In this document: positions 1-64,000 of the stretch, one piece after another | Layout: each line of letters begins with the position of its first letter | How positions within the stretch are numbered: the stretch's first letter is position 1 | From: Heptranchias perlo | Lineage: Eukaryota | Assembly (NCBI RefSeq): GCF_035084215.1 | Contig: NC_090340.1 | Coordinates: 15,066,001 to 15,130,000, forward strand | Length of the DNA: 64,000 nt | Reading direction: 5' to 3' | Program-made: the position numbers and the translations under genes | Notes under the pieces: model-generated | The model's database searches: none | What the model was told of the DNA's origin: nothing | The model's input: the letters and a program-made list of their open reading frames with translations, nothing else

Positions 1-775
1 TTCCTTCCCTTCCAATCTGCTCATAAGATACCAACCTTCGCTTCCTGTCAAATTTGAGTTCACATTACTATGTGGCGAGTGTTTACATCCCCGACGTGAT
101 TTCCTTCTCTACCATCATTCCCGTATCTCCTCCTCCTCCAAAGCCGCCTAGCTCTATTGTGTCTTGAAGTTCAAACTGATCGTCAAGTGCACCCATATCA
201 TGGTATGCGACACGCCTGTATCAACAAGCAATATCTGTCCCTGACTTTCATGGGTGGTGCTGCGCTATTTATTCTTCCACACTGGGGTAGCGGTGGGGGG
301 AGGTGTGGGGGAGAGAGAAAAAGTGCTGGGGAAGGGTAGGATCCAAATGATCTAAGCGTTTCTTCAAGAATTCTACCTCCAGTCTCAGAGTGTTTATCTC
401 AGATTTCAATCTTTCCTCCAGCTCCTATATTTTCATTTGACAGTGGGTGTGATCGCCCACTCCTGATACACTGCACTGGTGGTCCAGGTTTTGATTTGGA
501 ATTCCTCGTGGGGAACTACTTAACTCATCTACCTTTTTTTATCACATTTTATCCTGATTTTCCTGTAATTGTAGTTCGACATTCAATGCTACTAATTTTC
601 TGGATCTACTTGCAATTTCGGTTTGAAGGTAATCTACCGATGCAGTCAATATCGTGTTGCAAGCAGTTGTATGAGCTAATTGATTTTTGAGCTCTAAATT
701 TCGATCCATCAAATTTTTGTTGGGGTCTCCTTCGGTTTCTACTTGTTTCTTAAGTTTTATAATTTGCTGTCGCTG
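1..775 (-). mobile_element. LTR retroelement/ERV internal fragment: gag-like coiled-coil and Pro-rich stretch, then aspartic protease
   Basis: Minus-strand translation QILLVDTGVSHTMI (DTG at 214-222), IELGGFGGGG flap, GIL*ADW. Degenerate. Confidence 0.65.
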
Positions 776-1019
776 ACATAGGGATCAAGGGACATGGGGA
801 AAAAGTGTGAACAGGTTACTGAGTTAGGCGATCAGCCATGATCATTTTGAATGATCATGGCTGAAGGGCTGAATGGACTACTTTTGCTCCTATTTTCTAT
901 GTTTCTATAACACAACTCTAGCTTTCCAACTTCGCTTTTCACATGCTGTTCGTGGGTATGATCTTAACCAAATCTCTTACCTGTTCTAGGTTTCCTGCTT
1001 TTTCTATCACGAAAATCAT

Positions 1020-3025
1020 TGACAGAGCGTCAGCAGCAGCAGAGCTTATCAGGAGACCCAGAGCGGCAGATTCAAACAGAGTGCGAGGGCAGCAGCAGCA
1101 GAGCCTATCAGGTGACCCAAAGCGGCAGAGGGGGAAAAACAGAGGGGAAGATTCAAAAAGTGATTTTATGGTGAGCATAGAGTGAGGCATGGTGGAGCCA
1201 AGGAATTAGAGCTAATTGTTTAAGTTATAATTTATCTTAAGTATTACGAGCATAATATCCTATAGCGCAGAGTGTAAGTCAGTGTAAGTATTTATTTTAT
1301 TGATAAATGTTTTTTGTGGATATTGTGTTTAGCGGTTAGTGGTTTTTTGCTGATTGCTTGGTGCCTACTAGTGGTTAGTGTTTTAGTGTCAGATAAACGG
1401 TAAATTGCCTTAAAGCTAAACAAACAGTTCAAATAACTGTTAGCTAACATGGTAGGACAGCTGGGGCCAGCCGCATACACATCCTGTGCCATGTGGGAAC
1501 TCCAGGACACTGTGTGTGTCCTGGAAAGCCACATGTGTAGGAAGGGCCACCAACTGCTCAGGCTCGAGCTCAGAGTGTTTGCGCTTGAGGGGCGCTGGCA
1601 TCACTACAGTGTATACGGGAATCTGAGAGTTTCATGCATAGCACGTTTCAGGAGGTGGTCACTCCCACAGCTACAGAGAGATCAGGCAGAGACGGAGTGG
1701 GTGACGAGCAGACAGACTAGGAGGAACAGGCAATCAGTGCAGGAGTTCCCTGGGAGTGTCGTATTCAGTGTTGAATAACAGTGAGGCTGTTGACATCTCG
1801 GGGGAGTGCAGTCAGTAGTAAATCCACGCGCCATGAGAGACTCAGCTGCACAGTGGGGGCAAAGAAATGCAGTCTTACCTCGGTGGTGGGCAAACTATTA
1901 GAATCAATACTGAGAGATAGGATAAACTGTCATTTGGAAAGGCATGGTTTAATCAGGGATAGTCAGCATGGATTTGTTCAGGGAAGGTCATGCCTTACAA
2001 ATCTGATTGAATTCTTTGAGGAAGTGACAAGGAGGATTGATGAGGGTTTTAGTAAGGCCTTTGACAAGGTCCCACATGGCAGACTGGCCAGAAAGGTAAA
2101 ACCCCATGGGATAAAGGGAAATGTGGCGAATTGGATCCAAAATTGGCTCAGTAACAGGAAAAAAAAGTTAAAAGTCGATGGATGTCTTTGTGAATGGAAA
2201 TCCGTTTCCAGTGGTGTGCCACAGGGCTCACTGTTGGGTCCCTTGCTGTTCGTGGTATCGATTAATGATTTCGACTTGAACGAAGGGGGCACGATTGGCA
2301 AATTTGCAGACGACACAAAAATTGGCCGTGTGGTTGAAAGTGAAGAGGATAGCTGTAGACTCCAAGAAGATATCAATAGTATGGTGGAGTGGGCGGAAAA
2401 GTGGCAAATGAAGTTCAACCCAGAGAAGTGTGAGGTCATGCACTTCGGGAGGGCAAACAGTAAAAGGAAATACGCAGTAAACGGGAATATATTGAGAGGG
2501 GTGGAGGAAGTGAGAGGCCTCGAGTGCATGTGCACAGGTCCCCGAAGGTGGCAGTACAGGTAGATAAGGTTGTGAAGAAGGCATACGGAATGCTCTCCAT
2601 TATTAGCTGAGGAATAGAATATAAAAGCAAGGATGTAATGATGGAACTGTATAAAACACTGGTAAGGCCACAACTGGAGTATTGTGTGCAGTTCTGGTCA
2701 TCACATTACAGGAAGGACGTAATTGCTCTGGAGAGAGTGCAGAGAAGATTTACAAGAATGTTGGCAGGGCTTGAAAATTGCAGCTACGAGGAGAGATTGG
2801 ATTGGCTGGGGTAGTTTTCCTTGGAGCAGAGGAGGCTGAGGGGTGACTTGATTGAGGTGTACAAAATTATGAGGGGCCCAGCCCAGATAGAATAGACAGG
2901 AAGTACCTGTTTCCCCTAGTGGAGAGTTCAAGAACTAGAGGACGTAGATATAAGGTGGTTGGCGGAAGGATTAGTGGGGATATGAGAAAAACATTTTTAC
3001 CCAGAGGGTGGTCGGTGTATGGAAA
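1020..3025 (+). mobile_element. CR1 LINE fragments: 5'UTR/ORF1 zinc-finger-like start and ORF2 RT
   Basis: SCAMWEL...CRK; SQHGF..GRSCLTNLIEFFEEVT; SGVPQGS; FADDTK. Frameshifts and stops. Confidence 0.9.
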
Positions 3026-3029
3026 CATA

Positions 3030-4200
3030 GAAACATAGAAGCATAGTAACTAGGAGCAAGTATAGGCCATTCGGCCCTTTGGTCCTGCTCCGCCATTCAA
3101 AATGATCATGGCTGATCGTCTAACTCAGTATCCTGTTCCCGCTTTTTCCCCATATCCCTTGATCCCATTAGCATTAAGAAATATATCTATCTCCTTCCTG
3201 AATACATCTAATAACTTGGCCTCCACTGCGTTCTGTGGTAGAGAATTCCACAGGTTCACCACCCTCTGAGTGAAGAAATTTCTCCTCATCTCGGTTCTAA
3301 ATGGCATACCCCGTATCTTGAGACAGTGACCCCTGATTCTGGACTCCCCAGCCATCGGGAACATCCTCCCTGCATCTAGTCTGTTTAGTCCTGTTTGAAT
3401 TTTATATGTTTCGATAAAATCACCTCTCATACCCAATCTCTTCTCATACGTCAGTCCTGCCATCCCAGGAATCAGTCTGGTAAACCTTCGTTGCATTCCC
3501 TCCATGGCAAGGACATCCTTCCTCAGATAAGGAGGCCAAAACTGCACACAATACTCCAGATGTGGTCTCACCAAGGCCCTGTATAACTGCAGTAAGGCAT
3601 CTCTGCTCCTGTACTCAAACCCTCTTGCAATGAAGGCCAACATACCAATCCCATTTCCTAAATGCTTGCTGAACCTGAATGCTCGCTTTCAGCGACTAGT
3701 GCACAATGACACCCAGGTCTCGTTACACCTCCCCTTTTCCTAATCTATCACCATTCAGATAACAATCTGACTTTCTGTTTTTGCAACCAAAATGGATAAC
3801 CTCACATTTATCCACGATAGACAGCATCTGCCATGTTCTTGCCCACTCACCCAACTTGTGTAAATCATATTGGAGCCTCTTTACATCCTCCTCACAGCTC
3901 ACATTCCACCCCAGCTTTGTGTCGTCTGCAAACTTGGGAATGTTACATTTAGTTCCCTCATCCAAATCATTGAAATATTTTGTGAATAGCAGGGGCCGAG
4001 GCACTGATCCCTGCGGTTCCCCACTAGTCACTGCCTGCCAGCCGGAAGAAGACCCGTTTATTCCTATTCTCTGTTTCCTGTCTGTCAACCAATTCTCAAT
4101 CCGTGCCAGTATATTCCGTCCAATCCCATTTGCTTTCATTTTGCACACTAAACTCTTGTTTGGGACATTATCAAAAGCCTTCTGAAAATCCAATACATCA
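3030..4200 (-). mobile_element. CR1 LINE ORF2 3' part and tail
   Basis: DFQKAFD, FADDTK, LVRPHLEYCVQFW; (catagaaa)n tail. Confidence 0.9.
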
Positions 4201-4409
4201 CATCCGCTGCCCGAATTGGTGGTCGAGGCAGGGACCCTCAACGTTTTTAAAATTACCTGGACCTGCACCTAAAGTGCTGTAAACTGCAGGGCTATGGACC
4301 GGATGCTGGAATGTTGGATTAGAATGGGCACCTGGTTGTTCTTCGAGCCGGCGCGGACAGGTTGGGCCGAATGGCCCGCTTCTCTGCTGTATGGTTCTAT
4401 TCGTTGGTT

Positions 4410-7400
4410 CTATTAAACGGGATTCGATAATCGGGGGATAGACAGGCATTTCTGCAACCGCCGACGTGAGTCCTGCATGGTGTGTTGCCTCCCTGGTGCC
4501 AGGGTAAAGGACGCCACTGAGAGGGTGCAGAACATTTTGAGGGGGAAAGGGAACAGTCAGAAGTTGTGGTCCATGTGGGAACCAATGATATAGGAAGGAA
4601 AAGGGTTGAGGTCCTGCAGTCACAGTTTCTGAGCTTAAGGGGCGGGTGGCATCATTACAGTGCATACGGAAAGCTGAGCGTTTCATGGATAGCACGTTTC
4701 AGGAGGTGGTCACTCAGCAGCTACAGACACTTCAGGCCGATAGGGAGTGCGCGACTCATGTCGGCACGTGCAAGGGAGCAAGTTGAAAAGTAGGACCTCA
4801 AACGTACTAATCTCTGGATTACGCCCAGTGCCACTCGCTAGTGATTATATCAATAGTAGGATAAGACAGGTTAATCTGTGGCTGGAGCATTGGTGCAGGG
4901 GGGACGACTTCAGATTCCTGTGACATTGGGGCCATTTATGGGGCAGGAGGGATCTGTTCAAGACGGACGTGTTGCACCTCAATAGAGTTGTGACCAATGT
5001 CCTCGCGGGGAGGTTAACTAGTGATACAGGAAGGGTTTACACTAATTTGGATGGGTATGGGCAGCAGAAGGAAATATTAGAGGTGATAAACAAGGTCCAC
5101 AGAGGACTGGGAGCGACTAGTAGCACTAGAGTAAAGAGTAGTTCAGAAATTGGAGAGACCAGACAGGGGGCAAATGCAAGGCAGTCCAAGATGAGATTGG
5201 AGTGCTTGTGCATGAATGCACATAGTGTGGTAAATAAGTTTGGTGAGCTACATCAAGTTGGAACATTCAAATGGAACTATGATACACTGGCATAACAGTC
5301 CTGGCTCAAAGAAGGGGACGATTGGGTATTTAATATTCCTGGCAACAAGGTATTCGGGAAATATAGGGAAGGAAAGAAAGGAGGAGGCGTCAGTATTAAT
5401 CAATGTAAGTATTATAGCACTGGAAAGGGATGATGCAGCTTTGGTGTCAAAGACAGAATCTGTTTGGTTATTAGTAAGGAACAATAGATGAACTATTTCC
5501 CTACTGGGTGCATGCTATAGGCCACCAAATAGTTGGAAGGAGGTCGAGGAGGAAATATGCAGGCAAATCACTGCAAGATGCAAGAGCTATAGAGTAGTGA
5601 TAATGGGGGTCTTCAATGGGCAAAGAACGAATGAATTTCCTGAAATGTATTCAGGAGAACTTTCTGGAAGAGTGTGTTTCCAGCCCAGCCAAGAAGGAAT
5701 CAGTGCTGAATCCAAATCTGGGGAATGAAGTGGGGTAGTTGCAGCATTCGGTGGGGGGAGCATTTGGGGAATAGAGATCATAATATCATTCGGTTTAGAA
5801 TAGTTATGGAAAAGGGCAAGGAACAATCAAATGTGAAAATGGATAACTGGAGGAGGGCAATTTTCAGTGAGTTACAGGGGGATCTTACCCTGGTGGATTG
5901 GAATCAAAAATTGCTCGGCAAAGCAGTAATTGAACAATGGAAGGCTTCCACAGAGGAGTTGGTTCGGGTACGAAGTAGACACATCCCTACGAGGGGGAAA
6001 GGAAGACCATCCAAAGCCAGAGCTCCCTGGATGACTAAAGATATAGAGAGTAGAATGAAACAGAAAAAGGAGGCCTTATGAAAATATAAGGTTTATAATA
6101 CAGTAGAGAGTCAGGCTGAATACAGAAATTATAGCGAGGACCTAAAAACAGGGACTAAGAGGGGCAAGGAGAAAGAGTGTGACAATAGATCAGCGGCTGA
6201 CATAAAACATAAAAGAGACCCCAAAAGTAAAAGGGGAGTCAAAGGAAACGTGGGACCGATTAGGGACAAAAAGGAGCTGTATTTGTGGAGGCAGAGGGCA
6301 TGGCTTAGGCACTAAATGAATAATTCGCATCTGCCTTCACTAGTGAATAGGATGCTTCCATTGTAGCAGAAAAGGAGGAGGTAGTAGCAATATTGGATCA
6401 GATAAAAATAGATAAAGAGGAGGCACTTAAAAGATTGACGGTGGAAAAGTAGAAAAGTCACCCGGTCCAGATGGGATACATTCTAGATTACTGAGGGAAG
6501 CAAGGGTGGAAATTGCGGAGGCTCTGGCCACAATCTTTTAATCCTCCTCAGATATGGGGATGGTGCTGAAGGGCTGGAGGATTGCAAATGTTACAACCCT
6601 GGTCCAAGAAAGGAAGAGGGATAAACCCGACATTTACAGGTCAGTCAGCCTAAAGTCGTCGGTGCAAAAGCTTTTAGAGACAATAATCCGGGACAAAATT
6701 AATTGGCACTTGGTAAATTATGGACTAATAAATAAAAGTCTGCACAGATTTGTTAATGGAAAATCGTGCTTAACTAACTTGATTGAGTTCTTTGATGAAG
6801 TAACGGAGAGGGCTGATGAGCGTAGTGCAGTTGATGTTTTGCATGTGGACTTTCAAAAAGCACTTGATAAAGTACCAAATAAAAGACTTGTTAGCAAAAT
6901 TAAAGCCCATGGGATTAAAGAGACAGTGGCAGCGTGGATACGAAATTGGCTAAGGGACAAGAAGCAGAAAGCAGCGTTGAACTGTTGCTTTTCAGACTGG
7001 ACGGAAGTATACAGTGGTGTTCCCAAGGGATCAGCATTAGGACCACTGCTCTTTCTGATATATATTAATGATCTGGACTTGGGTATAGAGGGCATAATTT
7101 CAAAGTTTGCAGATGATATTAAACTCAGAAATATAGTAAACAATGTGAAGGATAGCAAAAGACTTCAGCGGGAGAAGTGTGAAATAATGCATTTTGGCAG
7201 GAAGAATGAGGAGAGGCAAAATAAAATAAATAGTATAATTTTAAAGGAGGTGCAGGAACACAAAGACCAGGGGGTGCACATACACAAATCTTTGAAGGTG
7301 GCAGGACAAGTTGAGAAGGCTGTTAAAAAAGCATATGGGATCCTGCGCTTTATCAAAGAGGCAAAGAGTATAAAAGGATAGAAATTATGCTAGAACTTAT

Positions 7401-7555
7401 TGAAACACTGGTTAGGCCGCAGCTGGAATATTGTGTTCAATTCCGGGCAACATACTTTAGGAAGGATCTCAAGGCCTTAGAGAAGGTGCAGTAGAGATTT
7501 AGTAGAATGGTGCCCGGGACGAGGGACTTCAGTAATGTGGAGAGACTGGAGAAGC
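4410..7555 (+). mobile_element. CR1 LINE: ORF1 SGNH-esterase and degenerate ORF2 (APE and RT)
   Basis: CCLPGA, VHVGTND, CMNAHSVVNK, APWMTKDI, KSCLTNLIEFFDEV, FADD. Confidence 0.9.
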
Positions 7556-8269
7556 ATAACTCCTTACACACTAATTCACACTCACCATTACTCAAAACAA
7601 CTTCAAACAGATTAATTTTCATATGTGATAGACTCATGTCCGAAATTTGAGAGGCTCACATTTTTTATAAGAATTTTACAGTGGCCACACTAAAAGTCTG
7701 GCTTCCCTAACTTGATAGGCTAGTTAAGCTCAACAACCTCAATTTTAATTCAGCAATATCAAAATTAAACAAGACAGAACAGATTAAATTATCAATATAG
7801 CACATGCTTATTAAAACCCAACAAATTACTTCATCTTTCGTTTTGTCCTTCTTTAGCTGAGAAAATACAGGAGATAACTGCTTTAGCAGCTATACAATAT
7901 CTGTCTTACATTACACAGAAGAGGAAAATACATAACATGCATTAAAAAGGGTCCATTGCCGACAACAGCGAAAAGAAAGCACTCACAATGAGGACACGCT
8001 TTTTAAAGAGACAGCACACTGAAAAGAAAAGAACACATTCTGTACCTTGTGATCCTCTCTTCCTTTCTCCTTCTTGATTGCATCATAGAATCTTATTCTG
8101 TACTGACTCAAAGCGGGTTGAATTCGATAACTCCAGGAATTCAAGGCACACATGAATGTTACGATTCATACTGCTTGTTCATTTACTAGATTTTGACCAG
8201 CAGCCAGGCCGAACTGCACTGTTGAATGGCTTCTCCCCAGCAAGAAGGCGGCGGTGGTTGGGGGGGGGG

Positions 8270-9745
8270 GGGTATGCTCAGGTATTGCGTAAGTGGCTCG
8301 CACCTCTTAAAGGCAGCCTGCAACTCTTAAAGGCAGCCCACACCTCTTACGTGCAAATTATAACATACGGGTTCACACAGAGTCTGAATAGAGTTCAGAT
8401 GTCGCACATATAAAACACAGATGCAGGTCCCGCCCCTATCTTTACAAACTGTTAAGTTATGTTAAAACATTGAATAAAGGTTGTGCACTACTAATTCCCA
8501 CATCCTCCAATCAGTACGCCAGACCTCATCAATCTGCCAATCTGAGTTTGTACCAGGCCTGCGAGAAAGCATGCACAAGGTTCTCTGCCGCTGCACTACA
8601 AGCCTTGGTGCAAGAGGTGAACAGAAGGAGCGACATCCAATATCCATAGGGGAACGAGAGACCCTCCAGACATATGCTCAAGAGGCAGTAGGGGACAAAG
8701 TCAATGCCAGGCGCATAGCACCATGAACATGAATGCAGTGCAGGAGAAAGTTCAGTGCTTTGACACGAGTGGTTCGGGTGAGTGAGGTCAACTCTAATGT
8801 CTAGCTACTCCGACCAAATGCACCACTAGCCGCATCCACTGCTCCACGCACTACACACCTCATCACCCACATGCCAACATTTTATTTCGATTACAACTCA
8901 ACTCTTCCAATCAGATGCTTCCTCTCATCCTCACACATTACCATGTTGCAAGCCGCACACCCACAACTCACAGGTCACACACACTAGCAGCTATTCTACC
9001 ATGACAGGCACATCACCCAAATATCCTGCAGGACACTCACTGACACAGGTCCCGCTTTCTTCAAGGAGAAGGTAGCACATAACAGGAGGCAGCAAGAGGC
9101 AGTGGCATTTAGTCCCTTGAGCCTGTTCGACCATTCAATGAGATTATGGTTGATCAGTGACTTAACTCCATATACCCGCCTTAGCCCGATATCCTGTAAT
9201 ACCTTTGGTTAACAAAAATCTATCAATCACAGATTGAAAATTAACTATTGAGCTAGCATCAATTGCCGTTTGCAGAAGAGCGTTCCAAACTTCTAGCACC
9301 CTTTGCATGTAGAAGCGTTTCCTGACATCACTCCTGCAAATCCAGTCTCTAATTTTTAGGCAATATCCCAAGATCTAGTATTGAAGCATAGACGACCGCC
9401 AAAAACAGGTACAAATGCAACAGCAGCCAGAAGCAATAATCCAGCAACTGTAAATCCGCATGGTCCCTTTAAATAGTACAGGTGCGGGGTCCTCCAGGCC
9501 ATCTACGATCAGTTCAGATGTGCTTGGTTAAGACAACGCCGTTAGCTGGAGGGGTGAGTTCCAAAATCGTATCTGTCCCTTTAAATCAGCGTTGCACACT
9601 GATCAAATGCATATTCTCCTTACTTTACATGGTACCGGCGTTCGTTATCTGTGCATGCTTAAACACCTTTACCAAGATGGTGACTGGTGCACGTCACGCT
9701 AGAAGCAAGCGTGCTTATTCTGGATACCATTCTGGAATCTTAGGG
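8270..9745 (+). mobile_element. PIF/Harbinger DNA transposon remnant with Myb/SANT-like ORF, interrupted by a CR1 tail at about 9100-9370
   Basis: RFSAAALQALVQEVNRRSDI..EAVGDKVNARRIAP..QCRRKFSALTRVVR, then gtgagt intron and EKVAHNRRQQ exon at 9066. This is the MSANTD/NAIF1-type pattern. Confidence 0.7.
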
Positions 9746-9749
9746 ATAT

Positions 9750-10945
9750 AGATTCATAGAAAATTCATGGCACTGAAGGAGGCCATTCGGCCCATCGAGT
9801 CCGTTCCAGCTGAAAATGAACCTACCAGCCTAATCCCAGCTTCCAGCGCATAGTCCGTAGCCTTGTAGGTTATGACACTTCAAGTGCATATCCAAGTAGT
9901 TTTTAAATGTGATGAGGGTTCCTGCCTTTCCACCCTTTCAGGCAGTGAGTTCGAGACCCCCACCACCCTCTGGATGTTTTTTTGTACCTTAGCTCCCCTC
10001 CAACTTTCTACAAATCACTTTAAATCTATGCCCCCTGGTTATTAACCTCTCTGCTAAGGGAAATAGGTCCTTCCTATCCGCTCTATCTAAGCCCTTCATA
10101 ATTTGGTACACCTCAATTAAATCACCCCTCGGCCTCTGCTGTTCCAATGAAAACAATCCTAGCCTATCTAATCTTTCCTCATAACTAAAATTCTCCAGTC
10201 CTGGCAACATCCTCGTAAATCTCCTCTGTACCCTCTCTACTGCAATTACATCCATCCTGTAATGTGGTGACCAGAAGTGTATGCAGTACTCAAGCTGTGG
10301 CTTAACTAGTGTTTTAGATATCCTGTATGCCTTTATATCCGCCTTATCTACCTGTCCTGCTACTTCCAGGGATCTGTGGACATGCATAATGTCTGCATTG
10401 TCCCTCTCTTTTGGGACGACAGACCAAAGTGTTCATTAAAAACCATCCCAACATCTTCTGCCTCCACACGTAGGTTATCTTTTTGGTCTCCAATAGGCAC
10501 TGCTATTTCCTTAATTATCCTTTTGCTCTTAATTTATTTAGAAAACATCTTTGGGCCTTCCTTGATTTTACTTGCCAATATTTTTTCATGCTCTCTCTTC
10601 TCTTTCCTAATTTCCTTTTTAATTTCACCCCTGCACTTTCTATACTGCTCTGTGTTTCCTGTAGTATTGAGCTCTCGGTGTCTGACATAAGCTTATCTTA
10701 CCCTGTATGCTCATTGACATCCAGGGGTTCTAGATTTGGCAGTCCCACCCTGTTCTTTGTGGGAACATGTTTACTCTGAACCCCTTTGAAGTTCCCCCTG
10801 GGATGCCTCCCACTGCTTTGATATTGATTTAAATTCAAGCAGCTGAATCCAGTCCATTTATGCGAAATCACTTCTCAGCTTACTAAAATGGGCCTTTCCT
10901 CAATTGAGAACTTTAACTCCTGTTCTATCTTTGTCCTTTTACTTA
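9750..10945 (-). mobile_element. CR1 LINE fragments
   Basis: LVKPQLEYCIHFWSPHY, LGLFSLEQ. Confidence 0.85.
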
Positions 10946-10949
10946 ACTA

Positions 10950-12500
10950 TTCGGCCGAATTTATAGCCCAAAGTCTCAACCTCATAGTTTGTGTCCTCAC
11001 CGAAGCCTGGTGTGGTGTAGGTCCCTCCATCTTTCTTCTTGTTCTTTTTTCTACCTCATCTTTCAACAGCCCCTTCCGAATTTCAACTTCCTCTCTCATT
11101 CTCCCTAACTCTGTGGCTGAAACAACAAGACTCCCGCTTTCCAATCCTCCTCTTTAATTAACATCTCCTTTACCAGTTTCTTCAGCTTAGAATCTACCTC
11201 ACACAAAGTCTGACCTGTTCCTATTTTAACTCCTGGTCCTACTGCACAATTTCTTTCCTCTTCTCTCAAGGGCATGCATGGCCCTAATTTTGACTTCTCC
11301 ACGTCCGTGTGGATTGTCAAGCATAAACCATCCGGTGCACTCACCATGGTTGAATCTCTGATGGGCTTGAGGCATGGCTACCTCACTCAATCACAACCAC
11401 TTCCTACCCGTCTCGTCGGAATTCAATCAATTCATTTAACACTAGCTATTTCAAACCATTGTAACTCGGGCCCACGCAGGGACACCAATTGTTAGCGGAT
11501 TTCTCCCATTGCTGTCGCAACTATGGGTTGTTAATTCTTCAACAATACCTTCCCCTTGATTCTAGCCCGAGTGGTTATAAAGTAGTAAGTTTAATAGATT
11601 GACTTTCAACAGAGTTGCATTACAGCTGTCTTCAACATTTCATTCAAAAGTATTAATATTATAATACAACTGTCTACACATTATATTAATGAAAAACATT
11701 CAATGCAACCTGACATTTCCGTGAATCTAGGTAAATCAGACCTAACCTTCATGGACTGCCTGTGGTGAATGACTTCCGAGCATCCCCTCTTGAGAACTCT
11801 AATTTTTGGGAGGGAGCACGCCCTGTATTTACTATTCGGCTGCGTTGTTCTGCACGTACGCACCTCTGCCGTTATCTCCTGTTTGTAAACCATCCTACTT
11901 TGCTGACTCTGTCATAAACCCCAATGATGGTTTGTACTATGTTATCGTGGCTACCTTATCCCTTATCTCTGCTGCATAAACAGTCTATTCCATGTCAGCC
12001 TTGAACATGGCTTCTGCAATGTCTACTCTTATGCAGCCTTTCACTGTTATCAAGTCTTGGGATGTGGTTTCTTAGCAAACACTTCTCTTGTTTTGGTGTA
12101 AACCACCTTATGACTTTATAGCACGCAGAAACAGGCTATCTCTTGATCTTTGGGTGTTTATAGTTCTGAAGTTTCAGCATGCTCTTTCTCTTACAAACTG
12201 TCTTTCACATACACACTGAGACACGACTTGCGCCTCCCCTCCCCCCACCTCCTATTAACACCCATCCTCTTGCTAAGATGCTGAGGAGCTTTATGCGAGC
12301 AATGCGAGATGGGATATTGACCATGCTTGGCCTTAAACCATATTCTTGCACCCATCTACCGACTCGGCCAGCAGCCGAGAAGACGATCTCCGAAATCCGT
12401 GCTGCACTAAGATCCGAACCTAGCCCTTGGCAGGCAATGTGTTGTACCTGTGTGCATTCGTAACTATTTCGAAATAGCACAGTGGTGCCCAAGAATATCT
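10950..12500 (-). mobile_element. 5' LTR (3' end at 11490, about 1 kb) plus PBS and leader of an LTR retroelement/ERV
   Basis: Minus strand ...GCTAACA AT TGGTGTCCCTGCGTGGGC. ATTAAA lies about 100 nt upstream of the LTR end. The outer LTR boundary is uncertain. Confidence 0.6.
11470..11487 (-). promoter_or_regulatory. Primer-binding site complementary to tRNA-Asn
   Basis: TGGTGTCCCTGCGTGGGC matches TGGCGTCCCTGGGTGGGC (complement of vertebrate tRNA-Asn 3' end) at 16/18. It lies 2 nt after a CA. Confidence 0.7.
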
Positions 12501-12953
12501 GTAGATACAGAACCCCACTTCAAAGCTGATAACTTAACTACTGATCACAGAAAATTCAGTTTTCTTCTTGCCTTCATCACGCTTTCATCACTATGAATGT
12601 GCTAATGGCACATGAATGTGCGCTGTAATATACAGTATGAACTACAACTCTGATATAACTGATGTATCTATAAACTTAAAGTGTAAAGCAACACCTGGAA
12701 ATTACAAAATCGAGGTAACAAAGAAATCGATAGATAGTACTGGATGTTGAACTCCTCACGGCAAATTCCTCCATTCGGTATTTTTAGTGAAATCATTAGA
12801 AGCAAAATAATGTTGTTTCTAAAGATAAAATATTTGTTTTCTCTGAAGTCCCACCTGTCCCGCTGACATTGCTTCTCAGACGGTTTATTTGTACTTCCTC
12901 CATCAGCCTGACATGAGAGTGTAGCTCTTTATTTTTTATTTCCTTAAATATAG

Positions 12954-13222
12954 GTCAGTGAAGCGGAATCGAGCGCTTCCTTGTTCGGCTTTACCTGGGT
13001 TTACTGGTAATTCTGGTGCTGACCGGTATTATTGTGGAACATGCAAAATCAACTTCAGTTAAATGTAAGATAGTGGTTTGTTAATTCAGAAAATCACCAT
13101 CATAATATTGATTTATTTATTTTTCCAATGTTCTCCTCTCCTCGAAGTGTTGATTTTTCCTGGCTACAGATCTCCGGACCTGGGCCAGAAAGCCATTGTT
13201 CATCTGTGACCCGAGACAGTGA
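12954..13222 (+). pseudogene. 3' end of a third immune-receptor gene: TM exon 12954-13064 (GQ*SGIERFLVRLYLGLLVILVLTGIIVEHAKSTSVK) and short tail exon 13170-13222 (YLRTWARKPLFICDPRQ*)
   Basis: Polypyrimidine tract plus tatag acceptor, gtaaga donor, 111 nt in phase 1-1. TM pattern LxR...hydrophobic...E as in LILRA/FcaRI/GPVI/NKp46. In-frame TGA at 12959-12961. No ectodomain exons found in the window. Confidence 0.62.
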
Positions 13223-13429
13223 CCCTGAGCCGGAATCACTGAATATATAATTTCTAGAAAGGATGAAAAACTTTGACTGTTTGACTGACACCACCGCGCC
13301 CCCACCCCCGGCTCCCACCCCGAGCCATATATAGCCCAGGGACACTAGAACCAATTTATTGAATCATTTAAATTGCAGCCCAGGAGGAGGCCATTCTGCC
13401 AATTCCGCCTGTGCCAGTACCTCTTCATC

Positions 13430-14731
13430 TGCATGGTTTTGTGAGAGGAAAATCATGTCTCACGAATTTGATTGAGTTTTTTGAAGGGGTAACCAAGAAG
13501 ATAGATGAGGGCTGTGCAGTAGACGTGGTCTACATGGACCTGAGCAATGCCTTTGACAAGGTACCGCATGCTAGGGATCCAAATCTCTCGGGATCCAAGG
13601 TGAGGTAGCCAATTGGATACAAAATTGGATTGACGACAGAAGACAGAGGGTGGTTGTAGAGGGGGGTGGTTGTAGAGGGTTGTTTTTCATACTGGAGGCC
13701 TGTGACCAGCGGTGTGCCTCAGGGATCGGTACTGGGTCCGCTGTTATTTGTTATTTATATTAATGATTTGGATGAGAATTTAGGAGGCATGGTTAGTAAG
13801 TTTGCAGATGACACCAAGATTGGTGGCATTGTGGACAGTGAAGAAGGTTATCTAGGATTGCAACGGGATCTTGATAAATTGGACCAGTGGGCCGATGAAT
13901 GGCAGGTGGAGTTTAATTTAAATAAATGTGAGGTGATGCATTTTGGTAGATCGAATCGGGCCAGGACCTACTCCGTTAATGGTAGGGCGTTGGGGAGAGT
14001 TATAGAACAAAGAGATCTAGGAGTACAGGTTCATAACTCCTTGAAAGTGGAGTCACAGGTGGATAGGGAGGTGAAGAAGGCATTCAGCATGCTTGGTTTC
14101 ATTGGTCAGAACATTGAATACAGGAGTTGGGATGTCTTGTTGAAGTTGTACAAGACATTAGTAAGGCCATATTTGGAATACTGTGTACAGTTCTGGTCAC
14201 CCTATTATAGAAAGGATATTATTAAACTAGAAAGAGTGCAGAAAAGATTTACTAGGATGCTACCGGGACTTGATGGTTTGACTTATAGGGAGAGGTTGGA
14301 TAGACTGAGACTTTTTTCCCTGGAGAGTAGGAGGTTTAGGGGTGATTTTATAGGAGTCTATAAAATAAAGAGGGGCATAGATAAGGTAGATCGTCAAAAT
14401 CTTTTCCCAAAGGTAGGGGAGTCTATAACGAGGTGGCATAGATTTAAGGTGAGAGGGGAAAGATAAAAAAGGGTCCAGAGGGGCAATTTTTTTCACTCAA
14501 AGGGTGGTGAGTGTCTGGAACGAGCTGCCAGAGGCAGTAGTAGAGGCGGGTACAATTTTGTCTTTTAAAAAGCATTTGGACAGTCACATGGGTAAGATGG
14601 GTATAGAGGGATATGGGCCAAGTGCAGGCAATTGGGACCAGCTTAGTGGTATAAACTGGGCGACATGGACATGTTGGGCCGAAGGGCCTGTTTCCATGTT
14701 GTAAACTTCTATGATTCTATGATTCTATGAT
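13430..14731 (+). mobile_element. Relatively young 5'-truncated CR1 LINE (RT to tail)
   Basis: 266-aa RT ORF 13666-14466; (ATTCTATG)n 3' tail. Confidence 0.92.
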
Positions 14732-14809
14732 CTGAAGCTCCCTAATCGTAATTCCTGCCCTTTTCTTGTTATCCTTTCCTATTATAAATTTTCAACGTTG
14801 ATGGATCAT

Positions 14810-16400
14810 TATTCTGGAATTCCCTACCTAACAGCGTTGTTGGAGTACTTCATTTCATGTGGAATGCAGTGTCTGAGAAGAAGACCCACTATTACCTTCT
14901 CAAGGACAACTAGGGATGGACAATAAATGTCGGCCTTACCAACGACTCCCACAGCCCGAGAATAAATTTTAAAAGCATATATCCAATCCTCTTTTGAGTT
15001 ACATTATCGTTTCTACCTCAACAGCCATTTATGGTGAGGTATTCCATGTCATAATGATCCTTTATATGAGAAACATATGTTCTAACTTCTCCCTTCCTTC
15101 TTCTGGTGATGATGTTAAATTTATGTCACCTTTTTACCAATTTGCCAATTATCAGAACCAAACTTTCATTACCCTGTCATAGCTTTTATAATTTTGAGAA
15201 CCTCATCAAATCATAGAGCACAGAAGGAGGCCATTCTGTCCATCGTGCCATTGCCAGCTCTTTGGAAGAGCTATTGAATGCGTAAAAACCTCCCTTAGAT
15301 CCTCCTTAATCTTCTCTATTTCAGTGAGAAAATCCCTAATCTTTGAGTCTTTCTTTCTAAATATAATACCTTATTTCTGGTATCAGTCCGGCGAACATGC
15401 TTTGTACCCTTCTCATGGGTATATTATCATTTCCATTATGGGTGTCGAGAAATGCATGTAATACTCCAACTGTGGCCTAACCACTGTCTTGGGCAAATTC
15501 AACATCACTTCTCAGCTTTTATAATCAATACGCCAATGCATCAAATTAATCATTCAATTCCCTTGTCGGACCATTTCTCTCTGCATTTCCACTTTTAAAG
15601 ACCTGTTCTCTCTGTTCCGCAACTCTAGTCCGAATCTTACCATTTATGGTTTTCTACCGTTAATTATTATTTAAGGCACACCCCTACCCACATTCCGCCA
15701 ATTCAAAAAACAATCATTTAACCCCTCTCTGCTTTCTGTCTTCGATCGATCTTTCTACGTATATTCTTTGATATCAGTTTTCTGATAGGAACAGGCTCGA
15801 CGGACTGAATGGCCCACTCCTGTTCCTACGTAAATGCATATCGGAAATGTATGTGCTACCCATTTTTTAGTCTATTAAAATGAATGGACAAAAAAATAGT
15901 CGAGATCACACTTCGAATTCGTATTACCTGCTCCAATTGGATGAGATTGCTAACTTCAGGTTAGCTACTTATACTGCTTCATTATCGACAACAAAATAAA
16001 GCACCGCATTTTTTTCTTGTTGGACATGCATCATACCGATTAAAGAAACAGTTCCAGATGCATTCCAAGCACTCCTCCCTATTCTGACCAAAATGTTTAC
16101 CTTGTTCCAGGTTGTTGGGACAGTTGAAATCCCTCGTTTCTATAGCTGTATTATTACTATAGACCTCGCTAAAAAGTTATATTTTTCACACTTTTGTGTG
16201 ATCTATAATGTCCAACAATATAGAGGCAGATAAATTATTTTTCTTAATTCAACTCAGAAAGATTTGGTCTTGCACCACCATCAATAAAAACGTTCCTTTG
16301 GAGGGTTACGATTATATCCTTCGTTAACATGTCCACATCAGTCAGTTTTTTCTATTTTCCCCTAATTCTCATGAGACTTCCATGAAATTAGAAGAAATGT
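14810..16400. mobile_element. Old LINE fragments in mixed orientation
   Basis: CR1-type 3' tail at 14810-14970 (+) and degenerate CR1 pieces (-). Confidence 0.55.
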
Positions 16401-17195
16401 ATAACAGGTGGATGATCCGATGACCCACTTTGCACTGTCGCCCAAAGTCAAACTTACCCCTAAGGTTCCACGACGGATATCAGATTATGCCCCATCAGTT
16501 CCCTGACTTTAGTTCGAGTCTTTCAACACAGCACAGATCACAGCTCAGACCTGGGACTTTCAGCTGTCTGCTGCTCATTTTAACTGGTGGTGCTTGGCGC
16601 TGCTTCAATATTTAATGAGAAAATATAGTTTTTATTTGTGTTAGACTGGGGTCAGAGTCTTTTGGGCTTGGAAGAGAGATTTTTTTAATAAATGCCCAAA
16701 CAGTTTGAATAATTTCAGTGGGATATTTATGACACGAAGTTTTAATTTTAATTTCGATGTCATTTCACCTTGGGCTGAGCGAAAACCGAGTGGAGCGAAA
16801 TTGGTTATGGTTTGCACCATTGATAGTTTCTTAATATAATTGATAAAGATAATTTTAATGTAAATTATGTTATTAAACTTATGTTATAAACAGGTGATGA
16901 AAATGTATCACTGAATGAATTATAGCTGAGAGAAATGTAAATATTATATTGTAATATTTTATGATATCTAGAAAAAAATTTAATAATTGTTAAAATTTTT
17001 TGAAAAGTTTGTTTTAATCTTAGATTGATTTAATACGGATTTATTTTCTATAGTCCAAATGCATGAGTATATCGATTGATAACAAAATAAATCAATTATG
17101 AATTAATTGGAAAACCGAGCGGGTATAACACATCTAAATTTCTTTAATTTAAATTTGAACGATAATGGAAAACAGGCAATATCGATTCAGCCACT

Positions 17196-20100
17196 GGGAA
17201 CAGATAGGCGTTTCTGCGGCCGCAAACGTGACTCCAGGATGGTATGTTGCCTCCCTGGTGCTATGGTCAAGGATGTTATGGAGCGGCTGCAGGACATTCT
17301 GGAGGGGGAGGGTGAACAGCCAGTAGTCGTGATCCATATCGGTACCAACGACATAGGTAAAAATAAGGGATGAGGTCCTGCAAGGTGAATGTAAGGAGTT
17401 AGGAGATAAATTAAAAAGCAGGACTTCAAAGGGAGTGATCTCAGGATCACTACCAGTGCCACGTGCTAGTGAGTATAGGTATAGGAGAATAGGCAGGATG
17501 AATGTGTGGCTGCAGGGATGGTGTAGGAGGGAGGGATTTCGATTCCTGGGACATTGGGACCGGTTCTAGGTACGGTGGGACCTGTACAAGTGGGACGGGT
17601 TACACCCGAGCAGGACCGGGACCAATGTCCTCGCGGGGGTGGTTGCCAGTGCTGTTGGGAAAGGTTTAAACTAGAGTGGCAGGGTGGTGGGAACCTGAGT
17701 GGGGAGTCAGAAGGGAGTAAAGTTGAGAGCAGCAAGAAAGGGGAAGACCCAGGGGAAATTTACAATAGAAATAGTACAAACAGTTGTTCAAGAACAAGTG
17801 AAAGGGAAAAGCATAGAGCAGCAGAAAGAAAGTGTACTTTAGGCACTACAGATAAAGTGAAATTTAGAAGGTGCAAGGCGGTTAAACCTACATCAAAGCT
17901 GAAGGTCAGGCAAGGGTGTTGGCCCAACTAAGAGTTCTATGTACAAATGGAGTATAAGGAATCAATTTAATTAACTACAGGTTCACATTCAAATTGGAGG
18001 GTATGATATGATAGCTATCACTGAGACATGGCTGCAGGATGGTCAGGATTGGGAACTAAATATCCCGGGTTATAAGGTCTACAGGAGAGCCAGGGAAAAT
18101 GGAAGAGGGGGAGGAGTAGCCTCAGTAATTAGAGATGAAATCACTTCAATGATAAAGGAGGATATAACGAGAGGTCAGCAGCCAACAGAGAACTTATGGG
18201 TTGAATTGAGAAATCGGAAAGGATCTTAGACGAGAGTGGGAGTTGTACATAGGAGCCCTGGCAGCAGCTCTGAAGTGCAGGATTGTATAAATGCAGAGAT
18301 TAGACAAGCGTGTAACAAAGGCATCGTGGTCTTAATGGGGGACTTTAACATTCACATAGATTGGGAAAAGCATACTAGCAACTTTCAGAAAGGTAGCTAA
18401 CTTCTTCAGTGTGTCCGCGATAGTTTTCTACAGCAGTATGTCCTAGAGGCAACAAGGGGGCAAGCCATACTAGATTTAGTAATGAGTAATGAATCAGAAC
18501 TATGCACGAACATCTATCCAATAGCGATCATAACATGATCGAGTTCAATGTAGTGTCTGAAAGGGAATAAAGTGAACCAGCTGCTAAGATTCTAGACTTG
18601 GGTAAGGCCTGACTTCAATGGGATGAGACAGAGACTGTCTGCAGTAAACTGGGCAAATCGGTTCATGGATAAAACGACTGATGATCAGTGGGAAATGTTT
18701 AAAGAAACATTTAACGCGATACAGAATCGGTTTATACCCCTGAAGGGCAAGAACTCTACTTGCCAAAAAAACAGCCATGGACAACTAAAGAGGTAAGGGA
18801 TAGTATAAGACATAAGGAAAGTGCATACAAAAAGGCAAAAATGGCACAGATCCTGGCGAATGGGAAAGGCACAAAGATCAACAAAGGGTCACAAAACAGA
18901 TAGTAAGAGCTACAAAAAGAGATTATGAAAAGAAGGTTGCAAGGGATATCAAAACCAATGCAAAGAACTTATATAGTTATATTAGGAAAAAGAGGGTGGT
19001 CAGGAGCAATGTTGGCCCCTTAAAAACTGAAAGTGGGGATATTGTCATTGACAATGGGGAAATGGCTGACATGTTGAACAATTACTTTGCGTCAGTATTT
19101 ACAGTAGAAAAAGAGGATAGCATGCTGGAAATCCCAAGAAAACTAATATTGAATCGGGGACAGTGACTCGATAAAATTAACATAAGTAAAGCAACAGTAT
19201 GAAGAAAATAATAGCACTAAAGAGTGACAAATCCTCAGGACCAGATGGTTTCCATCCCAGGGTTTTAAAGGAAGTACGTGAGTACGTTGCAGATGCCCTA
19301 ACTATAATCTTTCAAAGTTCTCTAGATTCAGAACTGTCCCTCGAGATTGGAAAATTGCACATGTCACTCCGCTTTTTAAGAAAGGAGAGAGAGGGAAACC
19401 GGGGAATTATAGACCAGTTAGCCTAACATCCGTTGTGGGAAAATTGCTGGAGTCTATAATTAAGGATAGGGTGACTGAAGACCTCGATAATTTTCAGTTA
19501 ATCAGAGAGCCAGCATGGATTTGTGAAAGGTAGGTCGTGCCTGACAAACCTGATTGAATTTTTTGAAGAGGTGACTAAAGTAGTGGACAGGGGAATGTCA
19601 ATGTATGTTATTTATATGGACTTCCAGAAGGCATTTGATAAGGTCCCACGTAAGAGACTGTTGGCTAAGATAGAAGCCCATGGAATCAAGGGAAAAGTAC
19701 GGACTTGGTTAGGAAGTTGGCTGAGCGAAAAGTGACAATGAGTAGGGATAATGGGTAGGTACTCACATTGGCAGGATGTGACTAGTGTAGTCCCGCAGGG
19801 ATCTGTCTTGAGGCCTCAATTATTCACAATATTTATTAACGACTTAGATGAAGGCATATCTAAGTTTGCCGATGACACAAAGATTGGTGCATTGTAAGCA
19901 GTGTAGATAAAAACATAAAATTGCAAAGCGATATTAGATGAATGGGCAAAGGCGTGGCAAATCGAATTCAATGTAGACAAATGTGAGGTCATCCACTTTG
20001 GATTAAAAAAGGATAGAACAGTGTACTTTCTAAATGGTAAAAATTTAAAAACAGTGGATGTCCAAAGGGACTTACGGGTTCAGGTTCATGGATCATTGAC

Positions 20101-20780
20101 GTGTCATGAACAGGTGCAGAAAGTAATCAATATGGCTAATGGAATGCTGGCCTGTATTTCTAGAGAACTAGAGTACAAGGGGTCAGAAGTTATGCTGCAG
20201 TTATACAAAACCCTGGTTAGACCGCACCTGGAGTACTGTGAGCAGTTCTGGGCACCGCACCTTTGGAAGGACATTTTGGCCTTGGAGGGAGTGCAGCGTA
20301 GGGTTACTAGAATGATACCCGGACCTTAGGGGTTAAGTTACGAGGAGAGATTACAGAAATTGCGGTTGTATTCTCTGGAGTTTAGAAGTTTAAGGGGTGA
20401 TCTGATCGAAGTTTATAAGATCTTAAGGGGAACAGATCAGATAGATAGAGATAAACTAATTCCGCTGGTTGCGGTTTTTAGGAGTAGGGGGCACAGTCTA
20501 AAAATTAGAGCCGGACTTTTCATGAGTGAGTTTAGAAAACATTTCTACACACAAAGGATGGTAGAAGTATGGAATTCTGTACCGCAAATGGCAATTGATG
20601 CTAGCTCAATTGCTCAAGTTAAATGTGAGATAGATAGCTTTTTGGCAACCAAAGTTATTAAGGGATATGGGCCAAAGGCGGATATATGGAGTTAGCTCAC
20701 AGATCAGCCATGATCTTATCAAATGGCAGAGCAGGCACGAGGGGCTGAATGGCCTACTCCTGTTACTATGTTCCTATGTT
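17196..20780 (+). mobile_element. CR1 LINE: ORF1 esterase C-half and near-complete degenerate ORF2
   Basis: VCCLPGA/HIGTND, IAITETWL, GDFN, GPDGFHP, DFQKAFDKV, LVRPHLEYC; (tatgttcc) tail. Confidence 0.92.
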
Positions 20781-20799
20781 ATACATCTCTCCTGATTTT

Positions 20800-23240
20800 C
20801 ATTTCCATTTATTTTAATGGAAAAGAACATAAGCATCGACGTATAACGGGCAGCTGAATTGATATTGTCCACTTTACACTATGTCCAAAGTTAATATTAC
20901 CCCACTCTGTTCGCTGTGTCCCCGCATTTAAGGATATTCTATGGGCAGTGGTGTAAAATGGGCGGTATCGCATTGGCCTCCATTAAACAACCAAGCCTAT
21001 TTTCCTTTCCATTTACTTTAATGGCGAGGAAAATCGGGTATGGTGTATTTGGGGCGGCTAATTCGATATTGCCTGTTTCACTCCATCACCCAAAGTTAAA
21101 ATTACTCCCATTGATGCAATGGTAGATGTATCTGTGAATGTAGCAATATTGAATTGGTGTACAATAAAGTATAGGGCGTGTGGATTGAACGTAGAAAACG
21201 GAAGTGAATTTGCAATATTTTTAAACACATGAATTTCCACTATGGGAATTCTGATTCCCCCCCCCTAACTTCCTTGGCAGTTTCACGAAAACCCTGGGTA
21301 ACGGCGTAAATGGCATCCTCGGGGTTTTAGTAAATCTTCCACCAAACGTAGGGTGGAGCATCCATGGGGAGACTTCCGTTAAAATCGAACTCCTTGGAGC
21401 GAAACTAATCTTGAAGAGTAGCGCAAAACCAGCGATCGAGAATTAGCAGCAAATGTTACACCCATCCGATTTTCTTTTCTACTGAAGTCAAAGGAAAAGA
21501 ACATCCTGCCGGACGTACTGGGAAAGAAAATCTGCAACGGTGGAAAACGGGCTACCGATTCTCTGTCACCCGGTCTGCGCTACCGCCCAAGACCAATATC
21601 ACTCCCATATATAATTCTATATTTTGTTAAACATCAAGAACCGTCCAGAATCTTTGCATTCTGATGCTCAAAATTTCCCTGCTCAATGAAAGGAGAAAAT
21701 CCTTAGCCTTTGGGAAAGAGTAATGTGTGTCCAAATACAGCAGGGAAATTAAAACAGACACATACCGAAGCAGGGAACAGATGAAGGAGTCACAATCTAC
21801 AGGGATCGAGCAGTCAGCAATTTTGGACTTGCATCTGCCTTCTGTTATATTACCCCACGCAGACTTCTTGAAACATTAGATTGAGGACATTTTAAACCCC
21901 TTCACCCGGTGACATCGGGTGAACAGGAGTTAAAATCGAGCGGCTCTTTTTTTCCTGTTCTGATACCGCCTGGTTCCTATGTCTCATAGGATTGTGGGGT
22001 AATTATAACAGCCTACTGGCCACAGCGAGTGCTGTGGTTGCTCCGACCAGTGAAACCTGCCGGACACCCAGCAAAAGCCCCAAATGGTAAGTTTAAAACT
22101 TTCCTTCGGGGGACCAGCAGAAGCAGCTGAGTTGTCTGCGGTTATCTGAGTGTTCGCATCAGCCTCTGGCCACCCGACCTTCACCTGTTGGCAGCTGGTC
22201 AGCTGCCTCCTGACACACAATTTGGGTGGGCAGCTGGCCAGAGGGTTTTAACGTGCTGTTGGGGAATAAGACGGAACGATGTAGATGGGATGCCCATTAT
22301 TGAAAGTGCTCGATTTTCAGTCCCATTGAAATCGTACTAATGGTCCCATACATGTAAACAAGAAAGTGTCTGTTAAAACTGGTTCTCTGTGTTCGTATAT
22401 TCCGAGAGATAACATACTTATTGTTGCATAAATGTTACAAGCTGTGGAAATTTCAAAATAATTCTAAGTATTGGTATGTATAAGTGTCTCGTGCTGAATA
22501 TGTAAAGCTTTCATTTGCCTTATATATTACTGATGCTAATTGAAGTGAGTTGTAACGAAATTTCTATTGACAGAAATATGAATATTGCATTTGAAGCTGA
22601 TTGACATCTACATTTGAAAATTTCTGGTCACATTTTCATACTTATCGTTATAGTAACTGCCTCATATTCATTTCCATCAATGAAATTAATGGAATGACAA
22701 ATTCGGGTCGGGAGTATAAGGGGCGGTGGATCCGCAACCGCCAGTTCTCCGCCCATGGGGTAATTTTAATTTTTTCATTTGGCAAAAAACCAGCCCATGA
22801 CAAATCGGCCGCCCGTTTTACAACCCCATTGAAGTCAATGGAATGAAAATCGGGTGAGTGTCAAACGGCGGAGCCTGTTTGGAGTCAGGCCAGAAAAGTT
22901 TACAATACCCCCAAATGGAAATCGTGGTTTCTGTAACGAGCGGCTGATCCGTAACGCGAGCTTTATGCCTGTCTGGTAAGTTCAAAATCTAACCCTCTGT
23001 CTCCCATTTTATGTTATATTGCAATGCGTTTGATCGTGATAGGTCATTGACGGTTCTATCATATACCGACCTCCAGTCTAATATCAAACTGGCGGTACCC
23101 GATCGGTCGCCCGTTACACGCGTTGCTCGATTTTCCTTCCATTAAAGTTAATGGAAAAGAAATTTAAGAGAGGTATCTAACAAGCGGCAGATCCGATATC
23201 TCCCGTTTCTAACTAGCACCAAAAGTTAAAATTACCCACC
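20800..23240. repeat. Cluster of short inverted-repeat (MITE-like) elements
   Basis: Recurring gattttc..ccattgaagtcaatgga..aaaatc core and ggggtaatttt/aaaattacccc ends. Example 21396-21606 with GGAGCGAAACTAATCTTG...CAAGACCAATATCACTCC. A related copy lies at about 38979-39076. Confidence 0.55.
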
Positions 23241-23929
23241 TTCATTTTCCTGTTAATGACCAGTAATGTTACATTCAATAAAAGATCTTTACCAACTTAA
23301 TTCCATTGTTTACTCTCGAAATAATGACCCATTTAATGAGCACACAGCCATATTAGAATTTCTTTTTGAAAGGAGTGTCAGTTTTGAACACTTGAATAAA
23401 ATTGATATTAATAATAGTTTCAATTTTATTGGTCATCAATTTTTTACTTCTGGTTGTTTACAAAAGCACCATTCTTTAGAGTGACCGTACCGCGCGTGTT
23501 GCAGTCCTGGGAATCCTTCCTGAATTCGCAGCCATTGACATTCTACGTTGCTCTGCCACACAGATGTTGGGGCCGTAGGATTGTGCGTGACGTGCAGAAT
23601 AACGATGAGTTAAACTTTCGAAACTAAAGTCGGCCGAACATTTTCCATTTTATATTAGAAAAGAGTTAGCAATCATGTCACTGCCAGTGGAAGGACTTCA
23701 TTGCACGAGTTTAAGTACCCACGAGGAGAGTTCTGTTTTAGATTCCAGAGGCGTCTGAACCAACAGGAAAGCGCAGCACCGTCTGCTGAATAAAAACAGA
23801 GACTATTGAAAACACAGAGTCGAACTGTTCGAACAAAGGGTCTCAGTGAAAAAATAAACTGTTCTCATTCTTTTAAGATGCATAATAACTGTCAGATTTT
23901 CCAGGGCCTTCTGTTTTTATTTTATGATT

Positions 23930-24535
23930 CAGTATCCATCCCTCATCCATGTTTTTGCTACCTCCAGGCTGGGCTATTCTAATGGTCTCCTGGCTGGCCT
24001 GCCATCTTGCACCCTCCATAAACTTGAGCTCATCCAAAACTCTGCTGCCCATATCCTAACTCGCGCCAATTCCCGTTCTCCCATCACCCCTGGGCCCACT
24101 AATCTACATTGACTCCCTGTCCGGGAACGCTTGGATTTTAAAATTCTCATCCTTGTTTGCAAATCCCTACTTGGCCTCGCCCTCCCTATCCCTGTAACCT
24201 CGTCCAGACCTACAACCCTCCGAAAACTCTGCGCTCCTCCAATCCTTACCTCTTGCACATCCCCGATATTAATCGCTCCACCATAGGCAGTGGTGTCTTC
24301 AGCTGCCTAGGCCCTAAGCTCTGGAATTCCATCCCTAAACTTCTCCGACTCTCAACCTCTCCTCCTTTAAGACGCTCCTGAAAACATAACTCTTTGACCA
24401 AGATTTTGGTCATTCTGCCCTAATACCGCCTTATGTGGTTCGGTATAAAATTGTCTTTGATAACCTTCCTGTGAAGCGCCTTGGGACATTTTATTGCGTT
24501 AAAGGCGCTATATCAATGGAAGTTGTTGATGTTGA
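23930..24535 (+). mobile_element. L2-clade LINE 3' end
   Basis: LIHVFATSRLGYSNGLLAGLP...IQNSAAHILT; typical L2 tail ending in gttgttg. Confidence 0.85.
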
Positions 24536-26108
24536 TGATTATCTGTCTTTTCTACTGGTAGCGTTTCAGTGTTGCTACAGATATCTTACTGCAACCAAAG
24601 GAGCCAGTCTTTGGCTTTGTGGTAGCATACCCACCTCTGAATCAACAGGTGCACGGTTCAACCCCTACTGCAGAATGTCCTGGCCAGTGGAGACTGGAGC
24701 TCCAGCTCTGGGTTCACATCCAACGTGATACAGACTCCCAGTGGGTCAGGGTGACCAGTGTGTAGGTTGTGCAAGCAACACTCCTGCGTATAGGGCTAAC
24801 CATTTTATTGGCTGGCATAACGATGGTGATAACCATGAAAGGAGCGCCCTGTGAAACTGCGAATCCTTCCCTTAATTCACACTATTCACCAAGGTGGGAT
24901 ACAAAAACAACTACTGGAATTAACATCGCAGCAGAAGTATAATTAATAAATACAGTTGAATGGGATATTCTAATTTGAACTACAACTGAGCTAAAGTAAA
25001 GTATTGTCAATGGAAATAAAAATGGGGAGAGATGTTAAACCGGTTGCCGATTCGCAACCACACTATCGCACAAAATCAAAATCTACCGCAATGAGTTAGG
25101 AAACCGTCACTTCATGTCTGAGAGCCAGGTTTCAATCCTCAATACATAGTAATTGGAATCTCTTTGTTTTCGCCATTGTGAAATGAGATTTAACAGTCGT
25201 AAGCCTGAATCCAATGAACTTGGGTCCACAGCAGAAAATTGTCCCTAAATTGGTACTAATTATGAATCTCGCTTCGATAGATCAGATAGGAGGCTATTGT
25301 GAGAACTGTTATCCTGCTCCAGTCCTATTCGCAATTTCCGATTGCATGAAACTATTCGAACAGCATAGAGGGAGCCGCAACTAACTCACACTATATCTGA
25401 CCTGACAGCGCTTCATTGCCGTGCCGAATGCATGAAATAGGGAGTGTTCCCTTCCTTGGAATTAACATTCTTCACTTGATGAGTCCGAAAAAAGTACGGA
25501 AGAAAACCGCCAGGGATTTAGTAGAAAATACAAGTTGGATTCCGAACTAAAGTTTGCATCCAAATTCTCCCCCAGTTATGATGCACGCTTGTTGCTAGAT
25601 TCCCCCCACCGAAATTCACACTGAACTGACTAAAGTTGTGTTAAATAGTACCGCTCACGTCGAGCGGCTACTCATTTTCGATCGAGTTGGTATATTGCTT
25701 CGGAAACGTGGTTATTTACTCTTCAGGCTGGCTCAATTCAGACCGCGTGCAGTCCAAAGTTTATAATAAAAATATGCAATTGCAAGGGATCCACTGCACA
25801 GTCACCAAACAAACCTGACCACCGTTGTTTTCAGTAACACTGCTACTTAAAGCGTGTCTTTGATATCAGTGCGAGGAGCGCTGTCTTCTGCTCACCAGCG
25901 ATCCCGTTAAACTATTATTGCCAGAATAGATTTTAATTCCATTTGGGTGTAGGGAGGATTCAATCCAGGCCCCAGAAGGGAAGAAACAGTTTGCAAACCA
26001 ATGCGCCGCTCAGTACGCACAGTACGTGCCCAATGGTGACTCAAGTTTGTTAAGCACCCTGTTCACCATTGCCCGGATTGAGATGCATTAATATAAAACC
26101 AATCGAAG

Positions 26109-27865
26109 TCATGGAAAATGACCCCACGATGACGGCATCGCAGCGACAGCATCAATACTCAACACCAACAACAGCCAATCTCCAGACGCCATCCTACAAC
26201 TCATCCGCTTCATCCTGGATCACAATGTCTTCACCTTCGATAACCAGTTCTTTACCCAAACACACGGAACAGCCATGGGGACCAAATTCGCACCCCAATA
26301 CGCCAACATTTTCATGCACAAGTTCGAGCAGGACTTCTTCACTGCACAGGACCTCCAACCAACGCTATACACCAGATACATCGACAACATTTTCTTTCTA
26401 TGGACCCACAGCGAAGAATCACAAAAGAGACTACACGATAACATCAACAAGTTTCATCCCACCATCAAGCTCACCATGGACTACTCCTCAGAATCAGTTT
26501 CTTTCTTGGACACACGAATCTCCATCAAAGACGGGCACCTCAGCACCTCACTCTACCGCAAGCCCACGGACAACCTCACGATGCTCCACTTTTCCAGCTT
26601 CCACCCTAACCACGTCAAAGAGGCCATCCCCTATGGACAGGCCCTGCAAATACACAGGGCCTGCTCAGACGAGGAGGAACGTGATGGACACCTACAGACT
26701 CTGAAAAATGCCCTAGTAAGAACGGGATATGACGCTCGACTCATCGATCGACAGTTCCGACAGGCCACAGCAAAAAATCGCATGGACCTCTTCAGAAGAC
26801 AAACACGGGACGCAACCAACAGAGTACCCTTCGTCGTCCAGTACTTCCCTGGAGCGGAGAAACTACACCATGTTCTCCACAGCCTTCAACATGTCATCGA
26901 TGACGATGATCACCTCGCTATGGCCATTCCCCACACCTCCACTACTCGCCTTTAAACAGCCACCCAACCTCAAACAGACCATCGTTCGCAGCAAATTACC
27001 CAGCTTTCAAGAGAACAGCGTCCACGACACCACACAGCCCTGCCACGGTAACCTCTGCAAGACATGCCAGATCATCGACACAGATACCACCATCACACGA
27101 GAGGACACCACCCACCAGGTACATGGTTCATACTCCTGTGACTCGGCCAACGTTGTCTACCTCATACGTTGCAGGAAAGGATGCCCTGGAGCATGGAACA
27201 TTGGCGAGACCATGCAGACGCTGCGACAACGGATGAACGGACACCGTGCAACAATCGCCAGACAGGATGGTTCCCTCCCAGTCGGGGAACACTTCAGCAG
27301 TCAAGGGCATTCAGCCACTGACCTTCAGGTAAGCGTACTCCAAGGCGGCCTTCGAGACACACGACAACGCAAAATCGTCGAGCAGAAATTGATAGCCAAG
27401 TTCCGCACCCATGAGGACGGCCTCAACCGGAATCTTGGGTTCATGTCAGGCTACACGTAACCCCACCAGCGAACAAAAGTTATCTGTTTTTAATATAATG
27501 GGTCATTTGCTGTCTTTCTCTTCCTTCCGGATGTTTCTGTGTTTCTGCCTCTCTCTCTGTTTTTTTTTTGTTTTTTGTTTTTTTTTTGGTTGTTTGTATA
27601 TTCGGTGGTCCTGTAGATAACACCTCTCTGTCTGAACACTTGGCAACGGGCAGTTGGAAAGATTACCTGTAATCACCAGGTATTGTTCTGTGATTTATAA
27701 ATGCGAAAGGTTCGAGGATTTCCTGACATTCACCTGAAGAAGGAGGAAGCCTCCGAAAGCTTGTGATTTTCAAATAAAATTGTTGGACTATAACTTGGTG
27801 TTGTAAAATTGTTTACAATTGTCAACCCCAGTCCATCACCGGCATCTCCACATCATGGAAAATGA
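26109..27865 (+). mobile_element. Penelope-like element, 5'-truncated (RT and GIY-YIG endonuclease), with 13-bp direct repeat TCATGGAAAATGA
   Basis: GTAMGTKFAPQYANIFM, RYIDNIF, NVVYLIRC..IGET..RMNGHR. One frameshift near 26930. Direct repeats at 26109-26121 and 27853-27865. Confidence 0.92.
27730..27766 (+). ncRNA. Minimal type I hammerhead ribozyme in the Penelope terminal repeat
   Basis: UCAC-CUGAAGA-A-GGAGG-aag-CCUCC-GAAA-GCUU-GUGA: core motifs, stem I UCAC/GUGA, stem II, palindromic AAGCUU stem III. Confidence 0.75.
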
Positions 27866-28009
27866 AACATTTGGAGGCTGCAACACGCTCTCGTGGACAT
27901 TTTATCTGAATGCACAAAGAATCTGGGCGCAAACATGTTGAGCAAATGGAGTTTTATAGTTTTAGAGTTGAAGAAATGGCCGACACGCCAATTAATGAAG
28001 ATATTAACT

Positions 28010-28700
28010 TAACAATTTAACGGACAGGAAAAGACCAGCTGGTCCATCAAGCCTGCCCCACACCATGATGACTAAAGTACTATGACTAAACACATCCACC
28101 CTCCCTCCCCAAACCCCACCCCATCACCACCCCCGGCCAGGTAATCTTCTGAAAGAGGCAAAATCCCGAAAAAATACAGGCCAAAAGGGGAAATATACCC
28201 TGGACTATTATCCTCTATGAACGCCTCAGGCGATCGAAACCAGTCCAGGTGATCACATAATGCATCACTAGTAACGTTCCTCCACGCTCAACCACATCAG
28301 TTAACAAGAACGTTTTCGCTGCGGGATTGGTGACATTTCCAAATCCAGCGTTTCAAATTCCTACTGATACCACATGATTCAATCTCGTGCATTTACCTTA
28401 GTGTGAGGTACCTTAACAAGGGCGTTCTGAAAGTCCAAGTAGACAATGTCTACCGGATTTCCGTCAACTACCCGAGCGACTTCCTCAAAAAACTACCAAA
28501 TTTATACTGCACGACCTATTTTTTCGAAAGCCGTTTTGTGAATTTCTAATGGCCCCTTTGCTTTTCCAGAGTTTATAAAGGGCATCTCTTACATTCCCTT
28601 CTATCATCTGCCCAAAGTGGCTGTCAGGCTGATAGGCCGACAATTCCCTCATTCTGATTTATCTCCTTTTTTTCCAAAATGGGATGGGGTTTGCAACAGC
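28010..28700 (-). mobile_element. Old CR1 fragments
   Basis: Minus-strand VDIVYLDFQNAL and a CR1 3' tail. Confidence 0.65.
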
Positions 28701-28899
28701 GCGGTAAATAACTCTGTTGGACCAAATGGAATTACTGGAAATGATACACGGTCGAGCACAGCAATGAGTAATTTAAAATATATCACTTTCAGAAAACCAT
28801 GTGTTGCTGAGAGATTATACAATTATATTACTGGACAGTGAGAATTTCTCTCTGGAAGTAAACCCAATTTTAACGTTCACAGCTTACAGGGTTATAAGG

Positions 28900-29035
28900 A
28901 CAATGCAGCACTCACACTGAGCACGGAAGTGGCAGTCCAGATTATGTGCTGAAGTCTCTGGAGTGGGGCTTGAAACCACAATCTTCTAACTCGGATGCAA
29001 GAGCTCCGACAATGAGCCATGATGGAGACCTAACA
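28900..29035 (-). mobile_element. tRNA-derived SINE head (HE1-like)
   Basis: Minus strand ...gagttagaagattgtggtttcaagccccactccagagac, a B-box-like motif. Confidence 0.5.
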
Positions 29036-29259
29036 TCACTCTTGCTGAAGATTGTATATTCAAACTAACTTTGAGCACCACCATTGGAGTTCCATATATT
29101 AGCAAGTTTCCGACGGTGAGTAAAAGATTCTATAGCTGTGTACCAAGATGGGTTTCTATGATTTGTAAACAGGAGCAGCGCTCAACTCGACCGGAAGGAT
29201 TTGGAAACCTGTTTACAATCAACAGAATTTCAGAATAAGTGAACTTATTCCCAGCAAAA

Positions 29260-31330
29260 CCTTAACTGCCTCCCATCCTAGTTATATCCACGGTGCGATC
29301 TCTATCTTCAGCTCAAATCCAAGAGGTGCACACTTGATCGCATCTTGCAAACAAGTGGCGTAACCATCTAATGCCAAATCTCGATGGGCCAAGTGAAGCT
29401 TTGTTAAGTTTCTAACTGTCCACTGCCACAACTGCCCACTGCCCTGGAATTGTGCTGGAGAGCAAAAGCAACCCATTGTTTCTTTCCTGCTCTGCCAACC
29501 ATCTGCTGAAACCCTACTTCCCAAACGACATGTTCAAAGAGCTCATGGAATTCTTTGTCATCAAATAGAGACCATCCGCTCAGCTGCCTCTACTGCTCCT
29601 CCATTCCACTTTCTTACTAGGCCAAATCACTCCTCCAAGCCATACCGTATCACGAGTCATGTTTCTCTGTAGCTTCTCTCACTTCTTCCCTCATACACTC
29701 TCAGCTCATCTGATCCACATGAGCTACTTCCTGCTCCATAGGCCCTATTCACATCAAACTGCTGCCCACTTAACTTGCCTGTCCGGCCGGCATGAGAGCT
29801 AACATTGTAAATGTCTCCCACTCCTAGGAGACTGTCCCTCTTCGTTTGGAAACCGCTGTCATCAACTCGTCTCAAAAAATTTACACTCGATCCCTCTCTC
29901 CTTGCAAGCTACCACCACAGCTCCAAACTCCCTTTCCTCCCTTAAGGCAGTGAACATGTTGTCACCTCTTAGATGCATGCCCATCTCCCCACCAGTCCCC
30001 GTTTGATTCTCTCTATTCCGTTTTCCATTTCTCACACAACACGAAAACAGACCTAACCAAGTTCATAAATTACAATATATGTGATTGTTATCGTGGTGCA
30101 ATTTCACATCTTTTCTTTCTCAACCCTCCTTTGACTTTGACATGGTCAACTAAACCACCATTCCCCAACGCTTCTGATCTGTTATCCAACCTGGTTAGAC
30201 AATGGCTCCACAAGTCCTCCAATCACAGCCATATAATCTTTACCAATGGCTTCTCTTCACATCTCACACTGTTAAATTGTCAGTCCCCCAAACATATATC
30301 CTTGGCACTTTCCGCTTGCTCATCATCATGTTACCCCTTGGCAATATTATCCACAGCCATTGGACAAATTTCCATTTGCACACAGTATTCATTTCTACCT
30401 CTCCATCACTCCACCATCATCACTACCACCACTCCCCCACCCCCACATTGACCCTCCTGCTGCTTCTGTGTTGTGAGACTGATTGTCTCACTCCAGTCTT
30501 GGTTAAAATTCAATTTCCCCCACCTGGACATTGGAAAGACTGAAGCCATCGCCATTGCCCCAGTAACAAAATCTATCCACTTGCCAATCACTCCGCCCCC
30601 TTCCTAGACACTGTCACAGGCTGAATGAGATTGTTTTCAATCTTGTCTGCATAAACCTTGAGATGAGCTTCTGACCCTATATACTCTTCTCTTGCCGACC
30701 ACATGCGTCCCCCTCCGTGACATTGCCCAACTCTGCCCCGACCTCAGTGCATCTGCTGATCAAACCCTCATTCATGCCTTTGTCACCTTCAGGCTTGACT
30801 ATTCCAATGCTCTCTTGGCCAGCCTCCCATCTCCACCTTCCGTAAACGGCAGGTCATCCAACCTCTGCTGTCCATTTCCTATTCCACACCAAGTCCACTC
30901 ACCCATCACAGCTGAATGCGCTGAGCTAAGTAAGCTTATATTCCCACAATGTTTCAAATTTAAAGTTCTCATGATTGTCTTGAATCCCTCAGTGGCTTCA
31001 CCTTTCGCTCAATGATGGAACCACCTCCCCAAGCTTTCCATTCCACTGACTCCGTCCTCCTGGATATCTGCTTTCCCTTCAAGTTATCATTGGCGGGCGT
31101 GCCTATCAGCCATCCACGACCCCTGCACTGGAATGCCCTCCTTAATCCTCTCCATCTCTCCAGCTGTCCCTTCTCCTTTACAAGCCTCCTTCAAATCTGC
31201 CTCTTTCAGGAAGCTTTAGGTGCTAATATCTCCTTTATTGGCTCTATCTCCTTTTGTACTTACCGCTCTGCGAACAACCTTGGGACGTATTTCCACGTTA
31301 AAGGCACAATGTAAGTGCAAATTGTTGCTT
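29260..31330 (+). mobile_element. Degenerate L2-clade LINE
   Basis: QTLIHAFVTFRLDYSNALLASLP; L2 3' tail. Confidence 0.8.
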
Positions 31331-32199
31331 TTATTGTTGCTGGGTTTTGTGCATAAGGCGGGGGTTGGGGGGGGGGTCGGGTGGGGGTGGTGCGGCTCTG
31401 TTTTCTATTATTGCATTCGCTATTTTCCATGTCTGAGAAATTCCATCAGGGAACTTTCATGGAGTTTAGTTATCTGAACCAATCAGAGAAGCATGACGTG
31501 TTAATTTGTGGAGTGCTGCTCCAATGCGAAGCTTTATCTATATTGTTCAAGTTTGGTGCGCGTGAACAGGGGCAATACATGAAACATTCAATTGCATAAA
31601 ATTGCTCTAGATCTTCTCTGAAGTGAATACTCTTCAAACGGTGATAAAGCCTGCAATGGGCAGAAACTCGAATGGGGAGAATGTTACCTTTTACTGTTCT
31701 TAACTCGTTCTTCCGTAATGAGTGTTTTAGTTGTAACTCATTAGGCGGCCAATTTATGTTCAGCTAAGTAATATAACCACTATAAAACCAATTTGCACTA
31801 CTTTAACGTGACAACCATTAATGCGCTGTATTCATTTTGGACAGAAGCCGAGCGCTAATAACACAATAAATTTGCAGGTAAAGCCGGACCGGAAGGACAC
31901 ATCTGCAGCTGTATAATGGAATCCTACGCTGTGTATAAAAAGAACAATTGATAACAAAGAGGCTCACGGTTTGCAACGTAATCTGGCTCCCCGGAGAACG
32001 ACGAAACTGCAGCTCAGTACGTCACAATGAACGGTTTCCTGCACCAACATCAACACCCAATCGCGTGATAAGGCACAGGATCACGTGATCACTGATCGAT
32101 CAGCTTTGAGATGACTTATTTCGGATTGATGTCCAATCTTCTGAGTACAAGACATTACAAAGCATAGCATCAGTCTAAACTCACATGGGATGTGCAAGA

Positions 32200-35100
32200 T
32201 TTATTCGTTCATGGGGTGTGGGCGTCGCTGGTGAGGGAAGCATTTATTGCTCATCCCTAATTGCCCTTGAGAAGGTGGTGGTGAGCGGCCTTCTTGAACC
32301 GCTGCTGTCCGTCTCGTGAAGGTTCTCCCAAAATGCTCTTAGGAAGGGAGTTCCAGGATTTGACCCAGCAACGATGAAGGAACGATGATATATTTCCAAG
32401 TCCGGACGGTGTGTGACTTGGAGGGGAACGTGCAGGTGGTGTTGTTCCCATGTACCTGCTGCTCTTGTCCTTCTAGGTGGTAGAGGTCGCGGGTTTTGGA
32501 GGTGCTGTCGAAGAAGCCTTAGCGAGTTGCTGCAGTGCATCCTGTGGATGGTACACACTGCAGCCACTGTGCGCCGGTGGTGAAGGGAGTGAATGTTTAG
32601 GGTGGTGGATGGGGTGCCAATCAAGCGGGCTGCTTTGTCCTGGATGGTGTCGAGCTTCTTGAGTGTTGTTGGAGCTGCACTCATCCAGGCAATGTGGAGT
32701 ATTCCATCACACTCCTGACTTGTGCCTTGTAAATGGTGGAAAGGCTTTGGGGAGTAGGGAGGTGAATTACTCACCGCAGAATACCCAGCCTCTGACCTGC
32801 TCTTGTAGCCACAGTATTTATATGGCTGGTCCAATTAAGTTTCTGGTCAATGGTGACCCCCAGGATGTTGATGGTGGGGGATTCGGTGATCGTAATGCCG
32901 TTGAATGTGAAGGGGAGGTGGTTAGACTCTCTCCTGTTGGAGATAGTCATTGCCTGGCACTTGTCTGGTGCTAATGTCACTTGCCACTTATGAGCCCAAG
33001 CCTGGATGTTGTCCAGGTCTTGCTGCATGCAGGCTCGGACTGCTTCATTATTTGAGGTGTTGCAAATGGAACTGAATATTGTGGAACCGTCAGCGAACAT
33101 TCCCATTTCTGACCTCACGATGGAGGGAGTCTCATTGATGAAACAGCTGAAGATGGTTGGGCCGAGGACACTGCCCTGAGGAACTCCTGCATCAATGTCC
33201 TGAGGCTGAGATGATTGGCCTCCAACAACCACTACCATCTTCCTTTGTGCTAGTTATGACTCCAGCCACTGGAGAGTTGTCCCCCTGATTCCCATTGACT
33301 TCAATTTTACTAGGGCTCCTTGGTGCCACACTCGGTCAAATGCTGCCTTGATATCAAGGGCAGTCACTCTCACCTCACCTCTGGAATTCAGCTCTTTTGT
33401 CCATGTTTGGACCAAGGCTGTAATGAGGTCTGGAGCCGAGTGGTCCTGGCAGAACCCAAACTGAGCTTCAGTGAGCAGGTTATTGGTGAATAAGTGCCGC
33501 TTGATAGCACTGTCGACGACACCTTCCACCACTTTGCTGATGATTGAGGGTAGACTGATGGGGCGGTAATTGGCCGGATTGGATTTGTCCTCATTTTTGT
33601 GGACAGCACATACCTGGGCAATTTTCCACATTGTCGGGTCGATGCAAGTGTTGTTGCTGTACTGGAACAGCTTGGCGAGATGCGCAGCTAGTTCTGGAGC
33701 ACAATTCTTCAGCACTACAGCTGGGATGTTATGGGGCCCATAGCCTTTGATGTATCTAGCGCACTCAGCCGTTACTTGATATCATGCGGAGTGAATCGAA
33801 TTGGCTGAAGACTGGCTTCTGTGATGGTGGGGATATCGGGAGGAGATTGAGATGGATCATCCACTCCGCACTTCTGGCTGAAGATGGTTGCAAACGCTTC
33901 AGCCTTGTCTTTTGCACTCACGTGCTGGACTCCGCCATCATTGACGATGGGGATGTTTACAGAGCCTCCTCCTCCCACTATTTGTTTAATTGTCCACCAC
34001 CATTCACGACTGGATGTGGCAGGACTGCAGAGCTTTGATCTGATCCGTTGGTTGTGGGATTGCTTAGCTCTGTCTTTCGCATGTTGCTTCCACTGTTTAG
34101 CATGCATGTAACCCTGAGTTGTAGCTGCACCAGGTTGGCACCTCATTTTTAGGTACGCCTGTTGCTGCTCCTGGCAAGTTCTTCTACACTCCTCATTGAA
34201 CCAGGGTTGATCCCCTGGCTTATTGGTGATGGTAGAATGAGGAATATGCCAGGCCATGAGGTTACAGGTTGTGCTGGAATACAATTCTGCTGCTGCTAAT
34301 GGCCCACAGCACCTCATGGATGCCCATTTTTGAGCTGCTAGATCTGTACTGAATCTATCCCAATTCGCACAGTGGTAGTGCCACACAACACGTTGGTTGT
34401 TGTCCTCAGTGCTAAGATGGGACTTCATCTCCACGAGTACTGTGCGGTGCCACTCCTACCAATACTGACAAGGATAGAAGCATTTGCGACAGGTAGATTG
34501 GTGATTATGAGGTCAAGTAGGTTTTTCCCTCGTGTTGGTTCGCTCACCACCTGTTGCAGGCCCAGTCTGGCAGTTATGCCCTTCAGGACTCGGCCAGCAA
34601 TGGTGCTACCGAGCCACTCTTGGTGATGGACATTGAATTCCCCCACCCAGAGTATATTCTGTGCCCTTGCTACTCTCAGTGCTTCCTCCAAGTGGTGTTC
34701 TACATGGAGGAGGACTGATTCATCAGCTGAGGCAGGGCAGTAGGTGGTAATCAGCAGAAGATTTCCTTGCCCATGTTTGACCCGATGCTATGAGATTTCA
34801 TGGGGTCCAGAGTCGATATTGAGGTCTCCCAGGGCCACTCCCTCCTGACTGTATATCACTGTACCACCACCTCTGGTCGGTCTGTCCTGCCGGTGGAACA
34901 GGACATACCCAGGGATGGTGATGGAAGAATCTGGGACATTGGCTGAAAGGTATGATTCTGTGAGTATGGCTATGTCAGGCTGTTGCTTGACGAGTCTGTG
35001 GCACAAGTCCCCAGATGTTAGTGAGGAGGACTTTGCAGGGTCGAACTGGGCTTAGTTTGCCTTTGTCGTGTCCGGTGGTCCGTCCTGTTTTATTCTTATT

Positions 35101-35457
35101 ATGACTTTTTTTAAGCGAGATTTTACAACTGAGTGGCTTGCTCGGCCATTTCGGAGGGCAATTAAGAATCAACCACACTGCTGTGGGTCTGGAGTCACAT
35201 ATAGGCCAGACCGGGTAAGGAGGGCAGGTTTCCTTCCCTAAAGGGCATTAGTGAACCAGATGGGTTTTTACGACAATCCGGTAGTTTCATGGCCACCATT
35301 ACTGATAATATTATTTTAATTCCACATTTTTTAACTTAATTACCTGAAGTTAAATTCCGCACCTGCCGTGGCGGGATTTGAACACATGATTCTGGATTAT
35401 TAGTTCAGGGCCTCTGGATTAATATTCTAGTAACATAACCACTATGCTTCCGTACCC
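32200..35457 (-). mobile_element. CR1-type LINE (APE and RT, no ORF1) with tRNA-derived 5' head, inserted upstream of gene A
   Basis: PDIAILTESYL, GEFNVHHQEW, NYRPISL, DIKAAFDRVWH, GVPQGS, FAD. Pol III A-box 35439-35449 and B-box 35375-35383. Confidence 0.9.
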
Positions 35458-35972
35458 GTAATCTACAAACTGCCGTATTAATCAATCCTTTTCTCAACAA
35501 CGTTTTTCAGAAAATATTGCTGCTTATTATTCAAAAGCTGATTATGAGCGATCAATGATGGATCCCAATTTGTATTGATTTGGCTTTAGGTCACGTTAAG
35601 GTCGTGGGCAGAGGATGGTCAATGTACGTATCAAAGTCTTGCGAAATTCACCCAAGAAGATCGCAATCCTCCATTCCGGCATCTGAAAGAATCAGGAAAC
35701 TACACTGACTGCACGACTTTTATTAAATTCTGCATTTGGAAAGCAAATATTTTCCCTTACTCTTTTCTGTCCGTGAAACATGTGATTACAACAGTCGAAT
35801 AATGCAGAAGTTAGTGTATCGCAGTGAACAAACGAAGCATCCGTTCTAAAGCCGCAGTTACAGGATGTCATACGACACAGCGACGCATCTTATGAAAATC
35901 AAACCGCAAACCATTCTTAACAGTGGCAAACTCGTAATTAGTGCAGTGCGTCAGTTTAAACAGTTGCTCAGA

Positions 35973-36027
35973 ATGTCGACAAGTATGATGTTTCTGTGCT
36001 TGACGCTCCGGGGGATTATTTACACAG
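35973..36027 (+). CDS. Gene A exon 1, signal peptide MSTSMMFLCLTLRGIIYT
   Basis: Hydrophobic leader, donor ACAG|gtacc in phase 1, same 55-nt length as gene B exon 1. Confidence 0.85.
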
Positions 36028-39000
36028 GTACCTCTTTATTCACAAGAACAGCTAATTTAATTTATAAAAGGATTCCGAAATAGTTTCCACATAAATGCAA
36101 TGAACGTAATTCCTCTATTTAGATTCATTTTTTCTCTCTTCCATCTCCATGTCGTATCTCATACAATTAACCCGGACTTGACTACATTTTCTGACAGCTG
36201 CGGACCACACTTCGTTCAGAGTGACTCAAGTGCCCGAACAGGCGACTCTATCCAGAGGGGGAAACATCACCTTCTACTGCATATTCCCCATCTCTCAAAC
36301 CCATTCCTGGGTAAGAGTGTATTGGTGGAAACAGGGTGAAAATAAATACCTGCAAAGAAGCGCCGATAAGAGGAAACAATTTGGTCTGGAAGGTAAAGCG
36401 AGCGGTTTCTTTCAGTTAATGCGCGCGACTTTCCAAGACTCTGGAGTCTATCACTGCGCAGTGATCCGAGAGGGAACAGTCGGAGGAAATGGAACCGGAT
36501 CACATCTAATTGTGTATGGTAAGTGTGAAACACCACAGAGCGGGACTGTCGTAAAGGTATCAAACATAACAAACGGGAATGTTTTGTGATTGCGTTATTG
36601 TACAGTTTTTGACACTATAAACATTTCTGTGAAAACTTTTCGCGAGAAAGTTAAGTTGTATATTCGTGTTCTCTTTATATAACTGTCAATTACAGAGTAA
36701 AATGTAACCCTCCACTCGCAGGGTACGGCAAAATGTATCCATGTTAAGCAATTGGACTGTACCTCCAAATAAATTTATACACCAGATGCCTGAAGTTCGT
36801 AACAAATTCCAAGCGGAGTGAAAATTGTTCATATTAATGCGCGTCCCCGACCATGTACACGGCTCTTAGCCCATTTTGGATGCTCTGACTGCTCCCATCG
36901 CTGTCTCTGGGGTTTAACATTCTTGAAATTAATTCTCACTTCATGATTGGCTCGTTAGCGTCACAGATTTGAAAGCCAGCGTGCAACTAACTGTTGACTA
37001 ACGGATTCATTCAACAACGTGGAGCTCGGAATTCACAACGTCGTCACCTCACGAACCCCCAATAATCACAATACGCAAGAACTGTGGTACTGAAACCTCC
37101 TGAGGTTCAACCGAATATAGTTTCTTTCATCAATTGTCATGCTTCGGCTGTGAGATCTGTCCGATATTGACTAATACCCTCCTTTTATCATCGGCAATGT
37201 GTAGATCACTCGTCACTGCCTAAATGAGTTTAAAAAAACATGGAGGGACAGGGGACGCCAACTTTCCCCCAGGGTTTATTTGTTTAATTCTTTGGACTAT
37301 GAAACGCGACATTGATTAGCGATTGAAGCGACGTTTCTGCTCCACTATCGAGTCCAAAATTCAACGTTTTGGACTCGATAGTGCGTGTAAAATTAAACAG
37401 ATGTCGGTGACGATGAGTGATATGGATGAGGTGTGGGTAGATGATATGCCTAAAATAAAAAGGACAGGAGGCTGTGCTTTGGAATGTTGCTGTTACAATC
37501 AAATAGACCGAAGGTAAATAAGATTCATATTTAATTTTTCCCAATATTGCGCAGTAACTCGATTTTGTTCATTGTCTGTTCCGCAGCTGCCCCAACTCCA
37601 CTGAAGATTGCCTCGAGGACAGCTGAAGGGAATTCATCTGCGCCTCTGACTCTTGTGTGTGAAACGGCTGAGTTTTATCCGGAGAATTTCACCCTCACTT
37701 GGTATAAAAATGGCGTCGAAACTACAAGAAGAATAAATACCATTAAACGGCAGAACACTGAGGGGCTGTATGAAGTTTCCAGTTCTTTGGAAGAGACGCA
37801 GCCTGTCCCGAGCGGCACGAATTATACCTGTTTGGTATCTCATGTCTCCCTCGAGACTCCAGCTGTTATCACCTATACTAAATTTAACCCAGGTACGAGG
37901 CCAATGGTCCAGCTACTCTTAAATTCGCAAAGAGCTATATCTTAGAGTTTGTGCCTATTAATATGGTTCACAGAAAACTCATGGGAAATATTATCGGAAA
38001 CACCCGCCATAATGTACAACATTATTCTTGCAGATCCTGTCGGTATGTCCCCTTACTACTCGGGTTTTAGATATGCGGTGGGCGGTTTGGCGTTTCTCGT
38101 GCTCCTGGTCATCATTGGAACGCACTGCCAATTGCAGGTTAAAAAAGGTATGATCTACTGAAACCGTTTGATTTTCATACAAAACTTCAGAGAGCGGTGG
38201 AGAGGGAAAGTGAGGGTCTCCGAGTAACACAAAGGACAACTCAGTTATGACTTAAACTTGAAGGCAGTGTTATCTGATTTCAGGGAACGCCGATTGTTCC
38301 AGACAGTAATGGATTCTGATCCTCAAGAATCAGATTAAAAATAGTCCTGATTACCTGTGTATTTACAACAAAAGTTTCCACTTTGCAGCGTGATAAATGA
38401 AATGTACCGTGACACACGATCACTTTCCAAACCAGTGGGCTGTGGGTCTGCAATTCGTTTGAGTGAAGCGGTGTGAGCTTCCGGCCGGTAACGGTTGTAG
38501 ATCATTGCTGATCTCTACAGAGGCTTGGATTCAAACATTGTCGTTGCAAGAAATATCTTTGAAACCACTGATATGGAAAAGTAGTAAATATTTCAATCAT
38601 TCATTATGATTACATTTCATTAATTCACAGGTGAAAAAGATGGAACGGGATCGAAGCGACGTGAAAAGCCGGTACGTTCATTCATTCATTTCCACAAAGG
38701 GTTCAATTATGCAGAAAGATTGATATCATGGAGATATTTTACATAATCATGTCAGAACAGTTTGCCTATTTCCTAAATGTGGAGATGCCGGTGATGGACT
38801 GGGGTTGACAAATGTAAACAATCTTACAACACCAAGTTATAGTCCAACAATTTTATTTGAAAATCACAAGCTTTCGGAGGCTTCCTCCTTTCCTAAAAGT
38901 ATTTGTTCCGCTTAATGGGTCATTCAAATCGTGTTCAGAAAAATATTTGACGCTGGCAGGGAAGGAGTTCACCCTCGAGGGCGAAATTGGCTTTCAGAGA

Positions 39001-39493
39001 AGTAAAGCCAGCGCGGTGTAAAACGGGCGGTCAATTCGCTCGATTCGCGCTACCGCGGAAGACCAATTTCAACCCCGTCCCCATTGCGTTGCCGTTTAAA
39101 ATTGTTAAATACTAGAAAAGAAAACTGTCTGTTTCGTTGATAATGTACCTAACTAATAACTGTTTATAGACTCAATATTATTTTTAATTCGGGAAAAAAC
39201 GAAATGAATTTGTGTTCTGGAACTACCGCTCATTTAAACACTTCTGTATTGTAGAATGAAGATTGACAGCTTTAAATATGTGTTATAGTGACCACAGTAC
39301 TCACCGGTCTCAACATTTGCACTTATGTAACTATATTAATTATGGTTTCTGTACTTCATCTCTAGCCCAAGTTGTTCTGTTCATTGTTTAATCAGTATTC
39401 TGTGAACTGGTGAACTAGCCACATTACAAAACATATACTTGTTTCTGGCCCATGCAGGAAGCAAAGGCTGATATCGTTGATACGCTGCAGTAG
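35973..39493 (+). CDS. Gene A: IgSF VJ-C1 type I membrane receptor (SIRP/NKp30-like), short Tyr-free tail, TM Arg, putative activating. Exons 35973-36027, 36198-36518, 37587-37892, 38034-38147, 38631-38671, 39458-39493; 290 aa
   Basis: All introns are GT-AG with consistent phases (1,1,1,1,0) and the 873 nt join into one ORF. Exon-for-exon homology with gene B. Confidence 0.88.
36198..36518 (+). CDS. Gene A exon 2, V-set Ig domain with fused J-like strand
   Basis: ITFYC...VYWWK...DSGVYHC...GNGTGSHLIV. Acceptor ctgacag, donor gtaagt. Confidence 0.93.
37587..37892 (+). CDS. Gene A exon 3, C1-set Ig domain
   Basis: LVCETAEFYP, WYKNG, YEVSSSL and YTCLVSHVSL match the C1-set signature. ccgcag acceptor, gtacga donor. 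Confidence 0.93.
38034..38147 (+). CDS. Gene A exon 4, stalk and TM (SGFRYAVGGLAFLVLLVIIG)
   Basis: Hydrophobic run, ttgcag acceptor, gtatga donor, phase 1-1. Confidence 0.88.
38631..38671 (+). CDS. Gene A exon 5, cytoplasmic (GEKDGTGSKRREKP)
   Basis: ttcacag / gtacgt. Positional homologue of gene B 62132-62175, with similar flanking intron sequence. Confidence 0.78.
38769..38897 (-). mobile_element. Penelope 3'-terminal fragment in gene A intron 5, with TSD TTTCCTAAA
   Basis: Near-identical reverse complement of about 27741-27853. Absent from the homologous gene B intron. Confidence 0.85.
39458..39493 (+). CDS. Gene A exon 6, truncated tail EAKADIVDTLQ*
   Basis: Acceptor ttctggcccatgcag is identical to that of gene B exon 6. 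A 1-nt deletion relative to B leads to TAG at 39491-39493. Confidence 0.72.
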   Translation, partial: EAKADIVDTLQ

Positions 39494-39762
39494 GTTTGGC
39501 CAGAACCAAATAAACTCCAAGACGTAAACTTGCAGAGAAAAGGACTGTGTTCAATTGGGCGGGGTGGGAAGCGGATCAGACAGATACAGATCATCAGTGT
39601 AGCACCAAAATTCATGCGATAACGGAGAATATAAGGCTAGCTAACTCTGGTGGTGTATTATATCGAAAGCTGTTCGTGTGTTATTCTGATGATTCTTTTC
39701 AGCAGCTGTCCACAAATTGGCAAAACGACCAATTAACAATATTTCCAAACACGGGTTTACAG

Positions 39763-39825
39763 CCCAAAAAAGGCACCTTCGCGACTCTAGATTTGACAGT
39801 CCAAAAAACGGGGAAATCCAAATAA
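39763..39825 (+). pseudogene. Relic of the ITIM exon behind gene A (PKKGTFATLDLTVQKTGKSK*)
   Basis: Aligns to gene B terminal exon (LTYATLELSGSGKARKSK) with Tyr->Phe. The tttacag acceptor is retained. Confidence 0.72.
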
Positions 39826-39918
39826 AAGAGAAAGACATTGCAATATTATATCATTGAATGTGGGTGTAATTGTTTGTTTCTGCTTACATATTTGAGGAAT
39901 TCTCATTTATTTACTTGT

Positions 39919-39924
39919 AATAAA
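39919..39924 (+). terminator. Candidate polyA signal of gene A
   Basis: AATAAA in the context acttgtAATAAAaa, shared with gene B 63484-63489. Confidence 0.5.
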
Positions 39925-40869
39925 AATGCACTTACGTTGCACATTTTTTGAACATTCTGCAGTTTTTAATAGATGACAAATCGCTGCAACGCTACATAAT
40001 TGTTTTGCTGTACCTAGTTATTATCGTGCGTAATTTCAATAAAAAGACTTTCTACGATTTCTATCTTTTCACTATTAGTGATCCTTTTTCTTCGCGAGTA
40101 ATGCTGCAAAACTTGGGGTTTGATATATGTGTTGCCTTACTGCATTCAGAAGTCCAATCCAGGCGATTCTCCTGATGTGGAAGGCAGGACGCTCCAGTCT
40201 ATGGACTCGTCTATAAACCCACTGAACCCAGCTTGCAGTTGATGGAGCATGACATGCCTTTCTCTAAACTCTATATGAATATTCATTCCGATCCGAAACG
40301 ATGCGCCCAGACAATTCCAAGTAGCTTCCAGAGGAAAGGCCCCGATTATTCTCATCAGGATCTATCTTCAAGAGGACAGAGATTCTAGAGAGTTCTGAGG
40401 CAAGCAACAATAATGAATCCGGAAATGGCAATTCAGTTGTGAGGAAAGCCCCACGAAGCTGAATGCATTTCATTGGCGAAAATACCAAATTGAAATGGAT
40501 TCAGGTCTTTAAAATGTAGAAAGACGTGGATAAGATAGATATAAGCAGGTTGCATGGTTTAACGCGCAACCAGAGGCTCGGAATTAACAAGCCTCAGGAA
40601 AGAGAATAGAGCTACAACCATTTAGCTCTTTAAGCGTGGCTCCCTGGTCAGCTGAGGGAAAATTGTAGTTTGAATGGATAAACTGTCAGCTATTTAGGAA
40701 TTAGATCACTTCAATTACAGGGTGAGGACGAGCTGGTTACTGGAAGAACAGCAGCCCAGCACTTCCAGAGACTAAGCCTTTAACTCAGAATTCAAAGATA
40801 ATACAAGACGAAATGAATGAGTTGCATTTTATTTCGCCTAACTGCCCTGGTTTGATGACTGTGTCCATC

Positions 40870-42150
40870 ATCACACGTTTAATAGTCCTAGAATGTTACA
40901 GTGCAGAAGCAGATCATTGGGCTCTTAAAGTCTGTACCTTTTATCTCTCCATATGAACCACTTAATTTGTACTACTTTCACTTTAGATTCCAGCAATCTT
41001 TAATATCCCTCTTTTCAAGCAACTAATTCCATTTTAAAAGAAGTCCTGGGCTGGGTTTGTGGCAGAGAAGGCCATATCCTATTCTAACCAGCCTCTGTGT
41101 AGTGAGTATATTAACGCTCCCTTTATTTTATAAGATTATGTTCAATTTGTGATCAGTCGTTACATTCTACTGATCAATGGAAAAAATCTATCATTATTAG
41201 CTTAACATAACGCCTCAAAATCTGAAAACATATATCAGGCCACTTCTTAAACTTTTGAGCTCAAGTGAAAGATGTCCAAGATTCTCAAATAATAAGAACC
41301 CCACATTCCTGGTAATTAAGCCTGCCTCATTTCAATTGTTTTTTATATGTTTCCATAGTTTTAGAAAAACTCTTTCATGAGTTGAACATACCCTCTTTGA
41401 TTTTGTGTTCTATGCCACCAAATACTGAGCCAGGACATTCCATTTGCATTTTTATTTTATGATGAACTTCTGCTGCCATCATTCTTTAAGGTCCCTCTGC
41501 TGCTCTCCATTTAAAATCGTATAATTTAAGATACATTTCCCATTCTTACCTCCAGAAATGTACTATTTCACATTTCTCTCCATTCGCCATTGACCGTCTA
41601 TCTGCCCTTCGAACTAACGATCGATTTCGCCTGCAGGATTTCACAATCTGCATCGGAATGTCCTTCCTGCCTCCCCATTGATTGTCATCAGCAAATTTTA
41701 ATGTTGCTCCCTCAATTCGCCAGTCAAGATAATTAATCTTTATAATAAATAAAAGCAGCCCAACACAAACCCCAGGGGACACCTCTCGGTACATCTTTCC
41801 ACTCCGAGAAATGTCCTTTTACCATTACACTTTGTTTTCAGTCCTCCAATCATCTCTCTATCCCTGCGGCCAAGTTGTCCTTACTTCCACGTGCCTTTGT
41901 CATATGTGGTATCTTGTCAAATACTTTTTGAAAATACATACAATCTACATCTGCGACATTCACTTTTTCTATTATCTCTGTTATTTCTTCAATTCATTCT
42001 ATAAATCAAACTTGATCTGATTTTTCGAAATCCGTGTTGCCTGGACTTAATCAGCTCAAGTTTCGACAAGAACCTATCAGTTTTATGCCGACCGACGCAG
42101 GTCCTGCAAAATGCAAGCAAATGTGCAACTGTTTACCTGTCATTTTATGT
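40870..42150 (-). mobile_element. Old CR1 LINE
   Basis: LLLFIIKINYLD..KFADD..EKCEIVHF. Confidence 0.7.
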
Positions 42151-45100
42151 TTCAGGTTGCTTCACATTCTATTTTCTCATCTAATAACAATTCGTTGGCT
42201 TCGAGATGGAAATTAGGTCAACGTGGTATAGATTATTTTGATAATTAGTTAACCGAAAGTGACACATTCATGCAGTGCGTTCTACCAGTCCTGTGTGCTG
42301 ATAAAATGTAAGATATCAACCGAGGCGTTGACTAGTCAGGTTTTAGCTGCACGAGATGTTTTGCTAAATATTGACACTAGCGAATAGTTTTCTCAAGCAA
42401 AATAAACACATGGCTCAGCAGTTCAGCTCGAAGCACCAACTGTTCAAAGTTTAAATTTAGCTTTGTTAATTGCAACATCACGAAAACGCATCGAGTGTCT
42501 AATAATGGCGGTTATTAAACACCACCTTTCAATGTAATTGTGATTAGATATGATGTTCACATTTAACAGAGATACGATTTCACATTTGCCTTTGTAACAT
42601 CTGCTATCCGAATCAATAGCACAGCCAACAATATATAATCGAACTAAGGCGTTCCATTCTTTCCTATTTCATATTAATTGTAAGGCAAGCCGCAGAAGTA
42701 TTTCCTAAATGCACTTTCTGGGGCTTTATTGATTCATGCGTATACAAGTACAGTTAATTTAGTCAAATCCATGACATTTGCCATAATTTCTTCATGTACC
42801 ACAATATTGTGACATTGATCGCATGGGCTTCCAAATTATACGGTTTGGATATTGCCCAAAATGTCAACAGAGTTCGGTTAAAATGAAGCGCATGTTATTT
42901 AATCGCCCCATAATAGAAACCATTTTTAAATGAATGTTACTCGTTCAAGTTGTTCCTATCACGGTGTTTCCCGCCTGAAAACTGAAGATTGGAGGTGATA
43001 ACGGAATGGGTTTTGTAAATAATTTCAAAGGCAGCATCTGACCGTCCCGCTCCAACCACGTCAGGGCAGAGGCAAGAAGTCCGCATTCGGGATATCATAG
43101 AAAAGGCACATCCATACGGAATTCCTGCTCCCAGGCAGTCGGGAACCAGCAGTTTAGGACCATAAGAAGGGGTGAATGGAAGACAGCAGTAAGTGGAAAG
43201 GTAAAACACTGAAGGAATATAAGACAAATCGGTTACGAATATCTGCGTTAGAAGACACAGAATCGGTGGAGTTGATACACGTTTTGAGAAAGTAAATGTT
43301 AGCGTGGGATTAAAAAATAAATGATTGGATCGTGACTATTGTTTTACGACAATAGAACTAAATTTTAATTATTTCCCCTTTACACCCAGTACCAGCACAC
43401 GGTCACATGTCGCAGATAATGTATAGACCAGATCATTTTAAGTGTTTGAATATGAATTTTAAAGGCATTTCATAATGGGCATATCTAGTATCATTGTGAA
43501 TACATGATAGGGGCGTTAAGAGGTGATTTCAGCGTGTTATATTGTAACAACCTATACTCATTTATTTTCCATCTTTTTATCCAGAAGCAGCATTACAGAA
43601 TGTAAACAGTTACCGAGTAATGTTACAAATGCAGTTCGGTCATCTAGTTTCAAGTTTGCCTCGTCTTTTCCATAACCCTTTTCAAACTTGATGATGAGCT
43701 GCACCACGTTTGGACCTTCGTTTGTCATATGTGACAACACCCGTTCACCCACATAAGCACGATTTCGACTGAGTTTACCCAGCACTGACAGAAACCTGAG
43801 AGTTGGTAAATTCAAGAATGCCAGCAGTCCACAGTCCACAAAATCATTTGAGGTATTTGATGTTAAACTCGAACTTTAGTTGCCTTAGTGACTGATTCTG
43901 CACTAATGGTTCAATTGTTCAATTTGAAATTGTGTTATGGAAATACAAATTTACAACAAAAGGCTGCATATTTGAGAAAAACGTAACATATAATATAGGA
44001 ATCAACTTGTGTGCACAGGTCAAACCAGGGAGACTCAAAAGCCTAAGACAGTGGCCACACTTGACCTTTCGCAAACTGACGATTTTAATGACGACGGCAA
44101 AATAAAACACCGACCATTTTGATTGGAGAATGTCAGTACACGCTATCACGAAGATTGCATTGCTGTGTCACACTTGCATCTGATTTGCTTGTTAGGTTTT
44201 TGATAAAAAGCAACAAATTAGAACTGAAAAGGTAGAGAACGCCCAAATCAAACATTAGAATGGTGGTTAGAAGCACCACAAATGGGGAATTACTAAAAAC
44301 ATATTAAAATAATAAAGCATGAGCAGTGAGTAAAATCTTCAAATAAAATAGAGAGGAACCAATAAATTGCTCCATTTTTTGAAAATCCTTTGTTTTTTGT
44401 TCCACCACTAAGATGAGAGCTTACGCTGGAAATATTCAAACCTATTGACACAATAGCATTTTCTGTGTTTTCAACAGATTCTGAGAACGTTTCGGCTGGA
44501 AGTTTGCACCTCTCTGAGAAGCCTGAGTCAACAATGTAAGGGCTTGCCAGAGATATCACTCTTGTCATCTGAAATCAAGCCCCAACAAGACAGGAGAATA
44601 CAGCTCCCACCTGCACTGCTGCGACTGATTTTACCAGCCTGTGTAGAGAATTGCGAGCATGCACTTACAGCTGCTTCCTTTCTGAATCCAATGAGCACCA
44701 TCTGTCAGAACATGCTACGAATTGTGGTCTGTAAACACATCCTTTGTCCCTTTGCAGCAACGAAAGAGGCATTGCTGGGGAATGATCGAAGTGAAACGGT
44801 AAAGAAGCCTTTATTTTCCTCATCGAATACTTTAAGAGTAACAGCAAGTTTTTACATGGAACATTAACGCAATGTAAAGCAGGAACTTTTGAACACTTTC
44901 TTAAGGAACTATATTCAACCGGTTAGTGATTTAGGTCACTATCGATATTACATATTTATTGGTTTATATAACTGTTTTATGCGATTGAAACAAAGTGATT
45001 TATTTACACCTCCTGCAGTGGGTGAGAAAAACGCCATTTGATTGATTAATTAATTGTTAGTTCAATTAGTAATTTTCAGGAAGCAATTCAAACAGTTGCT

Positions 45101-45769
45101 TCAAAAACTCTCACGAACTTCTTTCCAATTCCGTCCAATGGCGATATTCACCTCTTTGACATGGAAACTTAATGGCAGAGGTTCCTTTCACCCTAATAGC
45201 AAGCGTCCGAAATGCGTTTGACCAGTTCTTTCTGTGTATGGGTCACAGAACCAAATGGCCCTGCTTGGAACCAATTGTCACTCTCACTGAGAGAAACCAC
45301 ATGGGAGCATGGGAGTGAACAAAGTCCTACTGGTATACTTGCCAGCGTTCTACTCAGGTTTGGACTGAGCCATTTGCTTAGCTCCATGCCTGCTTCCCTT
45401 CTGGGTGGTGCTGACACCATAAAATGTCCTCTGTTATCTGTAACGGCATTGTAAACCTATTCGTTATAAATGGATTCGGAATGTTGTTCTATATCAAACA
45501 CGGTGAATAACCACATAAGTCAAACAGGAAATAGTTCCACTCCCCAGCCCTCACATCCTTCGACTCGATTAATGCAACATTATTCCTAACAGATTTTAAA
45601 AAGGAGGAAGATGGTGTTTGACGTTCAGTTCTCTTAAAATCAGAAATATTCAAAATCAGATTACACTACGGTCGTGCACTTCAGCTGTTCAGTAAAAGTA
45701 GACACAGAAAAAATATTGATACAATGAATCGCTTAGTGATGTGCAAGTATTAACAGTGTCGTCATATGT

Positions 45770-46150
45770 TCAATAGCTCAACGCAAGATCGAGGAACAGC
45801 ACCTCATCTTTCGATTAGGCACTTTACAGCCTTCTGGCCTCAAAACTGAGTTCAACAACTTCAGATTATATCCACCGCTCCGATTTTATCGGACAACATG
45901 TCCTGATTATATTTCCACTGTTAGCATTTACACTTTCTCTCGACCCGTTTTTTGTTTCTTCATTTGTTCCATTACCACCGCCATTTACCATTCACCATCA
46001 CCCCTTTTGCCATTTAATCACTCCTGCTCTCCACCGTATCACAGACTTTCCGCTTTGTTCTTACCTCGCCCCTCCCCCCTCCCCCCTCCCTTTTTTTGCC
46101 TGGCTCTGTAATTCCTTACAAACTGTTAAATTTCTAACTTCTTCCAGTTA
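45770..46150 (+). mobile_element. Penelope-like 3' fragment of a different family
   Basis: RKIEEQHLIFRLGTLQPSGLKTEFNNFR, the C-terminus of the GIY-YIG region. Confidence 0.7.
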
Positions 46151-49050
46151 CGAACATACGAAATTGACGGGCAGGAAAAGAGCAACTGGTCCATCAATCT
46201 GCCCCACACCATGATGGCCGGACCATCATGGCTAAACGCCCCTTCCCTCTTCCGATCTCACACCCTCACACCCACCCCTGCATCCATATAACCTCCTGGG
46301 AGAAGTAAAAAACAGAAAACAGCCGGACCATTGAGTGAAAAAATATGCTTTAAACTCCCTCTCCGACCCCCTTTGGCGATCGAAACCAGTCCAGAAGTTC
46401 ACTTGGACCAAGTGTTATGTATTAAGATAATTAACTTCTATATGATGCGATCTCTGCCCCTGTCAGGAACCGGCCCAGCTCTCTCTTGAAAGCAGTATAG
46501 AGAGTCAACAACCACCACACAAGCCGGCAATGTATTCCAGGGTCTCACAATTCTCTGGGAATAGAAGAACCGCTTAACATCCAGTCTATTCCTACTCTTA
46601 CATAGTTTAAACTCGTGTTCCCTGGACCTCCCCAACATTTTAAACAGGAATAATCTATCACTAGGAATGCTATCCAGCCCTTTAATTATGTTATAGACCG
46701 TTATCACGTCACCTCTAAGTCGACGCTGCTCTAAAGTAAATAGACCAAGGTCCTTGAGCCTATCTAAGTAGCTGAGTTTCTTTAAGCTAAGAATCATTAT
46801 TGTAGCTCTTCTCTGGACCTTTGCCAATGACACTGGATCAACCACCATGTGGGGGGACCGAAACTGGGCACAGTACTCTGGATGCGATCTGATCAGCGAC
46901 CTGTATAGTGTTGAAATGTTTTATTCCCGCATTCTCCACTCACTTTTCTCTATAAATGCTGGAATATGGGATTAGAGTAGACAGGGCTGATGGCCGGCGC
47001 GGACACGATGGGCCGAAGGGCCTCTATCCGTGCTGTATAACTCTATGACTCTATGACTCTATGAATGGTTCTATTAATACAACCCATTACCTTTTTAGCT
47101 TTACCTGCAGTTTATCTACATTTAGTGTTCTGTGCACAATAACACCAAGATCTTTTTGTCACTGAACCTTTTTCAATAGTGTTCCCTGCAAATGATACAT
47201 ATATTCTATGTTGGCCCTACCAACATGCCTGGCAGTAAATTCCCCACTCCTCTAGAACATCTAAACTTTATGGATTTGATTGAACTTGTCCACCGTCTTA
47301 ACCTTTGCACAGATTTTGGTGTCATCTGCAAACTTATTTACCATACTCCGAACACCAATGTCCAGGACAATAATAAAGACCATGAGGAGTAGCGGGCCTC
47401 GGATCGATCCCTGGGGTCACCACTAGTAACATGTCTCCAAGCTGAACCACATCCGTTAACTACAACCTTTCCTATCTGTTCCAAACACCTTGTATCCAGG
47501 AATATTTAACACCCAATCCTGCCCTTTTTTGAGCCGGGTCTACGTTATCGCTACTGCATTATATTCCCATGTGGCTATTTGCACCTGCAGCTCATCAACC
47601 TTATTTGCCATGCTTCGTGCATTTAAACAGTTGCACTCTAAACCTAACTTAGACCTTCTCGTATTGTCTCTCAATCTGATCCCACCTAATACTGCACTAT
47701 TTGTTACTCTAGTTCTATCTGCCTCTCCCAAGCCCTTGTGGACCTTGTTTCTCCTTTCTAATGCTAATCCCTGGTGCCCACCAACCTACCAAATTAGTTT
47801 AACCGCCCACTCTCCCCCGCAGCACTATTGAACCTCCGTGCGAGTACATTGGTCCCAGCTCTGTTGACGTGCAAAAGTCTGTCTTGAACTGATCCCTCCT
47901 GCCCCAGAACTGGGCCCAACGCACCAAGAATCTGAAGCCCTCCCTTTTGCATCATATCTCCAGCCACACATTAACCTGCCTTATCTTCCTATTTCTGTAC
48001 TGACTGGCGCATGGGACTGGGAGTAATCCAAAGATTACTACCTTTGAGGTCCTGTTTTTTAGCTTCCTCTCTAGCTCCTGAAACTCTAGCCACAGGACCT
48101 CATCCATTTTCTTTCCTATGTCTTTGGTAGCCAGATGGACCACGACTTCTGGCTGTTCGCCTTCCCCCCGCAGAATGTTCTGTACCCTCTCTATGATGTC
48201 TTTTACACTAGCACCAGGGAGGCAACACAACATGCAGGACTCAAGTCGACGATCACAGAAACGCCTATCTCTCCCCCTGACAATCGAATCCCCGAAAACT
48301 ACTACATTTCTACACTTCACTGTGCCCCCTCTGCAGTCCTTTGCCCATGGTCCCATACTCAGGATTTGACTCCTCCGAGGTGTCGTCACCCTCACTGGTA
48401 TTCAATGCTGAAAACCGGTTTGAAAGTGCCACACACCTGGAAGATTCCTACACTGCCTGCCTCTTCCTATCCTTTCGGATGGCCACTCACTTGCTATCCT
48501 GAACTCTCTGTGGCTGCGGGGTAACCACCTCCTGGAACGTACGATCCAGGAAACCTTCAACCTCCCTTATGCTCTGCAGTGACTTCAGCTGCCCTTCCAG
48601 CTCACAAACCCTCAGCTTGAGCTCGAGCAACTGAAGGCATTTCCTGTACATGTGGCCTTCCAGGACACATAAACCATCCTGTAGTTCCCACATGGCGGAA
48701 GAATTGCAGGCAATGGGTCTCAGCTGCCCGTCCATTATGTTTAGAAACCTTTTATTTTTCTAAACTCCCTTAAGATGCTCTTATTATTGATTTACTTATT
48801 GTTACTTAACCCGATTAACCTACCCTTTTAGTCCGGTTCTATCAGAGCACTTCCTTTCTGTGCACTGTCCTTCTCCAACTACATCTGATTCTCCCCTCAC
48901 CAAATTCTCAACCACCCACTGTGCAATCCACTCCGTTCACTCTGTGCTTCAGCAGATACCGTCTACTTTATACACCTTTTAAGGACAGCAGTTACAACTG
49001 CTCGATCAACCTCCAGCACACAGTAATTACTCTCTATTCAGACAAACTTA
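46150..49050 (-). mobile_element. CR1 fragments: ORF2 3' end (46150-47490) and ORF1/5' end (47490-49050)
   Basis: LGLFTLEQRRLRGD; VVFGDSIVRG..CCLPGA esterase; CNSSAMWEL..RKCLQL. Confidence 0.87.
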
Positions 49051-49644
49051 CAGCTGATTAACTATTTACTGCCACTGACTTGCAGATTCTGTTAACTGCT
49101 ATCTAATTTGCACATTTTCCATAACAGTAGAACTTTGCATAATATCCTATTCTTTACAACCTTTGACTCATTGTGAACAATGCCACAAGAGATTCACTAG
49201 TTATGTATAAAACAAATCTAACAGCTTTGCATAGGTCACGTCTCCTTCATCCATTATAAATATATCACTGTACATGATTAATAGAAACAGCCAAAATAAA
49301 CTTGTCACACTGCAGGTACACCATGTCACCAGTGAAGTCTCTACTGCGCCAGGACAAGCAAGAAAGTGTAATTAGAGATTGACAAGTTTAACTTGGCAGT
49401 TTACATTATAAATTTGGGTACAAGAATTACTATGGAAAATGCAGAAAAAATAAGACGTGATATATGACTTTAAAACGTGATTGAATATCTATGTGCACAT
49501 TCTGGTCCAATTATAAGCTGCCGATTAAATCGTTTTAATTGAAGACAACACATGGCCTTGAATCTCTGTCTGCAAAGCCACGGGCAGTTAATTAGTAATA
49601 TATGAACAATCTTACATCTACACATATTTCAAATATAAATTCCG

Positions 49645-52600
49645 CTCATAAGAACATAGGAATATAAGAAATAGGAGCTGGAGTCGGCCATACAGCCGCT
49701 CGAGACTGCTCCACCATTCAATAAGATCAAGGCTGATCTTCGACATCAATTCCACTTTCCCACCCGATCCCCAAATCCCTTGATTCCCCGAGAGTCCAAA
49801 AATCTTATCGATCTCAGTCTTGAATATAGTCAACGACTGAGCATCTGCAGCTCTCTGGGGTGGAGAATGCCAAAGATTCACAACCCTCTGAGTAAAGAAA
49901 TTCCTCCTCATCTCAGTCCTAAATGGCTAACCTCTTATCCTAAGACTATGGCCCCTAGTTCCAGACTTTCCACTCAGAGGAAACAGCCTCTCACCATCGA
50001 CCATGTCAAGCCCTCTCAGAATCGTATATGTTTCAATGAAAATAGCTCTCATTCTTCCAAATTCCATAGAGTATCGGCCCATTTCACTCTATTTCTCCTC
50101 ATAGGACAACACTCCCATTCCAGGAATTAATCTAGTGAACCTTCGTTGCACCTCCTTTAAGGCAAGTAAATCCTTCCGTAAGTAAGAGGACCAAAACTTT
50201 ACAAAGTACACCAGGTGTGGTCTCACCAAAGCCCTGTACAATTGTGACAAGACTTCCTTATTCTTGTACTCCAACCCCCTTGCAATAAAGGCCAATGTAC
50301 CATGTTCCTCCCTGATTGCTTGCTATACTTTCATGTTAACTTTCTGTGTTTCGTGAACAAGAATATCCGAATCATAGAATCATAGATCATAGAATGTTAT
50401 GGCACAGAAGGAGGCCATTCGGCCCATCGTGTCCGTGCCAGCCGGAAAAGAGCAGTCCAGTTTAATCCCACTTTCCAGGGCTTGGTCCGTAGCCCTATAG
50501 ATTACTGCATTTTATGTGCACATCCAGGTATTTTTGAATGAGTTGAGGGTTTCTGCCTCTACCACCCCTTCAGCCAGTGAGTTTCAGACCCCCACCACCC
50601 TCTGGGTGAAGAAAAGTCTCCTCAGCTCCCATCTAATCCTTCGACCAAATACTTTGAATCTATGCCCCAGGTCGCTGATCCCTCTGCTAAGGGAAATAGG
50701 TCCTTCCTATCCACTCTATCATAGAATCATCGAAAGGTTACAGCACGGAAGGAGGCCCATCAGCCCATCAAGTCCGCCCCGGCTCTATGCTGGAGCAATC
50801 CAGCTAGTCCCACTCCCCTGCACTTTCCCTGTAGCCCTGCAATATTTTTCTTTTCAACTTCTTATCCAGTTCCCATTTGACGGCCATGATTGAATCTGCT
50901 TCCACCACCCCCTCGGTTAGTGCATTCCAGATCCTAACCACTCGCTGTGTAATAAAGTTTTTCTTCATTTCACCTTTGTTGTTTTTCTGTGCCAGTAACC
51001 TTAAATCTATGTTCTCTGGTCCTTGACCCTTCCGGCAATGGGAACAGTTTCTCTCTGTCTACTCTGTCTAGACACTTCATGATTTTGAATGCCTCTATCA
51101 AATCTCCTCGCAACCGTCTCTGTTCCAAGGAGAACAACCCCAGCTTCTCCAGTCTATCCACCTAACTAAAGTCCCTCATCCCTGGAATCATTCTAGTAAA
51201 TCTCTTCTGCACTACTTCTAAGGCCTTCATATCTTTCCTAAGGTGCCCAGAACTGGACACAATACTTCAGTTGTGGCAGAACCAATGCTTTATAAAGGTG
51301 CATCGTGACTTCCATACTTTTGTGCTCTATGCCTCTATTTATAAAGCTCAGGATCCCGTATACTTTTTCAACCTGCCCTGCCATCTTCAACGATATGTGC
51401 ACATATACCCACAGATCTCTCTGTTTCTGTACCCCTTTTACAGTCGTGCACTGTAGTTTATATTGTCTCTCCTCATTCTTCCTACCGGAGTATATCAATT
51501 TGCATTTTCCTACATTAAATTTCAGCTGTCATGTGTCCACCCATGCCACCAGCCTGTCTATATCCTTTTGAAGTCTATCATTATTAAAATCCTCCTCACT
51601 GTTTACTATCCTTCCAAATTTTGTGTCATCTGCACATTTTGAAGTTGTGCCCAGTACACCCAAGTCCAAGTCATTAACATATATCAAGAAAAGCAGTGGT
51701 CCCAGCACTGACATCAGGGATCACCATTCTACACCACAACTCTCTGTTTCCCGAGCCATCTCCTCCTTAAAGGCTGCCCACTGTTCAATTACAGTTTTGC
51801 CTGCCAATCTTTGATTCCAAATTACCCGAGCACTATCTGTTCTCATGCCATTGAGATTGGCCCTTCTCCAATTGAGTATTTTTTACTTTAGACTGGTCTG
51901 TGAGCTTTTGCATAGCTATTCCAAACCTTATCATACTCGGATCGCTGCTCCCTGAATGCTCTCCCACTGACACTTGCTCCACTTGGCCCACCTCATTCCC
52001 CAGAACCAAGTCCAGCAATGCCTCCTTCCTAATTGTGCCAGAAACGTATGGGTTAAGAATGTTATCCTGAACACATTTCAAAAATTCCTCCCCCTCTGTG
52101 CCCTTATATTATTATTGTTATCCCAGTCTATGTTAGGATAGTTGAAGTCCCCAGTTAGCACTACTCCAGAGCTATTGCACCTCTCTGTAATTTCCCTGCA
52201 AATTTGCTCCTCTATATCCTTCCCACTAATTGGTGGCCTTTAGAATACACCCAGTAGTGCAATGGCCCCTCTTTTATTTTTTTAACTCTAACCAAATAGA
52301 TTCTGTCCTTGACCCCTAAAAGACATCCTCTTTCTTCGGTACTGCAATATTCTCCTTAACCAATACTGCCACCTACCCGCCCCCCACCTCCTTTTTTCCT
52401 TCCTGATCTTTCCCGAACACTTTGTATCAATGAATATTTAGCACACAATCCTGTCCTTTTTTGAGCCAGGTCTCCATTATCGCCACGACATCGTATTCCC
52501 ATGTGGCTATTTGCGTCTGGACCTCACCAAACTTGTTTACCACTCTTCGTGCGTTTACACACATGCACTGCAAACCAATCATACCCTTTCCTTTACTCTC

Positions 52601-55050
52601 TCTTAGTCTGATCCCACCTAATTCTGTATTATTACTTGCTTTAATGCTATTCATCTCCCCCGATCCTTTGTGCCCATTGTTTCTCATTTCCATTGTACAC
52701 ACTGGTGCCCATCCCCCTGCAATACTAGTTTAAACACCCCCTCCCAAAGCACTTTCGAAACCTCCCCGCAAGGACATTGGTCCCAGCTCTATTGACGTGC
52801 AACCCATCCGTCCTGTACAGGTCCCACCTTCCCCAGAACAGGTCCCAATGCTCCAGCAATCTAAAGTCCTCCTTCCTGCACCATCTCTCCAGCCACGCAT
52901 TCACCTGCTCTATCCTCCTATTTCTATGCTCAGTAACGTGTGGCACCGGGAGCAATCCGGAGTTTACTACTTTTGAGGTCTTGTTTCTTAATCTCTTTGC
53001 CATCAAAATTTTAGGAGCCTCAATTAAATCTCCCCTCAGCTTGCTTTGTTCCAAAGAAAACAACCCCAGGCTATCCAATCTTTTCTCATGAAAAAATTCT
53101 CCAGCCCTGGCAACATCCTCGTAAATCTCCTCTGTACCCTTTCTGGTGCAATCACATATTTCCTGTAATGTGGTGCCCAGAACTGTATGCAGTACTCAAG
53201 CTGTGTGTAACCAATGTTTTATATGGCTCTAGCATAATCTCCTTGTGCTATACTCTATGCCTCGGATAATAAAGGAAAGTATCCCGTATGCCTTTTTAAA
53301 CACCTTATCCACCCGTCCTGCTACCTTCAGGGATATGTGAACATGCACTCCAAGGTCCCTTTGTTCCTCGACACCTCTCAACATCCTTCCATTTATCCCT
53401 TGCCTTGTTTGCCCTCCCAAATGCATCACCTCACACTTCTTTGGATTGACTTCCACCAAATCTCTCTGAACACCTACTCTTACTAATTTCTCACCATTTA
53501 ATAAATAATCTGTTTGTCTACTCTTCCTACCAAAGTGAATAACCTCACATTTCACATTATACTCCGTCTGCCACCTTCTTGCCGACTCACGTAAACTGTC
53601 TATATCCCTTTGCAGACTCTTTGTGTCACACAGCTTACTTTCCCACCTCGCTTTTTATGGTCAGCAAACGTAGATACATTACACTCGGTCCCTTCATCTC
53701 AGTCATTAATATAGATTGTAACTAGCTGAGGCTCAAGCACTGATCAGTGTGGCACCACCCTAATTACAGCCTGCCAACCAGAAAATGACTCGTTTATTCC
53801 TACTCTTTATTTTCTGTCCGTTAACCAATCATCTATCCATGCTAGTATATTACCACCAACTCCATAAGCCCATATCTTATGTCACAACCTTTTGTGTGGC
53901 AACTTATCGAATGCATTTGAAAATCCAAATATACTACATCCACTGGCTCCCCGTTATCTACCCTGCTAGTTACATCCTCAAAAAATTCCAATAGATTTGT
54001 CAAATACGATTTCCATTTCATAAAATCATGTTGACTCTGCCGAATCATATTATGATTTTCTAAGTGCCCCGTTACTTTGTCCTTAATAGTGGATTCCAGC
54101 ATTTTCCCGACAACTGATGTCAAGCCAAATGGCCTGTAGTTGCTTGTTTTCGCTCCCTCTTTTCTTGAATAGCGGTGTTACATTTGATACACACCAAGCT
54201 ATTGGGACCCTTCTCGAAAATAGGCAATTTTGAAAGATCACAACCAATGCATCCATTATTTCTGCAGCCACCTCTTTTAGAACTCTAGAACTTTAGGATT
54301 TCGGCCATCAGGTCCAGGGGATTCATTGGCTTTTAGTCCCATTAATTTCTCCAGTACCTTTTCTTTGCTAATATTAATTACGTTAAGTTCCTCATTCTTG
54401 TTAGACCCTTGGTTTCCCACTATTTCGAGCATTTTTTTGTGTTCTCTACTGTGAAGACAAATATAAAATACTTGTTTAACGTCTCTGCCATTTCCTTATT
54501 CCCCATTATAATTTTTCCTGTCTGTGCCTCTAAGGGACCCAGGTTTAACGTCGTTACTTCCTTCCTTTTTATATACTTGTAGAAATCTTACAATCTGGTC
54601 TTATATTTCTTTTTAGTTTACTCTCATTTTCTATTTTCTCCCACTTCATCAATTTTTTATCATCCTTTGCAGGTTTCTAAAACTTTCCTAATCCTTAGGC
54701 TTACTTCCCTTGTTCGCAACATTATAAGCCTCTTCTTTTAATCTAATACTATCCATAACTTCTTTAGTTAACCACGGATGGATCACTTTTCCAGTGGAGT
54801 TTGTATTCCTCAATGGAATATATATTTGTTGAGAATTATGATTTTTTTTTAAATGTTCACCACTGCTTGTCCACCGGCATATCTTTTAACCTAATTTCCC
54901 AATCAACCTTAGCTAACTCTCCTCTTATACCTATGTTACTGGCTTTGTTTATGATCAAGACTCTAGTTTTGGACTTAAGTATGTAACGTCGAACTCAATG
55001 TGAAATTCTATCACATTATGATCACTCTTCCCCAGAGGATGCCTTACCAT
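49645..55050 (-). mobile_element. Nested stack of CR1 LINE fragments
   Basis: Repeated RT C-terminal, APE and esterase motifs with several (catagaat)n tails. Confidence 0.88.
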
Positions 55051-55829
55051 AAGATTATTTCTTCACTTTTATCACAGGAACTACCTAAGTAAAGTTATTA
55101 TTCTGTAATGATATGCGCCCACGAGTACTGCACTGCCTCAGTTTTGCACCTCGCTGCTCCGCAGCCTGTACTTCAGCATAACTCCAATGCCCCGACTGCT
55201 CTGGTTTCTAATTTGTCATAAGTTTTGCTATTTAACTGTGAATAATTAGACAAAATAAAAGTTTATGTAAATAAGGACAGAATTTATGATTTCAATATGG
55301 AGATTGAATTAATTCTGCGTGACCTGGGTCATTTATTTCTCCACCATCAACCGCTCCTACACGGAAACACCACCTTGGTCTTGGCTCCCTGCCACAATCT
55401 GAAATGCTGAGAATTGCTCCTGACTCCATTCTCAGCGCGCCCGGACCACAACCGATCTGCGAGCTCTCCAGTGTTTCTTCACTCGTCCAGTTCATTTCCT
55501 CTGTTGCTATTTTTGATTCTTCTTCTGCGCTGGCCGAATCTGGCTCTGTTGGTGTAAAGAATTGGGCGCTGCAAAGTTTGAATTCTTCATTTGGGATCGA
55601 CTACGAAGGAGCGGACTTTCGGCGTTGGGAACAGGCTGAAAATGTTTCGGCGTGGAATGCCCAGGGTGCAGAAGTGACCTCCCCACTTATTCCAGCGGTC
55701 CACTCACTCGGTCCAAGTATTTTCACGAAAATCGTTTCCGAGATGTTTGAAGTATTTATATTTTATCTTTTTTTTTGTTACACTAAAAGGACACTTATTT
55801 TCATTGTCTAATGATGGCCTCTCTGGGGG

Positions 55830-56140
55830 CTTTCATTCCCGGCGCGACACACCACTCTCGAACTCACAATTCCTCTAATTCCCACCTCTTATGCGACCCC
55901 TCCCTTTGTCCTACCATTGCTGACCATTCTTTCGGCCGTCAAGGCCCGATCTTCCACACTTTCCTCCCTAACATCGTCTCCTTTAAGAGACTCCTTAAAT
56001 CCCATCTCTTTGACCAAGCTTTCGGCCGCACCTGGTATTGTTTCTTTCTTTAGTTCGACCTCTGTTTTTTCCTTCCGCTTTTGCGAAGCCCCATGAGACG
56101 TTTTCTTCAATCATAAAGGAGCTACAAAAATACAGATTCT
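55830..56140 (+). mobile_element. L2 3' tail fragment
   Basis: FKRLLKSHLFDQAF and L2 tail. Confidence 0.7.
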
Positions 56141-57105
56141 TGTGGGTTTCTGGTTTTGATTGGCATCATTCGGTACTCTGCATACTTGAGCAAATCCATC
56201 AGGTAAGCTAAAGGGAGAGTGATTATTTGAATCAATCAGAAAAGTATTAGGTAATAATTTTGGGAGTAATGCACTTACCTACATTTTTAAAATGCATTGT
56301 TCATGGACATGTGAAATATGTGAGCCCTTTAGGATGGGGAAGCCTCCCTTGCACTTGACGCTCGAATGAGGAGAATATTACCGTTCCTTATTAACATATT
56401 TTGGCCATTGAGCTCTTGACCTGGACGCCTAATTGGCGCACGGCTCTTGTTTAACTAGCTGACATATCCGCTATCAAATCAACTTGCACAGTTTAATCAT
56501 TGCCGCCATTAATTTGCTCCAAACATTTTTGGCAGGACGCGCTGTTAACTGGAAATTGCATTTGCAAACACGCCCTGATCTCGGCAGCTGTCTAATAGGA
56601 TCATCAAATCTCCATTTACTCACTGCTAAATAAGGTGATTACAATGTAAAAATGGACCTTCGGCCTTTCTCTACTGTAATTTAAAGAACAGATTAGAAAC
56701 GATCTCTAAAATTTCCCAGTCTGTACAGATTTGATATTTTTACTTTATTGTGTGACGCGTGCAACCTAAGGGAGGTGTATTTGTCTCACGATATTCACTA
56801 CAAGGAGCTTGGTCATTCCACATCTTAATCTCGGACAATCCAATACGATGCTACGATTGTTGGTAAATTCTCCATTTGAAATTCGGATATTATTTTTTCC
56901 TAATCCTGTGTTAACCGTGATATAGGCGATTGCAGTGGCTGCTTCGGAACAAAACGGTCAACAAATCTCACTTCACAAATGAAACCTATTCTGAATCTGC
57001 AGACACAGGATGTCAAACGTCATTGCAACGCATTTCGGCTTAAATAATCAGCAGGCCCTTCTTACTGTGGCAACAGTCAGTGATCAGTTTAATCTTTTGC
57101 TCGGA

Positions 57106-57160
57106 ATGTTGTCGAGTCTGATGTTTCTGTGCCTGTCTCTCCGGGGAATTAGTTACACAG
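57106..57160 (+). CDS. Gene B exon 1, signal peptide MLSSLMFLCLSLRGISYT
   Basis: Paralogous to 35973-36027, donor ACAG|gtacc. Confidence 0.85.
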
Positions 57161-60100
57161 GTACCTGTTATTCTCTATCCCATCTGTCTCAATAAATAAA
57201 ACATCTGAAGGAGTTATCATATGAATTGAATTAGATTGATATCGTCCATCTATATTCTTCTTTCTCTAATTTATTTCCATGTACAAATATTTTCTAAAGT
57301 GTCTGGTTCCACATAGAATATAAATAACCAAATGTTTAAAATATTTTATAACAGCTGCTGCACGTATTTCTCAAACTCCCGAAAAGATGATTGCATTAAG
57401 GGGGACAGACATCACCTTCTACTGTGTAATCCCCCTCTCTCAGGACAACTCAGGGGTAGAAGTGCGTTGGTGGAAAGGGGGTGAGAACGAATATCTGCAA
57501 ACAGGCGCCGATAACAGAAAACGATTTGGTGTCAAAAATAAAGGAGCCGGTATCTTTGAGCTGCGGAACGTGACTTTCCAGGACTCTGGAATCTATCACT
57601 GCGCAGTGATCCGTCAGGGAAGAGTTAGTGAAAATGGAACGGGCTCAAATCTAATTGTGTGCGGTAAGTGACTGGGATGATCGGGAACTTCCAAATTTAT
57701 CAGATGTAACAAGAGGTCATTTTGCGATTGTTTCATTGTAAATTTTTGACGTATAAAAAAGTTATTTTAATACATTTACATTCAAACTCAATGTTACTCC
57801 GATGTCTCTGTACACAGCTGCTAATTACACGGCATAATATGGCGCTTCATTTGCTGAGTGGTGTGAAATTCCATCAATATTAACCAGAGTAAGTAACATA
57901 TTACTGGATTCATCTCAAAATGTAGTTTCTACATCAGACTTCTGAGGAGGGAAGGTGCGGAACAAATTCCAAATATATTGATGACTGACTGAAAATACTA
58001 TATATTAATGCACCTCTCCCGCCATTTATACGGCTCTTACCTTGTTTTAGGTGCTCTGTTTGTCCCCGTCACTGTCGGAGAGGTTTAACGGTCTCTGCTG
58101 AAATTAATGCTCAGAAAATGACAGGCTGGTTCGATTGGTGGATTTCAAATCAGATGCAATTAACTCAACAATCGATGGATTCAATCAACAAACGGGACCA
58201 CGAACCAAAATTTCGCCGCCTCTTTCGCCTCCAATAAATAAAATATTCCGCAGAGACTGAGCGGCTGAAACTTTCTGAGATTGAATGGAATGTAATTTCC
58301 TTCAGCCATTCCCATGCTCGGGCAGTGTGCACTGCCCGATAATCATTTGGTCCCTCCTTTTATTCTCGATAATGTACAGACTTTCCGTTTCTCTCTTGGG
58401 GAGACAGTCAGACAGGGCCAGAGTTACGAACAAACGGGGAATGACTGAGAATGGCATCAATCGCTCATATCTTACGTTTAATATCTCCCCAGTAACCTGA
58501 TTTTCCCCATTGTCTGTTCGACAGCTGCCCCAACTCCACTGAAGATTGTCTCCAGAACACCCGAGTGCAAATCGTCTGCCTCTCTGACTCTTGTGTGTGA
58601 AACGGCTGAGTTTTACCCGGAGGATTTCACCCTCACTTGGTATAAAAATGGCGTCAAAACCACAACTGGGATAAATATCACTAAACGGCAGAACACCGAG
58701 GGTTTGTATGAAGTTTCCAGTTCTTTGGAAGAGACGCAGCTTAAGCGGAATGGATCTGTTTACATCTGTTTGGTAACTCATGTCACCCTCCAGGAACCCG
58801 CCATTGTAACTTACACTGTAAGCAATTCCAACCCAGGTAAGAGGCCAACAGGCCAAGAACTGAGGTCAGCTACTGTTAAATACTGAAAGGGTATTTCATA
58901 GAGTTTGTTCATATTGATAATCATAAGATAATTTGAATTAAATTCCCGGGAAATCGGACAGAAAATACATGTTTCAATGTAATATATTATTTACCCGAAC
59001 CTGTTGTAAAAACGGAAGTAATATTGTCGCTCTCCACCCAGAAACTGCCAGTGAAACCTCGACAGCTTCCAAATTGTTTAAAAAAAAGTATAAGCAGGGA
59101 TTTTATCATTTGTATCCGATTATTTTATGTCTCTTGCGTATTACTAAACATTTAAATTTGTCCGCTTGTTAAAGTGTTTTTATTCTATCGCATTATATTC
59201 TTTCCTTACATGAGCTGCGGGACCAGGAGCTGCAGTTCGGTGTCTACCACCGAGCCTCTTCTGGTGCGGCTCCTGATTCCGAGCTCGGTTGGGCGATATT
59301 GTGAATGGGTTAGAAATCGACCTTGTGGATAGGCCGTAACCTGACCCCTCCATGATACAGAAGTTTGGAGCGGGATACCATTTCATTCCTTTCATTCAGG
59401 CCCTGCCCCAGATCTGTCTGTACTACAACCGGGTGCAAAGCATCGTTTTATTAACAACCATTTTTCTGTAATTAACAAATACTCGTGTACTTGTTTCCTT
59501 TCCTATTCAGTGACAGTCTTATTTCGGTAGATACGCTGCAGGTAATTGAATTGGCATTTAAACTAATTGAAGCAACCAGCCTTTTTTCTCAGGCAATGGC
59601 GAGTCACATGTCACTGACTGGCCCTGATTTCAGCAAACAGCTTAAGACCAGAAGAAAAGTCAATTCGAAGAACAAGTCATTCGGTCCATCGTAACTTATT
59701 CCTCTAGAATTCTAACTCTCCCAAATCAATCTTCAGAACACCCTAAACTGATTCCCTCCGTCGCAGAATATTCCGGGCATGTGTCGCCCTTTGTGACAAG
59801 GAGCTCCTTTTGATATCAGTTCTAAAAAGATAAATTAAGATTATTTTCAAATTCCCACGTTCTCGTGCTATAATGCGGAGTTACTGTAAATATGAACGGT
59901 AGTTCAACCAACAAATTATCCCGACGTCTCTATTTAGATAACGCCCGCCACAAATTAGAACTCTTTGTTCCTTTTAATCTTGCAGATCGTGACTGTAAAT
60001 ATCGTTACCTCTGGGGTGCTGGATGGGCGGTGGGTGGATTGGCGTTTCTCGTGCTCATGATCATCATTGGGACAAGATGCAATTTGAAGAATAAAGGTAA

Positions 60101-63100
60101 GTGTAACCTTAATCGTCTTATTTTCAGAAAAATCTTCAGAGGGATAGTAACAGCATCCTGGGCGGCACAGCAGGAGAAAAGTGCGAGTGTTATTTAAAGT
60201 GCAGGTGATATTATCTGATACCAAAGGAATAGAGACTACCGCTTGCTGCAAATGGCACTAAATTCAGCATCTTACAATGCAAGAATTCTCACAGAATCAT
60301 ATTATAAAGGATCTGATTATCTGGATATTAATAATGGATATTAATATCCACTTTGTGGCAGATAAGTGAAATCGGATCGATTGTTTCATCAATTTGCGGG
60401 TCCCTGACTATTTTGGGTAAAGTGGTGTCAGTGTCCAATCGGTGTCGATGTGCACGACTGCTGATGGCTTCAGGGACTCGGATTTACAATACAATCCGGA
60501 AAATGTGATATCACAAAATAACTGCGACGAGGAAGACCATTCGGTCGATCTTAATTCGTCCACCCAGATGAAAATGTTCCCCCAATGTAGAATCCAGCTG
60601 TTTGTTAAAGGATCCTGGGACTTTTGCCTCCTTTGCCGTACCTGAAAGTTTATTCCACATGTTGATCGTTGAGAAGGAGAAATTCCTGACATCATTCTTA
60701 AAATTATCATTTACTACTTTTGTCCCCCAGTACAGCACCCACAGTTAAATATTTAGTACTATATGGGTACGGTAGTGTAGTGCTTATGGTACTGAACTTT
60801 TAATCCTGAGGCCTGGATTTATAATCCAGAGAAGGTGATTGAAACAGCGCCATGGCATTTTGAGAACTTGAAACCAGTTTTTAAAATTTGGAAATAAAAA
60901 GCTGGTTTCCGTGAAAAAGCAAGTGACCGTGAAGCTGCCGGATTGTCATAAAAAGCCAAGTAATTCATTAATGTCCTTTGGGGATGGAAACCTGCCGTCC
61001 TTACTCGGTCTGGCCTATATGAGACTCCAGTCCCACACCAATGTGGTTAACTCTTAACTGTTCTCTGAAGTGGTCTAGTAAGCTAATCAGTTGTCTCTAA
61101 CTCAAGACAACTAAAGATGGAGAATAAATGCTGCCCTTGTTGGCCACACCACATCCTGAGAATGAATAAAGCAAAAATGTGGGTTAACTTTATGCGCTCA
61201 ACATTCTTATATATTTCCATAAGATCACTGCTCAGACGCCTAATTTCCAGGCTAAAAGATTAAGTTTATTCGGGGTTTCTTCATAACTCAGTTCACTGAC
61301 ACTGGGAAACCAGCCTGGTGGCTCTTCTCTGCACCGCCGCTAGCGCTAACGCTTGTTCATCAGTGACCAAAACTATTCTCAGTATTCAATGGACCATGTG
61401 ACCAGAGCACTGATGCCAGCTTTTTCTTTCCAAATTTCAAATACTGGTTTCAAGATCTCAAAATGCCATGGCGGTGTTTGAATCACCTTCTCTGGATCAT
61501 AAATCCAGGCCTCTCGCTTAAAAGTTCAGTAACATAAGCACGACACTACCGTACCCTTATATTGCTATATATTTAACTGTGGGGACTGAACTAGGGGACA
61601 CTGGTAAAAAGTAGCAAATGATAATGTTAAGAATGATGTCAGGAATTTCTTCTTCACAACGATCAACATGTGGAATAGATTCCCAATAACAGCAAAGGAG
61701 ACAAATGTCCTAGGAACCTTTAACAAACAACTGGATTCTACTTCGGGGAGCATTTTCATCAGGGTGGATGAATTAAATTCTACTGTTTTGCCTATGTAGT
61801 TCAACGTCGTATTGGCTTTGTCCACTGCTGCTCTGCTTGGATGGACATGTGTTTAGCGTCCAGTCTACTAAGACTCCTAAATCTCTTTTAGTTCCATCCT
61901 TAGCTATTTCAATGCAATCCATGGAATACATGTATAGTTTAATTTTCCTTCCCATCAGTCGTAATCTACTCTTCTCTGCATTGAATTTCATCTGCCATTG
62001 CTCTTCCCACCAATATATCTAAATTCATGTTAAGCTTAACATTGTTTCTAAAAATACTTTTGAAAGCATAAACATGGAAACTGAATAAACATTTTAATAA
62101 TTGAATGTAATCAAATATCATTCATTCCCAGGTAAACAGGAAAGTGTAACAACACCGCACCGCAATGAAGAGCTGGTAGGTTCATAACATTCATCCAGGA
62201 AGAGGGTTCGAATTTAAATAAATATTATTATGATGGAGATATTTCATCAAAAGTATTTGTCCCTCTTTGATGCGTCATTCAAATCGTGTTTTGAGAATTA
62301 TTTGGCACTTGTTGCGATGCTGGTGTAACTGGTTAAACAAAGGATAAAAACAAGGTATGATGGTAGCTTTATTCAACATATACATAGGTAATAATTACTG
62401 GTAAATCCATCTAATCGTTGCTTTTGGAATCTGATATTACACGTCTAAGATTCTAAAATTATCTCTTGTTTAATCATATCTGTAACACTGCATGGTAGTG
62501 AAAATTGACAGGTTGGAATGTGAGTTACAGTGGACACACGATTTACCGGCCTTAATATTCGTACATTTTTAAATATATTCACTGTGGTTTTATTTGAAGT
62601 CCCGATCATTCTGTGCAATATTCCATCAGCAGTCTGTAAACTGGCGAAGGCAATGAACTAGCCACATAACAAGACAATTTCCTTCTGGCCCATGCAGGCA
62701 GCAGAGAATGAGATAGCGCCTTATGCTGCATTAGATATGAGCAAAGCGAAGAGAACCCCAGGACGTAAACGTGAAGAGGCGAGGGCAGTATACGCTCAGG
62801 TAGGGCCGAGAAGCAGATAAGGGAACATAGACCACCACCGTGGCACTAACATTCATGTAATAGCGGAGTATTTTGGATTGTGCTGACTTTAACCGTGTAT
62901 TGTATCTAAAGCTATTTGTGAGTTATTCGGATGACTACTTTGAGCAGCAGTCCACAAACTGTTAAAAAGACCAATCAACAACACTTCCAAACATTGGCGT
63001 TTCAGGTAAAACAAGGAAGAGCCCGTGACAAGCTGACGTACGCGACTCTAGAATTGTCTGGCTCCGGGAAAGCGAGGAAATCTAAAAATAACCGGCAAAG

Positions 63101-63179
63101 CACAGAATATGCCGAGCTTCAGGGGAAAAAACAAAGAAGAGTAACAGAGGTCGTCTACACAGAAGCAAGAACCAAATAG
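57106..63179 (+). CDS. Gene B: IgSF VJ-C1 type I membrane receptor with ITIM/ITSM tail (SIRP-alpha-like), putative inhibitory. Exons 57106-57160, 57355-57663, 58525-58836, 59986-60096, 62132-62175, 62698-62799, 63006-63179; 368 aa
   Basis: GT-AG introns with phases 1,1,1,1,0,0 give a 1107-nt ORF. Tail motifs APYAAL, AVYAQV, LTYATL, TEYAEL, VVYTEA. Confidence 0.9.
57355..57663 (+). CDS. Gene B exon 2, VJ Ig domain
   Basis: ITFYC...VRWWK...DSGIYHC...NGTGSNLIV. About 58/98 aa identical to gene A V by hand count. Confidence 0.93.
58525..58836 (+). CDS. Gene B exon 3, C1-set Ig domain
   Basis: LVCETAEFYP, WYKNG, YICLVTHVTL. gacag acceptor, gtaaga donor. Confidence 0.93.
59986..60096 (+). CDS. 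Gene B exon 4, stalk and uncharged TM (LWGAGWAVGGLAFLVLMIIIG)
   Basis: ttgcag acceptor, gtaagt donor, hydrophobic run. Confidence 0.88.
60510..62015 (-). mobile_element. Old CR1 fragment in gene B intron 4, containing the SINE and an inverted duplication
   Basis: WQMKFNAEKS, RDLGVLVD; inverted arms 60551-60905 and 61416-61776. Confidence 0.7.
60764..61150 (+). mobile_element. tRNA-headed SINE sharing both ends with the 32200-35457 LINE
   Basis: GGGTACGGTAGTGTAGTG head and caactaaagatggagaataaatgctg...gaatgaataaa tail. Confidence 0.75.
62132..62175 (+). CDS. Gene B exon 5, cytoplasmic (GKQESVTTPHRNEEL)
   Basis: ttcccag / gtaggt, phase 1-0. Confidence 0.78.
62698..62799 (+). CDS. Gene B exon 6, cytoplasmic with APYAAL and AVYAQ(V)
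   Basis: catgcag / gtaggg, 102 nt, phase 0-0. Confidence 0.82.
63006..63179 (+). CDS. Gene B exon 7, terminal, with ITIM LTYATL and ITSM-like TEYAEL
   Basis: tttcag acceptor, lies within ORF 62931-63179, ends at TAG. Confidence 0.85.
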   Translation, partial: VKQGRARDKLTYATLELSGSGKARKSKNNRQSTEYAELQGKKQRRVTEVVYTEARTK

Positions 63180-63483
63180 TGATGCAATCTTAGGCACATA
63201 AATCAGTTTACTGGTGTATATTAATTTATCCCGCAGCCATATCAATTCCATTGATATCAATGAAAAAGAAAATCTGTTGGTTCCTATAAAAGGCCGGAGA
63301 TCCGATGCAGCAGTTTACCGCCTAAGCAGTGTCAGTGTGAATTGTCCCCATGTGAATGTTTATCCATGTTATCCAATCACCATGTATCCGAGATGTAACA
63401 CATTCCAGTATCGTGGTATATAATACACCTGTATATTTGGTTCCATTATTTGGGGATTATTAGTCAGCAATATAGTTACTTGT

Positions 63484-63489
63484 AATAAA
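63484..63489 (+). terminator. Candidate polyA signal of gene B
   Basis: AATAAA about 300 nt after the stop, context conserved with gene A. Confidence 0.5.
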
Positions 63490-64000
63490 AACATTTTCAA
63501 GTTGAATCTGTATTATTTAATATATGACGCATCTATACTATTTCAATTATAATGATAGGCTAACTGTCATGCTGTAGATACTTACATCGTGTTTATATAT
63601 TCAACAAAAATGGATGTTTTACGTTCTCCTTGTTAAAAAATCAACCATAATACATAAGTAATACATATGTCTGGGAACAAAACGGCACGCAACTGAGTTT
63701 TGACTTTACGCGTTGTGTCACTGTATTCCGGCTTCTAGCCCAGCCGATGCTCCTGGAGCGGAGAGCAGGAAGTTTCAATCCATGGATTGGTCCATAAACT
63801 CTGTGAACTCAGATTCTGCATGACGGTACAAGAGACACAGTTGCCCGAACTCTGGGATGGCTATCGATTCTTTTCCGAAACGTTATACCAAGACAATCCA
63901 CAGTCACCTTGGAGGGAACAGCCCTGATTATCCTCATTAAGTCCAATTTTCAGAAGGAGATTGATGTTTGGGAGAGAGTTCTGAAACGAGCAATATAAAT

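What the first reader, a model, noticed from the sequence alone, without database searches (positions are those of the whole stretch)
35973..63179. Tandem activating/inhibitory paired-receptor system of VJ-C1 IgSF genes in a probable shark
Seen: two adjacent paralogues share exon structure and ectodomain. Gene B has TM YLWGAGWAVGGLAF (uncharged) and five tail tyrosines, including LTYATL (ITIM) and TEYAEL (ITSM-like). Gene A has YYSGFRYAVGGLAF, with Arg where B has Gly, and no tail tyrosine. Known: ITIM/ITSM tails recruit SHP-1/2, as in SIRP-alpha and Siglecs. An Arg near the TM N-terminus couples to FcR-gamma/CD3-zeta in NKp30, NKp46, LILRA and FcaRI. Inference: this is an NK/myeloid-type paired-receptor family with opposite signalling, possibly uncharacterised in this lineage.
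Basis: partly seen in the sequence, partly recalled or inferred. Interest (0 to 1): 0.85.

Follow-up and report, generated by a model that had tools for sequence, protein, structure and literature searches.

The report
Shark inhibitory/activating antibody-like receptor gene pair
Two neighbouring shark genes encode antibody-shaped cell-surface receptors, one with a brake-type signalling tail and one with a charged membrane anchor and a wrecked tail, and they belong to a large shark-and-ray receptor family that I could not find described in any paper.

Summary
Two + strand genes have the same exon plan, with canonical splice sites: leader, germline-joined VJ exon, one C1 exon, TM exon, tail exons. 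Protein identity is 60% (V), 74% (C1) and 63% (TM).

Gene B has an uncharged TM. Its tail has five tyrosines in two ITIM-x22-Tyr units, laid out like the SIRP-alpha SHP-2-binding peptide.

Gene A has Arg where B has Gly. Its tail is cut by a 1-nt deletion, and further lesions lie in the relics of the old ITIM exons. Its upstream exons are fully intact.

Both belong to a family found almost only in cartilaginous fish (sharks, rays, chimaera). RefSeq names the members inconsistently: SIRP-like, tapasin-related-like, B7-like.

Arg occupies the same TM column in eight database proteins from six other species. Seven of these eight lack a tail Tyr-x-x-[LIV] motif in at least one isoform. They sit among ITIM members in the V-domain tree.

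The paired-receptor reading is therefore supported for the family, with four limits:
- A and B are not each other's closest counterparts.
- Expression was not shown.
- Adaptor and phosphatase coupling are inferred.
- SIRP or PRARP membership could not be settled.

The scan has already noted this family elsewhere in this genome.

The parts
35973..36027 (+). Gene A leader exon (MSTSMMFLCLTLRGIIYT, phase 1 donor)
   Evidence: 89% identical to the first 18 residues of H. perlo P0166 and P0169
36198..36518 (+). Gene A germline-joined VJ exon (V-set; J-like NGTGSHLIV)
   Evidence: Pfam V-set 7.5e-9; 88% identical to P0166/P0169; family signature in alignment A1
37587..37892 (+). Gene A C1-set exon
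   Evidence: Pfam C1-set 9.7e-14; 84% identical to P0166/P0169
38034..38147 (+). Gene A stalk/TM exon with Arg at the N-boundary of the hydrophobic core (..YYSGFRYAVGGLAFLVLLVIIGTHC..)
   Evidence: the stalk and Arg motif is nearly identical in S. canicula P0006
38631..38671 (+). Gene A cytoplasmic exon c5
   Evidence: canonical splice sites; homologous to B 62132-62175
39458..39493 (+). Gene A last coding exon c6: 1-nt deficit relative to B, frameshift, stop TAG at 39491-39493; AATAAA follows about 15 nt downstream
   Evidence: DNA-run contigs agree with the assembly here
39494..39825 (+). Decayed relics of the ancestral ITIM exons c6/c7 of gene A: a stop in the old frame, VYAQ changed to VFNW, donor GT lost, 18-nt deletion, LTYATL changed to GTFATL, TEYAEL part absent
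   Evidence: global alignment with B, 273 of 385 aligned bases identical
57106..57160 (+). Gene B leader exon
57355..57663 (+). Gene B germline-joined VJ exon
   Evidence: Pfam V-set 8.6e-10; best match P0003 of Heterodontus francisci, 77%
58525..58836 (+). Gene B C1-set exon
   Evidence: Pfam C1-set 1.2e-13; PDB matches Ig CH/CL, UrIg2 and SIRP-alpha d2
59986..60096 (+). Gene B stalk/TM exon, uncharged core, one stalk Cys
62132..62175 (+). Gene B cytoplasmic exon c5
62698..62799 (+). Gene B cytoplasmic exon c6: APYAAL then VYAQ, tyrosines 23 residues apart
   Evidence: 62-65% identical to the tails of P0166 and P0177
63006..63179 (+). Gene B cytoplasmic exon c7: LTYATL (ITIM) then TEYAEL, tyrosines 23 residues apart; then VVYTEA and the stop
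   Evidence: 70% identical to the tails of P0166 and P0177

Best explanation
Genes A and B are two tandem members of a large family of non-rearranging VJ-C1-TM receptors found almost only in cartilaginous fish. The family is built on the paired-receptor principle.

Gene B is an inhibitory member. After ligand binding, its two ITIM-x22-Tyr units would be phosphorylated and bind the tandem SH2 domains of SHP-1/SHP-2-type phosphatases. This step is inferred from the motifs.

Gene A is an activating-type member that descends from an ITIM-bearing ancestor. It keeps an intact ectodomain. It has an Arg at the outer boundary of its TM helix, and its ITIM exons have been lost through a frameshift and later decay.

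The Arg would pair with an acidic TM residue of an ITAM adaptor of the FcR-gamma/CD3-zeta type. This step is also inferred.

A and B are not a matched pair. A's ectodomain lineage has its own ITIM-bearing counterparts.
For: - Gene structure and motifs are confirmed.
- Tail layout: B has LTYATL-x-TEYAEL and APYAAL-x-VYAQ, each with 23-residue Tyr spacing. The SIRP-alpha SHP-2-binding peptide DITYADLNLPKGKKPAPQAAEPNNHTEYASIQTS has 24 by my count (methods passage of PMC5589908).
- Gene A's coding exons are maintained. All 24 invariant or near-invariant columns of alignment A2 are present in A by my own reading of its translation. All 10 splice sites are canonical. There are 0 frame-breaking indels in 837 nt. 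About 10 would be expected from the intron rate of 8 per 672 aligned nt (Poisson P about 5e-5), or about 5 if only A's lineage drifted.
- dN/dS between A and B is 0.61 for V and 0.36 for C1.
- The tail relics, by contrast, carry at least 5 lesions.
- The stalk and Arg motif VGMSxYYSGFRYxVGGLAFL is shared with catshark P0006.
- Arg lies in the same aligned TM column in P0006, P0180/P0068, P0157, P0012, P0048, P0036 and P0032, from six other species. ITIM members have G, I or V there (species).
- Association of a basic TM boundary with Tyr-motif-free tails: 13/5 against 13/29, p = 0.0045.
- In the V tree, a clade with SH-aLRT 97 holds A, the ITIM proteins P0166, P0169, P0170 and P0008, and the Arg proteins P0006, P0180, P0157 and P0012. 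The Arg-without-Tyr label needs at least 6 changes on well-supported branches.
- The AlphaFold2 model of P0166 puts the homologous column 8 residues inside the TM helix 235-268.
Against: - No expression evidence. Three small runs guessed to be RNA cover only an intronic repeat, plus one piece in the C1 exon of A.
- The hydrophobic core after the Arg is only 17 residues. The Arg sits at the boundary, so it could snorkel to the interface and need no partner.
- TM dN/dS is 1.2 over 36 codons.
- Phylogenetically independent contrasts number only 4 (3.4 of them in the expected direction; median p 0.25).
- Short tails in database proteins may partly be truncated gene models.
- Of B's five tyrosines, only LTYATL fits the strict ITIM consensus. 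TEYAEL has Leu at +3, not the Val or Ile of a strict ITSM.
- A and B share only 60% of V residues, so they probably do not share a ligand.
- No adaptor or phosphatase was examined.
Confidence: 0.6

Rival explanations
1. Gene A is expressed but has no signalling role. It would be a tail-less decoy or adhesion receptor, like SIRP-gamma, which has a very short tail and binds no DAP12. Its Arg would simply sit at the membrane interface.
For: The Arg lies at the very edge of a 17-residue hydrophobic core. The tail is 33 residues with no known motif. The SIRP review describes such a member of that family (passages of PMC12975943).
Against: Arg recurs in the same TM column together with truncated, largely Tyr-motif-free tails in several shark and ray lineages. 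Extracellular-side Arg runs against the usual charge distribution of type I TM segments (established knowledge).
Confidence: 0.17
2. Gene A is a pseudogene, or a gene on its way to becoming one. The tail decay would be the first visible stage, and the intact upstream exons would reflect slow shark mutation rates or gene conversion from functional paralogues.
For: There is a frameshift and at least 4 further lesions in the tail relics. There is no RNA evidence. TM dN/dS is 1.2. Close paralogues or orthologues (88% in V) exist that could act as conversion donors.
Against: There are 0 frame-breaking indels or stops in 837 coding nt, where introns of the same gene pair predict about 5-10. All splice sites are intact. 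All family-invariant residues are kept. The specific Arg-bearing stalk/TM sequence is conserved with a catshark protein. An AATAAA lies just after the new stop, so the truncated transcript need not be degraded.
Confidence: 0.15
3. A and B are the two chains of one heterodimeric receptor, TCR-like or PRARP-like, and not independent receptors with opposite signs.
For: They are tandem genes with the VJ-C1 architecture of antigen-receptor chains. By my recollection of the abstract of Fu et al. 2019, chicken PRARP products can form disulfide-linked dimers.
Against: Only B has a stalk Cys; A has none. The family is large and dispersed, with many ITIM-only clusters. V-domain identity of 60% and the interleaved tree fit independent receptors.
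Confidence: 0.03

Closest known systems
SIRP family (SIRP-alpha / SIRP-beta / SIRP-gamma)
   Same: - VJ-type V domain followed by a C1-set domain.
- An inhibitory member with four tail tyrosines in two ITIM-spacer-Tyr units. Compare LTYATL..TEYAEL (23 residues apart) with ITYADL..TEYASI (24 apart).
- A partner with a basic TM residue and a short tail.
- Genes clustered.
- RefSeq automatic names call many family members SIRP-like.
- Language-model features put the family member P0016 nearest to SIRP-alpha clusters (0.97).
- The SIRP-alpha V-C1 region aligns end to end with the family profile (E 7e-31, rank 5 of 8665).
   Different: - One C1 domain, not two.
- Arg at the outer TM boundary. The SIRP review says only that SIRP-beta has positively charged TM residues that bind DAP12; that the residue is a more central Lys is my recollection.
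- The V domain is not specifically SIRP-like. No SIRP V appears among the 60 best PDB matches of the V profile, where VNAR, CD79b and TCR V do.
- No bony-vertebrate SIRP was retrieved in three sequence searches.
- In the structure search SIRP-gamma ranks 42nd (Z 13.7), behind B7-family V-C pairs (Z 15-16.6).
- Orthology and CD47 binding are untested.
[quoted passage not shown] 2019 J Immunol, pmid 30770416)
   Same: By my recollection of the abstract, and from the citing passages in PMC10751288 and PMC11599192: non-rearranging VJ genes with a V-C1 structure, a potential ITIM in the tail, and tandem gene pairs.
   Different: PRARP is reported from bony fish to birds, not from cartilaginous fish (recalled). 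No PRARP sequence was available to any tool and the paper is not held, so homology could not be tested. I recall no activating Arg-TM partner for PRARP.
UrIg / UrIg2 (shark non-rearranging antibodies)
   Same: Shark genes with a germline-joined VJ exon, a split leader and C1-type domains. UrIg2 is the second-best PDB match of the family profile (5.7e-34).
   Different: UrIg and UrIg2 have many C domains (nurse shark UrIg2 has one VJ and nine C) and are single, conserved loci (section 7 of PMC12227049). Here there is one C1, an ITIM or Arg-TM signalling design, and a large multigene family.
Other paired Ig-like receptor families (KIR, LILR, PILR, CD300, teleost NITR and NILT)
   Same: Homologous ectodomains joined either to ITIM tails or to a charged TM with a short tail. 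Activating forms arise repeatedly from inhibitory ones. Multigene clusters (general knowledge; PMC3533184 and PMC3022915 seen in search listings only).
   Different: Those ectodomains are C2/I-type or V-only, not VJ-C1. None is reported from cartilaginous fish in the papers I found.

Membership tests
SIRP family | N-terminal V domain of VJ type (G strand with a GxG bulge encoded in the V exon) | tested here: met
   V-set hit. The motif NGTGS(H/N)LIV ends the V exon. G-x-G is invariant in 16 of 16 family V domains.
SIRP family | Three Ig domains: V + C1 + C1 (PMC12975943) | tested here: not met
   Only one C1 exon lies between V and TM in both genes. tblastn finds no further C1 copy in the window.
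SIRP family | Inhibitory member with four tail tyrosines forming two SHP-binding ITIM pairs | tested here: met
   B has APYAAL..VYAQ and LTYATL..TEYAEL, each 23 residues apart, plus a fifth Tyr. Compared with the SIRP-alpha peptide quoted in PMC5589908.
SIRP family | Sequence relationship closer to SIRPs than to other V-C1 proteins (orthology) | tested here: inconclusive
   For: features 0.97; rank 5. Against or neutral. No SIRP sequences were obtainable for a tree.
SIRP family | Binds CD47 | not testable with these tools
   Needs a binding assay.
PRARP | Non-rearranging VJ exon, C1 domain, TM, ITIM tail | tested here: met
   Architecture of gene B. The definition is recalled from the abstract of Fu et al. 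2019 and from the citing passages.
PRARP | Sequence homology to chicken, fish or frog PRARP | not testable with these tools
   The paper is not held and no PRARP sequence is in any reachable library under that name.
Paired activating/inhibitory Ig-like receptors (functional class) | Clustered genes with homologous ectodomains | tested here: met
   Tandem on the same strand, with about 17 kb between A's relic end and B's start. V 60% and C1 74%. A's ectodomain is 88% and 84% identical to the ITIM proteins P0166 and P0169.
Paired activating/inhibitory Ig-like receptors (functional class) | One member with ITIM; the other with a charged TM residue and a short tail without motifs | tested here: met
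   The pattern recurs in the family.
Paired activating/inhibitory Ig-like receptors (functional class) | Near-identical ligand-binding domains within the pair | tested here: not met
   A and B share only 59.6% in V. In the V tree, B is a separate long branch (0.44).
Paired activating/inhibitory Ig-like receptors (functional class) | Physical coupling to an ITAM adaptor, or to SHP phosphatases | not testable with these tools
   Needs co-expression and co-precipitation.
UrIg/UrIg2 | VJ followed by several C domains; single conserved locus | tested here: not met
   One C1 only; a multigene family; compared with section 7 of PMC12227049.

The most novel reading that the evidence does not exclude
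This VJ-C1 family is the cartilaginous-fish counterpart of the KIR/LILR/NITR type of innate recognition system. It would be a large, fast-evolving set of germline-joined, antigen-receptor-shaped receptors in which Arg-TM activating forms have been made repeatedly from ITIM forms (or re-paired by exon exchange) since before sharks and rays split. Its SIRP-alpha-like double ITIM tail would mean that the SIRP-type signalling module, and the paired-receptor principle on a VJ-C1 scaffold, date back to the origin of jawed vertebrates, close to the ancestor of rearranging antigen receptors.
Probability: 0.3. Interest if true: 0.8.

Novelty: new variant of a known kind. Interest (0 to 1): 0.6.

Why it matters
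To my knowledge, innate paired receptors (NK or myeloid type) are well described in mammals, birds and bony fish but hardly at all in cartilaginous fish, the oldest lineage with Ig, TCR and MHC.

A large family that joins an antigen-receptor-like VJ-C1 ectodomain to either ITIM tails or an Arg-bearing TM would give concrete candidates for shark NK or myeloid recognition receptors.

It would also provide a natural record of how activating receptors arise from inhibitory ones, since gene A still carries the wreck of its ITIM exons.

Finally, it adds a data point on which non-rearranging VJ-C1 genes existed near the origin of adaptive immunity.

All of this is directly testable with RNA-seq, co-expression with shark adaptors, and phosphopeptide binding.

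Tried and rejected
**Expression.** Read laying on 35700-39900 used three small runs guessed to be RNA and one DNA run, all from one sample. The RNA-like runs hold only the intronic high-copy repeat 38777-38890, plus one X5 piece in the bin 37674-37814. This is no usable evidence for or against expression.

**Bony-vertebrate relatives.**
- The search for homologous proteins with the C1 exon found 2 chimaera fragments.
- With P0016 it found 21 hits, all cartilaginous fish.
- With the 28-sequence profile A2 it found 39 hits: 38 cartilaginous fish and one bird TAPBPR-like protein at 2.3e-9.
- No SIRP, PRARP, Ig or TCR sequences were retrieved, so no tree against those families could be built.

**PDB by sequence**. 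The C1 domain is generic C1-set. The V domain is generic V/I-set with VNAR, CD79b and TCR V. SIRP-alpha ranks high only for the two-domain profile. This does not discriminate.

**Structure.** The AlphaFold2 model of P0166 has mean pLDDT 74.5 and a confident ectodomain. Foldseek against the PDB is swamped by antibody light chains. VIA-align wide gives B7-H6, PD-L2, B7-H3 and butyrophilin at Z 15-16.6, UrIg2 at 14.2 and SIRP-gamma at 13.7. It is a generic extended V-C pair, which does not discriminate.

**NCBIfam**: nothing relevant, because it is a prokaryote library.

**Other checks.**
- Species identity: no database protein matches the window at more than 88%, so I could not tell Heptranchias perlo itself from a relative.
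- tRNA origin of the intronic repeat: none found.
- Adaptor literature for cartilaginous fish: nothing useful.
- Heterodimer reading: rejected on the stalk Cys pattern.
- UrIg membership: rejected on domain number.
The supplementary gene tables of PMC10751288 and PMC12227049 might list VJ-C1 genes of this kind, and I could not see them.


Full report
**What is in the sequence**

The stretch 35973-63179 holds two + strand genes with the same exon plan.

- Gene A: leader 35973-36027, V 36198-36518, C1 37587-37892, stalk/TM 38034-38147, c5 38631-38671, c6 39458-39493 (stop).
- Gene B: leader 57106-57160, V 57355-57663, C1 58525-58836, stalk/TM 59986-60096, c5 62132-62175, c6 62698-62799, c7 63006-63179 (stop).

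Every boundary is AG|exon|GT. The leader, V, C1 and TM exons end in phase 1, as is usual for Ig-superfamily genes.

Pfam calls the second exons V-set (7.5e-9, 8.6e-10) and the third exons C1-set (9.7e-14, 1.2e-13).

Each V exon ends with NGTGS(H/N)LIV. This is a J-like G strand with a GxG bulge encoded in the germline, so the genes do not rearrange.

A and B share 59.6% (V), 74% (C1), 63% (TM) and 72% (leader) of residues. No further V or C1 copy is in the window. Nucleotide similarity continues through introns and the tail region at 66-84%. The pair is therefore an old tandem duplication (dS 0.44).

The rest of the window is mostly LINE-type reverse-transcriptase debris. Window sequence was searched exon by exon.

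**The two signalling ends**

B's TM is uncharged (..YLWGAGWAVGGLAFLVLMIIIGT RC..). Its tail has five tyrosines: APYAAL, AVYAQ(V), LTYATL, TEYAEL and VVYTEA.
- Only LTYATL fits the strict ITIM consensus.
- TEYAEL is ITSM-like, with Leu at +3.
- The tyrosines form two units with the same 23-residue spacing.

The SHP-2-activating peptide of SIRP-alpha quoted in the methods of PMC5589908 has ITYADL and TEYASI 24 residues apart by my count. PMC5413580 (passage) lists ITYADL, LTYADL and TEYASI as the SIRP-alpha motifs. B's tail thus has the layout that binds tandem SH2 phosphatases. That it does so is inferred.

A's TM exon reads ..PVGMSPYYSGFRYAVGGLAFLVLLVIIGT HC.., with Arg aligned to Gly of B. 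A's tail is 33 residues with no Tyr.

**Gene A's tail is a wreck of an ITIM tail**

A global alignment of A 39450-39835 with B 62690-63185 gives 273 of 385 aligned bases identical. It shows:
- a net 1-nt deficit early in c6, which shifts the frame and gives TAG at 39491-39493;
- a further stop in the old frame;
- VYAQ changed to VFNW;
- the c6 donor GT lost;
- an 18-nt deletion in the c7 relic, with LTYATL changed to GTFATL;
- loss of the TEYAEL part.

An AATAAA lies about 15 nt after the new stop, so c6 can serve as a terminal exon.

The frameshift is not an obvious assembly error. Contigs built from DNA run X1 cover 39048-39459 and 39430-39595 with no difference or gap, and no indel is listed there. 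However, X1 comes from one sample that is probably the assembly's own. Even without the frameshift the old frame would stop seven codons after a single V-x-YAAV.

**Gene A's other exons are maintained**

- In alignable intron segments of the A/B pair there are 12 gap runs in 672 columns, 8 of them not multiples of three.
- At that rate, about 10 frame-breaking indels are expected in the 837 coding nucleotides upstream of c6, or about 5 if only A drifted.
- None is seen, and the three exonic gaps are all in frame.
- All splice sites are canonical.
- A keeps all 24 invariant or near-invariant columns of alignment A2 (checked by eye against A's translation).
- dN/dS between A and B is 0.61 (V), 0.36 (C1) and 1.2 (TM, 36 codons).

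**The family**

An exhaustive HMMER search with B's V exon found 244 proteins at E up to 1e-3, and 84 at up to 1e-10.

Of 30 hits looked up, 28 are from cartilaginous fish. The genera are Heterodontus, Chiloscyllium, Scyliorhinus, Mustelus, Heptranchias, Carcharodon, Hemiscyllium, Hypanus, Hemitrygon, Mobula, Pristis, Leucoraja, Amblyraja and Callorhinchus. One is a multi-domain turtle protein and one has no name.

RefSeq's automatic names are inconsistent: SIRP-alpha-like, SIRP-beta-1-like, tapasin-related-like, CD276 homolog, NCR3LG1-like and Ig lambda-like. Word-indexed searches with a chimaera member and with a 28-sequence profile returned 21 and 39 proteins. All were cartilaginous fish except one bird TAPBPR-like protein at 2.3e-9.

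The closest proteins to gene A are Heptranchias perlo P0166 and P0169 (V 88%, C1 84%). They have an uncharged TM and a B-like ITIM tail. B's tail is 70% identical to that of P0166 and P0177.

An earlier follow-up note of this scan calls the genome a sevengill shark. I could not decide whether P0166 is an orthologue in a sister species or a paralogue in the same genome. Either way, an A-type ectodomain exists with an inhibitory tail.

**Is the Arg design real?**

The stalk and Arg motif of A recurs almost letter for letter in catshark P0006 (..VGMSRYYSGFRYTVGGLAFL.., five-residue tail).

In a MAFFT alignment of stalk/TM segments, Arg falls in the same column in A and in:
- P0006 (Scyliorhinus);
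- P0180, P0068 and P0012 (Hypanus);
- P0157 and P0048 (Hemitrygon);
- P0036 (Mobula);
- P0032 (Mustelus).

ITIM members have G, I or V in that column (species).

I had 199 proteins in hand. Of these, 123 were dropped: 46 without the C1 motif, 44 longer than 560 aa and 33 without a TM. The rest give 60 distinct TM cores:
- 13 have a basic residue at the N-boundary and no tail Tyr-x-x-[LIV];
- 5 have both;
- 13 have neither, and 9 of these are a separate WWIY..CCK subfamily;
- 29 have Tyr motifs only.

Fisher p is 0.0045, odds ratio 5.8. This count ignores relatedness, and some short tails may be truncated gene models.

I built a V-domain tree of 65 rows (106 columns, quick IQ-TREE). These are the 65 of 126 V domains that could be labelled; the other 61 were left out. 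The tree shows:
- a clade with SH-aLRT 97 holding A, the ITIM proteins P0166, P0169, P0170 and P0008, and the Arg proteins P0006, P0180, P0157, P0156, P0012 and P0158;
- elsewhere, near-identical V domains carrying opposite ends, namely P0043 (Arg) with P0046 (ITIM), and P0048 (Arg) with P0173 (ITIM);
- at least 6 changes of the Arg-without-Tyr label forced by well-supported branches.

With phylogenetically independent pairs only 4 are available. The Tyr motif goes the opposite way in 3.4 of them on average. The sign test cannot reach significance (median p 0.25).

In the AlphaFold2 model of P0166 (mean pLDDT 74.5), the TM helix spans 235-268 and the column homologous to the Arg is residue 243. 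In A the hydrophobic core after the Arg is only 17 residues. The Arg is therefore at or just inside the outer boundary. By recalled knowledge, that is where the acidic residue of FcR-gamma/CD3-zeta-type adaptors lies, rather than the mid-membrane position of DAP12 partners.

**What it is like, and whether it is a member**

The design works like SIRP-alpha/SIRP-beta: VJ plus C1, a four-Tyr inhibitory tail, and a partner with a basic TM and a short tail (passages of PMC12975943).

Membership in the SIRP family is not shown.
- There is one C1 domain, not two.
- The V profile does not pick SIRP V domains among its 60 best PDB matches; VNAR, CD79b and TCR V do appear.
- The two-domain profile ranks SIRP-alpha 5th of 8665 (7e-31), but Ig heavy chains and UrIg2 rank similarly.
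- Language-model features put P0016 nearest to SIRP-alpha clusters (0.97), which is only a lead.
- The structure search favours B7-type V-C pairs (Z 15-16.6) over SIRP-gamma (13.7).

PRARP shares the VJ-C1-ITIM plan (Fu et al. 2019, recalled from the abstract and seen only in citing passages). No PRARP sequence or text was reachable. UrIg and UrIg2 are excluded by domain number (section 7 of PMC12227049).

**Novelty**

Six full-text searches found no paper on this family. They combined PRARP, non-rearranging, SIRP, ITIM and paired-receptor terms with shark, elasmobranch, cartilaginous and elephant-shark terms. Supplements were closed and might hold gene lists.

The genes are in RefSeq under automatic names. 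This scan has already noted many members elsewhere in the same genome, including another Arg-TM gene 36 kb beyond this window.

The principle of paired receptors, with activating forms born from inhibitory ones, is well known. New here are the lineage, the VJ-C1 scaffold and the readable decay of A's ITIM exons.

**Verdict**

My confidence that A is an adaptor-coupled activating receptor and B an SHP-recruiting inhibitory one is about 0.6. Interest is 0.6.

Noticed in passing
window 12954-13222 (+): An orphan exon-like stretch reads ..ERFLVRLYLGLLVILVLTGIIVEHAKS.., with a stop just upstream. It matches a third TM type of the same family, with Arg before the core and Asp/Glu-His at its inner end plus a short tail, as in P0060, P0024, P0029, P0072, P0076, P0110 and P0171. 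No V or C1 exon is nearby.
   Followed up: partly
window 38777-38890 (intron of gene A); also 27740-27861 (-): A short dispersed repeat of very high copy number: summed contig depth above 1e5 in all four runs, and 96% identical to a second copy in the window. ARAGORN finds no tRNA-like part.
   Followed up: partly
family proteins P0031, P0058, P0163-P0165, P0183-P0187, P0191: A distinct subfamily has the TM motif pWWIY..LLLLII..CCK(F)CKCK (a palmitoylation-like Cys cluster) and a tail of mostly 73-78 residues with few or no tyrosines. It forms its own clade in the V tree and is named NCR3LG1-like or Ig lambda-like by RefSeq.
   Followed up: partly
P0043 (Leucoraja erinacea) vs P0046 (Amblyraja radiata); P0048 (Hemitrygon) vs P0173 (Mobula): Nearly identical V domains (branch lengths 0.01-0.1) are attached to opposite ends, Arg-TM with a short tail against uncharged TM with an ITIM tail. 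These are tighter pairs than A and B.
   Followed up: partly
window 57661-57663, 58560-58565, 59994-59996 (gene B): Gene B has three cysteines that A lacks: the last residue of the V exon (LIVC), PECK in the first strand of C1, and RDCK in the stalk. The stalk Cys could make a disulfide-linked dimer. Both genes keep a juxtamembrane Cys (GT[HR]C).
   Followed up: no
window 36482-36490 and 57627-57635: An N-glycosylation sequon (NGT) sits inside the J-like GxG motif. The majority consensus of the 16 aligned family V domains reads GNGTGS there, though a few members lack the sequon. A glycan at this spot is not something I recall for a V domain.
   Followed up: no
window 1-35600 and 40000-56900: Mostly broken LINE-type elements: RVT_1 hits at 1781-2563, 6554-7381, 13666-14466 and 33254-33715(-). 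An inverted 340-bp repeat lies at 35125-35460 and 60762-61094 (73%). Some database gene models of the family (P0024, P0161, P0116) contain transposon-derived pieces that match these.
   Followed up: partly
window 35865-35972: An in-frame upstream ATG at 35865 extends gene A's leader ORF by 36 codons. The ATG at 35973 matches the start of H. perlo P0166 and P0169 and was used.
   Followed up: no

Follow-up and report, generated by a model that had tools for sequence, protein, structure and literature searches.

The derivation of activating from inhibitory receptors is a principle known in mammals. In KIR, according to the accessible part of PMC2213150, the inhibitory form is ancestral, a charged membrane residue and a stop arose on one branch in an unknown order, and spread was by recombination. 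The available portion of PMC2413239 describes NxxR helices of Xenopus and mammalian receptors that bind FcR-gamma, and the excerpt of PMC12447643 reports conversion and frequent loss for activating CD300C. SIRP is placed in tetrapods in the accessible sections of PMC13262535. Neither these sections, which treat IgSF ages, nor those available from the accounts of UrIg (PMC12227049) and of VJ-C1 genes (PMC10751288) mention the shark V-C1 family. No description of a shark V-C1 receptor family was found in the literature searched, a weak absence, since few subscription papers were covered.

Here, we describe a well-resolved shark case. The window, which is the whole stretch of 64,000 nucleotides that was analysed (C18:15066001-15130000), holds two related genes of the same exon plan, A and B. 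We consider it likely, from the sequence evidence, that gene A is an intact short-tailed V-C1 receptor, which would act as the activating partner of the Tyr-motif (predicted inhibitory) members of the family through a predicted adaptor of FcR-gamma/zeta type on a membrane Arg. A preliminary description of the gene A tail had read it as an inhibitory receptor losing its Tyr motifs, with two Tyr-to-Phe changes as the mark of selection. The sequence changes observed in gene A are real, and that interpretation is partly supported. Descent from a receptor with Tyr motifs, of the inhibitory type, holds up, and the key change is likely to be the membrane Arg (38069-38071), which the description did not cover.

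The shark cluster is like activating KIR and Ly49, as far as these are treated in the accessible part of PMC2213150, in that the off-form is ancestral, the charge and the truncation fall on one branch and are not orderable, the module spreads by recombination and several copies decay. It differs in its ectodomain, which is an unrelated V-C1, and in having Arg at the outer end of the helix where KIR have Lys for DAP12. The tail was truncated by a frameshift, a donor loss and deletions in the shark, and by one stop codon in KIR and Ly49. In LILRA2, PIR-A, NKp46, GPVI, OSCAR, FcaR and Xenopus XFL TM1 (available portion of PMC2413239), as in the shark genes, an N-terminal membrane Arg goes with a short tail, and relatives have uncharged helices and Tyr tails. 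Unlike these FcR-gamma-associating receptors, gene A lacks the Asn of NxxR, its helix starting with SGFR, and has other Ig domains; its adaptor binding is a prediction only.

With SIRP-alpha, -beta and -gamma, the shark genes have in common a J-like V domain followed by C1 and the existence of long- and short-tailed pairs, and their public relatives are automatically named SIRP-like. SIRP is built of a V plus two C1 domains; the shark genes have one C1 before the membrane exon, not two. SIRP-beta1 has a Lys in the middle of the helix, and gene A has Arg instead. LTYATL and TEYAEL of gene B resemble SIRP-alpha motifs. The neighbours of mammalian SIRP are NSFL1C, which has a SEP domain, and PDYN; in the shark, SEP-domain matches lie on C22 and C3 and none on C18, and an opioid-peptide search matched nowhere, controls included. 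SIRP membership of the shark family fails on domain number and is otherwise unproven.

Results and Discussion

The V exon of gene A gave 103 matches among 128 candidates scored in the 3.2-Gb genome, of which 101 lie on C18. Among public proteins, the closest are models from sharks and rays that bear automatic names, SIRP-beta-1-like for instance. No tetrapod SIRP came up in the protein searches with the gene B V exon and P0002. The chondrichthyan V-C1 models P0001-P0022 (SIRP-beta-1-like, PTPNS1-like, tapasin-related-like, CD276 homolog) belong to the same family, with 36-77% identity to the queries, and have the same architecture with long and short tails; the names of the models are automatic and inconsistent. 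Family names for gene A rest on the searches with the gene B V exon and P0002. Three models, P0004, P0007 and P0016, contain the translations of the C1 and membrane exons of L002, L003 and L004, with tails spliced as here. A PDB sequence search with the gene B V exon gave weak Ig matches only (11 sequences, best E 1e-6).

Gene A (35973-39493, + strand, as are its exons and relic tail parts and gene B) encodes a leader, a V domain, a C1 domain, a membrane helix and a short Tyr-free tail, with all splice sites intact and an unbroken frame between ATG and TAG. Exon 1 (35973-36027), with its ATG, open frame and GT donor, encodes the predicted leader peptide. Exons 2 (36198-36518) and 3 (37587-37892) are open with intact AG and GT; they encode a V-type Ig domain with a J-like GxG strand and a C1-type Ig domain, and the homologous exons of gene B score as Pfam V-set and C1-set, respectively. 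The membrane helix is encoded by exon 4 (38034-38147), with an Arg codon, AGA (38069-38071), at its outer end, where gene B has GGA for Gly (60021-60023). The tail starts in exon 5 (38631-38671), which measures 29-44 nt among the short-tail copies, its length drifting freely. Intron 5 contains a very high-copy short repeat (38777-38890).

Gene B (57106-63179) has the plan leader-V-C1-TM-tail and is intact; its tail contains five tyrosines and its membrane helix no Arg. Its tail has, in frame, one ITIM of the strict S/I/V/L-x-Y-x-x-I/V/L pattern, LTYATL, and three further YxxL/V motifs that fail it; of the gene B motifs previously taken as ITIMs, LTYATL thus qualifies, but APYAAL and AVYAQV do not. 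An exon-like piece with AG and GT (59511-59541) lies between the C1 and membrane exons, and similar sequence occurs in several paralogues. Its inclusion would bring in a stop and a frameshift, and the gene B model leaves it out; it may be the remnant of a former stalk exon or serve to make a secreted form.

The tail of gene A is a relic of a longer one. Exon 6, whose coding part is 39458-39493, lacks one nucleotide near 39477-39478 that is present in gene B and in 22 further tails of the long type, and the new frame stops at TAG 39491-39493. Behind this stop, in predicted 3' UTR, follow a TAA in the old frame (39511-39513, found in six of eight short-tail copies), the relic exon-6 Tyr codon (39550-39552), which among the short-tail copies is TTC in gene A only, and the dead exon-6 donor GCGGGG (39559-39564). 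Relic exon 7 (39763-39832) has an 18-nt deletion near 39773, TTC at 39778-39780, and the junction of a deletion of ~288 nt near 39828-39832. In the L014 alignment, the larger deletion corresponds to gene B 63107-63394, so that TEYAEL, VVYTEA and the stop are gone and the AATAAA is spared; the AATAAA of gene A at 39919-39924 is homologous to the sole AATAAA of gene B (63484). All letters listed in the preliminary description, which include GTAGGT at 39490, are present, and the old-frame TAA, the two larger deletions and the membrane Arg come in addition. Over 39430-39595 and 39725-39934, DNA contigs of run X1, which may be from the same sample as the assembly, match the window letter for letter and without a gap, in agreement with the 1-nt deletion. 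An assembly error behind this deletion is ruled out more strongly by seven other copies with the same gap.

DNA searches with the two tails found 29 and 37 places. The tail alignment takes in 31 of the 37; the other six are incomplete or split hits, namely two in L026, one in L031 and three second partial copies. Eight rows are of the gene A type and represent six distinct lineages, L014/L015 and L021/L022 being near-identical pairs. The 1-nt exon-6 deletion is found in 8/8 of these short-tail copies and in 0/23 others, and the exon-6 donor has lost its GT in 8/8 versus 3/23, with 20 of the 23 keeping it. All eight also share the 18-nt deletion and the altered 3' end at which the ~288-nt deletion has removed the two distal Tyr motifs; the junction of the larger deletion was aligned for gene A and L014, and blastn supports it weakly for L021. 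Elsewhere, on C15 and C1, tail exons 6-7 occur as scattered copies (L027, L028 and L029); their donors are dead, and 10 kb of sequence at these places showed no ectodomain match. At L011:5800-6360, the tail of a near-copy of gene B is decaying without Arg, with a 1-nt deletion in exon 6 and Tyr-to-His, Tyr-to-Asn and Tyr-to-Phe changes.

The two Tyr codons that read TTC in gene A vary among the short-tail copies. At the exon-6 position, gene A has TTC, L001 has TAT, L017, L007, L021 and L022 have TAC, and L014 and L015 have TAA, so five of the seven short-tail copies other than gene A retain a Tyr codon. At the exon-7 position, the codon is TTC in gene A and its nearest sister L001 only, CAC in three copies, GAC in two and CTA in one; Tyr is lost in all six lineages. 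The first tail Tyr codon is TAC in 8/8. Since only gene A has the exon-6 TTC, the exon-7 TTC is confined to A and L001 and the frameshift is in all eight, both Phe codons postdate the frameshift. The Arg, the frameshift, the donor loss and the 18-nt and ~288-nt deletions are common to all copies, and their order is therefore not readable. The relatives were searched for a Tyr-to-Phe change with an intact frame, which the preliminary description had named as support for stepwise conversion; every copy with either TTC is already frameshifted. The earlier statement that AVY became TVF is correct for the Tyr-to-Phe codon change, but most family members read TVY, and the Ala is private to gene B.

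In view of this order, the two Tyr-to-Phe changes give no support for a record of selection or of stepwise conversion, and they are probably late, ordinary drift in sequence that is predicted to be untranslated. On the tail tree, some 15 separate Tyr-destroying changes were counted at three tail Tyr codons in the 31 rows, of which two were to Phe; this share is near the expected 1 in 8, and Phe is not enriched. On the line of gene A, 27 changes fall on 297 scored post-stop sites, and four of the 103 A sites show A>T. These four include both Tyr adenines, with a nominal probability of 0.001 for a pattern that was chosen after the fact, out of three codons and six lineages.

We regard it as improbable that selection took the tyrosines away one after another, with the two Tyr-to-Phe changes as part of the switch. 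This explanation survives in a narrow form only, in which a transcript that skips exon 6 keeps relic exon 7 and that tyrosine is repeatedly selected out. Splicing of gene A from exon 5 to exon 7 is indeed open for 21 codons with the relic in frame, the exon-7 Tyr codon is gone (TTC, CAC, GAC or CTA) in 8/8 copies by four changes within the group, and the coincidence of the two adenines points the same way. Against it, the exon-6 TTC of gene A lies 57 nt behind TAG and behind the old-frame TAA, and the sole in-frame AG past that TAA has no pyrimidine tract. Moreover, the first Tyr codon is intact throughout, Phe accounts for about its expected share of losses, and the Leu two places ahead of the exon-7 Tyr had already been taken by the 18-nt deletion. 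The choice was among three codons, and the state of L017 depends on the alignment. Four changes at the first two bases of the exon-7 Tyr codon are reached by 4/331 base pairs of the region, and three changes by 15/331; 13/289 base pairs differ in all six short-tail lineages without one shared change. The remaining case for selection is thus a weak one, and would concern one tyrosine, that of exon 7, and not Phe. Tyr-to-Phe changes in relic tails are to be compared with sister copies before being read as selection.

All 15 of 15 splice routes translated across five short-tail genes yield Tyr-free tails. For gene A, the earlier finding that a jump to 39763 and the cryptic donor at 39490 both give Tyr-free tails was reproduced. 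Exons 5 and 6 of the short-tail genes differ in length, frame and acceptor, and the cytoplasmic tail seems free to vary provided that it is motif-free. The TAG of gene A ends 65 nt ahead of the old exon-6 junction, and nonsense-mediated decay (NMD) follows a rule of 50-55 nt for the distance from stop to junction. Since 65 nt is beyond this, loss of the exon-6 donor would protect the message, as had been proposed. Further AATAAA occur in the region at 39509, 39821 and 40038. The first (39509-39514) lies 15 nt past the stop, where sister copies have ATTAAA or AGTAAA; if it were used as an early poly(A) signal, the gene A message would stop 5' of both Phe codons.

The membrane Arg separates the two classes of the cluster, being present in 6/6 short-tail and 0/10 long-tail membrane exons; for L021/L022, no membrane exon was found in the ~13 kb examined. 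Among 28 distinct membrane exons of the genome, ten have Arg in this column. Those outside the gene A group are L018, which has no tail relic within ~17 kb, L049 and L055, in which the frame runs into a stop directly after the helix, and L067 and L068. The 18 Arg-less exons include 14 with recognisable Tyr-tail exons, L045 with a partial relic, and L020, L054 and L061, for which none was detected. Fourteen stored proteins of other species were compared (from 23, leaving out four identical to loci here, four with no membrane region or an unaligned one, and one other). Those with Arg in the column have tiny motif-free tails (3/3), which, coming from automatic gene models, may be truncations, and 8/11 of the Arg-less proteins carry at least two YxxI/L/V motifs. 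On C11, the genome also has a membrane exon of FcR-gamma/zeta type that encodes Cys and Asp.

A different explanation is that gene A is an expressed decoy or adhesion receptor that does not signal, like SIRP-gamma, and that Arg only marks the helix edge. The Arg does sit at the outer edge of the helix without the Asn of NxxR, purifying selection cannot separate an activating receptor from a decoy, and the family has members with neither Arg nor a detected Tyr tail (L020/P0017, P0020). Yet Arg is kept in 6/6 while neighbours vary, and Arg in the same column accompanies motif-free tails in other branches and species, which makes a decoy unlikely in our opinion and argues for the activating receptor.

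In DNA trees of the membrane exon (117 columns), one group of the gene A set and the other Arg exons is rejected (AU p 0.024, 0.003 and 0.0006); in trees of the membrane peptide (42 rows, 37-38 columns), a single group of all Arg rows is not (AU p 0.109 and 0.050). A DNA test on all Arg rows gave p 4e-58, which is inflated by the Arg-less L020 inside the old group, and the fairer tests were relied on. Independent gains of the membrane Arg are likely from these alignments. More tentatively, activating-type members may have arisen in the family on at least three occasions through Arg in this column, in the gene A group, in L018 and in an older 'VDHF' group, with the signalling module of gene A then shuffled onto three ectodomain lineages; cartilaginous fish would show recurrent switching of KIR/Ly49 style, and the 3' UTR would still preserve a legible fossil of the inhibitory tail. 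At 12974-13051 (+) of the window lies a lone piece that resembles a membrane exon of the older 'VDHF' type and likewise has Arg in that column; no V or C1 exon is near it within the window, and it is probably a relic.

Gene B had served as the close comparison partner of gene A, and it is a poor one. The gene A V exon is 95% identical to that of L001, 94% to those of the long-tail L002 and L003, and 73% to that of gene B; these identities and the trees reject gene B as the direct ancestor. In the trees of membrane exon and tail, which were rooted at the midpoint on a distant long-tail cluster, the short-tail copies form one group (100/98 and 100/99, respectively). The V+C1 tree, by contrast, scatters them over three positions and rejects a single group (AU p 5.6e-89). 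From this conflict, recombination of the short-tail module is inferred, and the module, as placed by these trees, is on at least three ectodomain lineages. The V exons of short-tail L007 and long-tail L008 are 98% identical, and this near-identical on/off pair suits ligand and signalling tests; the cluster as a whole has enough copies to date lesions. L008 and L009 have a V-exon donor GC, not GT, and are otherwise intact long-tail genes.

Compared with L001, gene A shows the signature of purifying selection: 20/548 non-synonymous and 16/184 synonymous sites differ, and 211/2395 in introns (p 2e-5 versus introns). In the membrane exon alone, one of 81 non-synonymous and six of 30 synonymous sites differ (p 0.0015). 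V+C1 alone is significant versus introns (p 3e-4) and not versus its own synonymous sites (p 0.27). Membrane-exon pN/pS is 0.54 over all short-tail pairs versus 0.85 for long-tail pairs, the pairs not being independent. The view that gene A is no plain pseudogene is borne out by the dN test. It could still be a recent pseudogene or silent copy with an ectodomain that looks intact through exchange with working neighbours. Several neighbours are broken (L005, L010, L017), but splice sites and frame are intact from ATG to TAG, and the membrane exon, with its single non-synonymous difference, is not suppliable by long-tail genes; we consider a pseudogene very unlikely. Three runs guessed to be RNA cover 3, 2 and 3 of 30 bins, mostly the intron repeat, with 0 in the tail.

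The sequences of the cluster show the following course for the activating receptor that we favour. One ancestral long-tail gene of the cluster gained Gly-to-Arg in the membrane exon, the 1-nt exon-6 frameshift, the loss of the exon-6 donor, the 18-nt exon-7 deletion and the ~288-nt deletion that took the last two Tyr motifs. Copies of the module then came to sit on at least three ectodomain lineages, by putative recombination, and the old exon 6-7 sequence drifted, with the two TAC>TTC changes in this late phase. Transcription, escape from nonsense-mediated decay, Arg-Asp pairing with the adaptor, an activating signal, and a ligand common to gene A and partners of the L002/L003 type are presumed. 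As in a paired activating receptor, the ectodomain of gene A is near that of an inhibitory-type relative, its tail is free of Tyr motifs, and its membrane Arg is absent from the partners. Against the model stand the frameshifts in exons 1 and 3 of L017, one of the five distinct short-tail genes with ectodomains, the lack of a membrane exon in the stretch of L021/L022 examined, the V+C1 result versus synonymous sites, the missing Asn, the nominal coincidence of the two adenines and the loss of the exon-7 Tyr in 6/6 lineages; exchange with inhibitory genes could also import conserved ectodomain sequence.

Near-identical gene pairs lie ~300-340 kb apart (L008/L009, L014/L015, L021/L022, L024/L025 and L011/B), in blocks at about 14.68-14.79 Mb and 14.98-15.13 Mb of C18, which either arose by a recent segmental duplication or are two haplotypes that the assembly placed in tandem. 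The window also has long open frames (1775-7378, 13660-14463, 26054-27457 and 32247-34455), fragments of which we take to resemble LINE reverse transcriptase.
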